Shown: positions 1 through 64,000 of the stretch, one piece after another
How the letters are laid out: every line of letters starts with the position of its first letter
Numbering within the stretch: the stretch's first letter is position 1
NCBI GenBank assembly: GCA_965219345.1
Contig: OZ244732.1
Coordinates: 64,001-128,000 of the forward strand
From: Nitrosopumilus sp.
GTDB taxonomy: Archaea; Thermoproteota; Nitrososphaeria; Nitrososphaerales; Nitrosopumilaceae
Length of the DNA stretch: 64,000 nt
Direction of reading: 5' to 3'
Translations under genes and position numbers: made by a program
Notes under the pieces: generated by a model
Seen by the model: only the letters and a program-made list of their open reading frames with translations
Database searches by the model: none
Told to the model about the DNA's origin: nothing

Positions 1-801
1 ATTGGTGAAGTTTTCAAAGATATGAGAGACGAGATTGTTATTTCTACAAAATATGGTTATGATTTTAGAGGAGTAGAACAAATTGGGCATAGTGAGCTTC
101 CACAGAAATTTGATGAAGATTTTACAAGAATGGCATTAAGAAACAGTTTGCATAGATTACAAACTGATCATCTTGACATGTATGGTTTGCATAATCCAAA
201 ACTTAACCACATAAGAGATGATTCAATTTTTAATGTACTTGATAGTTTTGTCGCAGATGAAACCATAAAAACATATCAAGTAGCATTAGGCCCGGCTATT
301 GGTTGGACACAAGAAGGTCTTGAAGCAATGGACAGACCAAACGTTAGTGCAGTTCAAACAGTGTACAACATCTTAGAACAAACCCCAGGGAACGAGCTGA
401 TGAGAAAAGCTGAGGAAAAAAATGTTGGGATTTTAGTTAGAGTTCCAGAGGCATCAGGAATACTAACAGGAAAAGTAAATGCAGACACAAAAATTGATGA
501 AAAGGATCACAGATCAGTAAGAAAGGGAGAATGGATCAAGGCATCATTAGAAAAAGTTGAACGACTCAAACCAATTGCGGAAAGAAATGGATTAACCATA
601 ACAGAATTGGCAATGAAATTTATCATGACAAAGAAAGGATTTGCATCAGTATTTCCTACAATGATTAGTGAAGAAGAAATTATCAATTATGTAGAAATGA
701 CAAAAGGGGAATACATTTCAACCTCCGATATGGAAGAGATTAATGAATTGTACAATACATGGCCTTCGTATGAATTAAAGACAACACCTCAAGCGAATTA
801 A
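1..801 (+). CDS. Aldo/keto reductase (5' part lies outside the window)
   Basis: The motifs ISTKYG, SLHRLQTDHLDMYGLHNP, VQTVYNILEQ and SGILTGK are typical of AKRs. The reading frame is open from the window edge. Confidence 0.88.
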   Translation: MGEVFKDMRDEIVISTKYGYDFRGVEQIGHSELPQKFDEDFTRMALRNSLHRLQTDHLDMYGLHNPKLNHIRDDSIFNVLDSFVADETIKTYQVALGPAIGWTQEGLEAMDRPNVSAVQTVYNILEQTPGNELMRKAEEKNVGILVRVPEASGILTGKVNADTKIDEKDHRSVRKGEWIKASLEKVERLKPIAERNGLTITELAMKFIMTKKGFASVFPTMISEEEIINYVEMTKGEYISTSDMEEINELYNTWPSYELKTTPQAN

Positions 802-807
802 TCATAA

Positions 808-1146
808 ATGGTCATTCCAATAGATTCACAAAAAACACTAGAAATTATAGAGAGAATGAAGCTTGCTAAAATTGGCAAGCATAAAAGATGGGAAGCAATT
901 ATTAAAAAAATAAAAAATGAACAGTTGCTAAACCCTGGGGAACTCGAATATTATACAAATCTAACAAGGATTTACAAGGATTTAGCCATCACTAGTAGAA
1001 GCAAGATATATCATACAAAACTATCAATGCAAGATGAAAAGCCGCCATGCAAGATCTGTGGTAAAAATTCTCTATACTACTGTAACATGAATGATCAGTA
1101 TTTTTGTACAATTCATGTAGTTGGACATGATGAAAATGAATTCTAA
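808..1146 (+). CDS. Hypothetical protein with C-terminal Cys/His zinc-finger-like motif
   Basis: 112-aa ORF ending CKICG...YYCNMNDQYFCTIH. Confidence 0.7.
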   Translation: MVIPIDSQKTLEIIERMKLAKIGKHKRWEAIIKKIKNEQLLNPGELEYYTNLTRIYKDLAITSRSKIYHTKLSMQDEKPPCKICGKNSLYYCNMNDQYFCTIHVVGHDENEF

Positions 1147-2159
1147 GAAACAGGAATTGTTTCTTCTAAAGTAAAGGATTTTTCTACGAAATATTCAACT
1201 CGTGTTTTTTTGAATTCACGAGAACTAAAGAGAATGTCATAATCATCAACGTTGATTTGATCTTGTATTGTCTTTGCCACCTCATGTGCCTCACCATGAG
1301 TTTTACAATGAATCATTGAAAAGACATTGTATGGCCAGTCAGCATATGTAGGTCTCTCATAGCAATGACTAACTTGAGGAAATGCGCCTAGCTTTTCTCC
1401 AACTTCGGATATTCGGTCTTCAGGAACTTTCCAAACTATCATTCCATTTGCAGTAAATCCAATTTGTCTGTGTCTTAAGATTGCTGCAAATCTTCTCATT
1501 ACTCCAATGTCTTCATAATATTTCATCTTGTCAAACAATTCATTTTCAGTAATTCCAAGATTGTTTGCAGCCTTTACAAATGGTTCGTCAATAATTTCCA
1601 TGTCTTTTTGTAATTCACGGATAAAGTCTTTGTCTTGTTCAGTGGGTTCAAATTTTACATTTTTAATCTCTTTTTTTTCCTCAGTGGGTGCAACCTCATG
1701 TTTCTTTTCATCTACCATGTCAAGCTTTACACCAATCTTGAATAGTTGTAAAGTAGGAAGCATTCTTATTTTTTTAATTCCTTTTAGTACGTTAAACTTG
1801 TCAATCTCTGTCTTCAAATCAGAACCAGGTGGAACAGCTAAGGTAAACCAAAGATTGAACTGATGTTCACGTTCATAGTTATGGCTAACACCAGGGTGAC
1901 GATTAATTTGACTTGCTACATATTCTAGTTTGTCATGCTCAATCTCCATTGCAACTAGAGAACTTGTGTAACCAAGCTTTCGGGTATCAAAAATGGCACT
2001 TAGTTGTCTTAGAACGCCAATTTCTTTTAGGTTGTTTAGTCGTTCTTTGATAATTTTTGGGGTAGTATCAAATTTTTTAGCAATAGCATCAAAAGGTCTT
2101 GTTACAAGTGGAAATGTCCATTGAATTTCATTGAGTAATTCCTTATCCAATTCATCCAT
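1143..2159 (-). CDS. ahbAB: Siroheme decarboxylase AhbA/AhbB (NirDL/GH-like, Lrp/AsnC fold) fusion
   Basis: Two Lrp-like halves with VSHNYER and VSHCYER motifs. Divergent from sirC-hemA-hemB. ATG at 2159 preferred as start. Confidence 0.85.
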   Translation of the reverse strand: MDELDKELLNEIQWTFPLVTRPFDAIAKKFDTTPKIIKERLNNLKEIGVLRQLSAIFDTRKLGYTSSLVAMEIEHDKLEYVASQINRHPGVSHNYEREHQFNLWFTLAVPPGSDLKTEIDKFNVLKGIKKIRMLPTLQLFKIGVKLDMVDEKKHEVAPTEEKKEIKNVKFEPTEQDKDFIRELQKDMEIIDEPFVKAANNLGITENELFDKMKYYEDIGVMRRFAAILRHRQIGFTANGMIVWKVPEDRISEVGEKLGAFPQVSHCYERPTYADWPYNVFSMIHCKTHGEAHEVAKTIQDQINVDDYDILFSSREFKKTRVEYFVEKSFTLEETIPVS

Positions 2160-2262
2160 GGAAGTCAATATGTCAGTAACTCGTTCATTCAATTAAAAAT
2201 GTAGCTAGGATTTTACGCGTTGATTTTTAATACATAAATAGAAACTCAAATCCTTTTGATCG

Positions 2263-2916
2263 ATGATAGTTGATCTAAATCTTCATGATAAAACAATAAT
2301 TGTTATTGGTGGTGGAAATGAGGCACAAAAAAGAATCAATTCCTTGTTAAACCAAGATTGCAAGATTCTAGTAATCAGCGATTCTGTTAACTCACAAATT
2401 AACAAGCTAGTAAAAGCAAAAAAAATCAAATTGAAAAAACAAAAAATTCACGATACAAAATTTATTTCAAAGCTAAAACCAAATATGATAATTACAACTA
2501 CCAATAACAAAAGTCTTAATCAAAAAATCATCAATAGTGCAAAAAAAAGTAAGATTATTGCATATAGTTCTGATAATCCTGAAGACAGTGACTTTTCAAA
2601 TCCCGCTATAATTGATTTTGAAAATATGATTCAGATTGCAATTTTTACAGGTGGTCGTAGTCCAGCAATGTCAAAGAAGATTAGAATTCAATCAGAGAAA
2701 ATATTCAAGAAGATTATTACAAAAGAAGACATTATCCAAATCAAGATTCAAAAGATCGCAAGAAAACTAGCAAAAGAAAGCATCCCAACTCAAACTCAAA
2801 GAAGAGAATACATACGTAGTATCATGAATGACAATGAGATTGATCAATTAATAAAAGACGGTCAGTTGAAAAAAGCTGAAAAGAAAGCAATTACAAAAAT
2901 GAGGAATTGGAAATGA
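2263..2916 (+). CDS. sirC: Precorrin-2 dehydrogenase/sirohydrochlorin ferrochelatase (CysG N-terminal-like)
   Basis: VIGGGNEA nucleotide-binding motif, DFSNPA and IAIFTGGRSPAMS. Its stop overlaps the hemA start (ATGA). Confidence 0.85.
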   Translation: MIVDLNLHDKTIIVIGGGNEAQKRINSLLNQDCKILVISDSVNSQINKLVKAKKIKLKKQKIHDTKFISKLKPNMIITTTNNKSLNQKIINSAKKSKIIAYSSDNPEDSDFSNPAIIDFENMIQIAIFTGGRSPAMSKKIRIQSEKIFKKIITKEDIIQIKIQKIARKLAKESIPTQTQRREYIRSIMNDNEIDQLIKDGQLKKAEKKAITKMRNWK

Positions 2917-4178
2917 ATCAAAATATTATCAATGCACGTGTAACTTTTCGGAACTCACCAATCCACATTCTCGAGCAGTTTACAATAAAAAATGTGGAAA
3001 ATGCATATGAGCAATTTAAGAAGCATTCAGGATTAGATGAATGTGTAATTATTCAAACATGCAACAGGATTGAGTTGTTTGGTAAATCAAAAACATATGA
3101 TCTAGACAAAATCAAGAAGACATGGGCATTACTTACTGGACTTGAAGAAGACATATTTAATGAAAACCTGGAATTTGTTGAAAACCAAGAGGCACTACAT
3201 CATCTGTTAAAATTAACATCAGGATTAGATTCCGTGGTATTAGGAGAAGAGCAGATTCTGGGTCAGATAAAAAATTCCATTACTTCTGCTAGAAAGATAA
3301 AAGCATCTGGGCAACATCTTAACACTTTATTTGACAAGGCAATTAGAATTGGTACTAGAATTAGAAACTCTAGTGGAATTGGTCGTGGTGGAATTTCAGT
3401 TGGCTCCGTAGCAGTAAAGCTTGCAGAAGAAAACATTGATGAACTAAAGACAAAGAAAATTTTACTAATTGGATCTGGAGAAGTATCCACTCTTGTTGCA
3501 AAATCATTACAAAAAAGAGGATATGCCTTTGATGTAACAAGCAGAACAATTCAAAGATCACAAGGATTTTGTGAGACAATGGGAGGAAAACCAATCAAAT
3601 TTGAAGAAGTTCTTTCAGGATTTGAAAATTATGATGTGTTATTTGTTGCAACAACAGCACCATATTTTCTTGTAACATATGAAAAAATCATTGAGGCCAT
3701 GAAAGACAAGAAAAAGGGAATAATGATTTTAGATTTATCAAATCCAAGAACAGTAGATGAGAAAGTTGCAACTATTGGTGGCGTAAAATTGATGAATCTT
3801 GACCAAATTGCAGAGATGGTTGAAAAGAACATGAAGGCACGATTAAACAAAGTGAAAACCATTGAAAATATAATTAACGAGGAAGTATCTGTATTAGAGG
3901 CCTCAATGAAAAGACTAGATGCAGAACCACTTGTAAAAGACGTATTCAAGAATATAGATTATCTTAGGGAAAAAGAATTACAAAAAGCACTTCAAATGCT
4001 TGATGAAAAAGATGAGAAAAAGATCAAGATTATTGATGAATTAACAAAAGCAGTTGTTGAAAGCATTGTTTCAACTCCAATGAACAATATCAGAAAAGCA
4101 TCGGAGCAAGGCAAGCCTGATGTAGTGGAGCTAGCAAGCAAACTGTTTGACTATAAAAAACAGAATCAGGCAGACTAG
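2913..4178 (+). CDS. hemA: Glutamyl-tRNA reductase
   Basis: TCNRIE, SGLDSVVLGEEQILGQ and DLSNPR motifs. Confidence 0.96.
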   Translation: MNQNIINARVTFRNSPIHILEQFTIKNVENAYEQFKKHSGLDECVIIQTCNRIELFGKSKTYDLDKIKKTWALLTGLEEDIFNENLEFVENQEALHHLLKLTSGLDSVVLGEEQILGQIKNSITSARKIKASGQHLNTLFDKAIRIGTRIRNSSGIGRGGISVGSVAVKLAEENIDELKTKKILLIGSGEVSTLVAKSLQKRGYAFDVTSRTIQRSQGFCETMGGKPIKFEEVLSGFENYDVLFVATTAPYFLVTYEKIIEAMKDKKKGIMILDLSNPRTVDEKVATIGGVKLMNLDQIAEMVEKNMKARLNKVKTIENIINEEVSVLEASMKRLDAEPLVKDVFKNIDYLREKELQKALQMLDEKDEKKIKIIDELTKAVVESIVSTPMNNIRKASEQGKPDVVELASKLFDYKKQNQAD

Positions 4179-4209
4179 GATTATATTTTACCCAAGGAGA
4201 ATTTCTAAT

Positions 4210-5190
4210 ATGTCATTTCCTTCTAGACGTCTTCGTAGACTGAGAACATCGGAAAAAATGAGAGAATTGGTTCAACAGACCACACTTTCTCCAAAAGATT
4301 TCATTTGTCCAGTATTTGTTCAAGAAGATCTTAAGACTAGAGTTAAGATAGAATCAATGTCAGAAATTGAGAGACTTTCTTTAGATGACATTAATGATGA
4401 AGTTGGAACCATTAGTGATTTAGGAATTCCTGCAATCATGCTTTTTGGAATTCCAACCAAAAAAGATGACGCGGGATCTTCTGCATTTGATGATAATGGA
4501 ATTGTTCAAAAAGCAATTACTCAGATTAGACAAAATTTTGGAGATAAAATAGTGATAATGGCAGACGTTTGTCTCTGCCAGTTTACATCTACTGGACATT
4601 GTGGAATTATTAAGGAAGACAAGATTGAAAATGATACTAGTCTTGACACACTTTCCAAGATTGCTGTCAGTCAAGCAAAGGCAGGAGTTGATACTGTATC
4701 ACCATCTGCAATGATGGACGGTCAAGTTGCTGCAATAAGAAAGTCGCTTGATGAAGAAGGGTTCACAGATGTTTCAATAATGTCACATTCAGCAAAACAT
4801 CGTTCAAACTTTTATGCACCATTTAGAGATGCAGCGGAATGTGCACCAAAGTTTGGAGATAGAAAGACATACCAAGTTCCATATACAAACTCTAGAGAAG
4901 CAATGTTGGAAGTAGAAACAGACATTGGTGAAGGAGTAGATATTGTAATGATTAAACCTGCATTATCTTACTTGGATTTAATAGCAGAGACAAGAAGGAG
5001 ATTCAATATTCCTGTTGCAGCATACAGTGTTTCCGGGGAATATGCATTAGTAAAAGCTGCTTCGCAACTAGGTTATGTAAATGAAAAAGACATTACAGAA
5101 GAGATTCTATATTCAATTAAAAGAGCAGGGGCCGACATGATAGTAACATATTTTGCAAAATCAGCCTCAAGGTTTCTTCAAGAATCATGA
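4210..5190 (+). CDS. hemB: Porphobilinogen synthase
   Basis: RRLRRLR, DVCLCQFTSTGHCG, PSAMMDG, MIKPAL and AYSVSGEY motifs. Confidence 0.96.
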   Translation: MSFPSRRLRRLRTSEKMRELVQQTTLSPKDFICPVFVQEDLKTRVKIESMSEIERLSLDDINDEVGTISDLGIPAIMLFGIPTKKDDAGSSAFDDNGIVQKAITQIRQNFGDKIVIMADVCLCQFTSTGHCGIIKEDKIENDTSLDTLSKIAVSQAKAGVDTVSPSAMMDGQVAAIRKSLDEEGFTDVSIMSHSAKHRSNFYAPFRDAAECAPKFGDRKTYQVPYTNSREAMLEVETDIGEGVDIVMIKPALSYLDLIAETRRRFNIPVAAYSVSGEYALVKAASQLGYVNEKDITEEILYSIKRAGADMIVTYFAKSASRFLQES

Positions 5191-5498
5191 GAGATGACGA
5201 ACGTTATGAGATTCTAAGAGCATTTGACCAATTACCACATATTGTAGGCTCAGGTTGGGCAGTAGTTTGGTTCAGAATGAAAGGGATCAAAACACCCACA
5301 AGAGAAGAATATCGACAGAAAACTCTGGAATATCTAAAGATGATTGAGCCTGTCTTTGACTCTTATCCAAAAGATGAAGAATTTGCAGCTATTTGCAAGT
5401 ACATTGAATTTAGAAAAAATGATGCATATGAGAAGATAAAATCAGGAGAAAATGAAGAGGTTGAAAAGCGATATGACAGATATGTGGATTATGGCTAA
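5187..5498 (+). CDS. Hypothetical protein
   Basis: 103-aa ORF coupled to the hemB stop (ATGA overlap). Confidence 0.7.
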   Translation: MRDDERYEILRAFDQLPHIVGSGWAVVWFRMKGIKTPTREEYRQKTLEYLKMIEPVFDSYPKDEEFAAICKYIEFRKNDAYEKIKSGENEEVEKRYDRYVDYG

Positions 5499-6115
5499 AT
5501 TTCCTGTCTTAGTTGATTCAAAAATTCTCTTAGTATTCTAGTTCTCTTCTTTGCTTCTGCTTTTCCAGATTTTGTGTTCATTAATGGTTCTAGTTTGAGT
5601 AACTTTTGAAAGAAATGATCAACTGTCCAAGTTTTATCATCCAGAATTCTTTGTTTACAGAAAGGATCCTCAATGTTATAAAACGGTCTCTTCAGTGAAC
5701 CTCCTGTAGCAAAAACTCTTGCAATTCCTATTGCCCCTAATGCATCTAATCTATCTGCATCCTGGAGTATTTGTCCCTCAAGAGTTTTAGGAATTTTGTT
5801 TTGTGAAAAACTATGATCACGAATTGCATCTGAAATTATTGTAATTTCTTCTTTTGAAAAATCAAATTTTTTAAGTATCTTTTTTGATTTTTTTGCACTT
5901 TTAATTGAAGACATTTTTGAACGTTTGTCAGATTTTGGATATGATACTATATCATGTAACAAAGCAGCGCTTAGAACCAACTTTTCATTTGATTTTTCTT
6001 TTTTACAGATTTTTTTGGCATTTTTGTATACTCTCATAGTATGCTCAAAGTCGTGCGCAGAATCATTTTCCATTCTTTTTTTTACTTCATTTTTAAGAGA
6101 ATCAAGAACTTTCAT
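5495..6115 (-). CDS. HD-domain phosphohydrolase
   Basis: AHDFEH, ALLHD and LQDADRLDALGAIG motifs. Confidence 0.9.
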   Translation of the reverse strand: MKVLDSLKNEVKKRMENDSAHDFEHTMRVYKNAKKICKKEKSNEKLVLSAALLHDIVSYPKSDKRSKMSSIKSAKKSKKILKKFDFSKEEITIISDAIRDHSFSQNKIPKTLEGQILQDADRLDALGAIGIARVFATGGSLKRPFYNIEDPFCKQRILDDKTWTVDHFFQKLLKLEPLMNTKSGKAEAKKRTRILREFLNQLRQEI

Positions 6116-6736
6116 TTAGAATCTCCACAGTTTTGGTTTGATAAATTTTATTTTTCTCTGAGTGATTAAAATTGTCCAGTTTATTGATGCAAAAAGAACA
6201 ACTACCCCAATTCCAATACCATCAATTAATAAAATTCCAGTAAGACGGTCTTCGAAGATTTCCAGAAAAGGTGTCAAAACTGCATTTCCAAAATATATCA
6301 TAATAACATAAGATACGGTTCTGCCAAACCAAAATCCAATATAGATTCCAATACTTTTGGCACGCATTAACCCATATGTAATAAACAACATATTGCTTGG
6401 AAGTGGGGTAGCACCAAACAGAAAAGATGCTATGACATAACCATACTTTTTATGATTCAGATAATCTCCAATCATGTCAAGATTAGATTTTTGCTCTTCT
6501 GCAACAAATTTTCTAAAATATCCGCTAATCTTTTTTAGAAAAAATCGACCTATAGTTGCTCCAGTTGCACCTACCACTGCAAGAATGATGATATTGAGGC
6601 TAGGATCAAGAAGATAAAATGATGTCAAGACTATCCAGCTGGGCGGCATTAAGATTGGTGCAGCGTTTACTCCAATCAGAATTAGAAAAATTCCAAAATA
6701 CGAATATTCCCCAAAAATTTCAAAAATATCCATCAT
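6116..6736 (-). CDS. Membrane protein (DedA/VTT-like)
   Basis: Several hydrophobic helices, with GATIGR and ATPLPS motifs. Confidence 0.7.
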   Translation of the reverse strand: MMDIFEIFGEYSYFGIFLILIGVNAAPILMPPSWIVLTSFYLLDPSLNIIILAVVGATGATIGRFFLKKISGYFRKFVAEEQKSNLDMIGDYLNHKKYGYVIASFLFGATPLPSNMLFITYGLMRAKSIGIYIGFWFGRTVSYVIMIYFGNAVLTPFLEIFEDRLTGILLIDGIGIGVVVLFASINWTILITQRKIKFIKPKLWRF

Positions 6737-6876
6737 CTTTCTAAGATTATACCACTTTTTTTATTTCTAAATCCTTGGATTTGGAGTCAGTCATAAAAAA
6801 ATTTCATTATGATCTATAAAATTAAAAGAATTACATGCTTTTCAAAACAATGATCATGTATTGTAATAAATTGGAT

Positions 6877-6884
6877 CAATTGTT
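6877..6884. repeat. 8-bp direct repeat CAATTGTT, left copy (putative target-site duplication)
   Basis: Identical to 29089-29096. Abuts the GGTTCTCCC terminus. Confidence 0.85.
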
Positions 6885-6944
6885 GGTTCTCCCATACGAA
6901 ATCGTCTCTTATCCTACTGCGGGCCATTCTCAGTGTGCTTTGCT

Positions 6945-8033
6945 GAATCAGGACATTTCTGATTTGTCTTGCATCTTCTTATACTTTCTTTGCGTCAGCT
7001 CATGATTCTGTGTGCGGTATTCTTCCATGTTTGTTAGCATGTACCAATTATCTCAGGCATCTGCCTTGCAGCAGCTGCAGCTGCTGCAGCTGCTATCCTT
7101 GCCTTTTGTTTTCCTCTCCTTTTTGCAATTCTCAAGTAAAATGATTCCATCCTTGGATCAAATCGTATCGTAGTATTTGCAGCCTCCTCTACCTTGCATT
7201 GCGCAACCATGCAGAACCCCGTTTTGTTATTCCGCCTCCTTTTTGTGTTTTCCAGTCCCTGTGCGATGGTGCAAGTCCCGCATGAGACGAGTTTCTCTGC
7301 TGTTGCAAATCCGTTAATGTCAACTATCTCTGAGATTATTGTCAGTGCCGTGACATAACTTATTCCAGGGATTGTCATGACTAACCTTGTTCTTTCATCC
7401 TCGTTGCTAATTGTAGCAATTTTTGTCTCAAATGTGCCAATCTGTTTTTGATTCATATTGATATTTTCAAGATATGCATCCATTGCCATCCTGTCAACTT
7501 CGGTCAGATTGATTTCATGCAGCCATCCGTTCCTTTCTGTGAGAAGGTCTTTATTGTCGGTTGGGTGTAATCGTATTTTGCAAGTATTGCATAAATCATG
7601 TTTTTGTGTTTTGAGACACTTTGTACACGATTCAGTCTTGTTCTTGCCAGACTGCGCAGGTCCCGGTAGTATTTTTCTGGCACAAATGACTCATACACCA
7701 TCATGTCCGATCTTAGCAGGTCCGCCAATACGTCTGAATCAAGCTTGTCGTTTTTGAGTTTTGCCTGTGCTATTATTTGGTCTTTGCAGGGTGTGCAAGA
7801 ACGGTGTCAATGCCGTTATCCTCTAATGTGTCATGCAGTCTAATCCAATAGTTGGCAGTTGATTCACACACTGCCTGTATGTCTTTACCATATGTCTTTT
7901 TGATGTGTTTGATAAAACCCATTATTCCATGTGTGGTGTTCTCAAAGCTTGACTGTTCTAGCTTTTTTCTAGTATCTTTTTTTATTGTTGCAACGCAGTT
8001 TTTCTTATGAACGTCAATTCCCATGCTGATCAT
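6945..8033 (-). pseudogene. IS110 (DEDD) transposase pseudogene with several frameshifts
   Basis: Split across ORFs 7773-8084, 7504-7728 and 7034-7489. ATG at 8033 is preceded by AGGAGGTGA. The 3' end is approximate. Confidence 0.88.
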
Positions 8034-8217
8034 GTTATCACCTCCTTTCTGATCAAATTGCCTGATAAAGCGGAATGCTCCCATTTACCATCATCATCTG
8101 TGTGTGGTATTTTGTTTTCCGCTCGCTTTGAGTCAGTCTGTCAAACGCCCTTGTACATGGCAGTAACCCTTCGACTCTCAGGCCCAATAGTAACAATACA
8201 TCACAGGATATAGAAAA
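8034..8217 (-). ncRNA. Candidate IS110 bridge-RNA region (non-coding end upstream of the transposase)
   Basis: About 180-nt non-coding stretch between the subterminal inverted repeat and the transposase start, where IS110 bridge RNAs are encoded. Its structure was not computed. Confidence 0.4.
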
Positions 8218-8287
8218 GATTTCGTATAACGTCTGTCAACTTATCGTATCTTCTTCCAAGTGTTAACATACGTCGCTTTCTGAAAAA

Positions 8288-8362
8288 TGCGGGCAGCTGG
8301 ATTTGACCCCACGTCTTTCCATTCGCAGAAGAACATCTTAAACCAAGCTAGGCCATACCGGC
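8288..8362 (-). pseudogene. Degenerate tRNA gene (Gly-like acceptor end; anticodon loop CTGCGAA)
   Basis: The minus strand reads GCCGGTATGGCCTAGCTTGGTTTAAGATGTTCTTCTGCGAATGGAAAGACGTGGGGTCAAATCCAGCTGCCCGCA. It has tRNA length, a D-loop TGG and a T-loop-like GTCAAATCC, but mismatched stems. Confidence 0.6.
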
Positions 8363-8497
8363 AAAAATGAAAATTGCCCACATTCTGCGAATAGGCACTG
8401 CCATGCCCAATGAGAGGCGTTTGTCCTTACCGTGATTTATAATTACACGGGACGCAGGACAAAATGTGTCGGGACACGCTTGTTTTGTAAAAGTAAA

Positions 8498-8890
8498 TTA
8501 TAAAAAGTTATTACTCGAAATTTTTACTGATACTTGCATTTTGGATGATTGTTTTCCACTTGTTATCACCCCTGTCCTCAATTCCCGCCCTATCTGCCGG
8601 AGTATCGCCATCCAATCCGCGTGAGGTCCAATATAATTATGATATAACTTGATTCCCGTAATGGCTGGTGAATCATCTTTTTTTAATCCTCCAAAGATCT
8701 TCTCACGATCCCCGAACTCTCCGTTTAATCTTTCTTGGATATTGTTGTTTGCCACTTGATTTCTAAAATGAACTTCCTTGACATGTTTGCTTGGCTTGTG
8801 CAGAAAATTCTTTGGAGCATATTTTTTTTTTTTTTGAATGCATCGTTGTAAGCTGGCAATCCATCTGTGACAATAACTCCGGGAATACAT
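8498..8890 (-). pseudogene. DDE transposase C-terminal remnant (IS6/IS240-like)
   Basis: NNNIQERLNGEFGDREKIFGGLK...YHNYIGPH resembles the E-motif and YNxxRPH of IS6-type DDE enzymes. Disrupted at a T14 run (8822-8835). Confidence 0.65.
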
Positions 8891-9110
8891 GTTCCAAACA
8901 TAATGAATATGGCAGAGTCTACAAATGAATCAGTGATATTCCTTGGAGTATCAACTATGGGGCTGCCGGTAGGGGTGTATGTTTATCTCCGGCATTTAGC
9001 CTACAGGATACAAAAAAACAATCCTCCGTAACGATAAGATTCCAGACCAAAGACAGTGTCATGCGTGACGTAACCATACAGGCAAACGCGATTGCGGCTT
9101 TCTCAGTACC

Positions 9111-9284
9111 GTACATACACACGCACACACGCACACACGCACACACGCACACACGCACACACGCACACACGCACACACGCACACACGCACACACGCACAC
9201 ACGCACACACGCACACACGCACACACGCACACACGCACACACGCACACACGCACACACGCACACACGCACACACGCACGCGCAC
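9111..9284. repeat. (GCACACAC)~20 microsatellite; uninterrupted alternating purine-pyrimidine tract
   Basis: Read directly from the sequence. It abuts the stop codon of the giant gene. Confidence 0.95.
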
Positions 9285-12200
9285 TATCCGACTATTGATT
9301 CCGCCCAGCCGCGCTCCATCAATGGCTGTACCGAGCGGTCAAGGAGGCAGGCAAGATCATCTCTCAGGTTCTTGACCATCGTAAAGCCCGGCTTGCATTC
9401 CATGTCGCCTTCAGATGCGCTGCGACTACTACTGGACTGGGACTGGGACTTTTTTGACGTATCGGATGCGTCGTCATCGTCATCATCATATGTCTTCTCG
9501 CCAACGCACTGTTTTATGCTGATGCTTTCGTTTCTAATGTTGCTGTCCCGTCCCGCTATGTCCGCCAGCAGTATGCCAAGGTATGTCTCGGAAGGCCCCA
9601 TGTGGGATGTGAATACCTTGCTGCCGGGTATTCTTTCATCGGATAGGCTGGCCTCGGCCAGGCCGCCAATGGAGGTTCTGACGGATACCGACAGCGTAGA
9701 CGAGTCATCACCGGTTATTATTCTGACTAGGCCCGTCTCACAGTTCCATGAAACGCCGTAAAGCTCAATGTCGGACAGGGGCTCTCCGCTAGGACTGACG
9801 CCAGTACGGCCGCTGCTACCGCCACCACCGCCACCACCGCCGCCGCCACCGCCGCCGCTTCTGCCGCTCTTTTCGGGCTTTCTTTCCGGTTCAGGTCTTG
9901 GATCCTCCGTATCATCCACAACGGGCGGTGCAATGTTGTTTGTAACCAGATCTGCCGCAAAGCTGGCAAGCGAGTTTGGCTGTGGGAATAGCGTAAATGG
10001 TTCGGGCAGCGCGTATTGGTATATGGCAGTGTTGTTACTGCCTACGACAAACATCTGCATTCCGTCAGCAGAGAAGGCTATGCCTAACGGGAAGATGTCT
10101 TGTGGAACTACTGAAAAAGAGCCGGCAAAGGTGGCAGTGGATACGGTAAAGGGGGCGGTTAGCGCGTACTCGTATACGGCATTATCATTGGAATCTACGA
10201 CAAACATCCTTGTTCCGTTGGCAGAGAAGGCCAGGCCTGCCGGGGATGATACCTGCGATGCCACTGAGAAGGAGCTGTCAAAGGTGACAGCTGCAGACAG
10301 GTCAAACGGCACGGTTAGCGCGTACTCGTATACGGCATTATCATTGGAATCTACGACAAACATCCTTGTTCCGTTGGCAGAGAAGGCCAGGCCTGCCGGG
10401 GATGATACCTGCGATGCCACTGAGAAGGAGCTGTCAAAGGTGACAGCTGCAGACAGGTCAAACGGCACGGTTAGCGCGTACTCGTATACGTTTTGATTAC
10501 TATCACCCAGAACAAACATCCTGGTACCGTTGGCAGAGAAGGCCAGGTCTACTGGAATCGTGTCCCGTGGCACTGAGGAAGAGTTGGTAAAGGTGGCGGA
10601 AGATACGTCAAAGGGGGGGGTTAGCGCGTACTCGTATACGTTTTGATCATCACCATCCAGAACAAACATCTTGGTACCGTTAGCAGAGAAGGCCAGGCCT
10701 GATAGGAGTGTGTCTTGTAAGGACACGGAGAAGGAGCCAACAAGGAAGGCAGAAGCGGCAGGAATGTCATCTATGCTGCCCGTGGTTTTGGCGTATGCCA
10801 GATGGATGACATCGTCATGATCAAGCGTATCGTTAAGGGTAAGGGTGACCGTGTCTGCGGCGGCCGTGATTGCAGTTACGGTTGGGTCTGCGGATATGGT
10901 GCCGGATAGCGCAAAGTCTCCGGGTGCCGCACCGTTTATTGTGACGTCTTCGGACAGTACGACGTCAATTGTCGATGTGCTGGTAGTTGCAATGGAGGAC
11001 ACGATTGGCGGCGCGTCATCGGTTGTGCCGGTAAAGGTCTGGCTCGCTGCCGGGTTTGATGCGGTGTCTATCACGGTGCCAAGTGAATCGGTGTAGGTTA
11101 TATCCGGAGTATCGGATGTGTCGGTGATGCCGGAGACGGCAAGGGTTATGGCGTTACCCGAGCCTGCGGGATTGGTGTTTGCTGTCACCGTTCCGGTGGA
11201 AAGGGTGAATCCTTCGCCGTTTGTGGTTGTGACGTCTATGTTCTCGCTGTACGTCAGGGTTATGCTGGTAGCCGAGGTCACGGCAGCTGCGGTGATTGTT
11301 GGCGGAATAGTATCTGGCAGCGCCGTGGTGCCGGCAAAGGTCTGGCTCGCTGCCGGGTTTGATGCGGTGTCAACCACGGTGCCAAGCGAATCGTCATAGG
11401 TTATAGATGGAGCATCGGATGCCGTGATGCCGGAGACGGTAAGCGTTATGGTGTTGCCCGAACTTGCGGGATCGGTGTTTGCCGTCACCGTTCCTCCGGT
11501 GGTGGAAAGGGTGAATCCTTGGCCGTCTGTGGTTGTGACGTCTATGTTCTCGCTGTACGTCAGGGTTATGCTGGTAGCCGAGGTCACGGCAGCTGCGGTG
11601 ATTTCCGGTGGAATAGTATCTGGCAGCGCCGTGGTGCCGGCAAAGGTCTGGTCTTCTGCCTGGTTTGATGCGGTGTCAACCACGGTGCCAAGCGAATCGT
11701 CATAGGTTATAGATGGAGCATCGGATGCCGTGATGCCGGAGACGGTAAGCGTTATGGTGTCGTCCGAACCGGCGGGATCGGTGTTTGCCGTCACTTCCCC
11801 GTCAGAGAGAGCAAATCCTGCGCCGTTTGTGGTTGTGACGTCTATGTTCTCGCTGTACGTCAGGACTATGCTGATAGCCGAGGTCACGGCAGCTGCGGTG
11901 ATTTCCGGTGGAATAGTATCTGGCGGCGCCGTGGTGCCGGTAAAGGTCTGGCTCGCTGCCGGGTTTGATGCGCTGTCTGTCACGGTGCCATCAGACTCGG
12001 TGTAAATCACGTTTGGAGCATCGGATGCTGTGATGCCGGAGACGGTAAGCGTTATGGTGTCGTCCGAACCGGCGGGATCGGTGTTTGCCGTCACTTCCCC
12101 GTCAGAGAGAGCAAATCCTGCGCCGTTTGTGGTTGTGACGTCTATGTTCTCGCTGTACGTCAGGACTATGCTGATAGCCGAGGTCACGGCAGCTGCGGTG

Positions 12201-15200
12201 ATTTCCGGTGGAATAGTATCTGGCAGCGCCGTGGTGCCGGCAAAGGTCTGGCTCGCTGCCGGGTTTGATGCGGTGTCAACCACGGTGCCAAGCGAATCGT
12301 CATAGGTTATAGATGGAGCATCGGATGCCGTGATGCCGGAGACGGTAAGCGTTATGGTGTTGCCCGAACTTGCGGGATCGGTGTTTGCCGTCACCGTTCC
12401 TCCGGTGGTGGAAAGGGTGAATCCTTGGCCGTCTGTGGTTGTGACGTCTATGTTCTCGCTGTACGTCAGGGTTATGCTGGTAGCCGAGGTCACGGCAGCT
12501 GCGGTGATTTCCGGTGGAATAGTATCTGGCAGCGAACGTGGTGCCGGCAAAGGTCTGGTCTTCTGCCTGGTTTGATGCGGTGTCAACCACGGTGCCAAGC
12601 GAATCGTCATAGGTTATAGATGGAGCATCGGATGCCGTGATGCCGGAGACGGTAAGCGTTATGGTGTCGTCCGAACCGGCGGGATCGGTGTTTGCCGTCA
12701 CTTCCCCGTCAGAGAGAGCAAATCCTGCGCCGTTTGTGGTTGTGACGTCTATGTTCTCGCTGTACGTCAGGACTATGCTGATAGCCGAGGTCACGGCAGC
12801 TGCGGTGATTTCCGGTGGAATAGTATCTGGCGGCGCCGTGGTGCCGGTAAAGGTCTGGCTCGCTGCCGGGTTTGATGCGCTGTCTGTCACGGTGCCATCA
12901 GACTCGGTGTAAATCACGTTTGGAGCATCGGATGCTGTGATGCCGGAGACGGTAAGCGTTATGGTGTCGTCCGAACCGGCGGGATCGGTGTTTGCCGTCA
13001 CTTCCCCGTCAGAGAGAGCAAATCCTGCGCCGTTTGTGGTTGTGACGTCTATGTTCTCGCTGTACGTCAGGACTATGCTGATAGCCGAGGTCACGGCAGC
13101 TGCGGTGATTTCCGGTGGAATAGTATCTGGCAGCGCCGTGGTGCCGGCAAAGGTCTGGCTCGCTGCCGGGTTTGATGCGGTGTCAACCACGGTGCCAAGC
13201 GAATCGTCATAGGTTATAGATGGAGCATCGGATGCCGTGATGCCGGAGACGGTAAGCGTTATGGTGTTGCCCGAACTTGCGGGATCGGTGTTTGCCGTCA
13301 CCGTTCCTCCGGTGGTGGAAAGGGTGAATCCTTGGCCGTCTGTGGTTGTGACGTCTATGTTCTCGCTGTACGTCAGGGTTATGCTGGTAGCCGAGGTCAC
13401 GGCAGCTGCGGTGATTTCCGGTGGAATAGTATCTGGCAGCGCCGTGGTGCCGGCAAAGGTCTGGTCTTCTGCCTGGTTTGATGCGGTGTCAACCACGGTG
13501 CCAAGCGAATCGTCATAGGTTATAGATGGAGCATCGGATGCCGTGAGATGCCGGATGCCGTGATGCCGGAGACGGTAAGCGTTATGGTGTCGTCCGAACC
13601 GGCGGGATCGGTGTTTGCCGTCACTTCCCCGTCAGAGAGAGCAAATCCTGCGCCGTTTGTGGTTGTGACGTCTATGTTCTCGCTGTACGTCAGGACTATG
13701 CTGATAGCCGAGGTCACGGCAGCTGCGGTGATTTCCGGTGGAATAGTATCTGGCGGCGCCGTGGTGCCGGTAAAGGTCTGGCTCGCTGCCGGGTTTGATG
13801 CGCTGTCTGTCACGGTGCCATCAGACTCGGTGTAAATCACGTTTGGAGCATCGGATGCTGTGATGCCGGAGACGGTAAGCGTTATGGTGTCGTCCGAACC
13901 GGCGGGATCGGTGTTTGCCGTCACTTCCCCGTCAGAGAGAGCAAATCCTGCGCCGTTTGTGGTTGTGACGTCTATGTTCTCGCTGTACGTCAGGACTATG
14001 CTGATAGCCGAGGTCACGGCAGCTGCGGTGATTTCCGGTGGAATAGTATCTGGCAGCGCCGTGGTGCCAGCAAAGGTCTGGCTCGCTGCCGGGTTTGATG
14101 CGGTGTCAACCACGGTGCCAAGCGAATCGTCATAGGTTATAGATGGAGTATCGGATGCCGTGATGCCGGAGACGGTAAGCGTTATGGTGTTGCCCGAACT
14201 TGCGGGATCGGTGTTTGCCGTCACCGTTCCTCCGGTGGTGGAAAGGGTGAATCCTTGGCCGTCTGTGGTTGTGACGTCTATGTTCTCGCTGTACGTCAGG
14301 GTTATGCTGGTAGCCGAGGTCACGGCAGCTGCGGTGATTTCCGGTGGGGTGGTATCTATTGGGGGATCAATTTCATCGGATGATGGTGCAATGTTGTTTG
14401 TGACCAACCTTGCATCAAAGCTGGCCAGTGAGTTTGGCTGCGTGGATAACGTAAATGGTTTGGGCAGTGTGTACTCGTTTACGTCACCATCAGCACCACC
14501 TACAACGAACATCTTTATTCCGTCACCAGAGAAGGCCAGGCCTGATGGGAATGTGTCTTGTGACACAGAGAAAGAGCCGGCATAGGTGACATTGGATACG
14601 TCAAAGGGGGCGGTTAGCGCGTACTCGTATACGGCATCGTTATAATTGCCTGTGACAAACATCCTTGTTCCGTCATTAGAGAAGGCCAAACCCTGTGGGA
14701 ATGTGTCTTGTGAGGATACTGGGAAGGAGTTGGTAAAGGAGACATTGGATATGTCAAAGGAGATGGCTAGTGTGTACTCGTATACGGCATCACTCTTAAG
14801 ATCTAGAACAAACATCCTTGTTCCGTCATCAGAGAAGGCCAGGCCTGATGGGAATGTGACTTGTGAGGATACTGAGATGAAGCGCCTTATGTCGGCAGTA
14901 GACAAGTCAAATGGGGTGGTTAGCGCGTACTCGTATACGGCATCGTCACCATCACCTACAGCGAACATCTTTGTTCCGTCATCAGAGAAGGCCAGGCCTG
15001 ATGGGAGCATGTCGTCAAAATACAGTAAGAAAGAGTTGGCAAAGGAGGAAGTCGATACGTCAAAGGGAGCGGATAATTCGTACTCGTATGCTGTAGCAGT
15101 AATACTGTCGGTGACAAACATCCTTGTTCCGTCATTGGAGAAGGCCAGGTCTGATGGATACGTTCCTTGTGAAGCCACCGAGAAAGAGTTGGTAAAGGAT

Positions 15201-18200
15201 GGAAGAAGAATGTCATCTATGCTGCCCGTGGTTTTGGCGTATGCCAGATGGATGACATCATTATTATCAAGTGTATCACTGAGGGCAAGGGTGACCGTGT
15301 CGGCAAGGATGGGGGTGATTCCAGTCACGGTCGGGTTTGTGGATATGGTGCCGGACAGCGCAAAGTCTCCGGGTGCTACAGAGCTGACTGTAACGTTTTC
15401 GGACAGTACGACGTCAATTGTTGATGCACTGGAAGTTTCGATAGAAGATACGGTTGGCGGCGCGTCATCGACTGTACGGTCAAAGGTCTGGTCCTCTGCC
15501 TGGTTTGATGCGCCGTCTGCCACGGTGCCATCAGATGCGATGTAAGTCACATCCGGTCTATCGGATGTGTTGGTAATGCCGGAGACCGTAAGGGTTATGG
15601 TGTCGTCCGAACCTTCGGGATCGGTGTTTGCCGTCACCGCTCCCCCGTCAGAGAGGCCAAATCCTGTGCCGTTCGTGGCGCTGACGTCAACGTTCTCGCT
15701 GTACGTCAGGGTTATGCTGGTAGCCGAGGTCATGGCAGCCGCGGTAATTGTTGGGGCATCGGTGTCTGGTGGAATGTTGTTTGTGACCAGAACTGCCACA
15801 AAGCTGGCAAGCGAGTTTGGCTGTGGTAACAAGTTAAATGGTTTGGGCAGTACGTACTCGTTTATGTCATCGTTAAAATCACCCAGGACAAACATCCTAG
15901 TTCCGTCGCCAGAGAAGGCCAGGCCTGATGGGGATCTGTCTTGTGAATCCACTGGGAAAGAGCCGACAAAAGCGGCATTGGATATGTCAAATGGGGCGGT
16001 TAGCGCGTACTCGTTTACGTCATTGCCAAGATCACCTATAACGAACATCCTAGTTCCGTCGCCAGAGAAGGCCAGGCCTGATGGGAATGTGTCTTGTGAG
16101 GATACTGAGAAAGAGTTAGCAAAGGAGGAAGTAGATACGTCAAATGGGGCGGTTAGCGCGTACTCGTTTACGTCATCGCCAAAATCACCTAGGACAAACA
16201 TCCTTGTTCCGTCACCAGAGAAGGCCAAGCCTGATGGGAATATGTCTTGTGAAGCCACTGAGAAAGAGTCGACAAAGGTGGCATTGGATATGTCAAATGG
16301 GGAGGCCAGTATGTACTCGTTTACGTCATCACCTAGAACAAACATCCTTGTTCCATCACCAGAGAAGGCCAAACCCTGTGGGAATGTGTCTTGTGAGGAT
16401 ACTGGGAAAGAGTCGACAAAGGAGGCATCGGATATGTCAAATGGGGCGGTTAGCGCGTACTCGTGTACGTTTTGACCACGGGAATCCAGAACAAACATCC
16501 TTGTTCCGTCATTGGAGAAGGCCAGGTCTGATGGATACGTTCCTTGTGAAGCCACCGAGAAAGAGTTGGCAAAGGATGGAAGAAGAATGTCATCTATGCT
16601 GCCCGTGGTTTTGGCGTATGCCAGATGGATGACATCATTATTATCAAGTGTATCACTGAGGGCAAGGGTGACCGTGTCGGCAAGGATGGGGGTGATTCCA
16701 GTCACGGTCGGGTTTGTGGATATGGTGCCGGACAGCGCAAAGTCTCCGGGTGCCGCATCGTTTACTATAACGTTTTCGGACAGCACGACGTCAATTGTTG
16801 ATGCACTGGAAATTTCGATAGAAGATACGGTTGGCGGGGCATCATCGACTGTACGGTCAAAGGTCTGGTCCTCTGCCAGGTTTAATGCGCTGTCTGTCAC
16901 GGAGCCATCAGATTTGGTGTAAGTCACATCCGGTCTATCGGATGTGTTGGTAATGCCGGAGACCGTAAGGGTTATGGTGTCGTCCGAACCTTCGGGATCG
17001 GTGTTTGCCGTCACCGCTCCCCCGTCAGAGAGGCCAAATCCTGTGCCGTTCGTGGCGCTGACGTCAACGTTCTCGCTGTACGTCAGGGTTATGCTGGTAG
17101 CCGAGGTCATGGCAGCCGCGGTAATTGTTGGGGCATCGGTGTCTGGTGGAATGTTGTTTGTGACCGACCTTGCATCAAAGCTGGCAAGCGAGTTTGGCTG
17201 CGTGGATAACGTAAATGGTTCGGGCAGTGTGTACTCGTTTATGTCAACACCATCATCACCTGAAACAAACATCTTTGTTCCGTCATCAGAGAAGGCTAGG
17301 CCTGTCGGGAATGTGTCTTGTGAGGATACTGAGAAGGAGTTGGCAAAGGTGGCATCGGATACGTCAAATGGGGAGGCCAGTATGTACTCGCTTACGTTTT
17401 GACCAAGGGAATCCAGAACAAACATCCTTGTTCCGTCATTGGAGAAGGTCAGATATTGTGGAGATGTGTCTTGCGATGCCACTGAGAAAGAGCCGACAAA
17501 GGATAAAGTGGATACGGTAAAGGGGACAGTTAATGTGTACTCGCTTACAGCATAGTCACTAGCATCTACGACAAACATCCTTGTTCCGTTATCAGAGAAG
17601 GCCAGGCCTGACGGGGCTGTTACTTGCGATGCTACTGAGAAAGAGCCGACAGAGATGGCAGCAGACAAGTCAAAGGGGGCGGCCAGTGCGTACTCGCTTA
17701 CGTTTTGACTATAATCACCTAGAACAAACATCTTTGTTCCGTCACCAGAGAAGGCCAAGTCTACTGGAATTGTGTCCTGTGGCACTGAGAAAGGGCCGGC
17801 ATAGGTGGCGGAAGATACGTCAAATGGGGCGGTTAGCGCGTACTCGTATACGGCATCGTCACCATCACTTAGAACAAACATCTTTGTTCCGTTATTGGAG
17901 AAGGCCAGACCTCGTGGGAATATGTTTTCTGAATCCACTGAGAAGGAGTCGACAAAGGATGCAGAAGCAGCAGAGATGTCATCTATGCTGCCCGTGGTTT
18001 TGGTGTATGCCAGATTGATGTCATCATCATCATCAAGCGTATCACTGAGGGCAAGGATAACCGTGTCGGCAAGGATGGGGGTGACTCCAGTCACGATCGG
18101 GTCTGTGGATATGGTGCCGGACAGCGCAAAGTCTCCGGGTGCCGCACCGTTTACCGTGACGTCTTCGGACAGCACGACGTGAATTGTCGATGTGCCGACA

Positions 18201-21200
18201 GTACCAATGAAGGACACGGTTGGGGGCGCGTCATCGACTGTGCGGTCAAAGGTCTGGTCTTCTGCCTGGTTTGATTCCGCGTCTGTCACGGTGCCAAGCG
18301 AATCGTCATAGGTTATAGATGGAGTATCGGATGTGTCGGTGATGCCGGAGACCGTAAGGGTTATGGTGTCGTCTGAACCTGCGGGATCGGTGTTTGCCGT
18401 CACCGTTCCTCCGGTGGAAAGGGCGAATCCTTGGCCGTTTGTGGCGCTGACGTCTATGTTCTCGCTGTACGTCAGGACTATCTCGGTAAGGGAGATCACG
18501 GCAGCTGCGATGATTGTTGGCGGAATGGTGTCCGGCGGCGCCGTGGTGCCGGTAAAGGTCTGGTCTTCTGCCGGGTTTGATGCGCTGTCTTCCACGTTGC
18601 CATCAGACTCGGTGTAAATCACGTTTGGAGCATCGGATGCTGTGATGCCGGAGACGGTAAGCGTTATGGTGTCGTCCGAACCGGCGGGATCGGTGTTTGC
18701 CGTCACTTCCCCGTCAGAGAGAGCAAATCCTGCGCCGTTTGTGGTGCTGACGTCTATGTTCTCGCTGTACGTCAGGACTATGCTGATAGCCGAGGTCACG
18801 GCAGCTGCGGTGATTTCCGGTGGAACGGTGTCCGGCAGCGGGGTGGTGCCGGTAAAGGTCTGGTCTTCTGCAGGGTTTGACGCGCTGTCTGTCACGGAGC
18901 CATCAGACTCGGTGTAAATCACGTTTGGAGCATCGGATGCTGCGGTAATGCCGGAGACGGTAAGGGTTATGGTGTTGCCCGAACCTGCGGGATCGGTGTT
19001 TGCCGTCACCGTTCCGGTGGAAAGGGTGAATCCTTCGCCGTTTGTGGTTATGACGTCTATGTTCTCGCTGTACGTCAGGACTATCTCGGTAAGGGAGATC
19101 ACGGCAGCTGCGATGATTGTTGGCGGGGTGGTATCATCTATTGGGGGATCAATGTCATCTGGTGGCGGTGTCGATGCAATGTTGTTTTTGACCGACATTG
19201 CCGCAAAGCTGGCAAGGGAGTTTGGCTGCGGAAGCAAAGTAAATGGCTTTGACAGCGTGTACTCGTTTACGTCACTGTCATCATTGCCTACGACAAACAT
19301 CTTTTTTCCGTCAGCAGAGAAGGCCAAACCTCGCGGTTTTGTATCTTGTGAGGTCACTGGGAAGGAGCTGGTAAAGGAGGAAGTGGATACGTCAAAGGGG
19401 GCGGATAGTGCGTACTCGTTTACGTCCTTGCCAGAGAGACCTATGACAAACATCTTTTTTCCGTCGTTGGAAAAGTCCAGACCCCATGGACGTGTATCTT
19501 GTGAGTTTACCGGGAAGGAGCTGTCAAAGGTGGCAGTGGATACGTCAAAGGGGGCGGTTAGCGTGTACCCGTATACGGCAATGTCATTATTACCTGTGAC
19601 GAACATCCTTGTTCCGTCAGCAGAGAAGGCCAAACCTCGCGGTTTTATATCTTGTGAGGTCACTGGGAAGGAGCTGTCAAAGGTGGCAGTGGATACGTCA
19701 AAGGGGGTGGATAGCGTGTACTCGTATACGGCACCGCCAAGATCACCTACGACAAACATCTTGGTTCCGTCGTTGGAGAAAGCTAGGCCTTGTGGACGTG
19801 TATCTTGTGAGGCCACTGGGAAAAAGTTGGCAAAGGTGGCAGTGGATACGTCAAATGGGGCGGTTAGCGTGTACTCGTGTATCATATTTTGATCCTTACC
19901 TACGACAAACATCTTTGTTCCGTTAGCAGAGAAGGCCAGGCCTAATGGAGACTGGTCCCTTAACACCACTGAGAAAGAGTCGACAAAGGACGGAGGAGCA
20001 GAAATGTTATCTATGCTGCCCGTGGTTCTGTTGTATGCCAGGTTGATGACATCATTGCTATCAAGCGTATCATTGAGGGTAAGGGTGACCGTGTCTGCAA
20101 CTGCCGTGATTCCAATCACGGCCGGGTCTGTGGATATGGTGCCGGACAGCGCAAAGTCTCCTGGTGCCGCATCGTTTATTGTGACGTCTTCGGACAGTAC
20201 GATATCAATTGCCAGTGTGCTGGCAGTACCGATGGAGGACACGATCAGCATTGTACTGGCAGTTGTACCGGCAAAGGTCTGGTTTGCTGCAGGGTTTGAC
20301 GCGCGGTCTGTCACGGTACCATCAGACTCGGTGTAAATCACGTTTGGAGCATCGGATATGGTGATGTTGGAGACGGTAAGCGTTATGGTGTTGTCTGAAC
20401 CTGCGGGATCGGTGTTTGCCGTCACTTGCCCGACGGAGAGGGTGAATCCTTGGCCGTTTGTGGTTGTGACGTCTATGTTCTCGCTGTACGTCAGGAGTAT
20501 CTCGGTAAGGAAGGTCACGGCAGCTGCGGTGATTGTTGGCGGGGTGGTGTCTGGTGGAATGTTGTTTATGACCGAATCTGCCGCAAAGCTTGCAAGCGAG
20601 TTTGGCTGTGGGAATAGCGTAAATGGCTTTGATAGCGTGTACTCGTTTATGTCATCACCATCATTGCCTACGACAAACATCCTAGTTCCGTCGCCAGAGA
20701 AGGCCAGGCCTTGCGGATTTTCGTCTTCTGATGCCACTGAGAAAGAGCTGACAGGGGCGGCAGTGGATACGTCAAAGGGGGAGGCCAGCGCGTACTCGTT
20801 TACGTCATCGCCAATAAGACCTACGACAAACATCCTAGTTCCGTCGCCAGAGAAGGCCAGGCCTAATGGGAATGCGTCTTGTGAGGCCACTGAGAAAGAG
20901 CTGTCAAAGGTGGCAGTAGATATGTCAAAGGGGACAATCAGTACGTACTCGTTTACTTTACCGCTACCAGTACCTACAACAAACATCTTTTTTCCGTCAT
21001 CAGAGAAGGCCAGGCCTGATGGGAATGCGTCTTGTGAGGCCACTGAGATGGAGTTGGCAAGGGTGGCATTGGATATGTCAAATGGGGTGGATAGCGCGTA
21101 CTCGTTTACCTTACTGTTAGAATCACCTACGACAAACATCCTAGTTCCGTCACCAGAGAAGGCCAGGCCTGATGGGAACCTGTCTTGTGAGGCCACTGAG

Positions 21201-24200
21201 ATGGAGTTGGCAAGGGTGGCATCGGATATGTCAAATGGGGCGGTTAGCGTGTACTCGTTTACGGCATTTCCACTAAGATCTAGAACAAACATCTTTGTTC
21301 CGTTATTGGAGAAGGCCAGGCCTGATGGATACGTTCCTTGTGAAGCCACTGAGAGGGAGTTGGTAAAGGACGTGAGAGCAAGAATGTCATCTATGCTGCC
21401 CGTGTCTTTGGCGTATGTCAGATTGATGTCATCATTACTATCAAGCATATCACTGAGGGCAAGGGTGACCGTGTCGGCAGCGGCCGTGATTCCAGTTACG
21501 ACCAAGTTTGTGGATATGGTGCCGGACAGCGCAAAGTCTTCGGGTGCCGCACCGTTTATTTCGACGTCTTCGGACAGCACGACGTCAATTGTTGATGCAC
21601 TGGAAGTTTCGATAGAAGATACGGTTGGCGGCGCGTCATCTACTGTACGGTCAAAGGTCTGGTCCTCTGCCTGGTTTGATGCGCCGTCTGCCACGGTGCC
21701 ATCAGATTCGATATAAGTCACATCCGGAGTATCGGATGTGTTGGTAATGCCGGAGACCGTAAGGGTTATGGTGTCGTCCGAACCTTCGGGATCGGTGTTT
21801 GCCGTCACCGCTCCCCCGTCAGAGAGGTCAAATCCTGCGCCGTCCGTGGCGCTGACGTCAACGTTCTCGCTGTACGTCAGGACTATGCTGGTAGTCGAGG
21901 TCACGGCAGCTGCGGTAATTGTTGGGGCAACGGTATCTGGTGGAATGTTGTTTTTGACCGGATCTGCCGCAAAGCTGGCAAGCGAGTTTGGCTGTGGTAA
22001 CAAGTTAAATGGTTTGGGCAGCACGTACTCGTTTATGTCATCGTTAAAATCACCCAAGACAAACATCCTTGTTCCGTTGCCAGAGAAGGCCAAGCCTGAT
22101 GGGGATCTGTCTTGTGAGGCCACTGGGAAAGAGTTGGCAAGGGTGACATTGGATACGTCAAATGGGGCGGCCAGCGTGTACTCGTTTACGGCATCGTTAA
22201 AATTACCTACAACGAACATCCTTGTTCCGTCGCCAGAGAAGGCCAGGTCTAGTGGGAGTGTGTCTTCTGATGCCACTGAGAAAGAGCCGACAAAGGAGGA
22301 AGTCGATACGTCAAAGGGGGCGGTTAGCGCGTACTCGTTTACGGCATCGCCAAGATCACCTACAACAAACATCTTTGTTCCGTTGTTGGAGAAGGCCAGG
22401 CCTGATGGGAATACGTCTTGTGAATCCACTGAGAAAGAGTCCACAAAGATGACATTGGATATGTCAAATGGGGCGGCCAGTATGTACTCGTTTACGTCAT
22501 TGCCTTCATCGCCTAGGACAAACATCCTAGTTCCGTCGCCAGAGAAGGCCAGACCTTGTGGGAGTGTGTCTTGTGAACCTACTGAGAAAGTGTTGACAAG
22601 GGTGACATTGGATACGTCAAATGGGGTGGATAGCGCGTACTCGTTTACGGCATCTCTATCAAGATCTAGAACAAACATCTTTTTTCCGTCAGCGGAGAAG
22701 GCCAGGCCTGATAGATCCGTTCCTTGTGGAGCCACTGAGAAGGAGCTGGCAAAGAATGAAAGAAGAATGTCATCTATGCTGCCCGTGGTTTTGGCGTATG
22801 CCAGATTGATGTCATCATTATTATCAAGTGTATCACTGAGGGCAAGGGTGACCGTGTCGGCAAGGATGGGGGTGATTCCAGTCACGGTCGGGTTTGTGGA
22901 TATGGTGCCGGACAGCGCAAAGTCTCCGGGTGCTACAGAGCTGACTGTAACGTTTTCGGACAGTACGACGTTAATTGTCGATGTGCTGGAAGTTTCGATA
23001 GAAGATACGGTTGGCGGCGCGTCATCTACTGTACGGTCAAAGGTCTGGTCTGCCGCCTGGTTTGATGCACTGTCTTCCACGGTGCCATCAGATTCGATAT
23101 AAGTCACATTCGGAGTATCGGATGTGTTGGTAATGCCGGAGACCGTAAGGGTTATGGTGTCGTCCGAACCTTCGGGATCGGTGTTTGCCGTCACTGCTCC
23201 CCCGTCAGAGAGGCCAAATCCTGCGCCGTCCGTGGTGTTGACGTCAACGTTCTCGCTGTACGTCAGGACTATGCTGGTAGCCGAGGTCACGGCAGCTGCG
23301 GTAATTGCTGGGGCATCGGTATCCGGCGGAATGTTGTTTGCAACCGGGGTTGCCACAAAGCTGGCAAGCGAGTTTGGCTGTGTGGATAACGTAAATGGTT
23401 CGGGCAGTGTGTACTCGTTTATGTCAACGCCATCATCACCTGAAACAAACATCTTTGTTCCGTCGCCAGAGAAGGCCAGGCCTGATGGGAATGCGTCTTG
23501 TGAGGATACTGAGAAGGAGTTGGCAGAGGTGACATTGGATATGTCAAAGGGGGCGGTTAGCGCGTACTCGTTTAATTTACTGTTAAAATTATCTAGAACA
23601 AACATCCTTGTTCCGTCATTGGAGAAGGCCAGACCTCGTGGGAATATGTCTTCTGAAGATACTGGGAAGGAGCCGGCAGAGGTGGCAGTAGACAAGTCAA
23701 AGGGGGCTGTCAGCGCGTACTCGCTTACAGCATAGTCACTAGCATCTACGACAAACATCTTTGTTCCGTTAGCAGAGAAGGCCAGGCCTGACGGGGCTGT
23801 TACTTGCGATGTTACTGAGAAAAAGCCGGCAGAGGTGGCAGCAGACAAGTCAAATGGGGCGGTTAGCGCGTACTCGTATACGTTTTGACTATCATCATCT
23901 AGAACAAACATCTTTTTTCCGTCACCAGAGAAGGCCAGGTCTACTGGAAGCGTGTCCTGTGGCACTGAGAAAGGGGCGGCATAGGTGGCGGAAGATACGT
24001 CAAATGGGGCGGCCAGCGTGTACTCGTATACGGCATCGTCACCATCACTTAGAACAAACATCTTTGTTCCGTCGTTGGAGAAGGCCAGGCCTGATGGAGC
24101 TAGGCCTTCTGAATCCACTGAGAAAGAGTCGACAAAGGATGCAGAAGCAGTAGAGATGTCATCTATGCTGCCCGTGTTTCTGGTGTATGCCAGGTTGATG

Positions 24201-27200
24201 TCATCATCATCATCAAGTGTGCCGCTAAGGGTGAGGATAAGCGTGTTTGTAGGTGTGGCAACTGGATTAATGATATTATCACATTCTGGCGTAGCAAAAC
24301 AAAGGGTGGGGATAAGCGTGTTTGTAGGTGTGGCAACAGCAGCAGCATTGATAATTCCAGTTACGACCGGGTTTGCAAATATGGTGCCAGACAGCACAAA
24401 GTCTCCTGGTGCCGCAGAGCTGACTGTAACGTTTTCGGACAGTATGACGTGAATTGTCGATGTGCCGACAGTACCAACGGAGGACACGGTTGGCGGCGCG
24501 TTATCGACTGTGCGGTCAAAGGTCTGGTCTGCCGCCTGGTTTGATGCACTGTCTTCCACGGTGCCAAGCGAATCGTCATAGGTTATAGATGGAGTATAGG
24601 ATGTGTCGGTAATGCCGGAGACGGTAAGGGTTATGGTGTCGTCTGAACCGGCGGGATCGGTGTTTGCCGTCACCGCTCCCCCGTCAGAGAGGCCAAATCC
24701 TGCGCCGTCCGTGGTGTTGACGTCAACGTTCTCGCTGTACGTCAGGACTATCTCGGTAAGGGAGGTCACGGCAGCCGCGGTGATCTCTGGCGGAACGGTA
24801 TCCGGCAGCGGGGTGGTGCCGGTAAAGGTCTGGCTCGCTGCAGGGTTTGATGCGCCGTCTGTCACGGAGCCATCAGACTCGGTGTAAATCACGTTTGGAG
24901 CATCGGATGCGGTGATGCCGGAGACGGTAAGTGTTATGGTGTTGCCCGAATTGTCGGGATCAGTATTTGCCGACACCGTTCCTCCGACAGATAGGGTGAA
25001 TCCTTCGCCGTTTGTGGTTGTGACGTCTATGTTCTCGCTGTACGTCAGGACTATCTCGGTAAGGGAGGTCACGGCAGCTGCGGTGATTGTTGGCGGGGCG
25101 GTGTCTGATGGAATGTTGTTTGTGACCAACATTGCCGCAAAGCTGGCAAGGGAGTTTGGCTGTTGGAATAGCGTAAATGGTTCAGATAGCGCGTACTGGT
25201 GTACGTTCTTGCTGTTATCACCCAAGACAAATATCCTCGTTCCGTCAGCAGAGAAGGCCAGGCCTGTCGGGGATTGGTCTTGTGAGGATACTGAGAAGGA
25301 GTTGGCAGAGGTGGCAGTGGACACGTCAAAGGGGGCGGTTAGTGCGTACTCGTATACGGCACCGTTATAACCACCCACAACAAACATCTTTGTTCCGTCA
25401 CCAGAGAAGGCCAGGCCTCGCGGGAGTATGTCTTCTGATGCCACGGAGAAAGAGTCGACAAAGGTGACATCCGATGTGCCGGCGACATTCGATACGTCAA
25501 AGGGGGCGGTTAGCGTGTACTCGTATACGGCACCGCTAAGATCACCTATAACGAACATCCTAGTTCCGTCGCCAGAGAAGGCCAGGTCTGCCGGTAATGT
25601 GTCTTGTGAGGATACTGAGAAAGAGTTAGCAGAGGTGGCAGTGGACACGTCAAAGGGGGTGGTTAGTGCGTACTCGTTTATGTTATTGTCGAAACTACCC
25701 ACAACAAACATCTTTGTTCCGTCAGCAGAGAAGGCCAGGCCTCGCGGGACTGTGTCTTGTGATGCCACTGAGAAAGAGTCGACAAAGGTAGCAGTGGACA
25801 CGTCAAAGGCGGCGGATAGTGTGTACTGGTGTACGGCATCGTTATCGCTACTAATACCAGTACTCACTACAAACATCCTTGTTCCGTCATTAGAGAAGGC
25901 CATGCCGGTTGATTCCGAGTCTTGTAGATCTACTGGGAAGGAGCTGAGAAGGGGCGGAAGAGGGATGTCATCTATGCTGCCCGTGTTTCTGGTGTATGCC
26001 AGGCTGATGGCATCATTGCTGTCAAGCGTATCGTCAAGGGCAAGGGCTACCGTGTTGTTTGTAACAGCGGTGATTCCGGTCACGGCCGGGTCTGTGGATA
26101 TGGTGCCGGACAGCGCAAAGTCTTCCGGTGCAGCACCGTTTATTGTGACGTTTTCGGACAGCACGATGTTAATTGTTGATGTGCTGGCAGTTGCAATGGA
26201 GGACACGGTTGGAGGCGCGTCATCGGTTGTGCCGGTAAAGGTCTGGCTTGCTGCCGAGGTTGATGCGGTGTCTGTCACGGTGCCGGATTCCGCAGAGTAG
26301 GTTATATCCGGCCTGTCGGATGTGTTGGTGATGCCGGAGACCGTAAGTGTTATGGTGTCTGCCGCACCGGCGGGATCAGAGTTTCCCGTCACTTCCCCGA
26401 CGGAGAGGGTGAATCCCGTGCCGTCTGTGGTTGTGACGTCTATGTTCTCGCTGTACGTCAGGACTATGCTGATAGCCGAGGTCACGGCAGCTGCGGTGAT
26501 TTCCGGTGGAACGGTATCCGGCAGCGGGGTGGTGCCGGTAAAGGTCTGGTCTTCTGCAGGGTTTGATGCGCCGTCTGTCACGGAGCCATCAGACTCGGTG
26601 TAAATCACGTTTGGAGCATCAGATTCGGTGATGCCGGAGACGGTAAGGGTTATGGTGTTGCCCGAACCGGCGGGATCGGTGTTTGCCGACACTGTTCCGG
26701 TGGAAAGGGTGAATCCTGCGCCGTTTATGGTTGTGACGTCTATGTTCTCGCTGTACGTCAGGACTATCTCGGTAAGGGAGGTCACGGTAGCTGCGGTGAT
26801 TGTTGGCGGGGTGGTGTCTGATGGAATGTTGTTTGTGACTGACATTGCCGCAAAGCTGGCAAGGGAGTTTGGCTGCTGGAATAGCGTAAATGGTTCAGAT
26901 AGCGCGTACTGGTGTACGTTCTCGCCGGAATTACCCAAGACAAATATCCTCGTTCCGTCAGCAGAGAAGGCCAGATCTGCCGGGGCTGTGTCTTGTGATC
27001 TCACTGGGAAAGAGTCGACAAAGGAGGCAGTGGACACGTCAAAGGGGGTGGTTAGTGTGTACTCGTTTATGTCATCGTCGAAACCACCTACGACAAACAT
27101 CTTTGTTCCGTCAGCAGAGAGGGCCAGGCCTCGCGGGAATATGTCTTGTGATGCCACTGGGAAAGAGTCGACAAAGGAGGCAGTGGACACGTCAAAGGGG

Positions 27201-28279
27201 GTGGTTAGTGTGTACTCGTTTATGTCATTGCCGGCATCGCCTACGACAAACATCTTTGTTCCGTCAGTAGAGAAGGCCAGGCCTCGCGGGGCTGTGTCTT
27301 GTGATGCCACTGGGAAAGAGTCGACAAAGGAGGCAGTGGACACGTCAAAGGCGGCGGATAGTGTGTACTCGTTTATGTCATTGCCGGCATCGCCTACGAC
27401 AAACATCTTTGTTCCGTCAGCAGAGAAGGCCAGGCCTCGCGGTATTCCGTCTTGTGATGCCACTGGGAAAGAGTCGACAAAGGAGGCAGTAGATACGTCA
27501 AAGGCGGTAGTTAGCGCGTACTGGTTTACGGCATCGTTATCGCCACTACCAGTACCCACTACAAACATCCTTGTTCCGTCATTAGAGAAGGCCAGGCCGG
27601 TTGGTTCCGAGTCTTGTAGACCTACTGGGAAGGAGCCGTCAAGGGGCGGAAGAGGGATGTCATCTATGCTGCCCGTGGTCTTGGTGTATGCCAGGAGGAT
27701 GGCATCATTGCTGTCAAGCGTATCGTCAAGGGCAAGGGCTACCGTGTTGTTTGTAACAGCGGTGATTCCGGTCACGGCCGGGTCTGTGGATATGGTGCTG
27801 GACAGCACAAAGTCTTCCGGTGCAGCATCGTTTATTGTGACGTTCTCGGACAGTACGATGTCAATTGCCGACATGTTGGAAGTTGCAATGGAGAACACGA
27901 TTGGCGGCGCGTCATCGGTTGTACCGGTAAAGGTCTGGTCTGCTGCCAGGTTGAACGCCGTACCTAACAAAGAGTCAGGTAAAGAGGTGTAGATTATATC
28001 CGGCCTGTCGGATGTTGTGATGCCGGAGACGGTAAGCGTTATGGTGTCTGCCGAACCTCCGGGATCGGTGTTTGCCGACACTTGCCCGACGGAGAGGGCG
28101 AATCCTGCGCCGTCCATGCTGTTGGCGTCTATGTTCTCGCTGTACGTCAGGACTATCTCGGTAGCCGAGGTTACAGAAGCTGCGATGATTGTCGGGTGCT
28201 CCGCCGCATGTGCCGGAACAATGGACAAAGAGGCCAACATCAGCGTGGAAATTAAAATAACAAAGGAAATTCTCTCCAT
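9284..28279 (-). CDS. Giant repetitive secreted/surface protein (about 6,300 aa): signal peptide, SwmB/Ig-like repeats, ten 5-repeat beta-propeller cassettes, Gly linker and thaumarchaeal C-terminal C...C...ERGW domain; interrupted by two frameshifts
   Basis: ORFs 13520-28297, 12300-13496 and 9284-12610 continue the same repeat series. The signal peptide is [25 protein letters not shown] (ATG at 28279). Repeats are GLAFSxDGTxMFV and [11 protein letters not shown]...LTYSEN...ITLTVSG. Confidence 0.88.
11270..14345. repeat. Near-identical tandem array with ~300-bp units and a ~906-bp higher-order period
   Basis: Equivalent positions fall at 11424, 12330, 13237 and 14160 (spacings 906, 907, 923). 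Confidence 0.9.
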
Positions 28280-28290
28280 CTCTTTATTTT

Positions 28291-28312
28291 CACACACACC
28301 CCCCCCCCCCCC
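28291..28312. repeat. (CA)4 plus C14 homopolymer (poly-G on the coding strand) about 20 bp upstream of the giant gene start
   Basis: cacacacacc cccccccccc cc, read directly from the sequence. Confidence 0.9.
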
Positions 28313-28342
28313 GTTATTCTGTTGATGCTCACAAAAAATGGT

Positions 28343-28454
28343 AGTTAATGCTCATATATATAAAATTCCAGCTGACAGGGTTGCCCCAAAGCATGCAACC
28401 TTCACATGACTATGCCAAGTTAATGCTCATATATATAAAATTCCAGCTGACAGG
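28343..28454 (-). promoter_or_regulatory. Perfect 37-bp direct repeat containing a TATA-box-like TTTTATATATAT; putative duplicated promoter of the giant gene
   Basis: AGTTAATGCTCATATATATAAAATTCCAGCTGACAGG occurs at 28343-28379 and 28418-28454. Confidence 0.6.
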
Positions 28455-28455
28455 A

Positions 28456-29088
28456 CTGCATGGAAATCAATCTGACCGAAGTTGACAGGATGGCAATGGA
28501 TGCATATCTTGAAAATATCAATATGAATCAAAAACAGACTGGCACATTTGAGACAAAAATTGCTACAATTAGCAACGAGGATGAAAGAACAAGGTTAGTC
28601 ATGACAATCCCTGGAATAAGTTATGTCACGGCACTGACAATAATCTCAGAGATAGTTGACATTAACGGATTTGCAACAGCAGAGAAACTCGTCTCATATG
28701 CGGGACTTGCACCATCGCACAGGGACAGTGGGGAAAACACAAAAAGGAGGCGGAATAACAAAACGGGGTTCTGCATGGTTGCGCAATGCAAGGTAGAGGA
28801 GGCTGCAAATACTACGATACGATTTGATCCAAAGATGGAATCATTTTACTTGAGAATTGCAAAAAGGAGAGGAAAACAAAAGGCAAGGATAGCAACAGCT
28901 GCTGCAAGGCAGATGCCTGAGATAATTGGTACATGCTAACAAACATGGAAGAATACCGCACACAGAATCATGAGCTGACGCAAAGAAAGTATAAGAAGAT
29001 GCAAGACAAATCAGAGATGTCCTGATTCAGCAAAGCACACTGAGAATGGCCCGCAGTAGGATAAGAGACGATTTCGTATGGGAGAACC
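28456..29088 (+). mobile_element. Truncated IS110 copy (3' half), inverted relative to the left copy
   Basis: Near-identical reverse complement of 6885-7522. Encodes SYAGLAPSHRDSG and is frameshifted. Confidence 0.92.
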
Positions 29089-29096
29089 CAATTGTT
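29089..29096. repeat. 8-bp direct repeat CAATTGTT, right copy
   Basis: Immediately follows the GGGAGAACC terminus. Confidence 0.85.
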
Positions 29097-29133
29097 CAAT
29101 ATCTTTATAAGCAAATTATGCCTATATTTAACC

Positions 29134-29256
29134 ATGTCTGAGATGGTTTGGAAATGTTTTAGATGTAATCTATCATTTAAGGACAAAAATTTGGCCGAAA
29201 TGCATAGAGAAATTTCAAGTCATTCAGTTACAAAAGTCAAGACACTAGTTGCATAA
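29134..29256 (+). CDS. 40-aa C2H2-like zinc-finger microprotein (not in the ORF track)
   Basis: Translates as MSEMVWKCFRCNLSFKDKNLAEMHREISSHSVTKVKTLVA. TTTATAA lies about 25 bp upstream. Confidence 0.7.
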   Translation: MSEMVWKCFRCNLSFKDKNLAEMHREISSHSVTKVKTLVA

Positions 29257-29300
29257 TTATTAAAAAATTTTTGAACACTTTAGTTTTGATAAAAAGCTAA

Positions 29301-29401
29301 TGCAGAGGGTGGGATTCGAACCCACGAACTCCTAAGAGAAGGGATTTCCTATTTTGAGGATCTTGAGTCCCTCTCGGTTGACCGGGCTTCGATACCTCTG
29401 C
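29301..29401 (-). tRNA. tRNA-Leu(CAA) with a 16-nt intron at position 37/38 (29346-29361)
   Basis: GCAGAGG/CCTCTGCA acceptor, AGGGA-CTCAAG[intron]A-TCCCT anticodon arm, long variable arm and GGTTCGAATCC T-loop. Confidence 0.93.
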
Positions 29402-29522
29402 AATGTCATTGGATAATGACCGATATTTCTCGATTACTAATATGAAAAATTAGAAAAATGATCCATTGTTTTGTAGGTTTTTTAACAAAGCTTATAATTA
29501 TGCGAATTTGATTCAAAAATAC

Positions 29523-29837
29523 ATGTCAGAATTCATACCAATTTCAGAAGCAAAAAAAATGCGAAGTGGAGTTAATGTTAAAGCCGAAGTTAAAAGTAAA
29601 GGAGACCCAAGAACTGTAAATCTCAAAAGTGGTGGAACAATTGATGTCTGCGATGCAGTTATAGCTAATGGTGAAACTGAAGATGACCAAATGAAACTCA
29701 CATTATGGGGTGACGACATCAAAGCAGTAAATATTGGAGATGAAGTTGTCATTACAAATGGATATACCAATGAGTTCAAAGGAGAAGTTTCTTTAACAAA
29801 AGGTAAATTTGGTAAGATGGATGTAAATCCTCAATAA
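29523..29837 (+). CDS. ssb: Single-stranded DNA-binding protein (single OB fold)
   Basis: Crenarchaeal/thaumarchaeal SSB pattern: VNVKAEV, LTLWG, ITNGYTNEFKG, GKFG. Confidence 0.85.
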   Translation: MSEFIPISEAKKMRSGVNVKAEVKSKGDPRTVNLKSGGTIDVCDAVIANGETEDDQMKLTLWGDDIKAVNIGDEVVITNGYTNEFKGEVSLTKGKFGKMDVNPQ

Positions 29838-29918
29838 ATCTAAATATTCACAGAATAAATTTTATTTTTCTATATTCTCTAATCATACTAAATCTCTTTA
29901 GAAAATTTATCAAAAAAA

Positions 29919-30956
29919 TTATCGTCTAGATTTCTTTTTAGCTGCTTTCTTCTTTGCTGGTCTCTTTTTAGCTGCTTTCTTCTTTGCTGGTCTCTTTTTA
30001 GCTGCTTTCTTCTTTGCTGGTCTCTTTTTAGCTGCTTTCTTCTTTGCTGGTCTCTTTTTAGCTGCTTTCTTCTTTGCTGGTCTCTTTTTAGCTGCTTTCT
30101 TCTTTGCTGGTCTCTTTTTAGCTGCTTTCTTCTTTGCTGGTCTCTTTTTAGCTGCTTTCTTCTTTGCTGGTCTCTTTTTAGCTGCTTTCTTCTTTGCTGG
30201 TCTCTTTTTAGCTGCTTTCTTCTTTGCTGGTCTCTTTTTAGCTGCTTTCTTCTTTGCTGCAGCACGTTTCTTTGCAGCTGCAACTCTTTTAGCTGCTGCT
30301 CTTTTAGCTGCTTTACGTCTCTTCGCTAAAAGTTCTTGAAATTTTCCAGATACTTTTTCTAATGCTCTTTTAGTAGAATCTTCTGCTTTAGTTCGTCTTT
30401 CTAATTCTTTTACAAACTTTTCAGCAGACTTATGACTAGTTGCCATAGTTTCACGTAAAGATGGTTTTGATTGAGATTGTTTTTGAATTTTTGAAGTGAT
30501 TTTTGATTTAAAATTAGAATATTGAGCAACATCATCTGAAATCTTTTTTGCAGTTTTTTGCCTGCTTTTAATCTCAGAAACTAATTCTTGAACACGGTCA
30601 TTTAAAGATCGTAATCTAGTCTCTGCGTTCTGTTTTTCTTCGGGACCTTCTGAGAACTCTATCTCTTGTTCAGCCTGTTCGATTGCTTCTTTTTCTCGTG
30701 TCAGTCGTTCCTCAGCTGCCGCCACTAGTCTTCCAATGCTTTCTAATTGAGAGGTTTTTCGGGTAAGGATTTCAGATGTATCAGAGACATCTTCACGTTC
30801 AGATTCTATTTTTCTATCTATAGAATTGAGGCCTGAAGAAGAACGCCTTTCAATAGAACGGGTTTCTTTGAGTTCTTTTTCAGCTCTTTTCCTAAGCTTT
30901 GTTGCGTCCTGTTTCTTTTGACGTAGTTGAACTACTAATCTTTCTAATGATGCCAC
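29919..30956 (-). CDS. Coiled-coil protein with histone H1-like Lys/Ala/Pro tail
   Basis: Long heptad region followed by (KKKAAKKRPA)n. Confidence 0.85.
   Translation of the reverse strand: MASLERLVVQLRQKKQDATKLRKRAEKELKETRSIERRSSSGLNSIDRKIESEREDVSDTSEILTRKTSQLESIGRLVAAAEERLTREKEAIEQAEQEIEFSEGPEEKQNAETRLRSLNDRVQELVSEIKSRQKTAKKISDDVAQYSNFKSKITSKIQKQSQSKPSLRETMATSHKSAEKFVKELERRTKAEDSTKRALEKVSGKFQELLAKRRKAAKRAAAKRVAAAKKRAAAKKKAAKKRPAKKKAAKKRPAKKKAAKKRPAKKKAAKKRPAKKKAAKKRPAKKKAAKKRPAKKKAAKKRPAKKKAAKKRPAKKKAAKKRPAKKKAAKKRPAKKKAAKKKSRR
29933..30259. repeat. Perfect 30-bp tandem repeat, about 10.6 copies
   Basis: The unit gctgctttcttctttgctggtctcttttta repeats identically. Confidence 0.97.
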
Positions 30957-31091
30957 GATTGAATCAAAACAAAAGAGTCGGTTAAATTGTTAATATGATC
31001 AGGATTTGACTTACCAGTTAAGAAAATTAACTAATCATGATCGCTAAAATCATTTTTTAAAAAATATTAGTTAAAAGATTCCATAAAAATT

Positions 31092-31403
31092 ATGGATTTT
31101 CATCCGAAAGATTTGCCAATTTTAAAGACATATGTCCTAAAAGATGAAAAAGACGCATCAGATGCAGTTGAAGATATGGTTAAACTTGGATTCCAAAATA
31201 GAAAAGAGGGATTCAAAGCCTTGATGCCGAAAGAGTCAAAGATTGCAAAAAAAATTGGATATACAGTTACAACAGGGGTAACACAAGGACTAAGACAAAA
31301 AAATGAAATTAGAGATATCAAATATTGGACTTATCACCATGATGAAGATCATTTTGCAATAGTTTTGATAAGTAATACTACTTTAACAGAATTAGGTTTT
31401 TGA
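31092..31403 (+). CDS. Hypothetical protein
   Basis: 103-aa ORF with host-like codon usage. Confidence 0.7.
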   Translation: MDFHPKDLPILKTYVLKDEKDASDAVEDMVKLGFQNRKEGFKALMPKESKIAKKIGYTVTTGVTQGLRQKNEIRDIKYWTYHHDEDHFAIVLISNTTLTELGF

Positions 31404-32060
31404 TTTATCGAAAATTTTGTAGAGTTTTGTTCGCTTTGCCATTACTCCAGCAAGCATTATTCCAATAACGGCCCCCCCAATGACATCCATAGGGAAATGT
31501 TGTAAAACATAGATTCTACTAATTGAAATCATTACAGGATAGAGAAGTAACAAATATGCACCTCGAGGGAATCGTTCTGAAAGCGCATAGCCCAAGATTA
31601 TTCCAATTATCATAGCTCTAGCTGCATGGCCAGAAGGGTATGATGCATTATACCCACCCTCACAAAATAATGCATATGTATCACGGCTAATTTCGACGGG
31701 GAACGGTGAACCCTCATAATCGAAATCGGGTCTATCCCTATCAACTCCACATTTGATGTATCCTGTTAGTAGTGTCGAAATTACAATCAGAATCATCAGA
31801 GTGATTCCTATTCTACGGGTTTTTGGAATAATTAACATCAGAATTCCAAATGCCATCATCCACAAAACCTCACCACTTTCTGTGATATACTGCATTATGG
31901 TGTCTAATGTTGCATTTCCAACATTCTGTGAAAAAAATGAAACAGTACTTTGATCAAAACTTTCAGTCACTCCATAGTATACAAGAGCAGTAAGAATGAG
32001 AAACAAAACGGTTAGTAAGACAAAGGAACGTGATCTGATATCAAAAATCCAATTTTGCAA
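31392..32060 (-). CDS. PAP2-family phosphatase
   Basis: KxxxxRxRP, SYPSGH and SRIYVLQHFPMDV motifs. Confidence 0.92.
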   Translation of the reverse strand: MQNWIFDIRSRSFVLLTVLFLILTALVYYGVTESFDQSTVSFFSQNVGNATLDTIMQYITESGEVLWMMAFGILMLIIPKTRRIGITLMILIVISTLLTGYIKCGVDRDRPDFDYEGSPFPVEISRDTYALFCEGGYNASYPSGHAARAMIIGIILGYALSERFPRGAYLLLLYPVMISISRIYVLQHFPMDVIGGAVIGIMLAGVMAKRTKLYKIFDKSKT

Positions 32061-32201
32061 TTAATTAAACCTCAAGTACATGGCTTTTAATTTTTATCAA
32101 TAGATAAGTTTTGGAAGTATAAATCATTGTTTAGAAATAAGATTTGAGAAAATAATTCTGATCGGCTCAAAGAATTTAACCAAGTGTATAATAGAAAAAT
32201 C

Positions 32202-33410
32202 GTGAAGGTACTCACATTAGATGATTTTGACTTAAAAGGTAAGACCGTTTTTTTGAGGGTCGATATGAATTGCCCAATCGATCCAGAAACAATGGAAATT
32301 TCAGGTACCAAAAGAATTGAAGAAACTGCTGAAACTTTGAAATCATTAAAAGATGCCAGGGTAGTTGTCGCATCACATCAAGGCAGGGTTGGAAATAAGG
32401 ATTATACTGGAATGGACAAACATGCAAAAGTTCTTGAAAAACTAATGAATAAAAAAATTAAATATGTTGAAGATGTAATTGGTGAAGCTGCACAAAACGC
32501 AATCAAGAATTTGGAGGATGGAGACATTCTACTTTTAGATAATCTTCGATTGTGTGCTGAAGAAAATTACGAGTTTTCACTAGAGAATGCAGCCAAAACA
32601 ATTATGGTTAGCCGTTTATCTAAATTATTTGATCTTTGCGTATTAGATTCATTTCCAAGTGCTCACAGATCACATCCATCAATTGTTGGTTTTCCACAAG
32701 TTTTGCCAGCTTGTGCAGGCAGAGTTGTTGAAAGGGAAGTTGGAAATCTAGATGAGATAATGACTGTTGCCAAAGCACCCCATGTGATTGTTCTTGGAGG
32801 CTCAAAAATACCTGATAGGCTTGAGGCAATCAGGTTATTGATTCAAAACGGTCGTGCCGACCATGTTCTGTTAACAGGATTGATTGGTAATGTGTTTATG
32901 CGTGCACAAGCCAGAATCAAATCTCCCCTTGGTATCAAAAGGGAAGATGAAGTAGTAGCAAAAGCACACTCTTTGATAGGTGAATATCCTGATGTTTTTG
33001 CCACACCTGTGGATATTGCAATTGACAAAGATGGTGAAAGAGTAGAGATGGATGTCAGAGAGATAGGTAAAGGTGATAAAATTTACGATATAGGTCCAAA
33101 GACTGTAGAGTATTATTCAAAATTAATTTCAGGTGCAGGAACTGTGTTTATCAGCGGGCCAGCAGGATTTTTTGAAAAAGAGAACTTTGGTTATGGAACA
33201 AAAGAACTACTAAATTCAGTTGCAAACTCAATGGCAACAACAATTGTTAGTGGAGGACACTTGACATCTGCACTAAAACAACAAGGATTAGCAGACAAAA
33301 TCAATCATAATAGTACTGCAGGAGGTGCATTGGTACTTTATCTTACGGGTGAAAAGTTACCAATGATCAAAGCACTAGAAGATGCTGCAATAAAATACAG
33401 AGCTAAATAG
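32202..33410 (+). CDS. pgk: Phosphoglycerate kinase
   Basis: FLRVDMNCP, SHQGR, LLDNLR, LGGSK and STAGGA motifs. GTG start preferred. Confidence 0.95.
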   Translation: MKVLTLDDFDLKGKTVFLRVDMNCPIDPETMEISGTKRIEETAETLKSLKDARVVVASHQGRVGNKDYTGMDKHAKVLEKLMNKKIKYVEDVIGEAAQNAIKNLEDGDILLLDNLRLCAEENYEFSLENAAKTIMVSRLSKLFDLCVLDSFPSAHRSHPSIVGFPQVLPACAGRVVEREVGNLDEIMTVAKAPHVIVLGGSKIPDRLEAIRLLIQNGRADHVLLTGLIGNVFMRAQARIKSPLGIKREDEVVAKAHSLIGEYPDVFATPVDIAIDKDGERVEMDVREIGKGDKIYDIGPKTVEYYSKLISGAGTVFISGPAGFFEKENFGYGTKELLNSVANSMATTIVSGGHLTSALKQQGLADKINHNSTAGGALVLYLTGEKLPMIKALEDAAIKYRAK

Positions 33411-33750
33411 AAGACTTGCAAGAAGGATTAGAACAAGTTCTTTCTTCAGATGTTCCAAGATAGATGTCTTGGTTACAAGCATTGCAGTGAAGTTTTTCAA
33501 CAGGATCAAATAGCTTTAACCAGATTGTAGTAAAGTTCTGTGCAATATTTCTTGCAAGACCAGAATCACAAATTTCGTTAAAGAATGATTCAACATCATC
33601 AATTATCCAAGAGGGATCAATGTCACCATTTTCTTTGAGTATCTCAAAAATTTCATCGTTTGTAAATTTAGTATCAACATCATTGAATTTTTCAAAGATT
33701 ATTTTTCTTATTTGAAGTACAATCGGAGTTACAGAAACAAAATCACTCAT
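33403..33750 (-). CDS. Hypothetical protein with C-terminal zinc ribbon
   Basis: CNAC...CSNPSC motif. Last gene of the suf operon. Confidence 0.75.
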   Translation of the reverse strand: MSDFVSVTPIVLQIRKIIFEKFNDVDTKFTNDEIFEILKENGDIDPSWIIDDVESFFNEICDSGLARNIAQNFTTIWLKLFDPVEKLHCNACNQDIYLGTSEERTCSNPSCKSSI

Positions 33751-33751
33751 A

Positions 33752-34195
33752 CTAGTAGAGATTTGCCGCGTCTTCTTTTAGTTTATCTGTATCTTTAGAA
33801 TCATCTAGATGTTTTGCAAGATACGTATAAAGAGCAGATTTTAGTACTTTGAGTGAGAGTAAGGCACATTTTATTCGGACAGCTTGAAGATGTTCAAGAC
33901 CTAACTCACCTAATATGTCATTTTTCTCAATTTTTCTTACCTCATCAAGACTCTTACCTTTTGTAATTTCAGTCAATACTGAAGAGCAAGCCATGCAAAT
34001 TGCACAGCCTTTTCCATCAAATTTAATATCAGTAACTTTGTTATCATCAATTTTCATAGCAATGTCAATACTATCACCACACAATGGATTTGAATCGTGG
34101 AAAATTACATTGTGATCTTCAAGCTTTCCATAGTTTGTAGGATTTCTTGAATAATCAACAATCATCTCATGATAAATGTCTGCATTACCACTCAT
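33752..34195 (-). CDS. sufU: Fe-S scaffold SufU/IscU-like protein
   Basis: NPLCGD, GCAIC and RIKCALL motifs. Confidence 0.9.
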   Translation of the reverse strand: MSGNADIYHEMIVDYSRNPTNYGKLEDHNVIFHDSNPLCGDSIDIAMKIDDNKVTDIKFDGKGCAICMACSSVLTEITKGKSLDEVRKIEKNDILGELGLEHLQAVRIKCALLSLKVLKSALYTYLAKHLDDSKDTDKLKEDAANLY

Positions 34196-35436
34196 AATTT
34201 GAATACCTTCGCTACTTTATTTAATGAATTCACAAGAGCATCAATGTCTTCTTTGGTATTGTAAATGTAAAAGCTGGCCCTTGATGTTGCAGCAACATTT
34301 AGTCGTTCCATCAAAACTTGTGCACAGTGATGACCAGAACGAATTGCTATACCTTCCCCATCAATAATTTGTGCAACATCATGAGGATGTACATCTGCAA
34401 AATTAAATGATATTACACCACCGCGTTTTGAAATATCCTTTGTGCCATAGATATGAATTCCTTTAACTTCTGGTAATTTCTCCATAGCATATTTTGTTAG
34501 CTCAACTTCATGTTCTCGTACATTATCCATTCCAATCTTTGTAAGATAATCGATGGCAACACCAAATCCAACAACATCTGCAATATTCGGAGTACCTGCT
34601 TCAAATTTGTATGGTAAATCATTCCATGTAGTTTCATACTTGTGAACTTCTCTAATCATATCACCACCACCATGAAATGGACTCATAGTCTCAAGAACTG
34701 ATTTTCTAACCCACAAAACACCAATTCCTGTGGGTCCTAACATCTTGTGCCCAGAAAATGCAAAAAAGTCACATCCTAATTTTTCAATGTCAACTTTCAT
34801 GTGAGGTACTGCCTGAGCAGCATCAATTAGTGTAAGAACACCAGCTGCCTTGCATTTTTCAATAATCTTTTCAACATCAGTAATTGTTCCAAGAACATTT
34901 GACATTAAACTAAAAGTTACAAGTTTGACTTTTCCTGTTGCAAGATATTTGTCAAGATCATCTAAGATTAGTTCTCCATTATCATCCATTCCTATGTATT
35001 CTAATTTTGCACCTTTCTCTTGTGTAAGAAGCTGCCATGGGACAATGTTGCTGTGATGCTCATATTCAGTAGTAACAATAATGTCGCCTTCTTTGATGTG
35101 TGGTCTGCCCCATGCATATGCAACAAGATTGATTGCCTCAGTGGTTCCTCGAACAAAGATAATTTCCTGACGATCTTTTATGTTGATAAATTTAGCAATT
35201 TTATCGCGAGTTTTCTCATATGCTTCAGTTGCTTCTTCAGCTATAGCATATACTGCTCTGTGAATGTTAGAATTATAATTTCTGTAATAGTCAGTAATAG
35301 AATCAATTACTTGATTTGGTTTTTGTGTTGTAGACGCATTATCAAGATAGACAAGACGTTTGTTATCTCTAACAGTTCTCTGAAGAATTGGAAAATCTTT
35401 TCTCAAATTTTCAAAAGATGATTGTGTGCTTTGCAT
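34192..35436 (-). CDS. sufS: Cysteine desulfurase
   Basis: YLDNASTTQKP, SGHKMLGPTG and RSGHHCA motifs. Confidence 0.96.
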   Translation of the reverse strand: MQSTQSSFENLRKDFPILQRTVRDNKRLVYLDNASTTQKPNQVIDSITDYYRNYNSNIHRAVYAIAEEATEAYEKTRDKIAKFINIKDRQEIIFVRGTTEAINLVAYAWGRPHIKEGDIIVTTEYEHHSNIVPWQLLTQEKGAKLEYIGMDDNGELILDDLDKYLATGKVKLVTFSLMSNVLGTITDVEKIIEKCKAAGVLTLIDAAQAVPHMKVDIEKLGCDFFAFSGHKMLGPTGIGVLWVRKSVLETMSPFHGGGDMIREVHKYETTWNDLPYKFEAGTPNIADVVGFGVAIDYLTKIGMDNVREHEVELTKYAMEKLPEVKGIHIYGTKDISKRGGVISFNFADVHPHDVAQIIDGEGIAIRSGHHCAQVLMERLNVAATSRASFYIYNTKEDIDALVNSLNKVAKVFKL

Positions 35437-35439
35437 ATT

Positions 35440-35757
35440 TTAAACCTCTACGTAAACCTCGTTACCGTCTATTTTAACATTGTACACTTTTAGTGGTTTT
35501 TCAGCAGGAAGATTTTGTGGTTCTCCATTCTCTAAATTGAAAACAGAAAGATGTAATGGACATCTAATACCTTCTTCGCTAAGAAATCCAGTAGAAAGAT
35601 CTGCATTAGCATGAGTACAGATAAGATCTGTTGCACGAATTTTTCCCTTGAGGTTAGCTAGGAGAATTTTCTTATCATCATGAGTAAATTCCAAAAGTTG
35701 ACCTTCTTTTACCTGCTCTAAATCGCAAGCCTTTATCCATTCAGACAGAAAAATCAC
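35440..35757 (-). CDS. Rieske-type ferredoxin
   Basis: CTH...CPLH motif. Confidence 0.9.
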   Translation of the reverse strand: MIFLSEWIKACDLEQVKEGQLLEFTHDDKKILLANLKGKIRATDLICTHANADLSTGFLSEEGIRCPLHLSVFNLENGEPQNLPAEKPLKVYNVKIDGNEVYVEV

Positions 35758-37154
35758 CTATACTTGTAGTGTTGTTCGATTTCAGCGTCTTCGTTGTAGC
35801 GTGTCTCTTCAATTTCTACAAACTTGGCTAATTCTTCATCAGTATTGATAGACAATTCTTTGTTTTCCCATTTAGATTCAATCAGATATGCAATCCATGC
35901 TCTTACTTGGAAAGACATCTTTCTGGATAATGGTTCTAAGAATCCCTCAATAATTGTTCTTTCAGCTTCTCCATAGCTTAGGCATCTTGTGTTAAGATAG
36001 AAGAGTTGTTCTTCATCTATTTGGGCAACAGATGCAGAGTGAGTAGCTTTGACATCATTGGTAAGAATCTCCAATCCAGGAATAGAGTCAGACTTGGCGT
36101 CTTTATCAAGTAGAATGGAACGACCTGACAAAAATGAATTTGATTTTGTTGCATTTTCTTTAATTCTAATCATTCCTTTGAAAAGAGATTTTGATTTGTT
36201 TCGAAGAATTGATTTTTCTACAACTCGGCCTTCTGTTGATGGACTCGCATGAGTCACATTAGTTTGAATATCAAATGATTGTTCATTATTTCCAAAGATA
36301 ACTTCAGAATCATTACATGATGCAGCTGGACCATTTAGGAAATACTCGATTTTGTATCTAGATAATATAGCACCAAACAAACCAGAATACCAGTTAACCG
36401 TAGCATCTTGAGCCAAGTCAGTTCTTCTTGTGCAGAAACTAACTGAGCTTTGATCCATCATCTGTAGGGTGGTTATATCCAATTGTGCATTTTGTGAGAG
36501 ATTTGTGTTTAGTAATTCAAGATATGCTTGTTGTTTTTCTGCCTTTGAGGAGTATAGTTCCTGAACAATTGTTGCTTTGCTGCTCTCATCTGCAAAAATA
36601 ATATTTCTAGAGATAGTTGAGATTCCATCTTCTGATAAACAAGATAAAATATGAATCGGTTTTTCTAGTTCAAGATTTCGTGGAATGTGAATGAAAACTC
36701 CGGAATTAAATGCAGCATTGTTTAGTGCAGTAAATTTATCTTCATTGGAATTTGATGCTTCTAGTGCTTTTTTTACTAAATCAGAGTTGTTTTGAATTGC
36801 ATCTTCTAGAGAAGAGATTACAAGTCCCTTTGATTTTAATTCATCAGAGATATTGATTCTGCAGGTATTGGTTCCAATTTGAATAATGCATATTTCATTT
36901 TCTAACTCTCCAAGTCTTTTTTGAAGAAAACTAGGAACAGTATCAGTAGTAGATATGGATAGTGAAACTTGATGTGGATCCATCTTTTGTGCATCAGTGT
37001 ATTTATTGTAAAGTGGAGATATTTCAATTGGCAATTTCTCATATACAGACAAGGAATTTTGTCTGTATTCTTTTAGCCAGTCAGGTTCATTCCTTGATGA
37101 AGAAATCTCATCGATATGACTGATGTTAAGTTTTGAAAGAGTTTCTTGAGACAT
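35754..37154 (-). CDS. sufD: Fe-S assembly protein SufD
   Basis: PGLEILTNDVKATHSASV motif. Directly downstream of sufB. Confidence 0.92.
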   Translation of the reverse strand: MSQETLSKLNISHIDEISSSRNEPDWLKEYRQNSLSVYEKLPIEISPLYNKYTDAQKMDPHQVSLSISTTDTVPSFLQKRLGELENEICIIQIGTNTCRINISDELKSKGLVISSLEDAIQNNSDLVKKALEASNSNEDKFTALNNAAFNSGVFIHIPRNLELEKPIHILSCLSEDGISTISRNIIFADESSKATIVQELYSSKAEKQQAYLELLNTNLSQNAQLDITTLQMMDQSSVSFCTRRTDLAQDATVNWYSGLFGAILSRYKIEYFLNGPAASCNDSEVIFGNNEQSFDIQTNVTHASPSTEGRVVEKSILRNKSKSLFKGMIRIKENATKSNSFLSGRSILLDKDAKSDSIPGLEILTNDVKATHSASVAQIDEEQLFYLNTRCLSYGEAERTIIEGFLEPLSRKMSFQVRAWIAYLIESKWENKELSINTDEELAKFVEIEETRYNEDAEIEQHYKYR

Positions 37155-37179
37155 GATTAATCAATGTATAATTGGGAGT

Positions 37180-38580
37180 CTATCCCACTGAGTCATCCAT
37201 TTCTAGTTTAATGAGTCGATTTAATTCTACAGCATATTCCATTGGTAATTCTTTTGTAAATGGCTCCATGAATCCATTAACAATTAGTGTTAGTGATTCT
37301 TCTTCAGTAAACCCTCTACTCATAAGGTAGAAGATTTGTTCATCACCAATTTTTCCAACTGTAGCTTCATGAGTGATTGTCGCATCTTCTTGATTGATTT
37401 CCATGTATGGATAGGTCTCAGTCTTGGAGGTATCATCCAAGAGCAATGCATCACATCTCACAGTGGCTTTAACATTTGTAGCACCTTTTGCTACGTTAAG
37501 TAGTCCTCTGTAAGTAGAACGCCCATCTAGTCTACTAACAGACTTTGATGTGATTTTAGAAGTTGTGTTTGGCGCAAGATGAACCATTTTTGCGCCTGTA
37601 TCTTGATGTTGTCCTTTGCCGGCAAAGGCAATAGAGAGAGTCTCACCATATGCTCTTTCGCCCATAAGGTATATTCCAGGATATTTCATTGTTAATTTAC
37701 TTCCAATGTTTCCATCAATCCATTCAACAGTTGCACCTTCATATGCATAAGCACGTTTTGTTACAAGATTGTAAACATCGCTACTCCAGTTTTGGATTGT
37801 TGTGTATCTTAGTTTTGCATCTTTGTGTGCAATTAGTTCTACAACAGCAGAGTGAAGTGATTCTGAAGAATAAACAGGAGCAGTACATCCTTCAATGTAA
37901 TGTACTTCTGCACCTTCATCTACAATGATTAATGTCCTTTCAAATTGACCAATGTTTTCTGCATTAATTCTAAAGTATGCTTGTAAAGGCATATCGACTC
38001 TGACACCAGGTGGAACATAGATGAATGAACCACCACTCCAAACTGCACTGTTTAGTGCTGCGAATTTGTTGTCCTCTGGAGGAATTATTTTACCAAAGTA
38101 TTTCTTGAATAGTTCTGGATGTTCTTTAAGAGCTGCATCAGTATCCAAAAATAGAACGCCTTGTTTTGCCAAATCCTCTCTTAAGCTGTGATACACAACT
38201 TCAGATTCATATTGTGCACCAACTCCTGCTAAGAATTTCTTTTCAGCTTCTGGAATTCCAAGTTTATCAAAAGTGTTTTTAACATTTTCTGGAACATCAT
38301 CCCAATTTTTCTCGGTTTTCTCTGATGCTTTTGCATAATAATAGATATTTTGGAAATCAATAGTACCAAGATCACCGCCCCAAGTTGGCATTGGTTTTTT
38401 CATAAAAATTTCATAAGAACGTAATCTAAAGTCAAGCATCCATTGTGGTTCATCTTTCATTTTACTGATTTCAATTACAGTATCTTTAGACAGACCTTTC
38501 TTGCCAAGATGGACATACATTTCTGTAGAGTCTTTAAAATCATATTTTGAATAATCCATGTCAAGATTTTCAGTTGCCAT
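37180..38580 (-). CDS. sufB: Fe-S assembly protein SufB
   Basis: [16 protein letters not shown] and [10 protein letters not shown] motifs. Confidence 0.96.
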
Positions 38581-38764
38581 GCAGAAAATAACTCCGTTAT
38601 ATTATAAATACATGGGGAAAAATAGGCAGAGCTAAATAGCTTTAGCTAAACATTAGAGGGTAACTAATCCAACACAGATTCAAGTAATCAAAGTTTAGTT
38701 CGGCAGGATTAGTATGTTTTTGGGATTATATTGGTACCAAATAGGTACGAAACACCTCAAGCAA

Positions 38765-38920
38765 TTACATTACCTGTGAAAAGTCGGGTTTATCAAAATC
38801 AGGCAATCTACTCTCTTTTTGTTTGCTGCCCTTTAACTCTCTTTTTTTGTGTGTATTAGAATGCCTTTCTAGTCTTTTTTCATCATTAAACTGCATATTA
38901 CATTTTGAACACTTGAGCAC
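38765..38920 (-). CDS. 51-aa C2H2 zinc-finger microprotein (not in the ORF track)
   Basis: Translates as MLKCSKCNMQFNDEKRLERHSNTHKKRELKGSKQKESRLPDFDKPDFSQVM, a canonical CxxC-F-L-HxxxH. Confidence 0.75.
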   Translation of the reverse strand: MLKCSKCNMQFNDEKRLERHSNTHKKRELKGSKQKESRLPDFDKPDFSQVM

Positions 38921-39052
38921 ATTATACAATAATCCTTCTTATTTTTATAAAGTTGTAATATGGTAATTATGCATTAGATGAAAAAACAGTCAATAGAAGA
39001 ATTACAAGTATTACACCTATTGGAACGGGAATTAATTTTAAAAGTCTAGTTT

Positions 39053-39538
39053 TCATTTTTCACATTCATAATTTTGCAGATAATTTATGATATCTTCTTG
39101 TGCAACCTCATGTTGTAATTCTCTTTCAACATAACAATGAAAGTTATTGTGGTCTAGATTATAATTTTCATCAAAATATAGATTCATTCTAACTCGAAAA
39201 TCATCTTCGTTTCCTGCAAAATACGATACATGATCATCTCGTACTGATACTTGGGCATCTTCATACTTTACATAAAATGCAATAACTTCTGGAGTATCGT
39301 TGTAAAGTTCTAGAATTCGTTTTTCAAATATGTAATCTACACATTCTTCAAACTTCTGTTGAGTTACTCCGTCAGGTAATCCTATGTCTTCAATTCCATA
39401 ATTTCCATCAAATTCATTATCAAGTAAATTTGAATATCTAGCAAGATGTGTAAGTATTGGTTTATCACATCCAATACTGTATAATTCATCTTCTGCACTT
39501 GTTATCCATGCAGAACCTCTTTCAGCACCAAGATTCAT
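39053..39538 (-). CDS. Acidic hypothetical protein, probably 5'-truncated
   Basis: 161-aa ORF. Hydrophobic coding remnants lie upstream in another frame. Confidence 0.5.
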   Translation of the reverse strand: MNLGAERGSAWITSAEDELYSIGCDKPILTHLARYSNLLDNEFDGNYGIEDIGLPDGVTQQKFEECVDYIFEKRILELYNDTPEVIAFYVKYEDAQVSVRDDHVSYFAGNEDDFRVRMNLYFDENYNLDHNNFHCYVERELQHEVAQEDIINYLQNYECEK

Positions 39539-39724
39539 TGGTGGAGGATAGTCTAGATAATCTAGAAGATAGCCATTTAGAAATAATCCCCAACATCGAT
39601 GAAAACTAGTGACCGCCTTTCATCCATGAGGAAGGATTCATACAATCATACATTAGATAGAAAACATATGTCATAGATCCAGAGATTATCAATCCAATTA
39701 TTATTGGTATGATGAGTTTTGTTT

Positions 39725-40279
39725 TCATTTTCTTTTTCTCCTGATCACAAAAATAATTCCACCGACTACACCACCAATTATTCCCACGATTAATAGAATT
39801 GCCATGTAGATTAATTCATAATCATAATCACGTATAGGCATCAATCCTGCAAGTTCTGCATCATAAACGATGCATACCCCCATTTGGTATATTGCTCCCA
39901 AACCACAGATATGATCATCTTTACTGATTTCAATTACATCAAAGTGACCTTTGTATTCTCCAGTGTCAGGTGCACGTCCTGAAAAAAAATAATACTCATA
40001 CACGTTTCTGTTCTGAGTTGATTCACTGGCCCAATCTTCTAGTCTATCTTCTTTAATTGCTTGATTTAGATCCAAATATGCAGATTCCATAAACTCTGAA
40101 CCTTTGTAGGAATAATATTGTGTCCACATGTTGACTTCATTTTGATTATACCTTCCGTTTGCTAAAGTATCAAGACAAGGTGCTCCAGACCAATCATCAT
40201 TTACTGAACAAATAGCAAACGCCTGGGGTATTAACACCACAAATCCAATCAAAATCAACAAAATTACAAAAAATTTCAT
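39725..40279 (-). CDS. Secreted, membrane-anchored hypothetical protein
   Basis: N-terminal signal peptide (PQAFA), C-terminal TM helix and a basic tail. Confidence 0.75.
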   Translation of the reverse strand: MKFFVILLILIGFVVLIPQAFAICSVNDDWSGAPCLDTLANGRYNQNEVNMWTQYYSYKGSEFMESAYLDLNQAIKEDRLEDWASESTQNRNVYEYYFFSGRAPDTGEYKGHFDVIEISKDDHICGLGAIYQMGVCIVYDAELAGLMPIRDYDYELIYMAILLIVGIIGGVVGGIIFVIRRKRK

Positions 40280-40479
40280 AATATGACTAAACGAATTACT
40301 AGATACTCATAAAGACTTCGAGTCTTAGGTACTTCCTTAGAGACTTGAATGAGTTTAGTGACTAATTTAGGCCGTCAAAGGGTCTTCAAGTATTACTCAA
40401 GACTAATAATTTCATTTTGAACCAAATTTCTATTATGAACTAATTTAGATTTGGACCAAGTATTCTTAAACAAAAGCAA

Positions 40480-40826
40480 TTCTTTTTGCAATCCCAGTTA
40501 TTATTACTGCAATCTATTCTGATTATTTTCTACAAGAATTTGGTGAGGCAAACTTTGACTATTACTGTGGCCTAATCTTTGTGGCTGGAGCATCAATAAC
40601 ATTACCATTGGCAGGTTTTGAAGCACTAGTTTTTCGAGGTGGCCTTTTAGGAGCAGTTTGGGCACTACTTCTTTTTGGTGTTCTAGTTTTCACAATAGCT
40701 GATGTTTGGCATTATTATCTAGAGGTAGTTGGAGAACATCATTTGTTACATCCAGTGAATTTATTCTGGCATATTTCAGACTGGATTGTGATATATGCAC
40801 TTTACAAACATAGTAAAGCAATCTAA
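40480..40826 (+). pseudogene. Membrane-protein fragment
   Basis: ORF 40581-40826 looks like the C-terminal end of a polytopic membrane protein, with broken coding sequence upstream. The start is approximate. Confidence 0.45.
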
Positions 40827-40870
40827 GTCTAGACTTGATCATTAAATTTTTTCTATTTCTACACAAAGTT

Positions 40871-41671
40871 TTAGGCTACAGCTAGAGTATTTTTGATTGT
40901 ATCAAACGCACCACTAACTGTATGTACCTCAGCTACTGTATTCTTGACTTCGAATTTTTTCAGTTCATCTGCAGTGAACGGGCCAATTGCAACTACAGAT
41001 AGTTTTGATAATTGATCAAGAAGTTTTTCCTCATCATAGTCTTTTGACATTATCTCAAAGAATCCACGAACTGAAGATACACTAGTTAAAATCACACCAT
41101 CAACTTTGCCTTGGGAGAATAGTTCTCGAAATTCATTCCACTGAGTAGTATCTCTAAATGCACACACATCATACAAATGAATTTCCAACACATCAATTCC
41201 AATCTTGTTTAGCAATTCTTTCAAAAACGGAGTTGATGCACCACTACGAGGAATAATTACTTTTTTGCCAACAGCGTGAATTTTTGTAAATTCCTCACCA
41301 ACACCAACCGATGAATAGGTAGTAGGCTGATAGTTAACTTTGATTCCCTCGTTTTCAAGAGCAGCTGTAGTCTTTGGGCCAACTGACATCACCATAGTAT
41401 TTGCAACAGCCAATTGCAGTTTCTCAAATTTCCCTACTTGCTTAGCTGTATCAAAAAGTAATTTTACTGCCTTTGAGCTCATAAAAACAGAATAATCTGG
41501 ATTGTATTTTTCAATTGATCCCAAGAATTCATCAGCAATCTTTTCACCCTTACTTACAAGTTCAATTGTGGGTAAAGTGATTGGCCTTGCGTTATTTTTT
41601 TCTGCAAGCTGAATAAATTCAGTAGAATCATCTTTTGAACGAGTGATTGCGATAATTTTACCCTCAAGCAT
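40871..41671 (-). CDS. hemD: Uroporphyrinogen-III synthase
   Basis: IAITR, VGPKT and VAIGPFTA motifs, within the hem operon. Confidence 0.9.
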   Translation of the reverse strand: MLEGKIIAITRSKDDSTEFIQLAEKNNARPITLPTIELVSKGEKIADEFLGSIEKYNPDYSVFMSSKAVKLLFDTAKQVGKFEKLQLAVANTMVMSVGPKTTAALENEGIKVNYQPTTYSSVGVGEEFTKIHAVGKKVIIPRSGASTPFLKELLNKIGIDVLEIHLYDVCAFRDTTQWNEFRELFSQGKVDGVILTSVSSVRGFFEIMSKDYDEEKLLDQLSKLSVVAIGPFTADELKKFEVKNTVAEVHTVSGAFDTIKNTLAVA

Positions 41672-42411
41672 TATTTCCACCCTATAGTTTCTGACAGATC
41701 AACAACTTTGCCAATAATGATATTGGTAGGAGGCAGGATTTTATTCTCTTTGACTTTTTTTGCAATGTTTGTCACAGTTCCTTTAATCATTTTTTGTTTA
41801 GGAGTAGTTCCATTTTGAATTACTGCTACAGGAGTTCTTTTGTCCATTCCACCAGCAACAAGTTGTTTGCATATAATATCAATTCGGGACAATCCCATCA
41901 TTATCACAATAGTGTCTACAGATTTTGCAAGTCTTTTCCATCTGACAACTTCATTTTTCTTTTCAGGGTCTTCATGTCCTGTTACGAACACCACTGATGA
42001 TGAGTGTTTTCTGTGAGTTAGAGGGATTCCAACATAAGTTGCTGAACCAATTCCAGAAGTAATTCCTGGAACTATTTCATATTTTATTTTATTTTCTCTA
42101 AGAAATTCTGCTTCTTCTCCACCACGACCAAAGATAATTGGATCTCCACCCTTTAGTCTAACTATATTTTTTTTAGATTTTGCATATTTTACCATTAAAT
42201 CATTTGTTGTGATTTGATGAGTGGTATCATCTCCTACTGCTCTTCCAACATAGATTTTCTCTGCAGATTTTGGTATCATAGAGATTATTTTTTTGCTAAC
42301 CAATCTATCATACAAAACGATGTCCGCCTTTCTGAGTAGTTCAACTGCTCTCAATGTAATTAATTTGCTATCGCCTGGACCAGCTCCAACAAGATACACT
42401 TTTCCTGTCAT
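41671..42411 (-). CDS. cobA: Uroporphyrinogen-III C-methyltransferase
   Basis: VGAGPGD and RLKGGDPIIFGRGGEE motifs. Confidence 0.95.
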   Translation of the reverse strand: MTGKVYLVGAGPGDSKLITLRAVELLRKADIVLYDRLVSKKIISMIPKSAEKIYVGRAVGDDTTHQITTNDLMVKYAKSKKNIVRLKGGDPIIFGRGGEEAEFLRENKIKYEIVPGITSGIGSATYVGIPLTHRKHSSSVVFVTGHEDPEKKNEVVRWKRLAKSVDTIVIMMGLSRIDIICKQLVAGGMDKRTPVAVIQNGTTPKQKMIKGTVTNIAKKVKENKILPPTNIIIGKVVDLSETIGWK

Positions 42412-43343
42412 TTTTTATTCCATTCCTCCACTTTTTCTCTCCAATTTAATGCAAGTTCATTTACGCCTTTCTCACGGAGTTCCTCTCCAGCACTTTTACC
42501 AATGGATTTAGGATCTGTTTTGTTTCCAGTTTTGTTTACTTGTAATGATTTTTTCCCGTCTACAGAAAATGCTACTGCACGTAATGTCATTTCAGAACCA
42601 TTAGATTTTGCGTATGCGCCAACTGGGAATCGACATCCAGAATCAACAAAATCAGACAAAGCACGTTCTGCCTCAATCTCCAATCTAGAATCAGCATCTT
42701 CAATTTTTTTCAGCATAGAAATAGTTTGAGAATCATCTGCTCTTGCAACTATTGCTATTGCACCTTGACCTGGTGATGGAGAAAAATCATCAATCGATAA
42801 TTGAGTTAACTTTACATTAACTCCCAATCGAGAGATTCCTGCCTGTGCAAGTATCACTGCATCATAGTTTTCATCAGATACTTTTCTAATTCTTGTTTCA
42901 ATATTCCCCCGAATTGGTTTAACTATAACATCAGATCTTTTTCGAATCACTTGTACAGCACGACGAAGTGAACTTGTTCCAATTACTGCCCCTGGTTTAA
43001 TGGTCTCTAGTGTTGAGTCATCTGAAGAAATGAATACATCATTTACTGCTTCACGTTTTGGAATACAAGCCAAAGTGAGACTTTCATCTATTTCTGAAGG
43101 AACGTCTTTGAGACTATGGACAGCAAAATCAACTTCCTTTTGTGCAACTGCTCTATCAATCTCTTTTTCAAAAATTCCTTTCTGGTCTATTGTAAATAAG
43201 GGCCTAGTATCGGTATCGCCTTTTGTTGTGATTGCTTTAATTTCATATTCTGAATCAGGATTTACTTTTTTTAGTTCTTTGATAACCCGATTTGTTTGGG
43301 CTACAGATAATTGACTTCCTCTTGCACCAACTATGTACTTCAA
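42408..43343 (-). CDS. hemC: Hydroxymethylbilane synthase
   Basis: AVHSLKD, GTSSLRR and RGNIETR motifs. Confidence 0.96.
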   Translation of the reverse strand: MKYIVGARGSQLSVAQTNRVIKELKKVNPDSEYEIKAITTKGDTDTRPLFTIDQKGIFEKEIDRAVAQKEVDFAVHSLKDVPSEIDESLTLACIPKREAVNDVFISSDDSTLETIKPGAVIGTSSLRRAVQVIRKRSDVIVKPIRGNIETRIRKVSDENYDAVILAQAGISRLGVNVKLTQLSIDDFSPSPGQGAIAIVARADDSQTISMLKKIEDADSRLEIEAERALSDFVDSGCRFPVGAYAKSNGSEMTLRAVAFSVDGKKSLQVNKTGNKTDPKSIGKSAGEELREKGVNELALNWREKVEEWNKK

Positions 43344-44617
43344 TTTTTCACCGATTTTAATGCAGCATGATATGCGTCAAGTGTATTGTTTAGGTCATTT
43401 TCAGTGTGAGCATCAGATAGGAAAACAACTTCAAACTGAGAAGGTGCAATGAAGATTCCTTTTTTCAGTAAGGTTTTGAACATTTTTTGGAATTTCTTGG
43501 CGTCAGCATTTTTTGATGTCTTATAATCAATTACAGGCTTATTTGTAAAGAAAATCTGAAACATTGATGCTGCAGAATTGATTTGGTGAGGAATTCCCAT
43601 GTCTGTAGCCATATCATCAAGAGTTGTAGTGAATAATAGATTGAATCTTTCAAGTTTGGAATAAAGTCTATTTTTGATTTTGTTAATTGTCTTAATGGAA
43701 GCAATTGCAGCACTAACAGAGATAGGATTCCCAGCAAAAGTACTTGCTTGATAGACTTTGCCTCCTGGAGAGAGCAAATTCATAATCTCTTTTCTTCCAC
43801 CAACTGCAGATACCGTAAATCCGTTGCTTAGGGCTTTGGCAAGTGTGGTAATATCAGGCTTGATTCCAAAATGTTCCTGAGCACCGCCGGGTGCCACTCT
43901 AAATCCAGTTACTACTTCATCAAAAATTAACGGAATGTTATTTTCTTTAGTAATTTTTCTCAGATCATAAAGAAAGTTTTTTTCAGGCAAGATTAACCCC
44001 ATGTTAGCTAAGATTGGCTCAACAATAACTCCTGCAATGTCTTTGTTTTGTCTGATTGTTTTTTTAAAATCTTCAATATTGTTGTACTGAACAACTAGAG
44101 TATTTTTTGAAACTTCATCTAACCCACCATCAGAAACTGAAATTCCATTGTGTGCAGAACCAGAACCTGCTTTTGCCAAGACAGAGTCATGTGCACCATG
44201 ATAACATCCTTCAAATTTTATTATTTTTTTCTTTTTTGTAAATCCACGAGCTAGTCTGATTGCAGTCATTGTAGCTTCACCACCAGTATTTACTAATCTT
44301 ACTTTGTCAATGGATGGAAAATTTCCAATAATTAGTTTTGATAATTCAATTTCGGATTCAGTTGGAGTACAGTAAAGAGTTCCTTTTGAAAGTTGATTTG
44401 AAACAGATTTGATTATCTCTTGTCTTCTATGTCCTAAAAGTAATGCACCATAGCCATTACAAAAATCGATGTAGCGATTATTGTCTTCGTCCCAAATGTA
44501 TGCACCATTAGATTTTTTTGTAAAGAATGGATATGGTTCAAAATATCTAACAGGACTATTGACGCCTGATGGGATTATTTTTTTGGCATCATTGAATAAT
44601 TTCTTGGAGTTAGACAA
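43340..44617 (-). CDS. hemL: Glutamate-1-semialdehyde 2,1-aminomutase
   Basis: GVNSPVR, KFEGCYHG and FDEVVTGFR motifs. Confidence 0.96.
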   Translation of the reverse strand: MSNSKKLFNDAKKIIPSGVNSPVRYFEPYPFFTKKSNGAYIWDEDNNRYIDFCNGYGALLLGHRRQEIIKSVSNQLSKGTLYCTPTESEIELSKLIIGNFPSIDKVRLVNTGGEATMTAIRLARGFTKKKKIIKFEGCYHGAHDSVLAKAGSGSAHNGISVSDGGLDEVSKNTLVVQYNNIEDFKKTIRQNKDIAGVIVEPILANMGLILPEKNFLYDLRKITKENNIPLIFDEVVTGFRVAPGGAQEHFGIKPDITTLAKALSNGFTVSAVGGRKEIMNLLSPGGKVYQASTFAGNPISVSAAIASIKTINKIKNRLYSKLERFNLLFTTTLDDMATDMGIPHQINSAASMFQIFFTNKPVIDYKTSKNADAKKFQKMFKTLLKKGIFIAPSQFEVVFLSDAHTENDLNNTLDAYHAALKSVKN

Positions 44618-44642
44618 TATTGAGCTGTATTATGGGTCATTA

Positions 44643-45326
44643 TTATTCGTAATTTGAGGCCCTTTGTGCATGGAATTTGTTACGAAAAAGAAATGCAGCA
44701 ATAATTGTTCCAACAAATGGTGCTGTCAAATATAGCCATAGATTATTTAGTTCCCCGGATAGCAATGCTGGTGCAAGTGCTCGGGCAGGATTCATTGATG
44801 CTCCCGAGATAAATGCCAGAAATAAAATATCCAAACCTACAATACCACCAATTGCAACACCGCTAAATCCTTTCAATCCTTTTGTATAAACAACATAAAA
44901 GATGACTCCCATAAGCATGGCGGAAGCTAATACTTCAACTGGAAATATTAGAAAAATTGAAAAATCATAGTTTGGGATATTTGCACCAAGATCTGCTTTT
45001 TCTCCAATAAAACTGAGAACAAAAAGCGAACCCAATAACGCACCAATTATCTCTGCTATAAAATAATATGCAACTTGAATTTTTGTAATGTGTCCTGTAA
45101 TGCAATAACCAATAGTTACAGCAGGATTGAAATGAGCGAATGATATTTTTCGAAAAGCATATACGGCAATAAGTAATGCAATAAAGGGTGCAAGAGCTGC
45201 AAACGGAATTCCTAACTTACCATCAAATACTTCAGCATCATAAACAATTGAACCAGTAGCAAAAACTACAAGAAGAAAAGTTCCAATTAACTCTACAATG
45301 AAAATTTGTAAATTTGAGTAAGACAT
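44643..45326 (-). CDS. MIP-family aquaporin
   Basis: Two NPA motifs (HFNPAVT, MNPARA). Confidence 0.93.
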   Translation of the reverse strand: MSYSNLQIFIVELIGTFLLVVFATGSIVYDAEVFDGKLGIPFAALAPFIALLIAVYAFRKISFAHFNPAVTIGYCITGHITKIQVAYYFIAEIIGALLGSLFVLSFIGEKADLGANIPNYDFSIFLIFPVEVLASAMLMGVIFYVVYTKGLKGFSGVAIGGIVGLDILFLAFISGASMNPARALAPALLSGELNNLWLYLTAPFVGTIIAAFLFRNKFHAQRASNYE

Positions 45327-45352
45327 TAGTTATGCTCCGTTGATACTTGCTG

Positions 45353-45661
45353 TTAAAATTTTTCAGTTCTTACTACGCCAACATCGCTTACATAAAGTAC
45401 TATAGCAAAATTTGCAAACATTGTTCTTGAGATCTCCTCTACAACATCCGATAATTTGTCTTCTCTCATAATTACCTCAACTTTGACATTTTTTTCATTT
45501 TTAAAGCCTTGACCACGTAAACCACGTGCTCCATTTCCTTCTACTTCATAAGTTGTATATCCAGTAATTTCATGTTTTTTTAAAATTTCAATGATATTTT
45601 TTTGTGCAAGAATTTCGCAAGTGACAGTAAGTAATTTAACGTTATAGAATTTCATGTCCAA
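45353..45661 (-). CDS. sbtB: PII-like protein SbtB
   Basis: GYT...GNGARG, NVKVEVI and C-terminal VVRTEKF. Directly downstream of sbtA. Confidence 0.8.
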   Translation of the reverse strand: MDMKFYNVKLLTVTCEILAQKNIIEILKKHEITGYTTYEVEGNGARGLRGQGFKNEKNVKVEVIMREDKLSDVVEEISRTMFANFAIVLYVSDVGVVRTEKF

Positions 45662-46737
45662 TCCTGTGTGATATAATTGAATAAGTCTATCGATCCTTCT
45701 ACATTATGTGCAATTGAAGAGACAACAAACATGATAGGCAGTAAGACGATAATGTTGTAAGGAAACGTAATTCCTAATGCAGATGTAATGTAAAGACTTG
45801 GTTTTGCCTCAGGCATTGCATGACGTAATATTGCGGGTGCCGCAATAAATGACGCACTAGCTAAAAGTAACCCAAACATTACTGCACCGCCCAAACTCAA
45901 TCCCATTGCAGTTGCAACTAAAACACCGATAACTCCATTAAATGTAGGCATGATTACAGCAAAAGCAATAAGAAAAATGCCAACTTTTTTGAGATCATCA
46001 AGTCTTTGGCCAGCAATAATTCCCATCTCAATCATAAAGATAACAATGGCTCCTGTGAACATCTCATCAAATACAATTTTGATTGAGGTGAACCCTTCCT
46101 CACCAATAATGTAACCTATGACAATACATCCAAGCAGAATAACTATTGCCTTACCAGTTATTGATTCATGTAATACCTGAGAAAGTTTTGTCTTGGTTTC
46201 TTGTATTCCCATTTCAATATCAGATACATCATCATTTGTGAAAGACTGTTTTTTTGTACGGATTTGTTTTGCAACTGCCATATTTGTCAAAAATATTGCC
46301 ATGATAAATGAGACGGGTTCTAAAACTGCTAAAATAGCTGCAAGATATCCCTCAGATGTAACGCCTTGATTCTTGAGAAAAGATAAACCAACAGAGAAAG
46401 TCACAGCTCCTACTGCACCATAAGTCGATGCTAGTGCATAAGAATCAAAGAGATTGAATTTTCCTAATCTTCGTAGAATTTGATAATGATTCAAAGTAAA
46501 CAAAAGGGAAATGCCAATTACAACTAACATTGGAATTAGCATGTTCTCAAATCCAGTATTTCTCATTTCTATTCCTCCATGAAGTCCAATTGCTGCAAGA
46601 AGGTAGATTGGCAAAAATTCTGAAATTGCTTCAGGAATTTTTAAATCAGATTTTATTCTAGCAGCGATAATTCCAAACAAAAAGAACAGAATTATCGGAG
46701 TAAGAAGGTTTGATTGTATTAATAGTAAAATATCCAT
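45652..46737 (-). CDS. sbtA: Sodium-dependent bicarbonate transporter SbtA family
   Basis: KSDLKIP, YLLAAIGLHGG, ASASFIAAPA and LGITFPYN motifs. Confidence 0.88.
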   Translation of the reverse strand: MDILLLIQSNLLTPIILFFLFGIIAARIKSDLKIPEAISEFLPIYLLAAIGLHGGIEMRNTGFENMLIPMLVVIGISLLFTLNHYQILRRLGKFNLFDSYALASTYGAVGAVTFSVGLSFLKNQGVTSEGYLAAILAVLEPVSFIMAIFLTNMAVAKQIRTKKQSFTNDDVSDIEMGIQETKTKLSQVLHESITGKAIVILLGCIVIGYIIGEEGFTSIKIVFDEMFTGAIVIFMIEMGIIAGQRLDDLKKVGIFLIAFAVIMPTFNGVIGVLVATAMGLSLGGAVMFGLLLASASFIAAPAILRHAMPEAKPSLYITSALGITFPYNIIVLLPIMFVVSSIAHNVEGSIDLFNYITQDWT

Positions 46738-46772
46738 TTGAATATTTCAAAAAATTTGTGCTAGAATAAAAA

Positions 46773-47759
46773 TCAAACAAATAGATGAATTAAATAAGTA
46801 AATGCAATTCCTAGTGCAGCACTACCCGGGATGGTAATTAACCATGCAAAAACAATTTGTCGGCCTACCTTCCAACGTACAGCACGCGTTCTTCGTGCAG
46901 CACCAGATCCCATTATAGTGCCAGTAATGGCATGAGTAGTACTTGCAGGAATGCCCAAAGTAGCAAAAATTGCTAGCATCAGTCCGCCTCCAGTTTCTGC
47001 TGCAAATCCTTGATATGGTTTGAGTTTCGTGATTTTTACGCCAAGTGTTTTAATGACTTTGTACCCACCAAAGAAAGTACCCAATCCCATTGCAGCTGCG
47101 GCTGCAAAGATTACCCATAGAGGCATTTCAAGTTCAGGAATCATTCCAGCTGAAAACAAGATTAGGACGATAATTCCCATAGTTTTTTGTCCATCATTGG
47201 CTCCATGAGTTAGAGCAAACCAACCTGAAGAAATTATTTGCAATCTACCAAAAGTTTTGTTTACAATTGCAGGTCTACGATTAGCAAAAATAGTAATTAT
47301 TAATCCTGTAAGCAAGAAACCAAAAATTATTCCACCGATTGGAGCAATAACAATTCCTGCAAAAATTTTGCTCAGACCATCAAAAACTAATGTTTCAAAG
47401 CCTATCCCTGCGATACCTGCGCCCATTATTCCGCCAACTAATGAATGGCTGTTAGAAATTGGCAATCCAAAATATGTACATAGCACACTCCAGGTGATTG
47501 CACCTGCTAAACCTCCCACAATCATGTAAACTGTGATATCATCAGGACTCACAATGCCTTTTGCAATAGTTGTTGCCACTGCCACACCAAAAACAAAAGG
47601 CCCTACAAAATTTGCAATTGCAGATAAAGTTACGGCATGAAGTGGTTTTAGAACACGTGTTCCAATAACTGTAGCAATGGAATTTGCAGAATCATTAAAT
47701 CCATTTACAAAATCAAAGATTAATGCAACTATTATTGCTGCTATTGCTATTTCAAACAT
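46773..47759 (-). CDS. pit: Inorganic phosphate transporter (PiT family)
   Basis: NGFNDSAN and HGANDGQK motifs. Confidence 0.93.
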   Translation of the reverse strand: MFEIAIAAIIVALIFDFVNGFNDSANSIATVIGTRVLKPLHAVTLSAIANFVGPFVFGVAVATTIAKGIVSPDDITVYMIVGGLAGAITWSVLCTYFGLPISNSHSLVGGIMGAGIAGIGFETLVFDGLSKIFAGIVIAPIGGIIFGFLLTGLIITIFANRRPAIVNKTFGRLQIISSGWFALTHGANDGQKTMGIIVLILFSAGMIPELEMPLWVIFAAAAAMGLGTFFGGYKVIKTLGVKITKLKPYQGFAAETGGGLMLAIFATLGIPASTTHAITGTIMGSGAARRTRAVRWKVGRQIVFAWLITIPGSAALGIAFTYLIHLFV

Positions 47760-47768
47760 AGAACCATC

Positions 47769-48404
47769 TTAAGTATATTTTAGAACAATATCTTCAATGA
47801 CATCTGCAACATCTACACACCTATCTGATGCAGTTTCCATGGTTTCATAGATATCTTTTAGTTTAATGATTTGGATTGCATCATCAGTCTCAAATAGTTC
47901 TTTGATAGCTTCTCTATACAGATCATCGACAACATGTTCGATGTTACTAGTATTTCTACAGTGAGTAATCATATCTTTAGTATTTTTGATGTGCTGTAAT
48001 TTTGAAACCATATATTCTACTTCTTTTGTAGCTTTGACAAGTTCCTGAGCCATTTGTTCACAGTATGGTGGAGGAGTAGTGATTTTGTAGCTGTATACCC
48101 TTGCAGCAATACCATCCATAAAATCAATTACATCATCTATTTTTGATGCAATTCTTTGCATGTCCTCACGATCTAAAGGAGTGATGAAAGTCTTGTTTAG
48201 TTCTGTAAAGATATCACGGGTTAAAACATCTGCTTCAGTTTCAAGTTTATGAATTTTTTTTCCTTGTTCAATGTTATTGAGATCTGAGAATAAAACTACT
48301 ACAGCTTCAGAGGTTTCAACTGCTTTTTTTGCTAAATTATCAAGAATTGTTAAGAGTTCTTTTTCATTAGATTTGATCCATGATAGCCACATTCCCATGA
48401 TCAC
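47769..48404 (-). CDS. DUF47/PhoU-like Pit accessory protein
   Basis: ETEAD, FITPLDREDM and DRCVDVAD motifs. Confidence 0.9.
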   Translation of the reverse strand: MIMGMWLSWIKSNEKELLTILDNLAKKAVETSEAVVVLFSDLNNIEQGKKIHKLETEADVLTRDIFTELNKTFITPLDREDMQRIASKIDDVIDFMDGIAARVYSYKITTPPPYCEQMAQELVKATKEVEYMVSKLQHIKNTKDMITHCRNTSNIEHVVDDLYREAIKELFETDDAIQIIKLKDIYETMETASDRCVDVADVIEDIVLKYT

Positions 48405-48477
48405 TCAAATGCAGATTTTGAATTAAGATTAGTGAACATAAAGTCTATTGTACTATATAGAAAGAATCAACTTTCAA

Positions 48478-49263
48478 TCAGAATGGCCTGTTTACTTCAC
48501 GTGTAAACACATAGCTTGCAAGACCAGCCATCACAAATACAAATGCAAAGAGGACAATAAGGCTAAGTAGAATTGGAATTCCACCTTCAGATACGCCTGT
48601 CATCATTTCCCTTACTAGTAAAATGGTATAGGTAACAGGGTTTAGTTTTGCAATTATAGCAAGCCAGTCTGGTAGTAATTCCAAAGGGAACAATGCAGGA
48701 CTAATCATGAATAGCGGCATTCCAAGAAAATTAATCACGCCCCAAAAGGTTTCTTGAGATTTTGCAGTGGCTGCAACCATAACAGAAATTCCTGAGAATC
48801 CCAGCGAAAACAAAATTACAATTCCCATGATTGGAATAATCATGATAGGATTAGGAAAATTAACTCCAATTGCCAGAGCAATTCCAATAATCAAACTAGC
48901 TTGCAAAGCTGAAATCAAAGAAATTGCAGACATCTTACCCAGAGCAATTGCAGAACGAGAAATTGGCGAAGTCAATGCCTTGTTCATAAAACCATATCGT
49001 CTATCCCATAAAGTATTGACACCTCCAAAGATACTGGTAAAAATTGCGGTAAGAATAATGACTCCAGGTGTCATAAACTCAATATATTCTCCTTGAAAAC
49101 CAACGGACTGAATTAGTGGTTGAGTTCCCGAAAAAGTATTTCCAACTACGATAATCCAAATTGCAGGTTGAATTAATCTAATTAAAACACCACTTCTGGA
49201 TTTTTTGTATCTCTTTAACTCCCTCCAAAAAATTGTATAAGTATCATACATCAAGGTATTCAT
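48478..49263 (-). CDS. ABC-2 exporter permease
   Basis: DRRYG, PISR and LNPVTY motifs, six TM helices. Confidence 0.9.
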   Translation of the reverse strand: MNTLMYDTYTIFWRELKRYKKSRSGVLIRLIQPAIWIIVVGNTFSGTQPLIQSVGFQGEYIEFMTPGVIILTAIFTSIFGGVNTLWDRRYGFMNKALTSPISRSAIALGKMSAISLISALQASLIIGIALAIGVNFPNPIMIIPIMGIVILFSLGFSGISVMVAATAKSQETFWGVINFLGMPLFMISPALFPLELLPDWLAIIAKLNPVTYTILLVREMMTGVSEGGIPILLSLIVLFAFVFVMAGLASYVFTREVNRPF

Positions 49264-50273
49264 GCCCGTAGCCTCTTCATTTTTGCATGCTCACGTTTCT
49301 GATTGAACTTGGAATCATCATCCCTAATTTCGTGTCCAGTGTAAGAGATGAACACATCATCAAGGGTTGGTTGAGTAAGAGAGATAGAACTAATTTTGAT
49401 GTTAAGTTTTGATGAAATCTGGAAAATTTTTGGAATTACTTCTGTTCCATTTGATGCAAAAAGGGTTAGTTTAGACCCATCTTTGTTGATCTTGTTCACA
49501 AATTCAATTTTTTCAAGCTCAGATAAGAAGGAATCACGGTTTTCTCCTTCCTCAAATATGATTGAAATGACTTCGTTTCCCATTGCTTTTTTCATGTTTT
49601 CTGGAGAATCAATCACCTGAATTTTCCCACCATCAATTATTCCAACTCTGTCGCATAGTTGATCTGCCTCTTCCATATAGTGAGTTGTTAGAAATATTGT
49701 CATCTCAAACTCATCATGAATTTTTTTGATATATTGCCAAATCTTTCTACGGGTTTGAATATCTAATCCAACAGTAGGCTCGTCAAGGAACAATACCTTT
49801 GGCCTATGCAAAAGACCACCTGCAATATCTAATCTCTTCCTCATACCGCCAGAATATGTAACAACTGTCTTGTCTTGCTTTTCAGCAAGTTCGATTAGAG
49901 CCAAAATTTCATCAATTCTTTTGTCAATTTTGTCTTTTGGGATGTGATTGAGCTTTGCTTGCAGCAGAAGATTTTCTCTTCCAGTTAGATACTCATCAAC
50001 AGTTGTTTCTTGTTGGACATATCCAATATTTTGTCTGACTTGTTTAGCATTTGTCGCTACATCAAACCCAGAAATCAAAGCTTGTCCAGATGTTGGCTTC
50101 AATAATGTAGAAAGAATCATTATCGTAGTACTTTTTCCAGCCCCGTTAGGTCCCAAAAATCCAAAGATCTCTCCATTTTTGACTGAAAGAGAAATGTCGT
50201 TAACAGCAATTACATCTCCAAATGACTTTGTGAGGGATTTTGTTTCTATTGAGTACAATGCGTTTGATCGCAT
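49260..50273 (-). CDS. ABC exporter ATP-binding protein (DrrA-like)
   Basis: GPNGAGKST, YSGGM and LFLDEPT motifs. Confidence 0.95.
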   Translation of the reverse strand: MRSNALYSIETKSLTKSFGDVIAVNDISLSVKNGEIFGFLGPNGAGKSTTIMILSTLLKPTSGQALISGFDVATNAKQVRQNIGYVQQETTVDEYLTGRENLLLQAKLNHIPKDKIDKRIDEILALIELAEKQDKTVVTYSGGMRKRLDIAGGLLHRPKVLFLDEPTVGLDIQTRRKIWQYIKKIHDEFEMTIFLTTHYMEEADQLCDRVGIIDGGKIQVIDSPENMKKAMGNEVISIIFEEGENRDSFLSELEKIEFVNKINKDGSKLTLFASNGTEVIPKIFQISSKLNIKISSISLTQPTLDDVFISYTGHEIRDDDSKFNQKREHAKMKRLRA

Positions 50274-50351
50274 TTTTCAATTATAAATTGCTAAGTATTG
50301 ATTCAGTCGATCCTCACAAAAAATTTAAAGAGTGATTTGAGAATTTACTTT

Positions 50352-50450
50352 ATGAAAGGACTTTGTCATAAATGTCAGTCATCAAATGTAGAAATAACAG
50401 TTCAAGAAGGAATTCCCGTTTGTTCAGTGTGTAATGATAAAACAGATTAA
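50352..50450 (+). CDS. 32-aa zinc-ribbon microprotein (not in the ORF track)
   Basis: Translates as MKGLCHKCQSSNVEITVQEGIPVCSVCNDKTD. TTTAAA lies about 25 bp upstream. Confidence 0.6.
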   Translation: MKGLCHKCQSSNVEITVQEGIPVCSVCNDKTD

Positions 50451-50489
50451 TCAAAAAGTGTTATTTTGAAAAAAGAAGTGTGAAAGAGA

Positions 50490-50942
50490 TCATTCAAGAT
50501 TCTTGAATTCTTCTTTGGTCATTCTTAAAATGACTTTTTCTCCTACTCCCCAAATTTCTGATTTGGATAGAATCTTAGAACGTACCAAACCATATCTTAT
50601 TTCTATTGATTCTAATTCGTTGATATCAGGATGTTTATGCAATAGCTTTACTTTGCCAATTTTATGACCGTCAATATCAACAACTGGTATTCCTGTTCTA
50701 ACAGGTGGTCGGCTAAGAAGCAGCATTTCCTTGGAAAATTTGTCTATATAATCGTCGGAAAGAAAATAGTCTTTGTTGAATCCTTGATGGATTGTCACGC
50801 CAGATACGGTAAGTGTATCTTGGTTGATGTGTATGTGTTTGACTTTACCATATTCAATTCCCTCTCTATCTATGACTTTTTTTCCAGTAAAGGAATCTGC
50901 AGTAACTAATTTGCCAGACATTCCTTCTAGTTTTACAGACAT
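50490..50942 (-). CDS. Tandem PRC-barrel protein
   Basis: GKKVIDREGIEYGKV and GIPVVDIDGHKIGKV motifs. Confidence 0.8.
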   Translation of the reverse strand: MSVKLEGMSGKLVTADSFTGKKVIDREGIEYGKVKHIHINQDTLTVSGVTIHQGFNKDYFLSDDYIDKFSKEMLLLSRPPVRTGIPVVDIDGHKIGKVKLLHKHPDINELESIEIRYGLVRSKILSKSEIWGVGEKVILRMTKEEFKNLE

Positions 50943-51030
50943 AATCTCAAATGATCATATTTGCTTATCATACCAGATATCAGAAATTCCTATCAATGAG
51001 GTTAAATTACTTGACAGAAAAAAATTATGC

Positions 51031-51354
51031 ATGGAAATAAAAGAAGATTTGTTCCGACCAATCCTCACCACAAAGGGCAGAAAGACAGGAAAACAGCATT
51101 CCGTGATGCTCCGTGCAGTCAACTATAAAGGAAAAATATATTTTTCCAGACACAAACCAGATGGAGACTGGTTCAAAAATGCCTTGACAAATTCTGAAGT
51201 AGAAATTGAATACAATAATTTTGTTTTTTCAGGAAAGGCAAAATTAGTAACAGATGAAGAATTGAGTAAAATAATTTCCCAGTTAAAATATCCTGGAGAA
51301 GAAAAAGCAAATGAAGAGAGAGTAACAATTGAAGTCACGCTTAATTCTAAATAA
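51031..51354 (+). CDS. Deazaflavin (F420)-dependent nitroreductase-like protein
   Basis: LTTKGRKTG and DWFKN motifs. ATG at 51031 preferred. Confidence 0.75.
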   Translation: MEIKEDLFRPILTTKGRKTGKQHSVMLRAVNYKGKIYFSRHKPDGDWFKNALTNSEVEIEYNNFVFSGKAKLVTDEELSKIISQLKYPGEEKANEERVTIEVTLNSK

Positions 51355-51430
51355 GTTATTCTGAACAATATTTTTTCAGTGATTTCTTAGTAAACACTAA
51401 ATTCCAGCTACTAAAAAAGGATAGGGAGAA

Positions 51431-53635
51431 ATGAATTCAAAAATAATAATTCCAATTGCGGTTGTCATTTCAGCAATAGTTACAGCAGGAATAATGTATG
51501 GTATTGGTTTTGATCAACAAACTCAAGTTTCACAAATATCAACACCTGAAATAATCCATGTTGATAAATCAGTATCAGAATATTTTGAAGGAACGCATGA
51601 TATCAAAAAAATATCTTCACAAGAAGAGTTAGAGGAAATTCTTGAAGCATCTACATTGTTTGGAGGAGGCTTCTATGACAATAGAATTCTCACAAGGAAC
51701 ATGGCAGTTGATGAAGCAGTGATGTTTGAAACCGCCTCATCTGACGGTGTGTCAGTTCCTTCAGTAGCTAAAACAGAGTCTGGAGGTTCAGACTATTCAA
51801 CAACAAATGTTCAAGTTGCAAATGTTGATGAGCCAGACTATCTCAAAAATGATTCAAAATATGTCTACATTGTATCTAGAAATACACTTTCAATAATTGA
51901 TGCATACCCAGCAGAGTCTGCTAAATTAATTCTCAAAATTGCTCTGGATATTGAGTCACAATATATCCAAAATATGTTCCTAAATGAAGATAGATTAGTG
52001 ATATTTTATAATGGACAAAGCGACGATGAAATAATCCCACAGTTTGACTTTGTTCCACGTCATTCTTACAGTTCAGTTACACATGCATTAATTATTGATG
52101 TCTCGGATAAAGAAAATCCAAACATTCTCAAAGATTATTCCATTGATGGTCATTTTAAAGATGCACGAATGATTGGGAATTATGCATATTTCGTAACTAA
52201 TAGTAATATTGATCATCAGTATCCAAGACTTCCAATAATTTTGGAGAGTTCGGTCAGAATTATGACTCCTGATGCGTTTTATTTTGATAATGTAGAACAG
52301 TTTTCAAACTTTAACACACTTACTGCAATTGACATATTTGGGGACACAATAAATTCAGAGACATTCCTTATGGGGCATACCGGAGCATTCTATGTATCTG
52401 AAGACAACTTTTACTTGACTTACCAACAAAATATGCCATTTGGATTTTACGAGAATTCATCACGAGACAGATTCTTTGATGTTATATTACCACTATTACC
52501 AAAAAATATTCAAGATGAAATTAAAGCAATTCAAAATGATTCTTCAATGAATTCATCTACAAACTGGATAAAAATTTCAGAATTAATGCAAAAGTCATAC
52601 AATGAGATGAACAAGAATGACAAAGAAGAACTATTTGAAAAAATTAGAGAAGCATTAAACGAATATGACACAAAGATCCAAGAAGAGACAAGAAAAACAA
52701 TAATTCATAAAATATCAATTGACGAGGATAAAATAGAATATGTTGCAAAAGGTTCAGTTCCAGGCAGTCTGCTTAATCAATTTTCCATGGATGAAAGCGG
52801 GGATAGGTTTAGAGTTGCAACAACAACTGAAATTTATACGCAATACGAAGGAGCAATACGCTCAAACGCAGTTTATGTCTTAGATGAACAGCTTAACATC
52901 GTAGGAGAATTAGACCAAATTGCACCTGATGAGAGTATTTTTTCTGCTAGATTCATTGAGGACAGACTTTACTTGGTAACATTTCAACAAATTGACCCAT
53001 TCTTTGTAATTGACCTATCCACTGATACTCCAAAGATTCTAGGAGAGTTGAAAATTCCAGGATTTTCAAACTATTTGCATCCATATGATAAAGAACACGT
53101 TATTGGGATTGGCAGAGACACAAAAGAGATAGGAGAAGGAAGAGTTCAGCAATTAGGAGTCAAGATTGCACTATTCAATGTTGCAGATGTCAGCAATCCA
53201 AAAGTCGTGGATGACACAATCATAGGAGACAGTTCGACACATTCAGAGTCGCTGTATAACCACAAGGCATTCTTCTTTGATAAAACAAAAGGAGTTCTCT
53301 CAATACCAATTAGTGGAGATGTAGATAGTCTGAATGGAATTTCAAGTTCCAAGATGTTTGCACCAGATTATAACCGCTGGAGTGGATTCTATGTGTTTGA
53401 TTTGGACAGTTTAGATGGATTTGATATTAAAGGAACAGTAACCCATTCTGCGGATGACTCGCGTTATTATGGAATGGGAAGTGCAAGAACATTCCATATT
53501 GATGATGTCTTGTATACTGCATCTGACGGATATCTAAAGATGAATTTCTTCAACAACCTAGAAGAAATCAATTCAATAAAACTGGAAAACACTGGAAAAT
53601 TTATCGAGTATCTTGAAGAAGAGATTATTCGTTAA
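51431..53635 (+). CDS. Secreted beta-propeller domain protein (Beta_propel family)
   Basis: YSTTNVQVANVDEPD, LNQFSMDE and GELKIPGFSNYLHP motifs. Confidence 0.9.
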   Translation: MNSKIIIPIAVVISAIVTAGIMYGIGFDQQTQVSQISTPEIIHVDKSVSEYFEGTHDIKKISSQEELEEILEASTLFGGGFYDNRILTRNMAVDEAVMFETASSDGVSVPSVAKTESGGSDYSTTNVQVANVDEPDYLKNDSKYVYIVSRNTLSIIDAYPAESAKLILKIALDIESQYIQNMFLNEDRLVIFYNGQSDDEIIPQFDFVPRHSYSSVTHALIIDVSDKENPNILKDYSIDGHFKDARMIGNYAYFVTNSNIDHQYPRLPIILESSVRIMTPDAFYFDNVEQFSNFNTLTAIDIFGDTINSETFLMGHTGAFYVSEDNFYLTYQQNMPFGFYENSSRDRFFDVILPLLPKNIQDEIKAIQNDSSMNSSTNWIKISELMQKSYNEMNKNDKEELFEKIREALNEYDTKIQEETRKTIIHKISIDEDKIEYVAKGSVPGSLLNQFSMDESGDRFRVATTTEIYTQYEGAIRSNAVYVLDEQLNIVGELDQIAPDESIFSARFIEDRLYLVTFQQIDPFFVIDLSTDTPKILGELKIPGFSNYLHPYDKEHVIGIGRDTKEIGEGRVQQLGVKIALFNVADVSNPKVVDDTIIGDSSTHSESLYNHKAFFFDKTKGVLSIPISGDVDSLNGISSSKMFAPDYNRWSGFYVFDLDSLDGFDIKGTVTHSADDSRYYGMGSARTFHIDDVLYTASDGYLKMNFFNNLEEINSIKLENTGKFIEYLEEEIIR

Positions 53636-53636
53636 G

Positions 53637-54281
53637 TCATACTAGATGAACTATTGTTGTAAGTCCTCTTCTGTCAAATTCAACATCGTTCTCAACCTCA
53701 CTAACAGTCACTGTAAATGATATAACATCGCGTTGTTTGGCATTTTCTGCATGAAGTTTCAGATGTAAATCCATCATTTCGAATTCTTCAGTCGGTAAAT
53801 TAGTTTCATCAAAGTACGCCCCACAAGTGGATTCTATTCTAAATCTATCATGCTTAAAATGAAACCCAAGTTTCGTCTTTCTTCCCTTTCTTCCACTTGC
53901 TTTAACAACAACATCAATGATTCCGGGTTTTGTCTCAGTATAGCTAGATTTGTGATTTATAAAAACCCCAATCTCAAGAGGTTTGCCTGCAGTTGATTCT
54001 GCCATCTTTTGGATTCCATCGTTCATAACAATATCAACTGCTTTGATAGATTGAGCAACCTTTGCAATCCATTCATTTGTTCTTGTAATGGTTGCATGAA
54101 TTTCTGCACGCCTTCTTTTATCGTCATCCTCAGGTAATTTGTAATAATCAATCCATTCTTCGTAGTTATGAGAAATATCTTCGATGAAATCCATGCAAGT
54201 TCGTCTGTATTCATCAACATTATCAGTTCTCTCTGATGCATCATCAGTTCTAATACCGTCATAATCTTGTGGCATTGCCAT
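53637..54281 (-). CDS. Hypothetical protein
   Basis: 214-aa ORF with host-like composition. Confidence 0.75.
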   Translation of the reverse strand: MAMPQDYDGIRTDDASERTDNVDEYRRTCMDFIEDISHNYEEWIDYYKLPEDDDKRRRAEIHATITRTNEWIAKVAQSIKAVDIVMNDGIQKMAESTAGKPLEIGVFINHKSSYTETKPGIIDVVVKASGRKGRKTKLGFHFKHDRFRIESTCGAYFDETNLPTEEFEMMDLHLKLHAENAKQRDVISFTVTVSEVENDVEFDRRGLTTIVHLV

Positions 54282-54353
54282 ACCTTAGCTTCAGACGAAG
54301 TTCTAAAAAAACCAATCCTGACATAAAATTAATGATTATAAAAGGAATTTTCA

Positions 54354-54845
54354 TTGGATATAATGATGATGTTTTCTGAGTTGACTTCTGATCTTCAAGT
54401 TCAACTAAAAAGAGACTTGGCACAAATCAGATTTCTTCTAAAGAAAAATCAAGGAATGGCATATTCCAGAATTGTGGAGATTGGAAAAGAGGTCGGTAAA
54501 AAATACAATATCAAACTGGTAGTAAATTTTCCAAAAGAAGGAAGGATTGATGAATTTGACATGTATGGAAAAAGAGATTTGAGTCTGATTATAGATTATG
54601 ACCGAAAGAGATTTCCCATAGATAGGGAGTCAATCAAACAAAAGGCAAAAGAGATGCTAGGAAATGTACAAACTGAGGATGCATACATGTATGAAGATAA
54701 AGAAGGCGTGCGAGTCTTCACAGACAATTGGAAGATTGACATCTTACCTCATTCATTGCATATCTGGACAGAATTTAATGAAAATGTAACAGCATTTTGT
54801 GACTGGTTAATGGAAAATGTTTACCAGATGAAAAAGAAGGATTAA
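54354..54845 (+). CDS. Hypothetical protein
   Basis: 163-aa ORF. The true start may be one of the ATGs near 54363. Confidence 0.75.
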   Translation: MDIMMMFSELTSDLQVQLKRDLAQIRFLLKKNQGMAYSRIVEIGKEVGKKYNIKLVVNFPKEGRIDEFDMYGKRDLSLIIDYDRKRFPIDRESIKQKAKEMLGNVQTEDAYMYEDKEGVRVFTDNWKIDILPHSLHIWTEFNENVTAFCDWLMENVYQMKKKD

Positions 54846-54854
54846 GTCTTTCAA

Positions 54855-55214
54855 TTAGAGGTTTTCAAGCTCTTCAAGTAATTCTTTGGCCTCATAATTT
54901 TTTGGCTCTAATTTTACAATTCGCTTGCAACAATCTATTGCCTCATCTTTTTGTTGCAAGGCCAAATGAACATCAGTTTTGAGTTTAAGTGTTTCAACAT
55001 CACTATTATCTAGTTGGAATGCTTTTTCATAATATGGGAGTGCTTTTTTTGCATCTTCCAAAATTATGTAAACACCTCCCATGATAAACATAAAATCAGG
55101 ATCGTCGGAGAATTTAGATTCCAGACTGTCTCCAAATTCAATGGCTTGTACATATTCGCCTTCTCTGATTAATTTTTTCAGACGGCGTTTTGGATATCTA
55201 AAGAGGCTTACCAT
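54855..55214 (-). CDS. TPR-repeat protein
   Basis: Helical repeats with ALPYYEKA and AIDCCKRIVKLEPKN. Confidence 0.8.
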   Translation of the reverse strand: MVSLFRYPKRRLKKLIREGEYVQAIEFGDSLESKFSDDPDFMFIMGGVYIILEDAKKALPYYEKAFQLDNSDVETLKLKTDVHLALQQKDEAIDCCKRIVKLEPKNYEAKELLEELENL

Positions 55215-55265
55215 TTTTGATTCGTTATCTTTTGGAAGGTTTTGTCAATTTGAACGTAGATAATA

Positions 55266-56762
55266 TCAAGAAGAGATAGTCATTATGCCTTCTTCGATTA
55301 AGAATTGAATTCCTCCGACAAAGGAATCATCATCAATGAGTCCTTCTGCCCACCATCCTGCATTATTTTTAATCCAAGATGGAATTTCATTGGTACCACT
55401 ACCAGCACCTTGGGATGTAGGAGGAATTTGCATTATGCCTTCTTCGATTAAGAATTGAATTCCTCCGACAAAGGAATCATCATCAATTGCACCTTCTGCC
55501 CACCATCCTGCATTATTTTTAATCCAAGATGGAATTTGTGCTTTCTCAAACACAGGAGGTGATGTAACATCATCATTTGATTTTTCGAAAAGAGGATTTT
55601 CGTCGATTTCAATTTCGATGGTTACATATCCTCCCCGTTTGGGATCAGGTACTTGGTATTCAGGTCCTGTACCATGAACAAATATGGTATAGGAAACAAC
55701 CCCTGCGTTTTCTTTTACTGGAAGAAGAAGATGAACCTGACCAAATCCATTAAACAAGTCACTTCGTCCAAGGTCTTGTGCATATGAACGCAGTCTATTA
55801 CCATTCTCATCCAGAACCCAAATATCATAATGAACCTGATCTACGAATTCAACATCATTATACGGATTCATGAAATTTATTATAAAATCAATATTACAAC
55901 CTTCCATAGGAAATTCTGGGGCATACTTGTACTGAATCAGTATTGAGTGATCAGGTTTTGTAGTAACATGTTTACCCACATGGTTAGAAAATTCCGTAGT
56001 GCATACCAACAACTCTTCTTTTGGGATTGTTTCTACAACATCTTTGAAAGGATCATCCGTTACATTTTCTTTATAATCTAACAAAGTGTATTGATGCATT
56101 ATTGGGGGAATACCTGTGGTAATCCAGGTATAAGTTAATGCTTTAACAGGATAAGGAAAATCATCTACTATCCAGATTTCATTCCAATCACCACTATACC
56201 AACCAACAACAACTGTATCAACAGATCCTGCAGGAATTGTTATTGTTTCTGCTCGTATTGGAATTAATTGAGCACCGCCAATTGCGCCTATCTTTCCCCA
56301 TGCGGCAGCCTTGAATTCTTGCGGTCCATGAATTCGATCACCCTCATTTCCAGTAGCAAAAGCACCTAACCAAGCTAGGGAAGACTTGAATGCAATAGCA
56401 TAATGAAAAAGATCATCATCAAATATTATAGGTTCAGGAGCAGTTTTACCAAGACCCCATGAACCTTTGGTGATCTTATTCCCATCAATGACTACAACTT
56501 TTGCATCCCACAATGTTTCAGTTTCATATGGTATGGTTCCCTTGATCCACATTTTCAATTTAATGGGTGCACAGTCATTAAGATCTATTTCACACAAAGA
56601 ATACTCAAAATAATCTCCGTCTTTGAGACCCTCACCCAAATACCATGTACCATCAACATCAACACCGCCAGCTGTACCAGTGCCCTGACCATAAGAAAGA
56701 TTTGAAAACCCAAAACTAGAGACAATGGTCAAGGACACAAATACAATAATAAATCGATTCAC
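55266..56762 (-). CDS. Secreted protein with two C-terminal IPSWIKNNAGWW thaumarchaeal repeats
   Basis: Signal peptide and a duplicated IPSWIKNNAGWWAEG.IDDDSFVGGIQFLIEEGIM domain. Confidence 0.85.
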   Translation of the reverse strand: MNRFIIVFVSLTIVSSFGFSNLSYGQGTGTAGGVDVDGTWYLGEGLKDGDYFEYSLCEIDLNDCAPIKLKMWIKGTIPYETETLWDAKVVVIDGNKITKGSWGLGKTAPEPIIFDDDLFHYAIAFKSSLAWLGAFATGNEGDRIHGPQEFKAAAWGKIGAIGGAQLIPIRAETITIPAGSVDTVVVGWYSGDWNEIWIVDDFPYPVKALTYTWITTGIPPIMHQYTLLDYKENVTDDPFKDVVETIPKEELLVCTTEFSNHVGKHVTTKPDHSILIQYKYAPEFPMEGCNIDFIINFMNPYNDVEFVDQVHYDIWVLDENGNRLRSYAQDLGRSDLFNGFGQVHLLLPVKENAGVVSYTIFVHGTGPEYQVPDPKRGGYVTIEIEIDENPLFEKSNDDVTSPPVFEKAQIPSWIKNNAGWWAEGAIDDDSFVGGIQFLIEEGIMQIPPTSQGAGSGTNEIPSWIKNNAGWWAEGLIDDDSFVGGIQFLIEEGIMTISS

Positions 56763-56882
56763 AATAATAATTACAAAATATCATAGTTAAACGTTATTCA
56801 GATTTGTAAAAAATGAGAAAAATAGGCAGTAATATCTAATTCAAATAAGCAAATATAGAGGAAAATTTACAGAGATTCAGAA

Positions 56883-57053
56883 ATGTGTGAATGTTCAAAA
56901 GTTCACTTGTATGAAGTGGAATTCAAACTTGATGGAATGACTGTAGTTCCAACGCATAAAAACTGTGGATTTGCACTAGATGGAAAACAAGCAGACAAGT
57001 TTCAAAAAGAACTAGTAAAATCTTGGGGCTTCGAGGAGGAGGAGGAAGATTAA
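56883..57053 (+). CDS. 56-aa hypothetical protein (not in the ORF track)
   Basis: Translates as MCECSKVHLYEVEFKLDGMTVVPTHKNCGFALDGKQADKFQKELVKSWGFEEEEED. Confidence 0.7.
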   Translation: MCECSKVHLYEVEFKLDGMTVVPTHKNCGFALDGKQADKFQKELVKSWGFEEEEED

Positions 57054-57089
57054 TTTAAAAAATAAAAAATTAGATTGTAATTAATTGTC

Positions 57090-57236
57090 CTAAGACAATT
57101 GTCCTACAGCTTCTTTACAAACGTCAGTTGAACATTTGCAATCTGCGCTGCATATACAAGCGCCTTGCATTGCACAATCACATGAGTAATCAGGATCGCC
57201 ACTATCTGCTTCGCAGCCACATGCTTGATCTACCAT
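57090..57236 (-). CDS. 48-aa Cys-rich metallothionein-like protein (not in the ORF track)
   Basis: Translates as MVDQACGCEADSGDPDYSCDCAMQGACICSADCKCSTDVCKEAVGQLS, with 9 Cys and four CxC motifs. TTTTAAA lies about 25 bp upstream. Confidence 0.7.
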   Translation of the reverse strand: MVDQACGCEADSGDPDYSCDCAMQGACICSADCKCSTDVCKEAVGQLS

Positions 57237-57289
57237 GAAGAGTCAGTAATCTTACTTGTTTTAAAAGGTTAGTACAAGAGTCTAGAAAA

Positions 57290-58174
57290 TTACGCTCTAG
57301 AGACAATCTCAAGTATCTCATTACAGGATTTCTGGACAAGTTCTGCCTGTTGCAACAATAGATTAGAATCAGCTTCAGTATCAAAAGCAATCTTCAGAAG
57401 ATGGATAAGATCCTGTTCTCTATTCAAAGTATCCTTAATTTTTACAAAATTCTCTTTGTTGATATAACCAAAATAAAAGTAGCAGTCAGAAAGCATCGAG
57501 TTTTTCAAAAAGAAATCATATTTTTGCTGAATAATTTGAGAATGGTTATTTTTTTCGACTAAATCAGAAAATCCAATAGTTGACTTTAGCATACGTTCAA
57601 GCAAAGTTGGAGTAGCCCTTTCAATTCCAACTGTTTGATTAACAACCGAGATATGCTCATTGATTGAACTTTTTTCTAATTTTCGAAGTAGATCTAGCAT
57701 ATGAGAAGGACTTGATCTTTGATGGTTTAGTGAAGATATGGCATCAGCTAAGTAGTAAGACGCACATTTTTGCCAACAGGGAGCAAAAACATCAGAGTTT
57801 TGAATTGCTTCTTTAGTTTTTTGACAACAAAACATAGACTCAATCAAACAATTTTTTGCAAAATCAGAAAAGAGTGAAGAATGCTTTTTGTTAATTTTAG
57901 ATAATAGCATTCGCAAATCCCATGATTCATCATGAATTATCTGTAAGTTGTCATATTGAAGAAGTTTTTGTGAGGTAGTTTCAGATAAGGATGCATGATG
58001 AATAGTTACAAATTCATCTCCAGACTTGATAATTTTTTCTGGTTCTGATTTTCCATCAAACATAACAACATCATATGAACATGAATCAAAATGAGAATCA
58101 GAAATTCTGCACCCACTCAAACCAATTGGAAAGTTAGATAATCCATTTTCTGCCACAAATTTTTCAATATCCAT
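57290..58174 (-). CDS. Hypothetical protein with nucleotidyltransferase-like N-terminus
   Basis: IGLSGC...SYDVVMF motif. ATG at 58174 preferred. Confidence 0.7.
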   Translation of the reverse strand: MDIEKFVAENGLSNFPIGLSGCRISDSHFDSCSYDVVMFDGKSEPEKIIKSGDEFVTIHHASLSETTSQKLLQYDNLQIIHDESWDLRMLLSKINKKHSSLFSDFAKNCLIESMFCCQKTKEAIQNSDVFAPCWQKCASYYLADAISSLNHQRSSPSHMLDLLRKLEKSSINEHISVVNQTVGIERATPTLLERMLKSTIGFSDLVEKNNHSQIIQQKYDFFLKNSMLSDCYFYFGYINKENFVKIKDTLNREQDLIHLLKIAFDTEADSNLLLQQAELVQKSCNEILEIVSRA

Positions 58175-58278
58175 GTAATTGGTATCTTTGGTTTTTCTAT
58201 AAAGGATGTAACTCACAAAATTTTACAAATTCATTCAAGCATTTCCTTTAAATTGAGATTGAGATTGTTTTTTATCAC

Positions 58279-58353
58279 GCTCCTATAGTGTAGTCCGGTT
58301 AAGCATTTTGGCTTCTCAAGCCAAAGACTCGGGTTCAAATCCCGATGGGAGCA
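58279..58353 (+). tRNA. tRNA-Glu(CTC)
   Basis: GCTCCTA/TGGGAGCA acceptor, TTGGC-TTCTCAA-GCCAA anticodon arm and GGTTCAAATCC T-loop. Confidence 0.95.
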
Positions 58354-58452
58354 GTACTCATAAAAGTCTTAAAATAGATACCTGACACCCATAAAATATG
58401 TCAGATATTAATTTTAAGCAAACAAGTACTAATAGGGCATGATCAGCACTAA

Positions 58453-59154
58453 TTGCGTATGCGACTCTTGTTCTCTGCGGTACTGCTTTCTCTTGTTGTT
58501 ATCGGCAGCGTATCGGTTGCATATGCAATCTCTGATGAAGACAGAATGGCAAAACTTCAGAAAGGCATTGACAAGCTAATGGATAGAATCCAAATGTTGG
58601 AAGACAAAAAAGACAAAATTGACAAAAGGATAAACACACTGCAAGACAAAGTAGACAGGAAACAGGCAAATATTGACAGGATTAATGGCATAGAACCTGC
58701 TCCACCAGAACCATTTATCAAAACCGACAAGACGGAATATGAAATAGGCGAGACAATACACGTTACAGGACTGAAAATAGCAACCCCTGAACAACATGCT
58801 CACCCTTTTCACAATCCACACAATCAGGAACTAGATATTGACAGTAGCACGTGGTTTGATGAAATAATGTCATGGTCCATAGCAGATCCGGATCAGACAC
58901 AAATATGGGAAATGTGTTATTTTCACACTGACTATGGTACGCATGGTTACAAACACTGCGATGAAAGACCAGAGATGATACAAAACGATGATGGCACATT
59001 TACAATAGACATACTGCTTACAGAAGACAATTCCGAATCAGGAACATACCATTATTTTACTCAAATGTACCAGGGAACATACAAATTCACTAACGGCAAC
59101 ATTGCTGGTTACGCCGGTGATAGTATAACATCACCACCATTTTTGATAAAATAG
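58453..59154 (+). CDS. Secreted hypothetical protein (signal peptide, coiled coil, Ig-like tail)
   Basis: Hydrophobic N-terminus ending AYA, heptad repeats and TDKTEYEIGETIHVTG. Confidence 0.75.
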   Translation: MRMRLLFSAVLLSLVVIGSVSVAYAISDEDRMAKLQKGIDKLMDRIQMLEDKKDKIDKRINTLQDKVDRKQANIDRINGIEPAPPEPFIKTDKTEYEIGETIHVTGLKIATPEQHAHPFHNPHNQELDIDSSTWFDEIMSWSIADPDQTQIWEMCYFHTDYGTHGYKHCDERPEMIQNDDGTFTIDILLTEDNSESGTYHYFTQMYQGTYKFTNGNIAGYAGDSITSPPFLIK

Positions 59155-59270
59155 TTAACAAGACATTTTTACTTACACACATTGAGATCTCAATATGAAA
59201 GTACGAGTCTGCACAACCAGGTAAATAGAAGTCTATTTTTGATTTTGTATGTAGGTTGTAATTTACCATC

Positions 59271-59931
59271 ATGGCCCAAAAACTTGACGAGGAATTTAAT
59301 GATGAACGACGTCTAGTAGAAAATGATTCCAGAGATCAAAGACGAGCTATGGAAAAAGAATTCCGAGAACAGAGAATGGAGGAAGAAAGAGAAGGGATGG
59401 AACAAGAGAAAGAGTTTCGTGAACAAATGGAACGTGATAGACATGATGACCATGATGATTTCATGAAGATGGTTCCACCCGAGGATTTTGAGAGTGTTGA
59501 GAGGATAAAGAATACGATAATGGCTGTATTCTCTATGGAAGAGATAGAAAAGTATTGGGAAAATGATAGAGAAGGCTTGCTTTCTGAAATTCTATCCAGA
59601 ACTGACCTTACTAGAGACGGGGTAGAGAAGATCTTTGGATACGCAGAAAGATATGATGATAGACACGAGGATGATTATGACATAAAATAGTCTAAATACC
59701 AAGGAAAATGACGTAGAAAGATATGATGATAGACACGAGGATGATTATGACAGACCAGACCATCAAGAGAATTATGATTATGATAGAATAGAAGAGCGAA
59801 TTCAAGAACTTGAAGAAGAAAATAGAGAGCTTCGAGGCCATATCTTTGAGTTGGAACAGAAACTTGACGACCTTAACGAGATAATTATGGAACAGGTCAG
59901 AGTCATTTATGAGTGGGTTATCACTCGCTAG
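59271..59931 (+). pseudogene. Charged coiled-coil protein with a single +1 frameshift near 59685
   Basis: Removing one A from the run at 59684-59687 joins the ORF to ...DINSLNTKENDVERYDDRH...LNEIIMEQVRVIYEWVITR*. Confidence 0.65.
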
Positions 59932-59969
59932 AGAATTTAGTTAGTTTAGAATCTATAGTCTAGTAAATT

Positions 59970-60650
59970 TCAAATAAATATCTCATTTCCAGTGTTACCT
60001 GATTTTTTTGGAACCTCAAATATCTTCAATGATTCCAAGTATCTCAAATGTTCTACAACTGATTGCTCTCCAAAAGATATCAGTATTCTATCCTTATGCT
60101 TTATCTCATATTGTAAAATATCTGAATAGTGCTCTTCCCCATTAATGTAAACTATCTGGTCATCACATGGTTGATTCAGAATGCAATTACCATTCATCCC
60201 AAATGATGCAAATAGCATCTCTAGCGGAACGCCAGTTGCGTGTTTATGAATTTGGTATGGATTGTTATTTTCAAAGTGGATGTATTTACTTGATAGCTGA
60301 TATTGCTGTTGGGCAAAGTTTACCTGTTTATTATCAATTATAACTACAATTGCAGCATGTGCATGATCACTTCCAAATTCCCCAATGCTATATTGATTTG
60401 CCAGAAATTGCTCAGGTGTCATCTTTAGGGTATTTTGAATAATCTGTTGATCAATGTCTGCTTGGTTGATAAAATAATATGAGAAAATTCCTACAGAAAA
60501 TACTGCAAAAAGTACCATTGCTAAAATGATTCCTCTGCTTTTTGGTTTAGTACTGGCATCTACACTGGCATCCGTGTAGTTGCTTTCCTCAAATCTGCCA
60601 GGTAGACTAGTTTCATCATAGTCTTTGGGAAGTGTTTTGTCTTCGGACAA
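59970..60650 (-). CDS. Membrane-anchored hypothetical protein (His-rich ubiquitin-like extracellular domain)
   Basis: One TM helix, with HAHA, YIHFE and DRILISFG motifs. Confidence 0.75.
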   Translation of the reverse strand: MSEDKTLPKDYDETSLPGRFEESNYTDASVDASTKPKSRGIILAMVLFAVFSVGIFSYYFINQADIDQQIIQNTLKMTPEQFLANQYSIGEFGSDHAHAAIVVIIDNKQVNFAQQQYQLSSKYIHFENNNPYQIHKHATGVPLEMLFASFGMNGNCILNQPCDDQIVYINGEEHYSDILQYEIKHKDRILISFGEQSVVEHLRYLESLKIFEVPKKSGNTGNEIFI

Positions 60651-60737
60651 TGCTTTGGACGTATTGTAATGTTATTTTACTCTATTTTTCATGGATGCTA
60701 GAAAACCTTAATGCTAGTCTTATCTAGTTAGATCAAA

Positions 60738-60878
60738 TTGGTTTGTTTTAGATGTGATGGAACAGGCAAGTACAGGAATGAATTTGGCATGATGGAAAAA
60801 TGTGAGTCATGTCAAAGAGCTGATATGACTTTGGAAAAGGTAGATGCTGAACCCGATTCAGACGAAGAAGGATACTAA
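60738..60878 (+). CDS. 46-aa CxxCxGxG/CxxC zinc-finger microprotein, copy 1 (not in the ORF track)
   Basis: TTG start. Translates as MVCFRCDGTGKYRNEFGMMEKCESCQRADMTLEKVDAEPDSDEEGY. Confidence 0.7.
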   Translation: MVCFRCDGTGKYRNEFGMMEKCESCQRADMTLEKVDAEPDSDEEGY

Positions 60879-61156
60879 GAAAGAGAGGAAAAAGATGACA
60901 AAGGAAAAAGCAAAGAGAAAATCAGGGAGATTACAAAAAGGAGAGAAAAAGGGCAGGGAACAACAACGAGTTAAGAAATACAAGCGTAAACAACAAAAAA
61001 AGAAAAAGGGAAAAAAGCCCAAGAAATATTAGAAAAAAGGGAGGAAAAATCCTTTTTTTATTATGTAATGAGTTTAGAATCTAAAAAAACAGTTTGTTTA
61101 ATGTCTCGATTTGGTATCTTCTGGAAAGAATTTCTTCAATCTAGTAGATACATAAA

Positions 61157-61717
61157 CTATGGAGGAATTGAAAATCTCAACACTCTATTTTTAAAATCAA
61201 AAACATTTTTTCTTAGCATATCCAAATCTACGGATATTGTAATATTAGTAGGGGTTTTATCCAGATTAATGTCTGTGTTCATAATATTCAATCTAGAATC
61301 CCAGTCAGTTATTGTATCTACATCAAAATCAGAAGTAAAAGATTGACTATCAAAACTCCCTTCATGGACTTTGACTATCTCTCCCAAATTCTGTTCAGCA
61401 AGTTGAAATTTGTATGAGTGATCTTTGAAGTAGCCATTCGAATCTTGCCCTTTATCATATTCGACAACATACTCTCCATTTGCATCTGGACTGATATTTT
61501 TCAAATAAAGTAATTTTCCATATTCTTCAACAGCATGAGAAAATAAGACATAAGCCATGTACTTTCCATAAACATTAGTTCCTTGAGATATTGGATTGCT
61601 TGTATTGCCAATCGTGTTTTCAATATGTGTTAAGATACTTTCTGCATTAGCACGAGTTTTTGTCATTAAAGCAGTCCATTGATCATGAGTCAGATTGATG
61701 AATGGTCTACGTGCCAT
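61157..61717 (-). CDS. AbiV-like HEPN-domain abortive-infection protein
   Basis: NAxxxL, HAVEEYGK and FKDHSYK match the AbiV pattern (AxEExGK...FxxHxxK). Confidence 0.65.
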   Translation of the reverse strand: MARRPFINLTHDQWTALMTKTRANAESILTHIENTIGNTSNPISQGTNVYGKYMAYVLFSHAVEEYGKLLYLKNISPDANGEYVVEYDKGQDSNGYFKDHSYKFQLAEQNLGEIVKVHEGSFDSQSFTSDFDVDTITDWDSRLNIMNTDINLDKTPTNITISVDLDMLRKNVFDFKNRVLRFSIPP

Positions 61718-61725
61718 GATTTTTC

Positions 61726-61866
61726 TCAGTATTCCTCTTCATCTGAATCTGGTTCAGCATCTACCTTTTCCAAAGTCATATCAGCTCTTTGACATGACTC
61801 ACATTTTTCCATTATACCAAATTCATTCTTGTACTTGCCTGTTCCATCACATCTCAAACAAGTCAA
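61726..61866 (-). CDS. 46-aa zinc-finger microprotein, copy 2 (not in the ORF track)
   Basis: TTG start. Translates as MTCLRCDGTGKYKNEFGIMEKCESCQRADMTLEKVDAEPDSDEEEY. It fills the gap between two same-strand genes with 6- and 8-bp spacers. Confidence 0.75.
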   Translation of the reverse strand: MTCLRCDGTGKYKNEFGIMEKCESCQRADMTLEKVDAEPDSDEEEY

Positions 61867-61872
61867 TCTGTT

Positions 61873-62268
61873 CTAATCTTGCTTAACATTGCGTTGTTTA
61901 TCGAATAATTTCAATTTCTTTGTCCTTTCTTCTCTTGTAGCTTCTAGATATTTTGATAATGCTGGTCGCATTTTTCCACGACTAGCCACTCTGTAAGTCT
62001 TGTTTATGAAATCCTCATGGATTAGTTTATGCATTAAAAAATCTAACATTTTTTTTGTCTTTCGTTGTCTGTCTTCATCATCATATATTACATTTTTTTC
62101 AAGCAAATCTAATTGATGGGAAATATCTTTTTTTCTGATTTTAAAATCTGCTATGACAGACTGTTTCCTTTCTTCATAGAATTTGTTCTGTACTTGTTCG
62201 TATTCTTCCTTAGCTGATTGAATTTTTGACTGTTTTTCCATTGAGAATCTATAATTGGTGATAATCAT
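61873..62268 (-). CDS. Basic helical hypothetical protein
   Basis: 131-aa ORF in the operon with the nuclease and AbiV-like genes. Confidence 0.6.
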   Translation of the reverse strand: MIITNYRFSMEKQSKIQSAKEEYEQVQNKFYEERKQSVIADFKIRKKDISHQLDLLEKNVIYDDEDRQRKTKKMLDFLMHKLIHEDFINKTYRVASRGKMRPALSKYLEATREERTKKLKLFDKQRNVKQD

Positions 62269-62328
62269 GTATAAGCTTGATCTTTTTTGATCGAATTAGC
62301 TTTCCATTATGTCTATATGAAATTAAAT

Positions 62329-62787
62329 TTACCGTGGATGGAATTGTTTGGTATTGGCCCAGAATCTATTTGGAGTAATCAGATGAATTTGTCTAACTAT
62401 TGCTTTACAATTTAACAAATCACTACCTTTACAGATGGCAATTTTTGGCTTATTCCATTTTGGATTTTTATTATATTTGAGTCTGTAAACTACCCATACC
62501 TCAAATCTTTTTGAAAATTTTTTTAGAAATTCATACTCAGTTTTAGAAATAGGTATGCTATGTCTAGGTACATCCCAATCTGGCCGTGAATTGAAATCTT
62601 CGCCTTCTCCTTTCACTTCAATTATCTTACAAGTATACTTGTTGGTTCCAACCTGAATGTCTCCAAATTTAAAATGATACCCTTTCGTGCCATGCAAAAA
62701 TACTTTTTTCTTTTTAGATTTGAGATATTTAAGAACAATTCTTTCTGCTTCGGTCCCATATTCCGATTTTCGTACCATGAAAAACAT
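62329..62787 (-). CDS. PD-(D/E)xK endonuclease (DUF3883/NOV_C-like)
   Basis: GTEAERIVLKYL...GDI...IEVKG motif. Confidence 0.7.
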   Translation of the reverse strand: MFFMVRKSEYGTEAERIVLKYLKSKKKKVFLHGTKGYHFKFGDIQVGTNKYTCKIIEVKGEGEDFNSRPDWDVPRHSIPISKTEYEFLKKFSKRFEVWVVYRLKYNKNPKWNKPKIAICKGSDLLNCKAIVRQIHLITPNRFWANTKQFHPR

Positions 62788-62849
62788 TTATGATTTCCTT
62801 AATTAAATAGTTTCTATGAGGGAATTTGAAAAGGATTCATTGATATGCT

Positions 62850-63530
62850 TTGAAAATTAGTGAAATTTTTGAATCCATTCAAGGTGAAGGAATTAATGCA
62901 GGAAAAGACTCAATTTTTATCCGAACTGCTCTATGTAATTTAAAATGCTCTTGGTGTGATACAAAATATACTTGGGATTGGGAAAATTTTGATTATGATA
63001 CTGAAGTTCATGAATTATCAATAGATGAAATAAAACAAAAATTAAAAAATTTTACTGCAAATAATATTGTAATTACTGGAGGCGAACCATTAATGCAACA
63101 AGAAGAATTGATCTCATTGATATCATCATTACCAAAAAAATTCTTTATAGAAATTGAAACAAATGGGACTATTCTTCCTTTGGATGAATTAGTTTCATTA
63201 ATTGATCAATGGAATGTATCCCCTAAAACTTCAAACTCTAATAATCTACTTGAACAGTGTGAGATTGCAAATTGTTATAATTTTTTCAAGAATAACCCAA
63301 AATCATTTTTTAAATTTGTCGTAGAAACTAAATCTGATATTTTAGAAATTAATGAACTTGTAAAAAAATATAATATTGATAAATCTAAAATCATTCTAAT
63401 GCCTCAATCTACTACGAAAGATGATTTAATATCAAAAGAACCTTTGGTACAATCTTTGTGTGAGAAAAATGGGTTTAGATACTCATCGAGGTTACATGTA
63501 TTAAAATGGGGAAATACTAGAGGCCGTTAG
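62850..63530 (+). CDS. queE: 7-carboxy-7-deazaguanine synthase (radical SAM)
   Basis: EIFESIQGEG, CNLKCSWCDT, ITGGEP, IETNG, VSPK and RLH motifs. Confidence 0.92.
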   Translation: MKISEIFESIQGEGINAGKDSIFIRTALCNLKCSWCDTKYTWDWENFDYDTEVHELSIDEIKQKLKNFTANNIVITGGEPLMQQEELISLISSLPKKFFIEIETNGTILPLDELVSLIDQWNVSPKTSNSNNLLEQCEIANCYNFFKNNPKSFFKFVVETKSDILEINELVKKYNIDKSKIILMPQSTTKDDLISKEPLVQSLCEKNGFRYSSRLHVLKWGNTRGR

Positions 63531-63884
63531 TTATTTTGAAACTAAACAATAAGCTGAATTTCCTTCAAAAAATCTTACACTAGATAGCGGTATTTTTCCT
63601 TCAAGATTCTCGTAAATCCATGCTGCAATGTTTTCAGAAGTAGGAAAGTCAAATAATTTATCCAGATCTTTATGGTCTAGTTGGCTGATCACATTCCAAC
63701 ATGTTTTCTTCATTTCATCAAAATCTAAGACCATATTGTCTTGATAAGTAGGGCCTTTATCCACCTCACCTTCCACTTCGACAATTATTCTTGAAGTATG
63801 TCCATGGGGTTGCCCACATTTTGGATGCCCCTTTAATGTATGGGCAAAGTCAATCTCAAATTCTACGCCTAATTTTGTTTTCAT
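63531..63884 (-). CDS. queD: 6-carboxy-5,6,7,8-tetrahydropterin synthase
   Basis: AH...CGQPHGH, LDH and PTSENIA motifs. Confidence 0.9.
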   Translation of the reverse strand: MKTKLGVEFEIDFAHTLKGHPKCGQPHGHTSRIIVEVEGEVDKGPTYQDNMVLDFDEMKKTCWNVISQLDHKDLDKLFDFPTSENIAAWIYENLEGKIPLSSVRFFEGNSAYCLVSK

Positions 63885-63962
63885 TGAATCATGACTAATT
63901 ATGTTACATTTAGGAGTTTATCTAACCAAAAAACTATTTTGTGAAAATTATATTAATAGTAT

Positions 63963-64000
63963 ATGAAAACTTGTCCTTGTCCTTGTGGTTGTACTGCTGT
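63963..64000 (+). CDS. Start of a Cys-rich ORF cut by the window end
   Basis: Translates as MKTCPCPCGCTA..., divergent from queD. Confidence 0.35.
   Translation, partial: MKTCPCPCGCTA

What the first reader, a model, noticed from the sequence alone, without database searches (positions are those of the whole stretch)
6877..29096. 22.2-kb giant-adhesin cassette bounded by inverted dead IS110 ends and an exact 8-bp target-site duplication
Seen in the sequence: the left end reads CAATTGTT|GGTTCTCCCATACGAAATCG (6877/6885) and the right end reads CGATTTCGTATGGGAGAACC|CAATTGTT (29088/29096). The ends are about 630-bp inverted copies of the same IS110 3' end, both facing outward. Removing the unit restores a plausible intergenic region between two divergent host genes. 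Established knowledge: IS110 DEDD recombinases use bridge RNAs and normally leave no staggered-cut duplication, whereas GG-initiated inverted termini with 8-bp duplications are typical of DDE elements such as IS6. Inference: two identical IS110-derived ends were used as terminal inverted repeats to move a 19-kb surface-protein gene as one non-autonomous composite element, by an unusual mechanism, in an archaeon.
Basis: partly seen in the sequence, partly recalled or inferred. Interest (0 to 1): 0.9.

Follow-up and report, generated by a model that had tools for sequence, protein, structure and literature searches.

The report
IS6 transposon with IS110-split ends
A 22-kb piece of DNA carrying a giant surface-protein gene really did jump into this archaeal chromosome, but it was most likely moved by an ordinary IS6-type transposase, and a second, RNA-guided insertion sequence later landed inside both of its ends.

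Summary
CAATTGTT flanks a 22,204-bp unit (6885-29088). In 62 of 62 related Nitrosopumilaceae loci where both flanks were found, the site is empty with a single 8-mer, and in 3 of these it is exactly CAATTGTT. This is a true 8-bp target duplication.

The interpretation needs changing. The outermost 6 bp at each end (GGTTCT) are not IS110 sequence. They are the tips of IS6-family terminal inverted repeats (TIRs). Behind the full-length left IS110-family copy (6891-8234), the IS6 TIR continues (GTCAACTTATCG...), followed by an IS6 transposase remnant.

The same genome holds about 45 GGTTCTG-type TIRs. It also holds four roughly 3-kb IS6 elements that carry passenger genes and have exact 8-bp duplications.

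The IS110/IS1111-like element inserts at GGTT-CT-GT of IS6 TIRs, in one orientation. Its 5' non-coding region folds into a bridge-RNA-like loop whose variable bases covary with the flanks.

Best reading (0.72): an IS6-family transposon carrying the giant gene inserted here. Both TIRs were then hit by the TIR-homing IS, as IS4321/IS5075 do to Tn21-family transposons, and a microhomology deletion truncated the right copy.

This is a new variant of known kinds, of moderate interest.

The parts
6877..6884 (.). Left copy of the 8-bp target-site duplication, CAATTGTT
   Evidence: Read directly. Related genomes have one 8-mer at this position.
6885..6890 (+). Tip (GGTTCT) of the left IS6-family terminal inverted repeat, cut off from the rest of the TIR by the IS110-family insertion
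   Evidence: The same 6 bases start about 45 IS6-type TIRs in the genome. The first 4 vary with the insertion site in other genomes.
6891..8234 (-). IS110/IS1111-family element, copy A, full length (1344 bp; limits ambiguous by the 2-3 nt CT/TCT core). The transposase gene (7034-8084) is broken into 3 ORFs. Subterminal repeats are ATACGAAATC / GATTTCGTAT. The 5' non-coding region (8085-8234) holds the guide loop.
   Evidence: Pfam PF01548 and PF02371. Alignment with copies B and C. Junctions. Guide loop.
8235..8497 (+). Continuation of the left IS6 TIR (GTCAACTTATCGTATC...) and the IS6 subterminal region with the GTGTTAAC motif. It contains a sub-threshold tRNA-like stretch at 8288-8362 (-).
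   Evidence: Alignment with intact IS6 ends at C1:1439742, 213036, 795114 and 929213. tRNA match 27.9 bits against a cut-off of 29.
8498..8905 (-). Remnant of the IS6-family (DDE_Tnp_IS240-type) transposase gene: the C-terminal part only, reading towards the left TIR
   Evidence: tblastn gives 65-77% identity to residues 256-373 of the intact 381-aa paralogue at C1:211451-212593. That paralogue hits PF13610. The fragment alone gives no Pfam hit.
8906..9283 (.). Downstream region shared with paralogous giant-gene loci (8906-9110), then an 8-nt ACACACGC-type tandem array (9111-9283)
   Evidence: blastn against the genome; sequence read.
9284..28297 (-). Giant surface-protein gene (19,014 bp), the cargo. 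It has an N-terminal signal-like segment, about 100-aa Ig-like/SWM repeats and about 51-aa propeller-type repeats. It is read in three frames because of two frameshifts near 12610-12620 and 13520-13535.
   Evidence: ORFs; repeat families; Pfam PF13753 plus weak SGL/Kelch/Big_5 hits; frames.
28298..28462 (-). Conserved 5' region of the giant-gene family: a G13 tract (poly-C on the + strand, 28300-28313), a TATA-like AT-rich box and a 37-bp internal duplication
   Evidence: Alignment with loci 2, 3 and 5; blastn.
28463..29082 (+). IS110/IS1111-family copy D: the 3' 620 bp only, joined to the giant gene's upstream region through a short shared stretch (GATTTC(C)ATGCA)
   Evidence: Pfam PF02371.
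29083..29088 (-). Tip (GGTTCT on the - strand) of the right IS6-family TIR. The rest of this TIR has been deleted.
   Evidence: Read directly. Same position and orientation relative to the IS as at the left end.
29089..29096 (.). Right copy of the 8-bp target-site duplication, CAATTGTT
   Evidence: empty sites.

Best explanation
The unit is an IS6-family transposon: a passenger-carrying 'tIS', or possibly a pseudo-compound transposon. Its layout is TIR - promoter - giant surface-protein gene - transposase - TIR.

Step 1. An IS6-type DDE transposase inserted it into the intergenic site and made the 8-bp duplication CAATTGTT. The duplication is shown. The enzyme is inferred from the ends, the duplication length and the resident elements.

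Step 2. A site-specific IS110/IS1111-family element then inserted into each of the two TIRs. Its bridge/seek-RNA-like guide loop is programmed for GGTT-CT-GTCAA, positions 1-11 of these TIRs. It always inserts between the CT core and GT, and always with its 3' end facing outward. This leaves only the 6-bp TIR tip outside each copy and puts the two copies in inverted orientation. The position and orientation are shown. The order of events is inferred.

Step 3. A deletion between an internal site of the right IS copy and the giant gene's upstream region, across about 12 nt of microhomology, removed the 5' half of that copy and the rest of the right TIR. The junction is shown.

Step 4. Frameshifts in the IS110-type transposase and loss of the N-terminal two thirds of the IS6 transposase left the unit immobile.
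For: (1) True insertion with an 8-bp duplication. 62 of 62 related loci with both flanks have one 8-mer, and 3 have exactly CAATTGTT (also 14-16).

(2) The IS6 TIR can be rebuilt across copy A. GGTTCT^GTCAACTTATCGTATCTTCTTCC..GTGTTAAC aligns with intact IS6 ends of the same genome. An IS6 transposase remnant follows, with its 3' end facing that TIR. The same arrangement is seen in 4 of 4 duplication-flanked IS6 elements.

(3) Resident IS6 elements make exactly this signature. Of 6667 GGTTCT...AGAACC pairs within 30 kb, 5 have an exact 8/8 flanking repeat (0.19 expected by chance). All 5 have TIRs matching at 19/20 or better, and one of the 5 is this unit. One such element, which carries a surface-protein gene, exists in two copies (94.9% identity over 2968 bp) with different flanks and different 8-bp duplications. 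The transposase hits PF13610.

(4) All 6 copies or fragments of this IS in the genome begin right after GGTTCT. The 3 full copies here and 2 in G094 are followed by GT[CG]AA[CG]TT.. (IS6 TIR positions 7 onward). In other genomes the 4 bases before the CT core vary with the site.

(5) A guide is present. The 5' non-coding region folds into a conserved stem (2 of its pairs show compensatory changes) around an internal loop whose two strands are the variable segments. The reverse complement of one strand equals core plus right flank. 6 of 12 copies match the 4 flank bases 4/4, using five different 4-mers. In G119a both strands change together with its different flanks (TGAATACT, 8/8).

(6) Precedent. 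IS4321/IS5075 insert into Tn21-family TIRs (passages of PMC8269217; the title of Partridge & Hall 2003, seen in the reference list of PMC11187229). R751 has a cryptic Tn501-like element with IS4321L and IS4321R (passage of PMC4245530).
Against: - The inner part of the right TIR is deleted, so only its 6-bp tip supports an IS6 end there.
- No copy of this cassette without the IS110-type insertions, and no donor copy, was found. The order 'transposition first, IS hits second' therefore rests on the expectation that a TIR split after base 6 cannot be used.
- Copies A and D share three derived indel/substitution clusters. This could mean a common origin rather than two independent hits. The pattern is mosaic, since A also shares derived deletions with B, so gene conversion is an alternative.
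- The left guide strand (GGGTTACT) fits GGTTCT only with a one-base bulge or mismatch.
- 6 of 12 copies do not match their flank perfectly at the right guide.
- Only copy A has an IS6 transposase within the 1.5-kb flanks examined (1 of 10 loci).
- Every IS110-type copy examined carries frameshifts (10 of 10), so current activity is not shown.
- IS6 elements are typically about 800 bp, and a 20-kb passenger is unprecedented for the family (passages of PMC7986276).
Confidence: 0.72

Rival explanations
1. The two TIRs, or the unit's ends, were already occupied by IS110-type copies when the unit moved. A resident IS6-type DDE transposase acting in trans would then have used ends made of the 6-bp GGTTCT tip followed by IS110 sequence.
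For: - Both ends are identical for 20 bp and begin with the GGTTCT shared by all IS6 TIRs here.
- With a 2-nt offset the IS110 end has some likeness to IS6 TIRs (..A.CG..ATCG; by eye).
- A similar arrangement, an IS110 copy in a TIR upstream of a paralogous giant gene, exists at locus 5 (copy C).
- A and D share three derived sequence clusters.
Against: - Position 7 and beyond differ from every IS6 TIR in the genome (G in all TIRs listed, C here).
- The true continuation of the TIR lies 1.35 kb inside.
- No other pair of this IS end has an 8-bp duplication. Only 1 of the 5 exact-duplication pairs involves it, and none was found for copies B, C, E or F within 30 kb.
- That DDE transposases need the inner TIR positions for binding is established knowledge, recalled and not tested here.
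Confidence: 0.1
2. The 8-bp duplication was made by a small IS6 element of 1-3 kb. The giant gene entered its interior later, by gene conversion or double crossover with one of the paralogous giant-gene loci that also sit next to IS6 ends.
For: - The genome has five paralogous giant-gene loci with conserved 5' and 3' flanks and mosaic similarity. The cassette's 5' end is 100% identical to locus 2, while its 3' end is closest to locus 3.
- IS6 TIRs lie upstream of loci 3 and 5.
- The junction between the downstream region and the transposase fragment is shared with locus 4.
Against: - It needs two crossovers inside one element while keeping both tips and the duplication.
- Single crossovers between dispersed IS6 copies would separate the two CAATTGTT copies.
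- An IS6 element with a surface-protein passenger demonstrably moved as a unit in this genome.
Confidence: 0.13
3. Assembly artefact: a foreign or misplaced G+C-rich contig was joined in through IS repeats.
For: - The unit is about 52% G+C in a 36% genome.
- It is flanked by multi-copy repeats.
- The giant gene contains 100%-identical 300-nt repeats and two frameshifts.
Against: - A misjoin would not create an exact 8-bp duplication of a site that is single in 62 relatives.
- Four other loci of the same genome carry the same G+C-rich gene family.
- Short contigs of runs X20 and X21 read without difference from 29060 to 29337, across the right junction. They have only 29 letters on the IS side, below the tool's 31-letter rule, and the runs are probably the source strain.
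Confidence: 0.03

Closest known systems
IS4321 / IS5075 (IS1111 group) in the 38-bp TIRs of Tn21-family transposons, including the cryptic Tn501-like element of plasmid R751 flanked by IS4321L and IS4321R
   Same: - A DEDD-type, site- and orientation-specific IS with subterminal inverted repeats inserts inside the TIR of a DDE transposon.
- When both TIRs are hit, the transposon looks as if it were bounded by two inverted IS copies.
- The transposon's own target duplication stays just outside.

Sources: passages of PMC8269217 and PMC4245530; the title of Partridge & Hall 2003 as cited in PMC11187229. That paper itself (PMC219399) is not held.
   Different: - The host transposon here is IS6-family (8-bp duplication, GGTTCTG.. 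TIR), not Tn3-family (5 bp; recalled).
- The host is an archaeon.
- The insertion point is after base 6 of the TIR.
- The right copy is truncated.
IS6/IS26 family insertion sequences, their pseudo-compound transposons, and the single reported IS6 tIS (ISDsp3)
   Same: A DDE_Tnp_IS240 transposase, short TIRs beginning GG, and 8-bp direct target repeats (passages of PMC7986276).
   Different: - Typical members are 700-890 bp, and their compound forms have directly repeated ISs (PMC7986276).
- Here the resident elements are about 3-kb single-transposase units with passenger genes and a SWIM-type N-terminal extension.
- This unit carries a 19-kb gene.
Bridge-RNA / seekRNA-guided IS110 and IS1111 elements (IS621, ISEc11, ISEc21)
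   Same: - DEDD plus Transposase_20 domains.
- No target duplication beyond the shared core.
- A non-coding region with two short segments that match the two strands of the target and overlap at the core.
- Natural reprogramming between relatives (passages of PMC11187229).
- ISEc21 likewise targets another IS, a conserved part of IS3-family transposase genes.
   Different: - Mixed features: 7-nt and 3-nt overhangs beyond the subterminal repeats, as in the IS1111 group, but the guide loop lies upstream of the transposase gene, as in the IS110 group.
- No Rfam family matched.
- No RNA or activity data.

Membership tests
IS6 (IS6/IS26) family transposon | DDE transposase of the IS240/IS26 type | tested here: met
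   The remnant at 8498-8905 is 65-77% identical to residues 256-373 of the genome's intact 381-aa protein. That protein hits PF13610 at E = 2.3e-14. The remnant alone gave no Pfam hit at E <= 0.01.
IS6 (IS6/IS26) family transposon | Short terminal inverted repeats beginning GG | tested here: met
   The left TIR, rebuilt across the IS110 copy (GGTTCT^GTCAACTTATCG..), matches resident IS6 TIRs. At the right end only the 6-bp tip survives.
IS6 (IS6/IS26) family transposon | 8-bp direct target repeats | tested here: met
   CAATTGTT at both sides. Single in 62 of 62 related loci.
IS6 (IS6/IS26) family transposon | Simple organisation of about 700-890 bp with one transposase gene | tested here: not met
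   22.2 kb with a 19-kb passenger. Resident relatives are 2.8-3.2 kb with passengers. This places it among passenger-carrying (tIS-like) or compound derivatives.
IS6 (IS6/IS26) family transposon | Replicative cointegrate mechanism | not testable with these tools
   No donor copy or cointegrate was found.
IS110 / IS1111 family (the two flanking copies) | DEDD (RuvC-like) N-terminal domain plus Transposase_20 C-terminal domain | tested here: met
   PF01548 (45.4 bits) and PF02371 in copy A; PF02371 (68.4 bits) in copy D.
IS110 / IS1111 family (the two flanking copies) | Site- and orientation-specific insertion with no duplication beyond a short core | tested here: met
   6 of 6 copies or fragments in the genome follow GGTTCT. 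Flanks of 5 full copies rebuild an uninterrupted IS6 TIR sharing only CT/TCT.
IS110 / IS1111 family (the two flanking copies) | IS1111 group: subterminal inverted repeats with 7 bp (left) and 3 bp (right) beyond them | tested here: met
   AGACGTT + ATACGAAATC ... GATTTCGTAT + GGG in transposase orientation. The criterion comes from a passage of PMC11187229.
IS110 / IS1111 family (the two flanking copies) | Non-coding region encoding a guide RNA with segments matching both target strands | tested here: met
   A conserved stem with an internal loop, in which the loop strands covary with the flanks. The loop lies upstream of the transposase gene (IS110-like). No RNA data, and no Rfam hit.
   The outermost 6 bp are not IS110 sequence. 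They vary with the insertion site in other genomes and are the tip of an IS6 TIR.

The most novel reading that the evidence does not exclude
The cassette moved after its IS6 TIRs had been split. A resident IS6-type transposase would then have mobilised a 22-kb unit whose functional ends were only a 6-bp TIR tip fused to IS110-family sequence. RNA-guided IS copies would have become surrogate transposon ends.

A less extreme novel reading is much more likely (about 0.6). Nitrosopumilus holds a family of passenger-carrying IS6 transposons that spread giant adhesin genes and restriction-modification genes. It also holds a bridge-RNA-type IS that homes specifically into their TIRs and disarms them.
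Probability: 0.1. Interest if true: 0.85.

Novelty: new variant of a known kind. Interest (0 to 1): 0.5.

Why it matters
The finding shows three things.

First, a DDE transposon moved a 19-kb giant surface-protein gene within a marine ammonia-oxidising archaeon. A 2019 survey of thaumarchaeal mobile elements stated that transposons with passenger genes had not been detected in archaea (passage of PMC6563490). The IS6 review lists a single passenger-carrying member (passage of PMC7986276).

Second, it gives a clean natural example of one mobile element homing into the ends of another in Archaea. The covariation between guide and target can be read directly from genomes.

Third, it is a caution for annotation. 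Two inverted IS copies plus a target duplication need not make a compound transposon of that IS.

Tried and rejected
- Looking for TIRs and duplications within 900 bp of nine IS6 transposase genes found nothing convincing, because the elements are larger than assumed. A first version of the script timed out. The genome-wide GGTTCT...AGAACC scan replaced it.

- Searching 120 genomes of the genus plus G000 for the IS6 end region 8225-8905 found only the transposase-coding part, at 68-77% identity, in 21 of the 120. No uninterrupted copy of this exact TIR region turned up.

- A guide in the 3' non-coding region: the longest match to the target is 6 nt, which 538 of 1000 shuffles reach. This idea was dropped. 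In the 5' region the 8-nt match was reached by 41 of 1000 shuffles, and it became convincing only through covariation.

- Rfam: no bridge-RNA or IS family matched. The only hit was a tRNA-like match below its cut-off.

- IS6 transposase next to other IS110-type copies: found in 1 of 10 loci, with only 1.5-kb flanks held. Uninformative.

- Ordering the events from sequence variants of copies A-D: the pattern is mosaic, so no order could be inferred.

- Reads: only Logan contigs of 4 runs were available.
  - Pieces across the right junction (29060-29337; X20, X21) and across the IS/promoter joint (28432-28492; X20, X21) have 29 and 30 letters on the shorter side. This is under the tool's 31-letter rule, so they are not counted as bridging.
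  - The loose ends match the flanks of the genome's other IS copies, so these runs are probably the source strain and not independent.
Nothing is concluded from them.

- Casposon or tRNA-integrating island: ARAGORN finds no tRNA gene in the unit. The duplication is 8 bp and the ends are IS6-like. Rejected.

PMC219399 (Partridge & Hall 2003) is not held, so only its title in reference lists was seen.

- Supplementary files were not consulted. IS tables in the supplements of PMC6563490 and PMC13343696 may list these elements.

- Claim of 'not in print': searches returned no paper describing an IS110/IS1111 element that targets IS6 TIRs, or an IS6 transposon with a giant gene in Thaumarchaeota. 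These were four keyword searches only.

Full report
OBSERVATION. The two junctions read exactly as reported: CAATTGTT|GGTTCTCCCATACGAAATCG at 6877/6885 and CGATTTCGTATGGGAGAACC|CAATTGTT at 29088/29089. The inverted repeat runs 6885-7516 against 28463-29088, and was found as three blocks of 198, 174 and 235 nt at 97-100%. Both arms encode parts of an IS110-family transposase (PF01548 and PF02371 on the left, PF02371 on the right). One correction: the left copy is a full-length element of about 1.35 kb with a frameshifted gene (ORFs 7034-7489, 7504-7728, 7773-8084). It aligns end to end with two other copies in the genome (C1:483775-485111 and 1485228-1486570, 97%). Only the right copy is a 3' fragment. 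The unit is 45-58% G+C in a 30-37% neighbourhood.

EMPTY SITE. The window is G000:C1:64001-128000 of a 1.91-Mb, two-contig genome. In relatives the left and right flanks are adjacent. In G007, G009, G011, G017 and G005, 'ggat' and 'caatatc' are separated by exactly 8 nt (CAATTATC, CAATCATA, CAATCATG, CAATGATG, CAATCATG). In a wider set of 80 loci from Nitrosopumilus and related records, 62 held both 20-nt flank motifs. 60 of them have an 8-nt gap. The other 2 were mis-anchored on the left, and on inspection also show one 8-mer before the right flank. Three loci (L067, L068, L071) carry exactly one CAATTGTT. The remaining 18 of the 80 lacked one motif within the fetched piece and were not scored. 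The alternative of a target preference fails. The flanks of the other copies of this IS end are unrelated (..ggtcaag..taactcg..ctgcaca..tttaaata).

WHAT THE ENDS ARE. The decisive point is what lies on the inner side of the left IS copy. Homology among the three full copies ends at ..GATTTCGTATAACGTCT, and is followed by GTCAACTTATCG (copy A), GTGAAGTTATGT (copy B) and GTCAACTTGATG (copy C). Joined to the outer GGTTCT, these give GGTTCTGTCAACTTATCG, GGTTCTGTGAAGTTAT.. and GGTTCTGTCAACTTGA... These are the terminal inverted repeats of the IS6-family elements of this genome. About 45 such ends are listed, among 58 pattern matches, some of which are clearly chance. The likeness extends into the subterminal region..TTCTTCC..GTGTTAAC in copy A against the ends at 1439742 and 213036, and copy C against 929213. 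Downstream of copy A, at 8498-8905 on the minus strand, lies the C-terminal third of an IS6-type transposase. It is 65-77% identical to residues 256-373 of an intact 381-aa paralogue, and that paralogue hits PF13610 DDE_Tnp_IS240 and has a SWIM-like N-terminus. The IS110-family element proper is therefore 6891-8234, and GGTTCT at 6885-6890 and 29083-29088 are TIR tips. Other genomes confirm that the tip belongs to the target. Relatives of the element are preceded by GGTTCT, GATTCT, GGTACT or AATACT. Only the CT is constant, and the IS itself starts CCCATACGAAATC.

RESIDENT IS6 ELEMENTS MAKE THIS SIGNATURE. Among 6667 GGTTCT...AGAACC pairs lying 0.3-30 kb apart, 5 have identical 8-mers outside, against 0.19 expected. 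All 5 have TIRs matching at 19/20 or better. They are this unit and four elements of 2.8-3.2 kb (401802-404769, 1007879-1010720, 1448345-1451300, 1729074-1732317). These carry one IS6 transposase gene, whose 3' end faces the nearer TIR, plus passengers: DNA methyltransferase or restriction-modification genes and, in one case, a 496-aa G+C-rich secreted-looking protein. That last element exists twice, at 94.9% identity over 2968 bp. Homology starts and stops at the TIR tips, the flanks are unrelated and the 8-bp duplications differ. IS6-type transposases of this genome therefore do move passenger-carrying units and do make 8-bp duplications. The cassette has the same layout: TIR, cargo, transposase reading outward, TIR.

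THE IS110-TYPE ELEMENT HOMES INTO IS6 TIRS. All 6 copies or fragments in the genome follow GGTTCT. The 5 full copies with GGTTCT tips (3 here, 2 in G094) continue with IS6 TIR positions 7 onward, always in the same orientation, with the transposase 3' end towards the tip. In transposase orientation the element has 7 nt (AGACGTT) before and 3 nt (GGG) after its 10-bp subterminal repeats. A passage of PMC11187229 gives this asymmetry for the IS1111 group. Its 5' non-coding region (8234 to 8085 in transposase sense), aligned over 12 copies from 5 genomes, folds into a conserved stem (GAGAGUCG / ..ACUGACUC; one pair is CG in 6 copies and UA in 5). The stem encloses an internal loop capped by a second stem (one pair GC in 9 and AU in 3). 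The two loop strands are the variable parts. The reverse complement of the 3' strand reads GTCT plus 4-6 nt that equal the IS end plus right flank. The 4 flank bases match 4/4 in 6 of 12 copies, using five different 4-mers (GTCA, GTGA, ATCA, ACTG, GTAA), and 3/4 in 3 more. The 5' strand reads GGGTTACT in this genome, which fits GGGTT-CT with one extra base. In G119a it reads GAATACT, which equals that copy's different left flank (TGAATACT, 8/8). This is the architecture described for bridge and seek RNAs: two short segments matching the two target strands and overlapping at the core (passages of PMC11187229). No Rfam family matched and there are no RNA data.

HISTORY.
- Shown: one insertion with an 8-bp duplication; IS6 TIR tips at both ends; an IS110-type copy at the same TIR position and orientation at both ends; the left TIR continuation and an IS6 transposase remnant.
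- Also shown: the right IS copy ends at an internal position (28463), where it joins the conserved upstream region of the giant gene through a stretch shared by both partners. Compare GATTGATTTCATGCAG in the IS with GATGATTTCCATGCAA upstream of loci 3 and 5.
- Inferred: the IS6 transposon inserted first, the two TIRs were then hit separately, and a deletion removed the 5' 0.7 kb of the right IS copy together with the inner right TIR.
- With about 45 TIR targets and 6 hits in this genome, two hits on one element are not unlikely (my estimate is roughly 0.3).
- Sequence variants of copies A-D are mosaic and do not settle the order.

RIVALS. Three were considered. (a) The unit moved with already split TIRs (0.10). 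(b) A small IS6 element made the duplication and the giant gene was imported later by conversion among the five paralogous loci (0.13). (c) Misassembly (0.03). Details are given under the rival explanations.

CARGO. The gene at 9284-28297 (minus strand) begins with a signal-like segment. It consists of about 100-aa Ig-like/SWM repeats (PF13753, E = 3e-21) alternating with blocks of about 51-aa propeller-type repeats (weak SGL, Kelch and PD40 hits). Two frameshifts near 12610-12620 and 13520-13535 split it into 4925 aa, about 300 aa and 1108 aa. They lie among 100%-identical 300-nt repeats and may be assembly errors. 'Adhesin' is a guess from this architecture, not a tested function. The family has five G+C-rich loci in the genome, with a conserved promoter region and 3' end.

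COMPARISON WITH WHAT IS KNOWN. The closest precedent is IS4321/IS5075, which insert into Tn21-family TIRs, and the R751 cryptic Tn501-like element that carries IS4321L and IS4321R (PMC8269217 and PMC4245530, passages). The 2003 paper itself was not available. The IS6 review (PMC7986276, passages) gives 8-bp repeats, a length of about 800 bp, compound forms with direct repeats and a single passenger-carrying member. A 2019 survey of thaumarchaeal mobile elements (PMC6563490, passages) says transposons with passenger genes had not been detected in archaea. A 2026 archaeal IS survey (PMC13343696, passages) does not use the words passenger, composite or nested. Four keyword searches found no description of an IS110/IS1111 element targeting IS6 TIRs. 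I therefore rate this a new variant of known kinds. The mechanisms are known, but the combination, the host lineage and the 19-kb cargo are new.

LIMITS. There are no long reads. The read evidence is short contigs, probably from the source strain. The organism name rests on record titles of relatives (Nitrosopumilus spp.), not on the window's own record.

Noticed in passing
window 8085-8234 (- strand); L038, L040, L044, L052, L053, L057, L061, L064: The 5' non-coding region of the IS110/IS1111-like element forms a conserved stem and internal loop. The two loop strands covary with the flanking target, including copies in G119 and G128 that sit in different targets (natural reprogramming). The element mixes IS1111-type ends (7 and 3 nt beyond the subterminal repeats) with an IS110-type upstream guide.
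   Followed up: partly
G000 C1:401802-404769, 1007879-1010720, 1033406-1036785, 1448345-1451300, 1729074-1732317: IS6-family elements of 2.8-3.4 kb carry passenger genes: DNA methyltransferases, a restriction-modification-like pair, an HNH-like protein and a secreted G+C-rich protein. Four have exact 8-bp duplications. The transposases have a SWIM-type zinc-finger N-terminus.
   Followed up: partly
window 28300-28313, and C1:201598-, 908815-, 1487803-: A G tract of 10 to 15 (13 in the window) sits between a TATA-like box and the start codon of each of four giant-gene paralogues, and its length differs between loci. This could be a slippage-prone switch.
   Followed up: no
window 8288-8362 (-): A tRNA-like stretch inside the IS6 subterminal region scores 27.9 bits against the Rfam tRNA cut-off of 29. 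ARAGORN does not call it.
   Followed up: no
window 9111-9283: About 21 tandem copies of an 8-nt ACACACGC-type unit lie directly downstream of the giant gene. Weaker matches to this region were found near C1:185912-185983.
   Followed up: no
window 12400-13700: Two frameshifts in the giant gene fall among 300-nt repeats that are 100% identical (11722-12021 = 12629-12928 = 13552-13851). The spacings are off by 7 and 17 nt. They are either real pseudogenisation or assembly slips.
   Followed up: partly
window 29873-30322 (gene 29919-30956, - strand): A neighbouring host gene contains 15/30-nt tandem repeats that encode a long AAKKRPAKKK lysine-rich tail. The repeat number differs between related genomes, judging from the repeated hits.
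   Followed up: no
G000 C1:210833-210868 and 1278582-1278680: Solo fragments of 36 bp and 99 bp of the IS110-type 3' end sit directly behind a GGTTCT tip. The first lies 0.6 kb from an intact IS6 transposase gene. They look like remains of further TIR hits followed by deletion.
   Followed up: partly

Follow-up and report, generated by a model that had tools for sequence, protein, structure and literature searches.

The window (the whole 64,000-nt stretch of DNA analysed) contained a giant gene on the minus strand at 9284..28297. Two start candidates were identified, an ATG at 28279 (MERISF...) and an upstream GTG at 28297, and the stop codon was located at 9284-9286. The window PGK was 91-96% identical to Nitrosopumilus PGKs, which showed that the host is a Nitrosopumilus. 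As assembled, the gene was divided into three ORFs on the minus strand. ORF1 (13520..28297, 4925 aa), which equals the database protein P0152, carried the putative signal peptide, modules 1-9 and 16 plain spacers. ORF2 (12300..13496, 398 aa) was in a different frame and carried three plain Ig-like spacers between both indels, while ORF3 (9284..12610, 1108 aa) was again in the frame of ORF1 and carried five spacers, module 10, a Gly-rich linker and the C-terminal domain. Comparison of sister copies showed that the first frameshift (13536..13552) was a 17-nt insertion that copies the neighbouring 15 nt imperfectly; its position inside the repeat is ambiguous. The second frameshift (12534..12537) consisted of one substitution and a 1-nt insertion near 12535. 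Together the two insertions make 18 nt and the frame is therefore restored in ORF3. Both indels fell in the middle copy of a tandem triplication (11594..14357, minus strand) of a ~906-923-nt block with three Ig spacers each, in which the copies were 97.5-98.1% identical. With both frameshifts bridged, the conceptual product measured ~6,331 aa when started at the GTG and 6,325 aa when started at the ATG. A reading made earlier from the sequence only had described one protein of about 6,300 aa; its length was correct on read-through, but the assembly holds three ORFs and not a single one.

Given these breaks in the assembly, the strain may produce no more than the 4925-aa protein, without module 10 and the C-terminal domain. 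It is possible, although we hold it to be doubtful, that the locus is a decaying pseudogene here, with a real 17-nt insertion, translation ending at 13520 and no synthesis of the 1.4 kaa beyond it. The three ORFs and the presence of P0152 in the public protein set agree with decay, base-calling errors do not typically give a 17-nt imperfect duplication, and the relative P0153 (5263 aa) also showed an abnormal end. However, the frame is regained after the 18 nt, and the 1 kb between the indels reads as clean Ig spacers within a frame of its own and is 98.1% identical to the next copy, which would fit either an event of very recent date or a mistake in assembly within the triplicated 0.9-kb block. 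In addition, P0151 is an uninterrupted relative of 6732 aa with a nearly identical N-terminus and the C-terminal 215 aa shared with the gene (E = 1.8e-115), which supports reading the three ORFs as a single gene.

The read-through product started with a putative Sec signal peptide of 25 aa ending in AHA (28205..28279, minus strand; translation read by eye). Between the gene start and the neighbouring IS fragment, two AT-rich, TATA-like 42-nt direct repeats with 95% identity were found at 28343..28459, which mark a possible promoter region. The 42-nt direct repeats were also found in L001, a related Nitrosopumilus locus. At the other end, the C-terminal 215 aa (9287..9931, minus strand) comprised an acidic/Pro linker, a Gly run, a beta-rich region of ~100 aa, an Asp/Ser-rich linker and a two-Cys tail, in which the previously noted C...C...LMERGW motif was present. 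The tail matched the NCBIfam WING-49 domain (NF058652; 9302..9406, minus strand) at 22.9 bits, marginally above the cut-off of 22 by 0.9 bits, with residues 176-210 of the 215 aa aligned to profile positions 13-48 of 49. A Pfam scan of the 215 aa showed 0 families, an ESM Atlas search with the C-terminal 168 aa produced no usable match, and a search for the domain among proteins of 295-2000 aa produced two matches only, both close relatives. The domain was common to P0151, P0154, P0001 and P0232, and WING-49 was not mentioned in the literature searched by name. Neither a transmembrane segment nor a recognised archaeal sorting signal was found in the protein as an envelope anchor.

All ten split modules, in which a propeller block interrupts an Ig-like domain, were found by motif and alignment, with lengths of 358-392 aa and 60-79% identity to module 4. 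On the minus strand these were module 1 (26825..27916), module 2 (25112..26224), module 3 (23330..24505), whose Ig part has a further insert of 30 aa that contains Cys, module 4 (21944..23026), module 5 (20558..21640), module 6 (19178..20260), module 7 (17150..18235), module 8 (15773..16846), module 9 (14390..15469) and module 10 (9932..11020). Each module had five blades (50 out of 50 present) of ~51 aa, with exactly 51 aa in 40 of them. Plain Ig-like spacers of ~100 aa (n = 24) separated the modules, one to three at a time, except that modules 9 and 10 were eleven spacers apart. The ten interrupted domains, the five repeats of about 50 aa per block and the plain spacers of the sequence-only reading were thus all recovered. 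With Pfam SWM_repeat (PF13753, cut-off 27 bits), a single plain spacer scored 25.5 bits (E = 1.6e-5) and the N-parts of the split domains 15-17.5 bits, while the precomputed Pfam list for the whole P0152 includes PF13753. Scores for Big_5 (PF13205) were below its cut-off of 23.6 bits, at 16.3 for a spacer and 14.3 for a module. The propellers were more variable than the scaffold, as expected of the sequence-variable heads proposed before; mean pairwise identity was 0.61 in the propellers and 0.75 in the Ig halves, with dN/dS of 0.71 and 0.50, respectively. Both ratios were below 1 and gave no support for diversifying selection. Variable propeller columns were concentrated in two loops, the MFV-to-NEY stretch and the stretch right before the GLAFS strand.

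The insertion point was located by comparison with the same Ig domain in uninterrupted form, of which 22 copies occur in the related loci L003, L005, L007, L008, L010 and L011 of another Nitrosopumilus genome. These copies run ...GSIDD-(2-8 aa)-NSLASF...NNI and the propeller site is exactly between GSIDD and NSLASF. In alignment A2 (55 rows, 10 of them uninterrupted Ig domains), N347, S348, L349, S351, F352, A354 and V357 were invariant in 55 out of 55 rows. An AlphaFold model of module 4 with A2 (pLDDT 87.4, pTM 0.72) placed the Ig N-part at residues 1-87, the propeller at about 91-340 and the closing strand at 345-361. The propeller had 20 strands in residues 91-335, equal to five four-stranded blades, and low confidence was confined to the two junctions at 86-88 and 344-347. 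A beta-strand at 352-358 followed the propeller with pLDDT of about 88, although the A2 input includes uninterrupted domains and is biased toward this closing-strand answer. When only the ten window modules were supplied, the propeller was again good and the tail 341-361 had pLDDT of 25-34. Overall, the uninterrupted copies, the invariant closing-strand residues and the strand at 352-358 obtained in the proposed modelling of one module support the claim that the propeller is inserted inside the Ig-like domain. Foldseek searches of PDB with both models showed only generic propellers (TM 0.35-0.72; best target-normalised match 3qqz, TMt 0.72) and no entry like the nested Ig-propeller. A sequence profile (A1) produced 0 matches with PDB sequences.

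Judged from sequence, model and analogy, the gene probably encodes a Sec-secreted, multivalent, adhesin-like surface fibre built on the split-domain principle of RTX adhesins. The Sec-type N-terminal signal would be followed by a stalk in which 34 beta-sandwich domains of Ig-like type, akin to SWM_repeat and Big_5, are strung together. In the ten split domains, the chain would exit the sandwich after GSIDD, in the loop that leads to the last beta-strand, form a five-bladed beta-propeller of ~250 aa and return via (QP)NSLASF...NNI to close the sandwich. As the chain leaves and rejoins the sandwich, each propeller would be held sideways off the stalk. With ten differing heads, the fibre could bind multivalently to particles, to other cells or to host matrix, in keeping with the adhesin or lectin role suggested before. 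The shared C-terminal region, with its Gly linker, beta-rich region and WING-49-type two-Cys tail, probably fixes the fibre to the cell envelope. Little is understood of the attachment of ammonia-oxidising archaea to particles, hosts or one another. The locus offers ten defined units of ~360 aa suited to expression and ligand screening.

Paralogues with nested modules were found on the same 1.87-Mb contig (P0154 and P0232), and further relatives were P0151, P0153, P0001, P0006, P0014 and P0171 and the loci L001-L011 from two Nitrosopumilus sp. MAGs. All had the same split-Ig/propeller module at 57-94% identity, but the number and order of modules differed from the window gene. L001 shared the signal peptide and a 5' flank with 97.6% identity over 211 nt. 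Its modules m1, m2, m3 and m7 corresponded to window modules M3, M4 (0.94), M5 and M1, while m4-m6 had ≤0.67 to any window module. In P0232, one module was reduced to a single blade. The aligned modules indicate that modules are reshuffled between strains. More tentatively, Nitrosopumilus and relatives may keep recombining a split-Ig/propeller repertoire, in which whole modules are exchanged, dropped or collapsed from strain to strain and among paralogues, and IS110-flanked islands carry complete genes from low-GC planktonic to higher-GC lineages and back. If so, this would be an archaeal cassette-shuffling adhesin system that reached split-domain display independently of bacterial RTX adhesins, and bacteria and archaea would have traded the five-blade cassette itself as a module.

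The same variability would fit a surface coat or decoy instead of a specific adhesin. In that case a long, fast-changing fibre would protect the S-layer against viruses or grazers, with the propellers acting mainly as bulky variable ornaments. The strongly different module order and content behind a nearly identical 5' flank, the location of the gene in a mobile-element-rich island and the one-blade module of the same-genome paralogue, which suggests that gross change is tolerated, are in line with such a coat. We consider it unlikely, as the cassette length is conserved in 40 of the 50 blades and the cassette recurs in 9,728 cluster representatives, which a folded functional unit fits better than filler.

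The GC content in 2-kb windows was 0.50-0.58 across the gene and 0.30-0.37 in the host flanks, in agreement with the earlier remark that the gene is far more GC-rich than its host. GC3 was 0.564, 0.624 and 0.601 in the gene compared to 0.242 in 27 host ORFs, and the observed GC of 0.526 exceeded the 0.402 predicted from host codon choice, so that the suggested GC and codon check also supported a foreign composition. An IS110-family element was identified at 6885..8084 on the minus strand with its transposase in three ORFs (DEDD_Tnp_IS110 at 7773-8084 and 7504-7728, Transposase_20 at 7034-7489). Pfam matches supported the family assignment (PF01548 at 45.4 bits; PF02371 at 34.5 and 68.4 bits). 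At 28463..29088 on the plus strand, part of the same element recurred in inverted orientation, with 97-100% complementarity to 6885-7516. The sole tRNA of the window (58279-58353) was far from the island and was rejected as an integration site. Comparison of the window flanks with L001-L011 by blastn and tblastx showed matches only for the IS110 element and the 5' flank of the gene. Recent acquisition of the gene is well supported because its codon usage is foreign and it lies in an IS110-flanked island. A thaumarchaeal donor is plausible, and as nested-module relatives turned up only in Nitrosopumilus-labelled genomes, the source was likely a higher-GC relative. With its contrasting codon usage and its IS110 flanks, the locus is a clean case of the recent import of a giant surface gene into a streamlined marine archaeon.

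In a second Nitrosopumilus genome, family members were numerous and had a codon usage close to native, and these genes were also GC-elevated (0.43-0.47 compared to 0.32-0.36 in their flanks). GC1 and GC2 were about 0.5 in all family members, and amino-acid composition by itself raises the expected GC to 0.402. A native gene whose GC is intrinsic, arising from its Thr, Ala, Ser, Gly, Asp and Pro content and from GC-biased gene conversion among repeats, could account for this. It is nevertheless improbable, as the observed GC lies above that expectation, GC3 was 0.28-0.40 in the equally repetitive genes L002-L011 against 0.56-0.62 here, and IS110 remnants flank the gene.

The five-blade cassette (the 9,728 cluster representatives above) was widespread in bacteria. 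No match with the NHL and YVTN Pfam models was found at E ≤ 0.1, and similarity to NHL, YVTN and WD40 propellers was limited to the fold level, within the TM range given above. The only Pfam matches above cut-off were the enzyme-type propellers SGL (PF08450; 35.0 bits versus 26.3, module 3) and Lactonase (PF10282; 27.8 bits versus 21.7, module 1). The SGL propeller has six blades. Membership in either family was rejected, since the SGL match was partial and the modules have five blades instead of six or seven. A tethered array of ten catalytic lactonase/SGL-like hydrolases is very improbable: despite these scores and the source names lactonase, YvrE and YncE of some relatives, the best SGL stretches span one blade (57 out of 246 positions in the profile) and none reaches the cut-off by itself, the Lactonase family has seven blades by its Pfam name, no solved structure matched by sequence and the fold matches were generic, and the conserved residues repeat identically from blade to blade like structural residues. 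The locus also points to a very large propeller family without a solved relative by sequence, which only distant enzyme-type Pfam models match in part.

The giants of Cenarchaeum symbiosum A (CENSYa_0849, 0917, 1154, 0842 and 0848; 3,560-5,278 aa), to which the gene had been likened, come from the same archaeal family and have many related propeller cassettes. The likeness extends to the propeller only; six proteins among the matches listed had 33-39% identity across 65-72% of the module length, their HMM matches begin at about profile position 90, and the nested SWM-type Ig halves were not detected. The T9SS-tail-bearing, presumably bacterial proteins P0003, P0161 and P0008 were closer (42-47% identity). 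The same cassette was found at 40-56% identity in tandem Ig-propeller giants such as P0155, P0004, P0216 and P0229 and in proteins of T9SS or cadherin type (sources include Ekhidna and Reichenbachiella), but beside a different neighbouring domain. There, a D-x-S-G-N motif and the next strand precede the propeller by eye, so the layout appears tandem and not nested. The Methanosarcina mazei surface-layer protein (PDB 1l0q; Foldseek TMq 0.40-0.41) is also archaeal and combines a beta-propeller with Ig-like (PKD) domains. Its YVTN propeller has seven blades and lies in tandem with PKD, not nested, and no sequence-level match to the modules was found. Propellers nested in Ig-like domains were not described in the main texts of the literature searched. 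Term searches of three sponge-Thaumarchaeota papers (PMC7848895, PMC6790972 and PMC6697440) gave general mentions of NHL, Ig, cadherin or S-layer proteins and not the nested architecture, and the literature listings showed no dedicated paper on the CENSYa giant propeller proteins.

The closest parallel in design is with the RTX adhesins. In Aeromonas hydrophila AhLap, Vibrio cholerae FrhA and Marinomonas primoryensis MpIBP, ligand-binding domains bud from split domains (PMC12077191). According to that paper, the common features are a megadalton-scale fibre with tandem Ig-like extenders and a globular domain that exits an Ig-like sandwich, re-enters to complete it and projects off the fibre axis; by alignment and model, an Ig-like domain with another domain budding from it appears to be present here as well. 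Membership among the RTX adhesins was rejected, as the C-terminal 215 aa had 0 Pfam families and the host is an archaeon; RTX repeats were not found in the Pfam scan. The inserted domain is a five-bladed propeller, unlike in RTX adhesins. According to PMC12077191, RTX adhesins have one to three split domains near the tip and the AhLap crystal structure is split after the first strand, whereas the archaeal protein has ten along the stalk, each split before the last strand. Split-Ig display of binding domains, so far described for bacterial RTX adhesins, would be used tenfold in one archaeal protein.

The giant gene was a single very long repetitive coding region on the minus strand (9284-28297), yet it was split into several minus-strand ORFs. 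ORF1 (13520-28297, 4925 aa) and ORF3 (9284-12610, 1108 aa) had a common frame, and ORF2 (12300-13496, 398 aa) lay between them in another. The sequence-only reading had claimed one ORF of ~6,300 aa; as assembled there were three, cut by two indels. DNA inspection placed frameshift 1 at ~13536-13552, a 17-nt insertion forming an imperfect copy of the neighbouring 15 nt, and frameshift 2 at ~12535, a substitution with a 1-nt insertion. Together these add 18 nt and therefore restore the frame, and clean Ig-like repeats persisted in their own frame between them. A ~906-923-nt block is tandemly triplicated here, its copies 97.5-98.1% identical, and both indels fell in the middle copy. The 4925-aa product of ORF1 is present in the public protein set as P0152, therefore the break belongs to the deposited assembly. 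The indels may be genuine or assembly errors; with two indels on one side and a restored frame with clean repeats on the other, a gene that is dead in this strain is possible but doubtful. With both frameshifts read through, the gene would encode about 6,331 aa. P0151, an uninterrupted protein of 6732 aa, had almost the same N-terminus and matched the C-terminal 215 aa at E = 1.8e-115; because of these matching ends, the locus is, on sequence evidence, the descendant of one gene.

Motif searches and alignment recovered 10/10 modules of 358-392 aa, each an Ig-like domain interrupted by a propeller, with 60-79% identity to the reference, module 4; ORF1 carries nine of them and ORF3 the tenth. 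Cutting at the blade core gave 50/50 blades, 40 of them exactly 51 aa long, with the consensus AxFxxSFSVxSQDTxPxGLAFSxDGTRMFVxGxxxxxVNEYALxxPFDVST. The ten modules of five blades described from sequence were all present, as were the plain Ig-like spacers of ~100 aa between modules (n = 24, LTYSEN type); most intermodule gaps held one to three spacers, and eleven lay from module 9 to module 10. The N-terminus resembled a Sec signal by eye, and the C-terminal 215 aa included, besides the two-Cys LMERGW tail already recognised, a run of Gly, a stretch rich in beta structure and an acidic/Ser linker. In module 3 (23330-24505) the Ig part was longer by ~30 aa; this insert, missing from the other nine modules, had two Cys and an internally duplicated 9-residue motif (VATPTNTLI).

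The best evidence for a propeller inside the Ig-like domain was the comparison with uninterrupted copies. A scan of species-representative genomes with two short peptide patterns, which could miss other carriers, produced 11 related loci, L001 in one Nitrosopumilus sp. MAG and L002-L011 in a second, where the module HMM gave 111 matches including 55 full-length modules. The loci also held 22 uninterrupted copies of the module's Ig domain, in which 2-8 residues link GSIDD to NSLASF...NNI; the ~255 propeller residues of the modules occupy exactly this GSIDD/NSLASF junction. Alignment A2 combined the 10 window modules, 35 of the 55 locus modules (<88% identity) and the uninterrupted representatives (10 of 11, a stop codon having excluded the other); N347, S348, L349, S351, F352, A354 and V357 (module 4 numbering) were invariant across 55/55 rows. 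When AlphaFold2 was given just the ten paralogues, the module tail stayed unresolved (pLDDT 25-34); given A2, it reached a mean pLDDT of 87.4 and a pTM of 0.72. In the A2-based model of module 4, residues 91-335 held 20 strands, forming five four-stranded blades, and were followed by a strand at 352-358 (pLDDT about 88), a result towards which the uninterrupted rows of A2 bias the model. The Ig part had pLDDT 70-93, and low confidence was limited to the junctions at 86-88 and 344-347. Copies, invariance and modelled strand all agreed with the nested arrangement proposed earlier. In addition, by the repeat register an SFSV strand precedes the first GLAFS strand and none follows the last NEY strand, which suggests that the propeller's first strand closes its last blade, so that the propeller ends would meet, as an inserted domain requires.

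The modules of L001 (m1-m7) showed best matches to window modules (M1-M10) for m1 with M3 (0.77), m2 with M4 (0.94), m3 with M5 (0.88) and m7 with M1 (0.82), while m4-m6 reached 0.67 at most with any of them. The flank of L001 and the window was almost identical but the module map differed, thus the two strains carry heads that are reshuffled and in part different. Within the window, mean pairwise identity was 0.61 for propellers vs 0.75 for split Ig halves, and median dN/dS was 0.71 vs 0.50, below 1 in both. The blade columns varying most were the MFV-NEY interstrand loop and positions just upstream of the GLAFS strand. The protein is most likely a secreted fibre with ten putative binding heads on split Ig-like domains: the Ig-like stalk would hold ten different propeller heads sideways, and these would serve multivalent binding. 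A protective or decoy coat built of the same variable protein is judged improbable.

The GC-rich, foreign-looking composition reported for the gene was borne out. GC3 was 0.564, 0.624 and 0.601 in ORF1, ORF2 and ORF3 vs 0.242 in 27 host ORFs. Overall GC of ORF1 was 0.526 vs 0.402 expected under host synonymous codon choice, therefore amino-acid composition accounts for part of the excess only. The GC value exceeds what repetitiveness alone yields, and an intrinsic bias of the gene, against which this evidence weighs, is quite unlikely; family genes of the second Nitrosopumilus genome had GC3 of 0.28-0.40 vs 0.19-0.30 in clearly host-like flanking ORFs. As for the gene's import, L001 had a common 5′ flank (97.6% over 211 nt), IS junction and signal peptide with the window and a GC3 of 0.57, therefore the import came before the two strains diverged. 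A donor of higher GC from within the archaeal family of the host is plausible, because nested modules were seen solely in Nitrosopumilus-labelled genomes by the two-pattern scan, which may miss others.

The flanks held ordinary housekeeping genes (GC 0.30-0.37), with a neighbouring PGK 91-96% identical to PGKs of Nitrosopumilus. Inverted IS110-family copies flanked the giant gene (6885-7516 vs 28463-29088, 97-100% complementary), the left copy (6885-8084) with a transposase in three ORFs and the right copy (28463-29088) partial; L004 had a relative, 82% identical, 5′ of its giant gene. The copies enclose about 21 kb, and recombination between them could flip the entire gene. Just 3′ of the gene, at 9117-9276, the 8-nt unit ACACACGC was repeated perfectly in tandem about 20 times, up to 7 nt from the stop codon (9284-9286); this array could be a slippage-prone tract or a piece of the island's end. 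Where GC is 0.37-0.41, with the IS110 element on one side and the giant gene on the other, lay a 130-aa ORF (8498-8890, minus strand) that was transposase-like by eye and had zero Pfam matches at E ≤ 0.001. At 29919-30956 (minus strand), a 345-aa coiled-coil-like protein ended in ~10 tandem Lys/Ala/Pro-rich decapeptides (AAKKRPAKKK type), with a weak HC2 histone-H1-like match (19.8 vs 40 bits). Tetrapyrrole-synthesis genes flanked the island region on either side, GlutR and ALAD at 2907-5190 and HemD, a methylase, porphobilinogen deaminase and an aminotransferase at 40871-44617. Many long plus-strand ORFs (14646-27992, 152-454 aa) were antisense to the giant gene, with similar ones beside the L001-L011 family genes; they look like by-products of repetitive GC-rich sequence rather than genes. 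Near the giant genes of the second MAG, repeated ORFs far from host composition (GC 0.57-0.60, GC3 up to 0.80) at L007 3-964 (minus), L008 5494-6800 (minus) and L008 14962-15612 (plus) are probably another foreign mobile element.

The spacer scored below the Pfam cut-offs for SWM_repeat (25.5 vs 27 bits) and Big_5 (16.3 vs 23.6 bits). The propeller had partial matches to two enzyme-type families, SGL (35.0 bits, cut-off 26.3) and Lactonase (27.8 bits, cut-off 21.7); the SGL matches span about one blade, and none of the individual stretches passes alone. A profile of module alignment A1 gave zero matches against PDB sequences, and Foldseek found generic propellers only (NHL, WD40, YVTN 1l0q, designed Pizza proteins, YjiK 3qqz; TM 0.35-0.72). 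A tethered enzyme array, with the evidence weighing against it, is very unlikely. The C-terminal tail exceeded the NCBIfam WING-49 domain cut-off by 0.9 bits; that name was not found in a literature search.

Of 1.84 billion cluster representatives, HMMER matched 9,728 at E ≤ 0.001, 3,236 of them at E ≤ 1e-30; most matches were limited to the propeller (residues ~90-340). At least one full nested module was present in 9 of 230 relatives examined (P0151, P0153, P0001, P0154, P0152, which is ORF1 itself, P0006, P0014, P0171 and P0078), while 218 had propeller-only matches. In P0155, P0004, P0216 and P0229 another Ig-type domain seems, by eye, complete ahead of the propeller, so that their layout looks tandem, unlike the nested modules. 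The likeness to Cenarchaeum symbiosum held for the propeller cassette, found at 33-39% identity in six of its proteins among the matches listed, but proteins that also carry cadherin, Big_9 or T9SS-tail domains, P0155, P0004, P0216 and P0229 among them, reached 40-56%; where a source was named, it included Ekhidna, Reichenbachiella and Cyclobacteriaceae. Overall, the initial observation was confirmed apart from the single ORF, and its interpretation was partly supported. On the window's own 1,871,224-bp contig, the giant protein had at least two paralogues that share its C-terminal domain, P0154 (5207 aa) and P0232 (1801 aa). The latter had the giant protein's signal peptide and a split Ig domain with a single blade, apparently a recombination collapse between first and last blades. 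At L007 7301-17942 in the second MAG, a family locus broken into many short ORFs with partial modules (Ig N-parts, propeller ends) looks like a decayed member. Finally, the proposed fibre differs from RTX adhesins and is not one of them, because the giant protein carries neither RTX repeats nor a type I secretion signal and its host is an archaeon.
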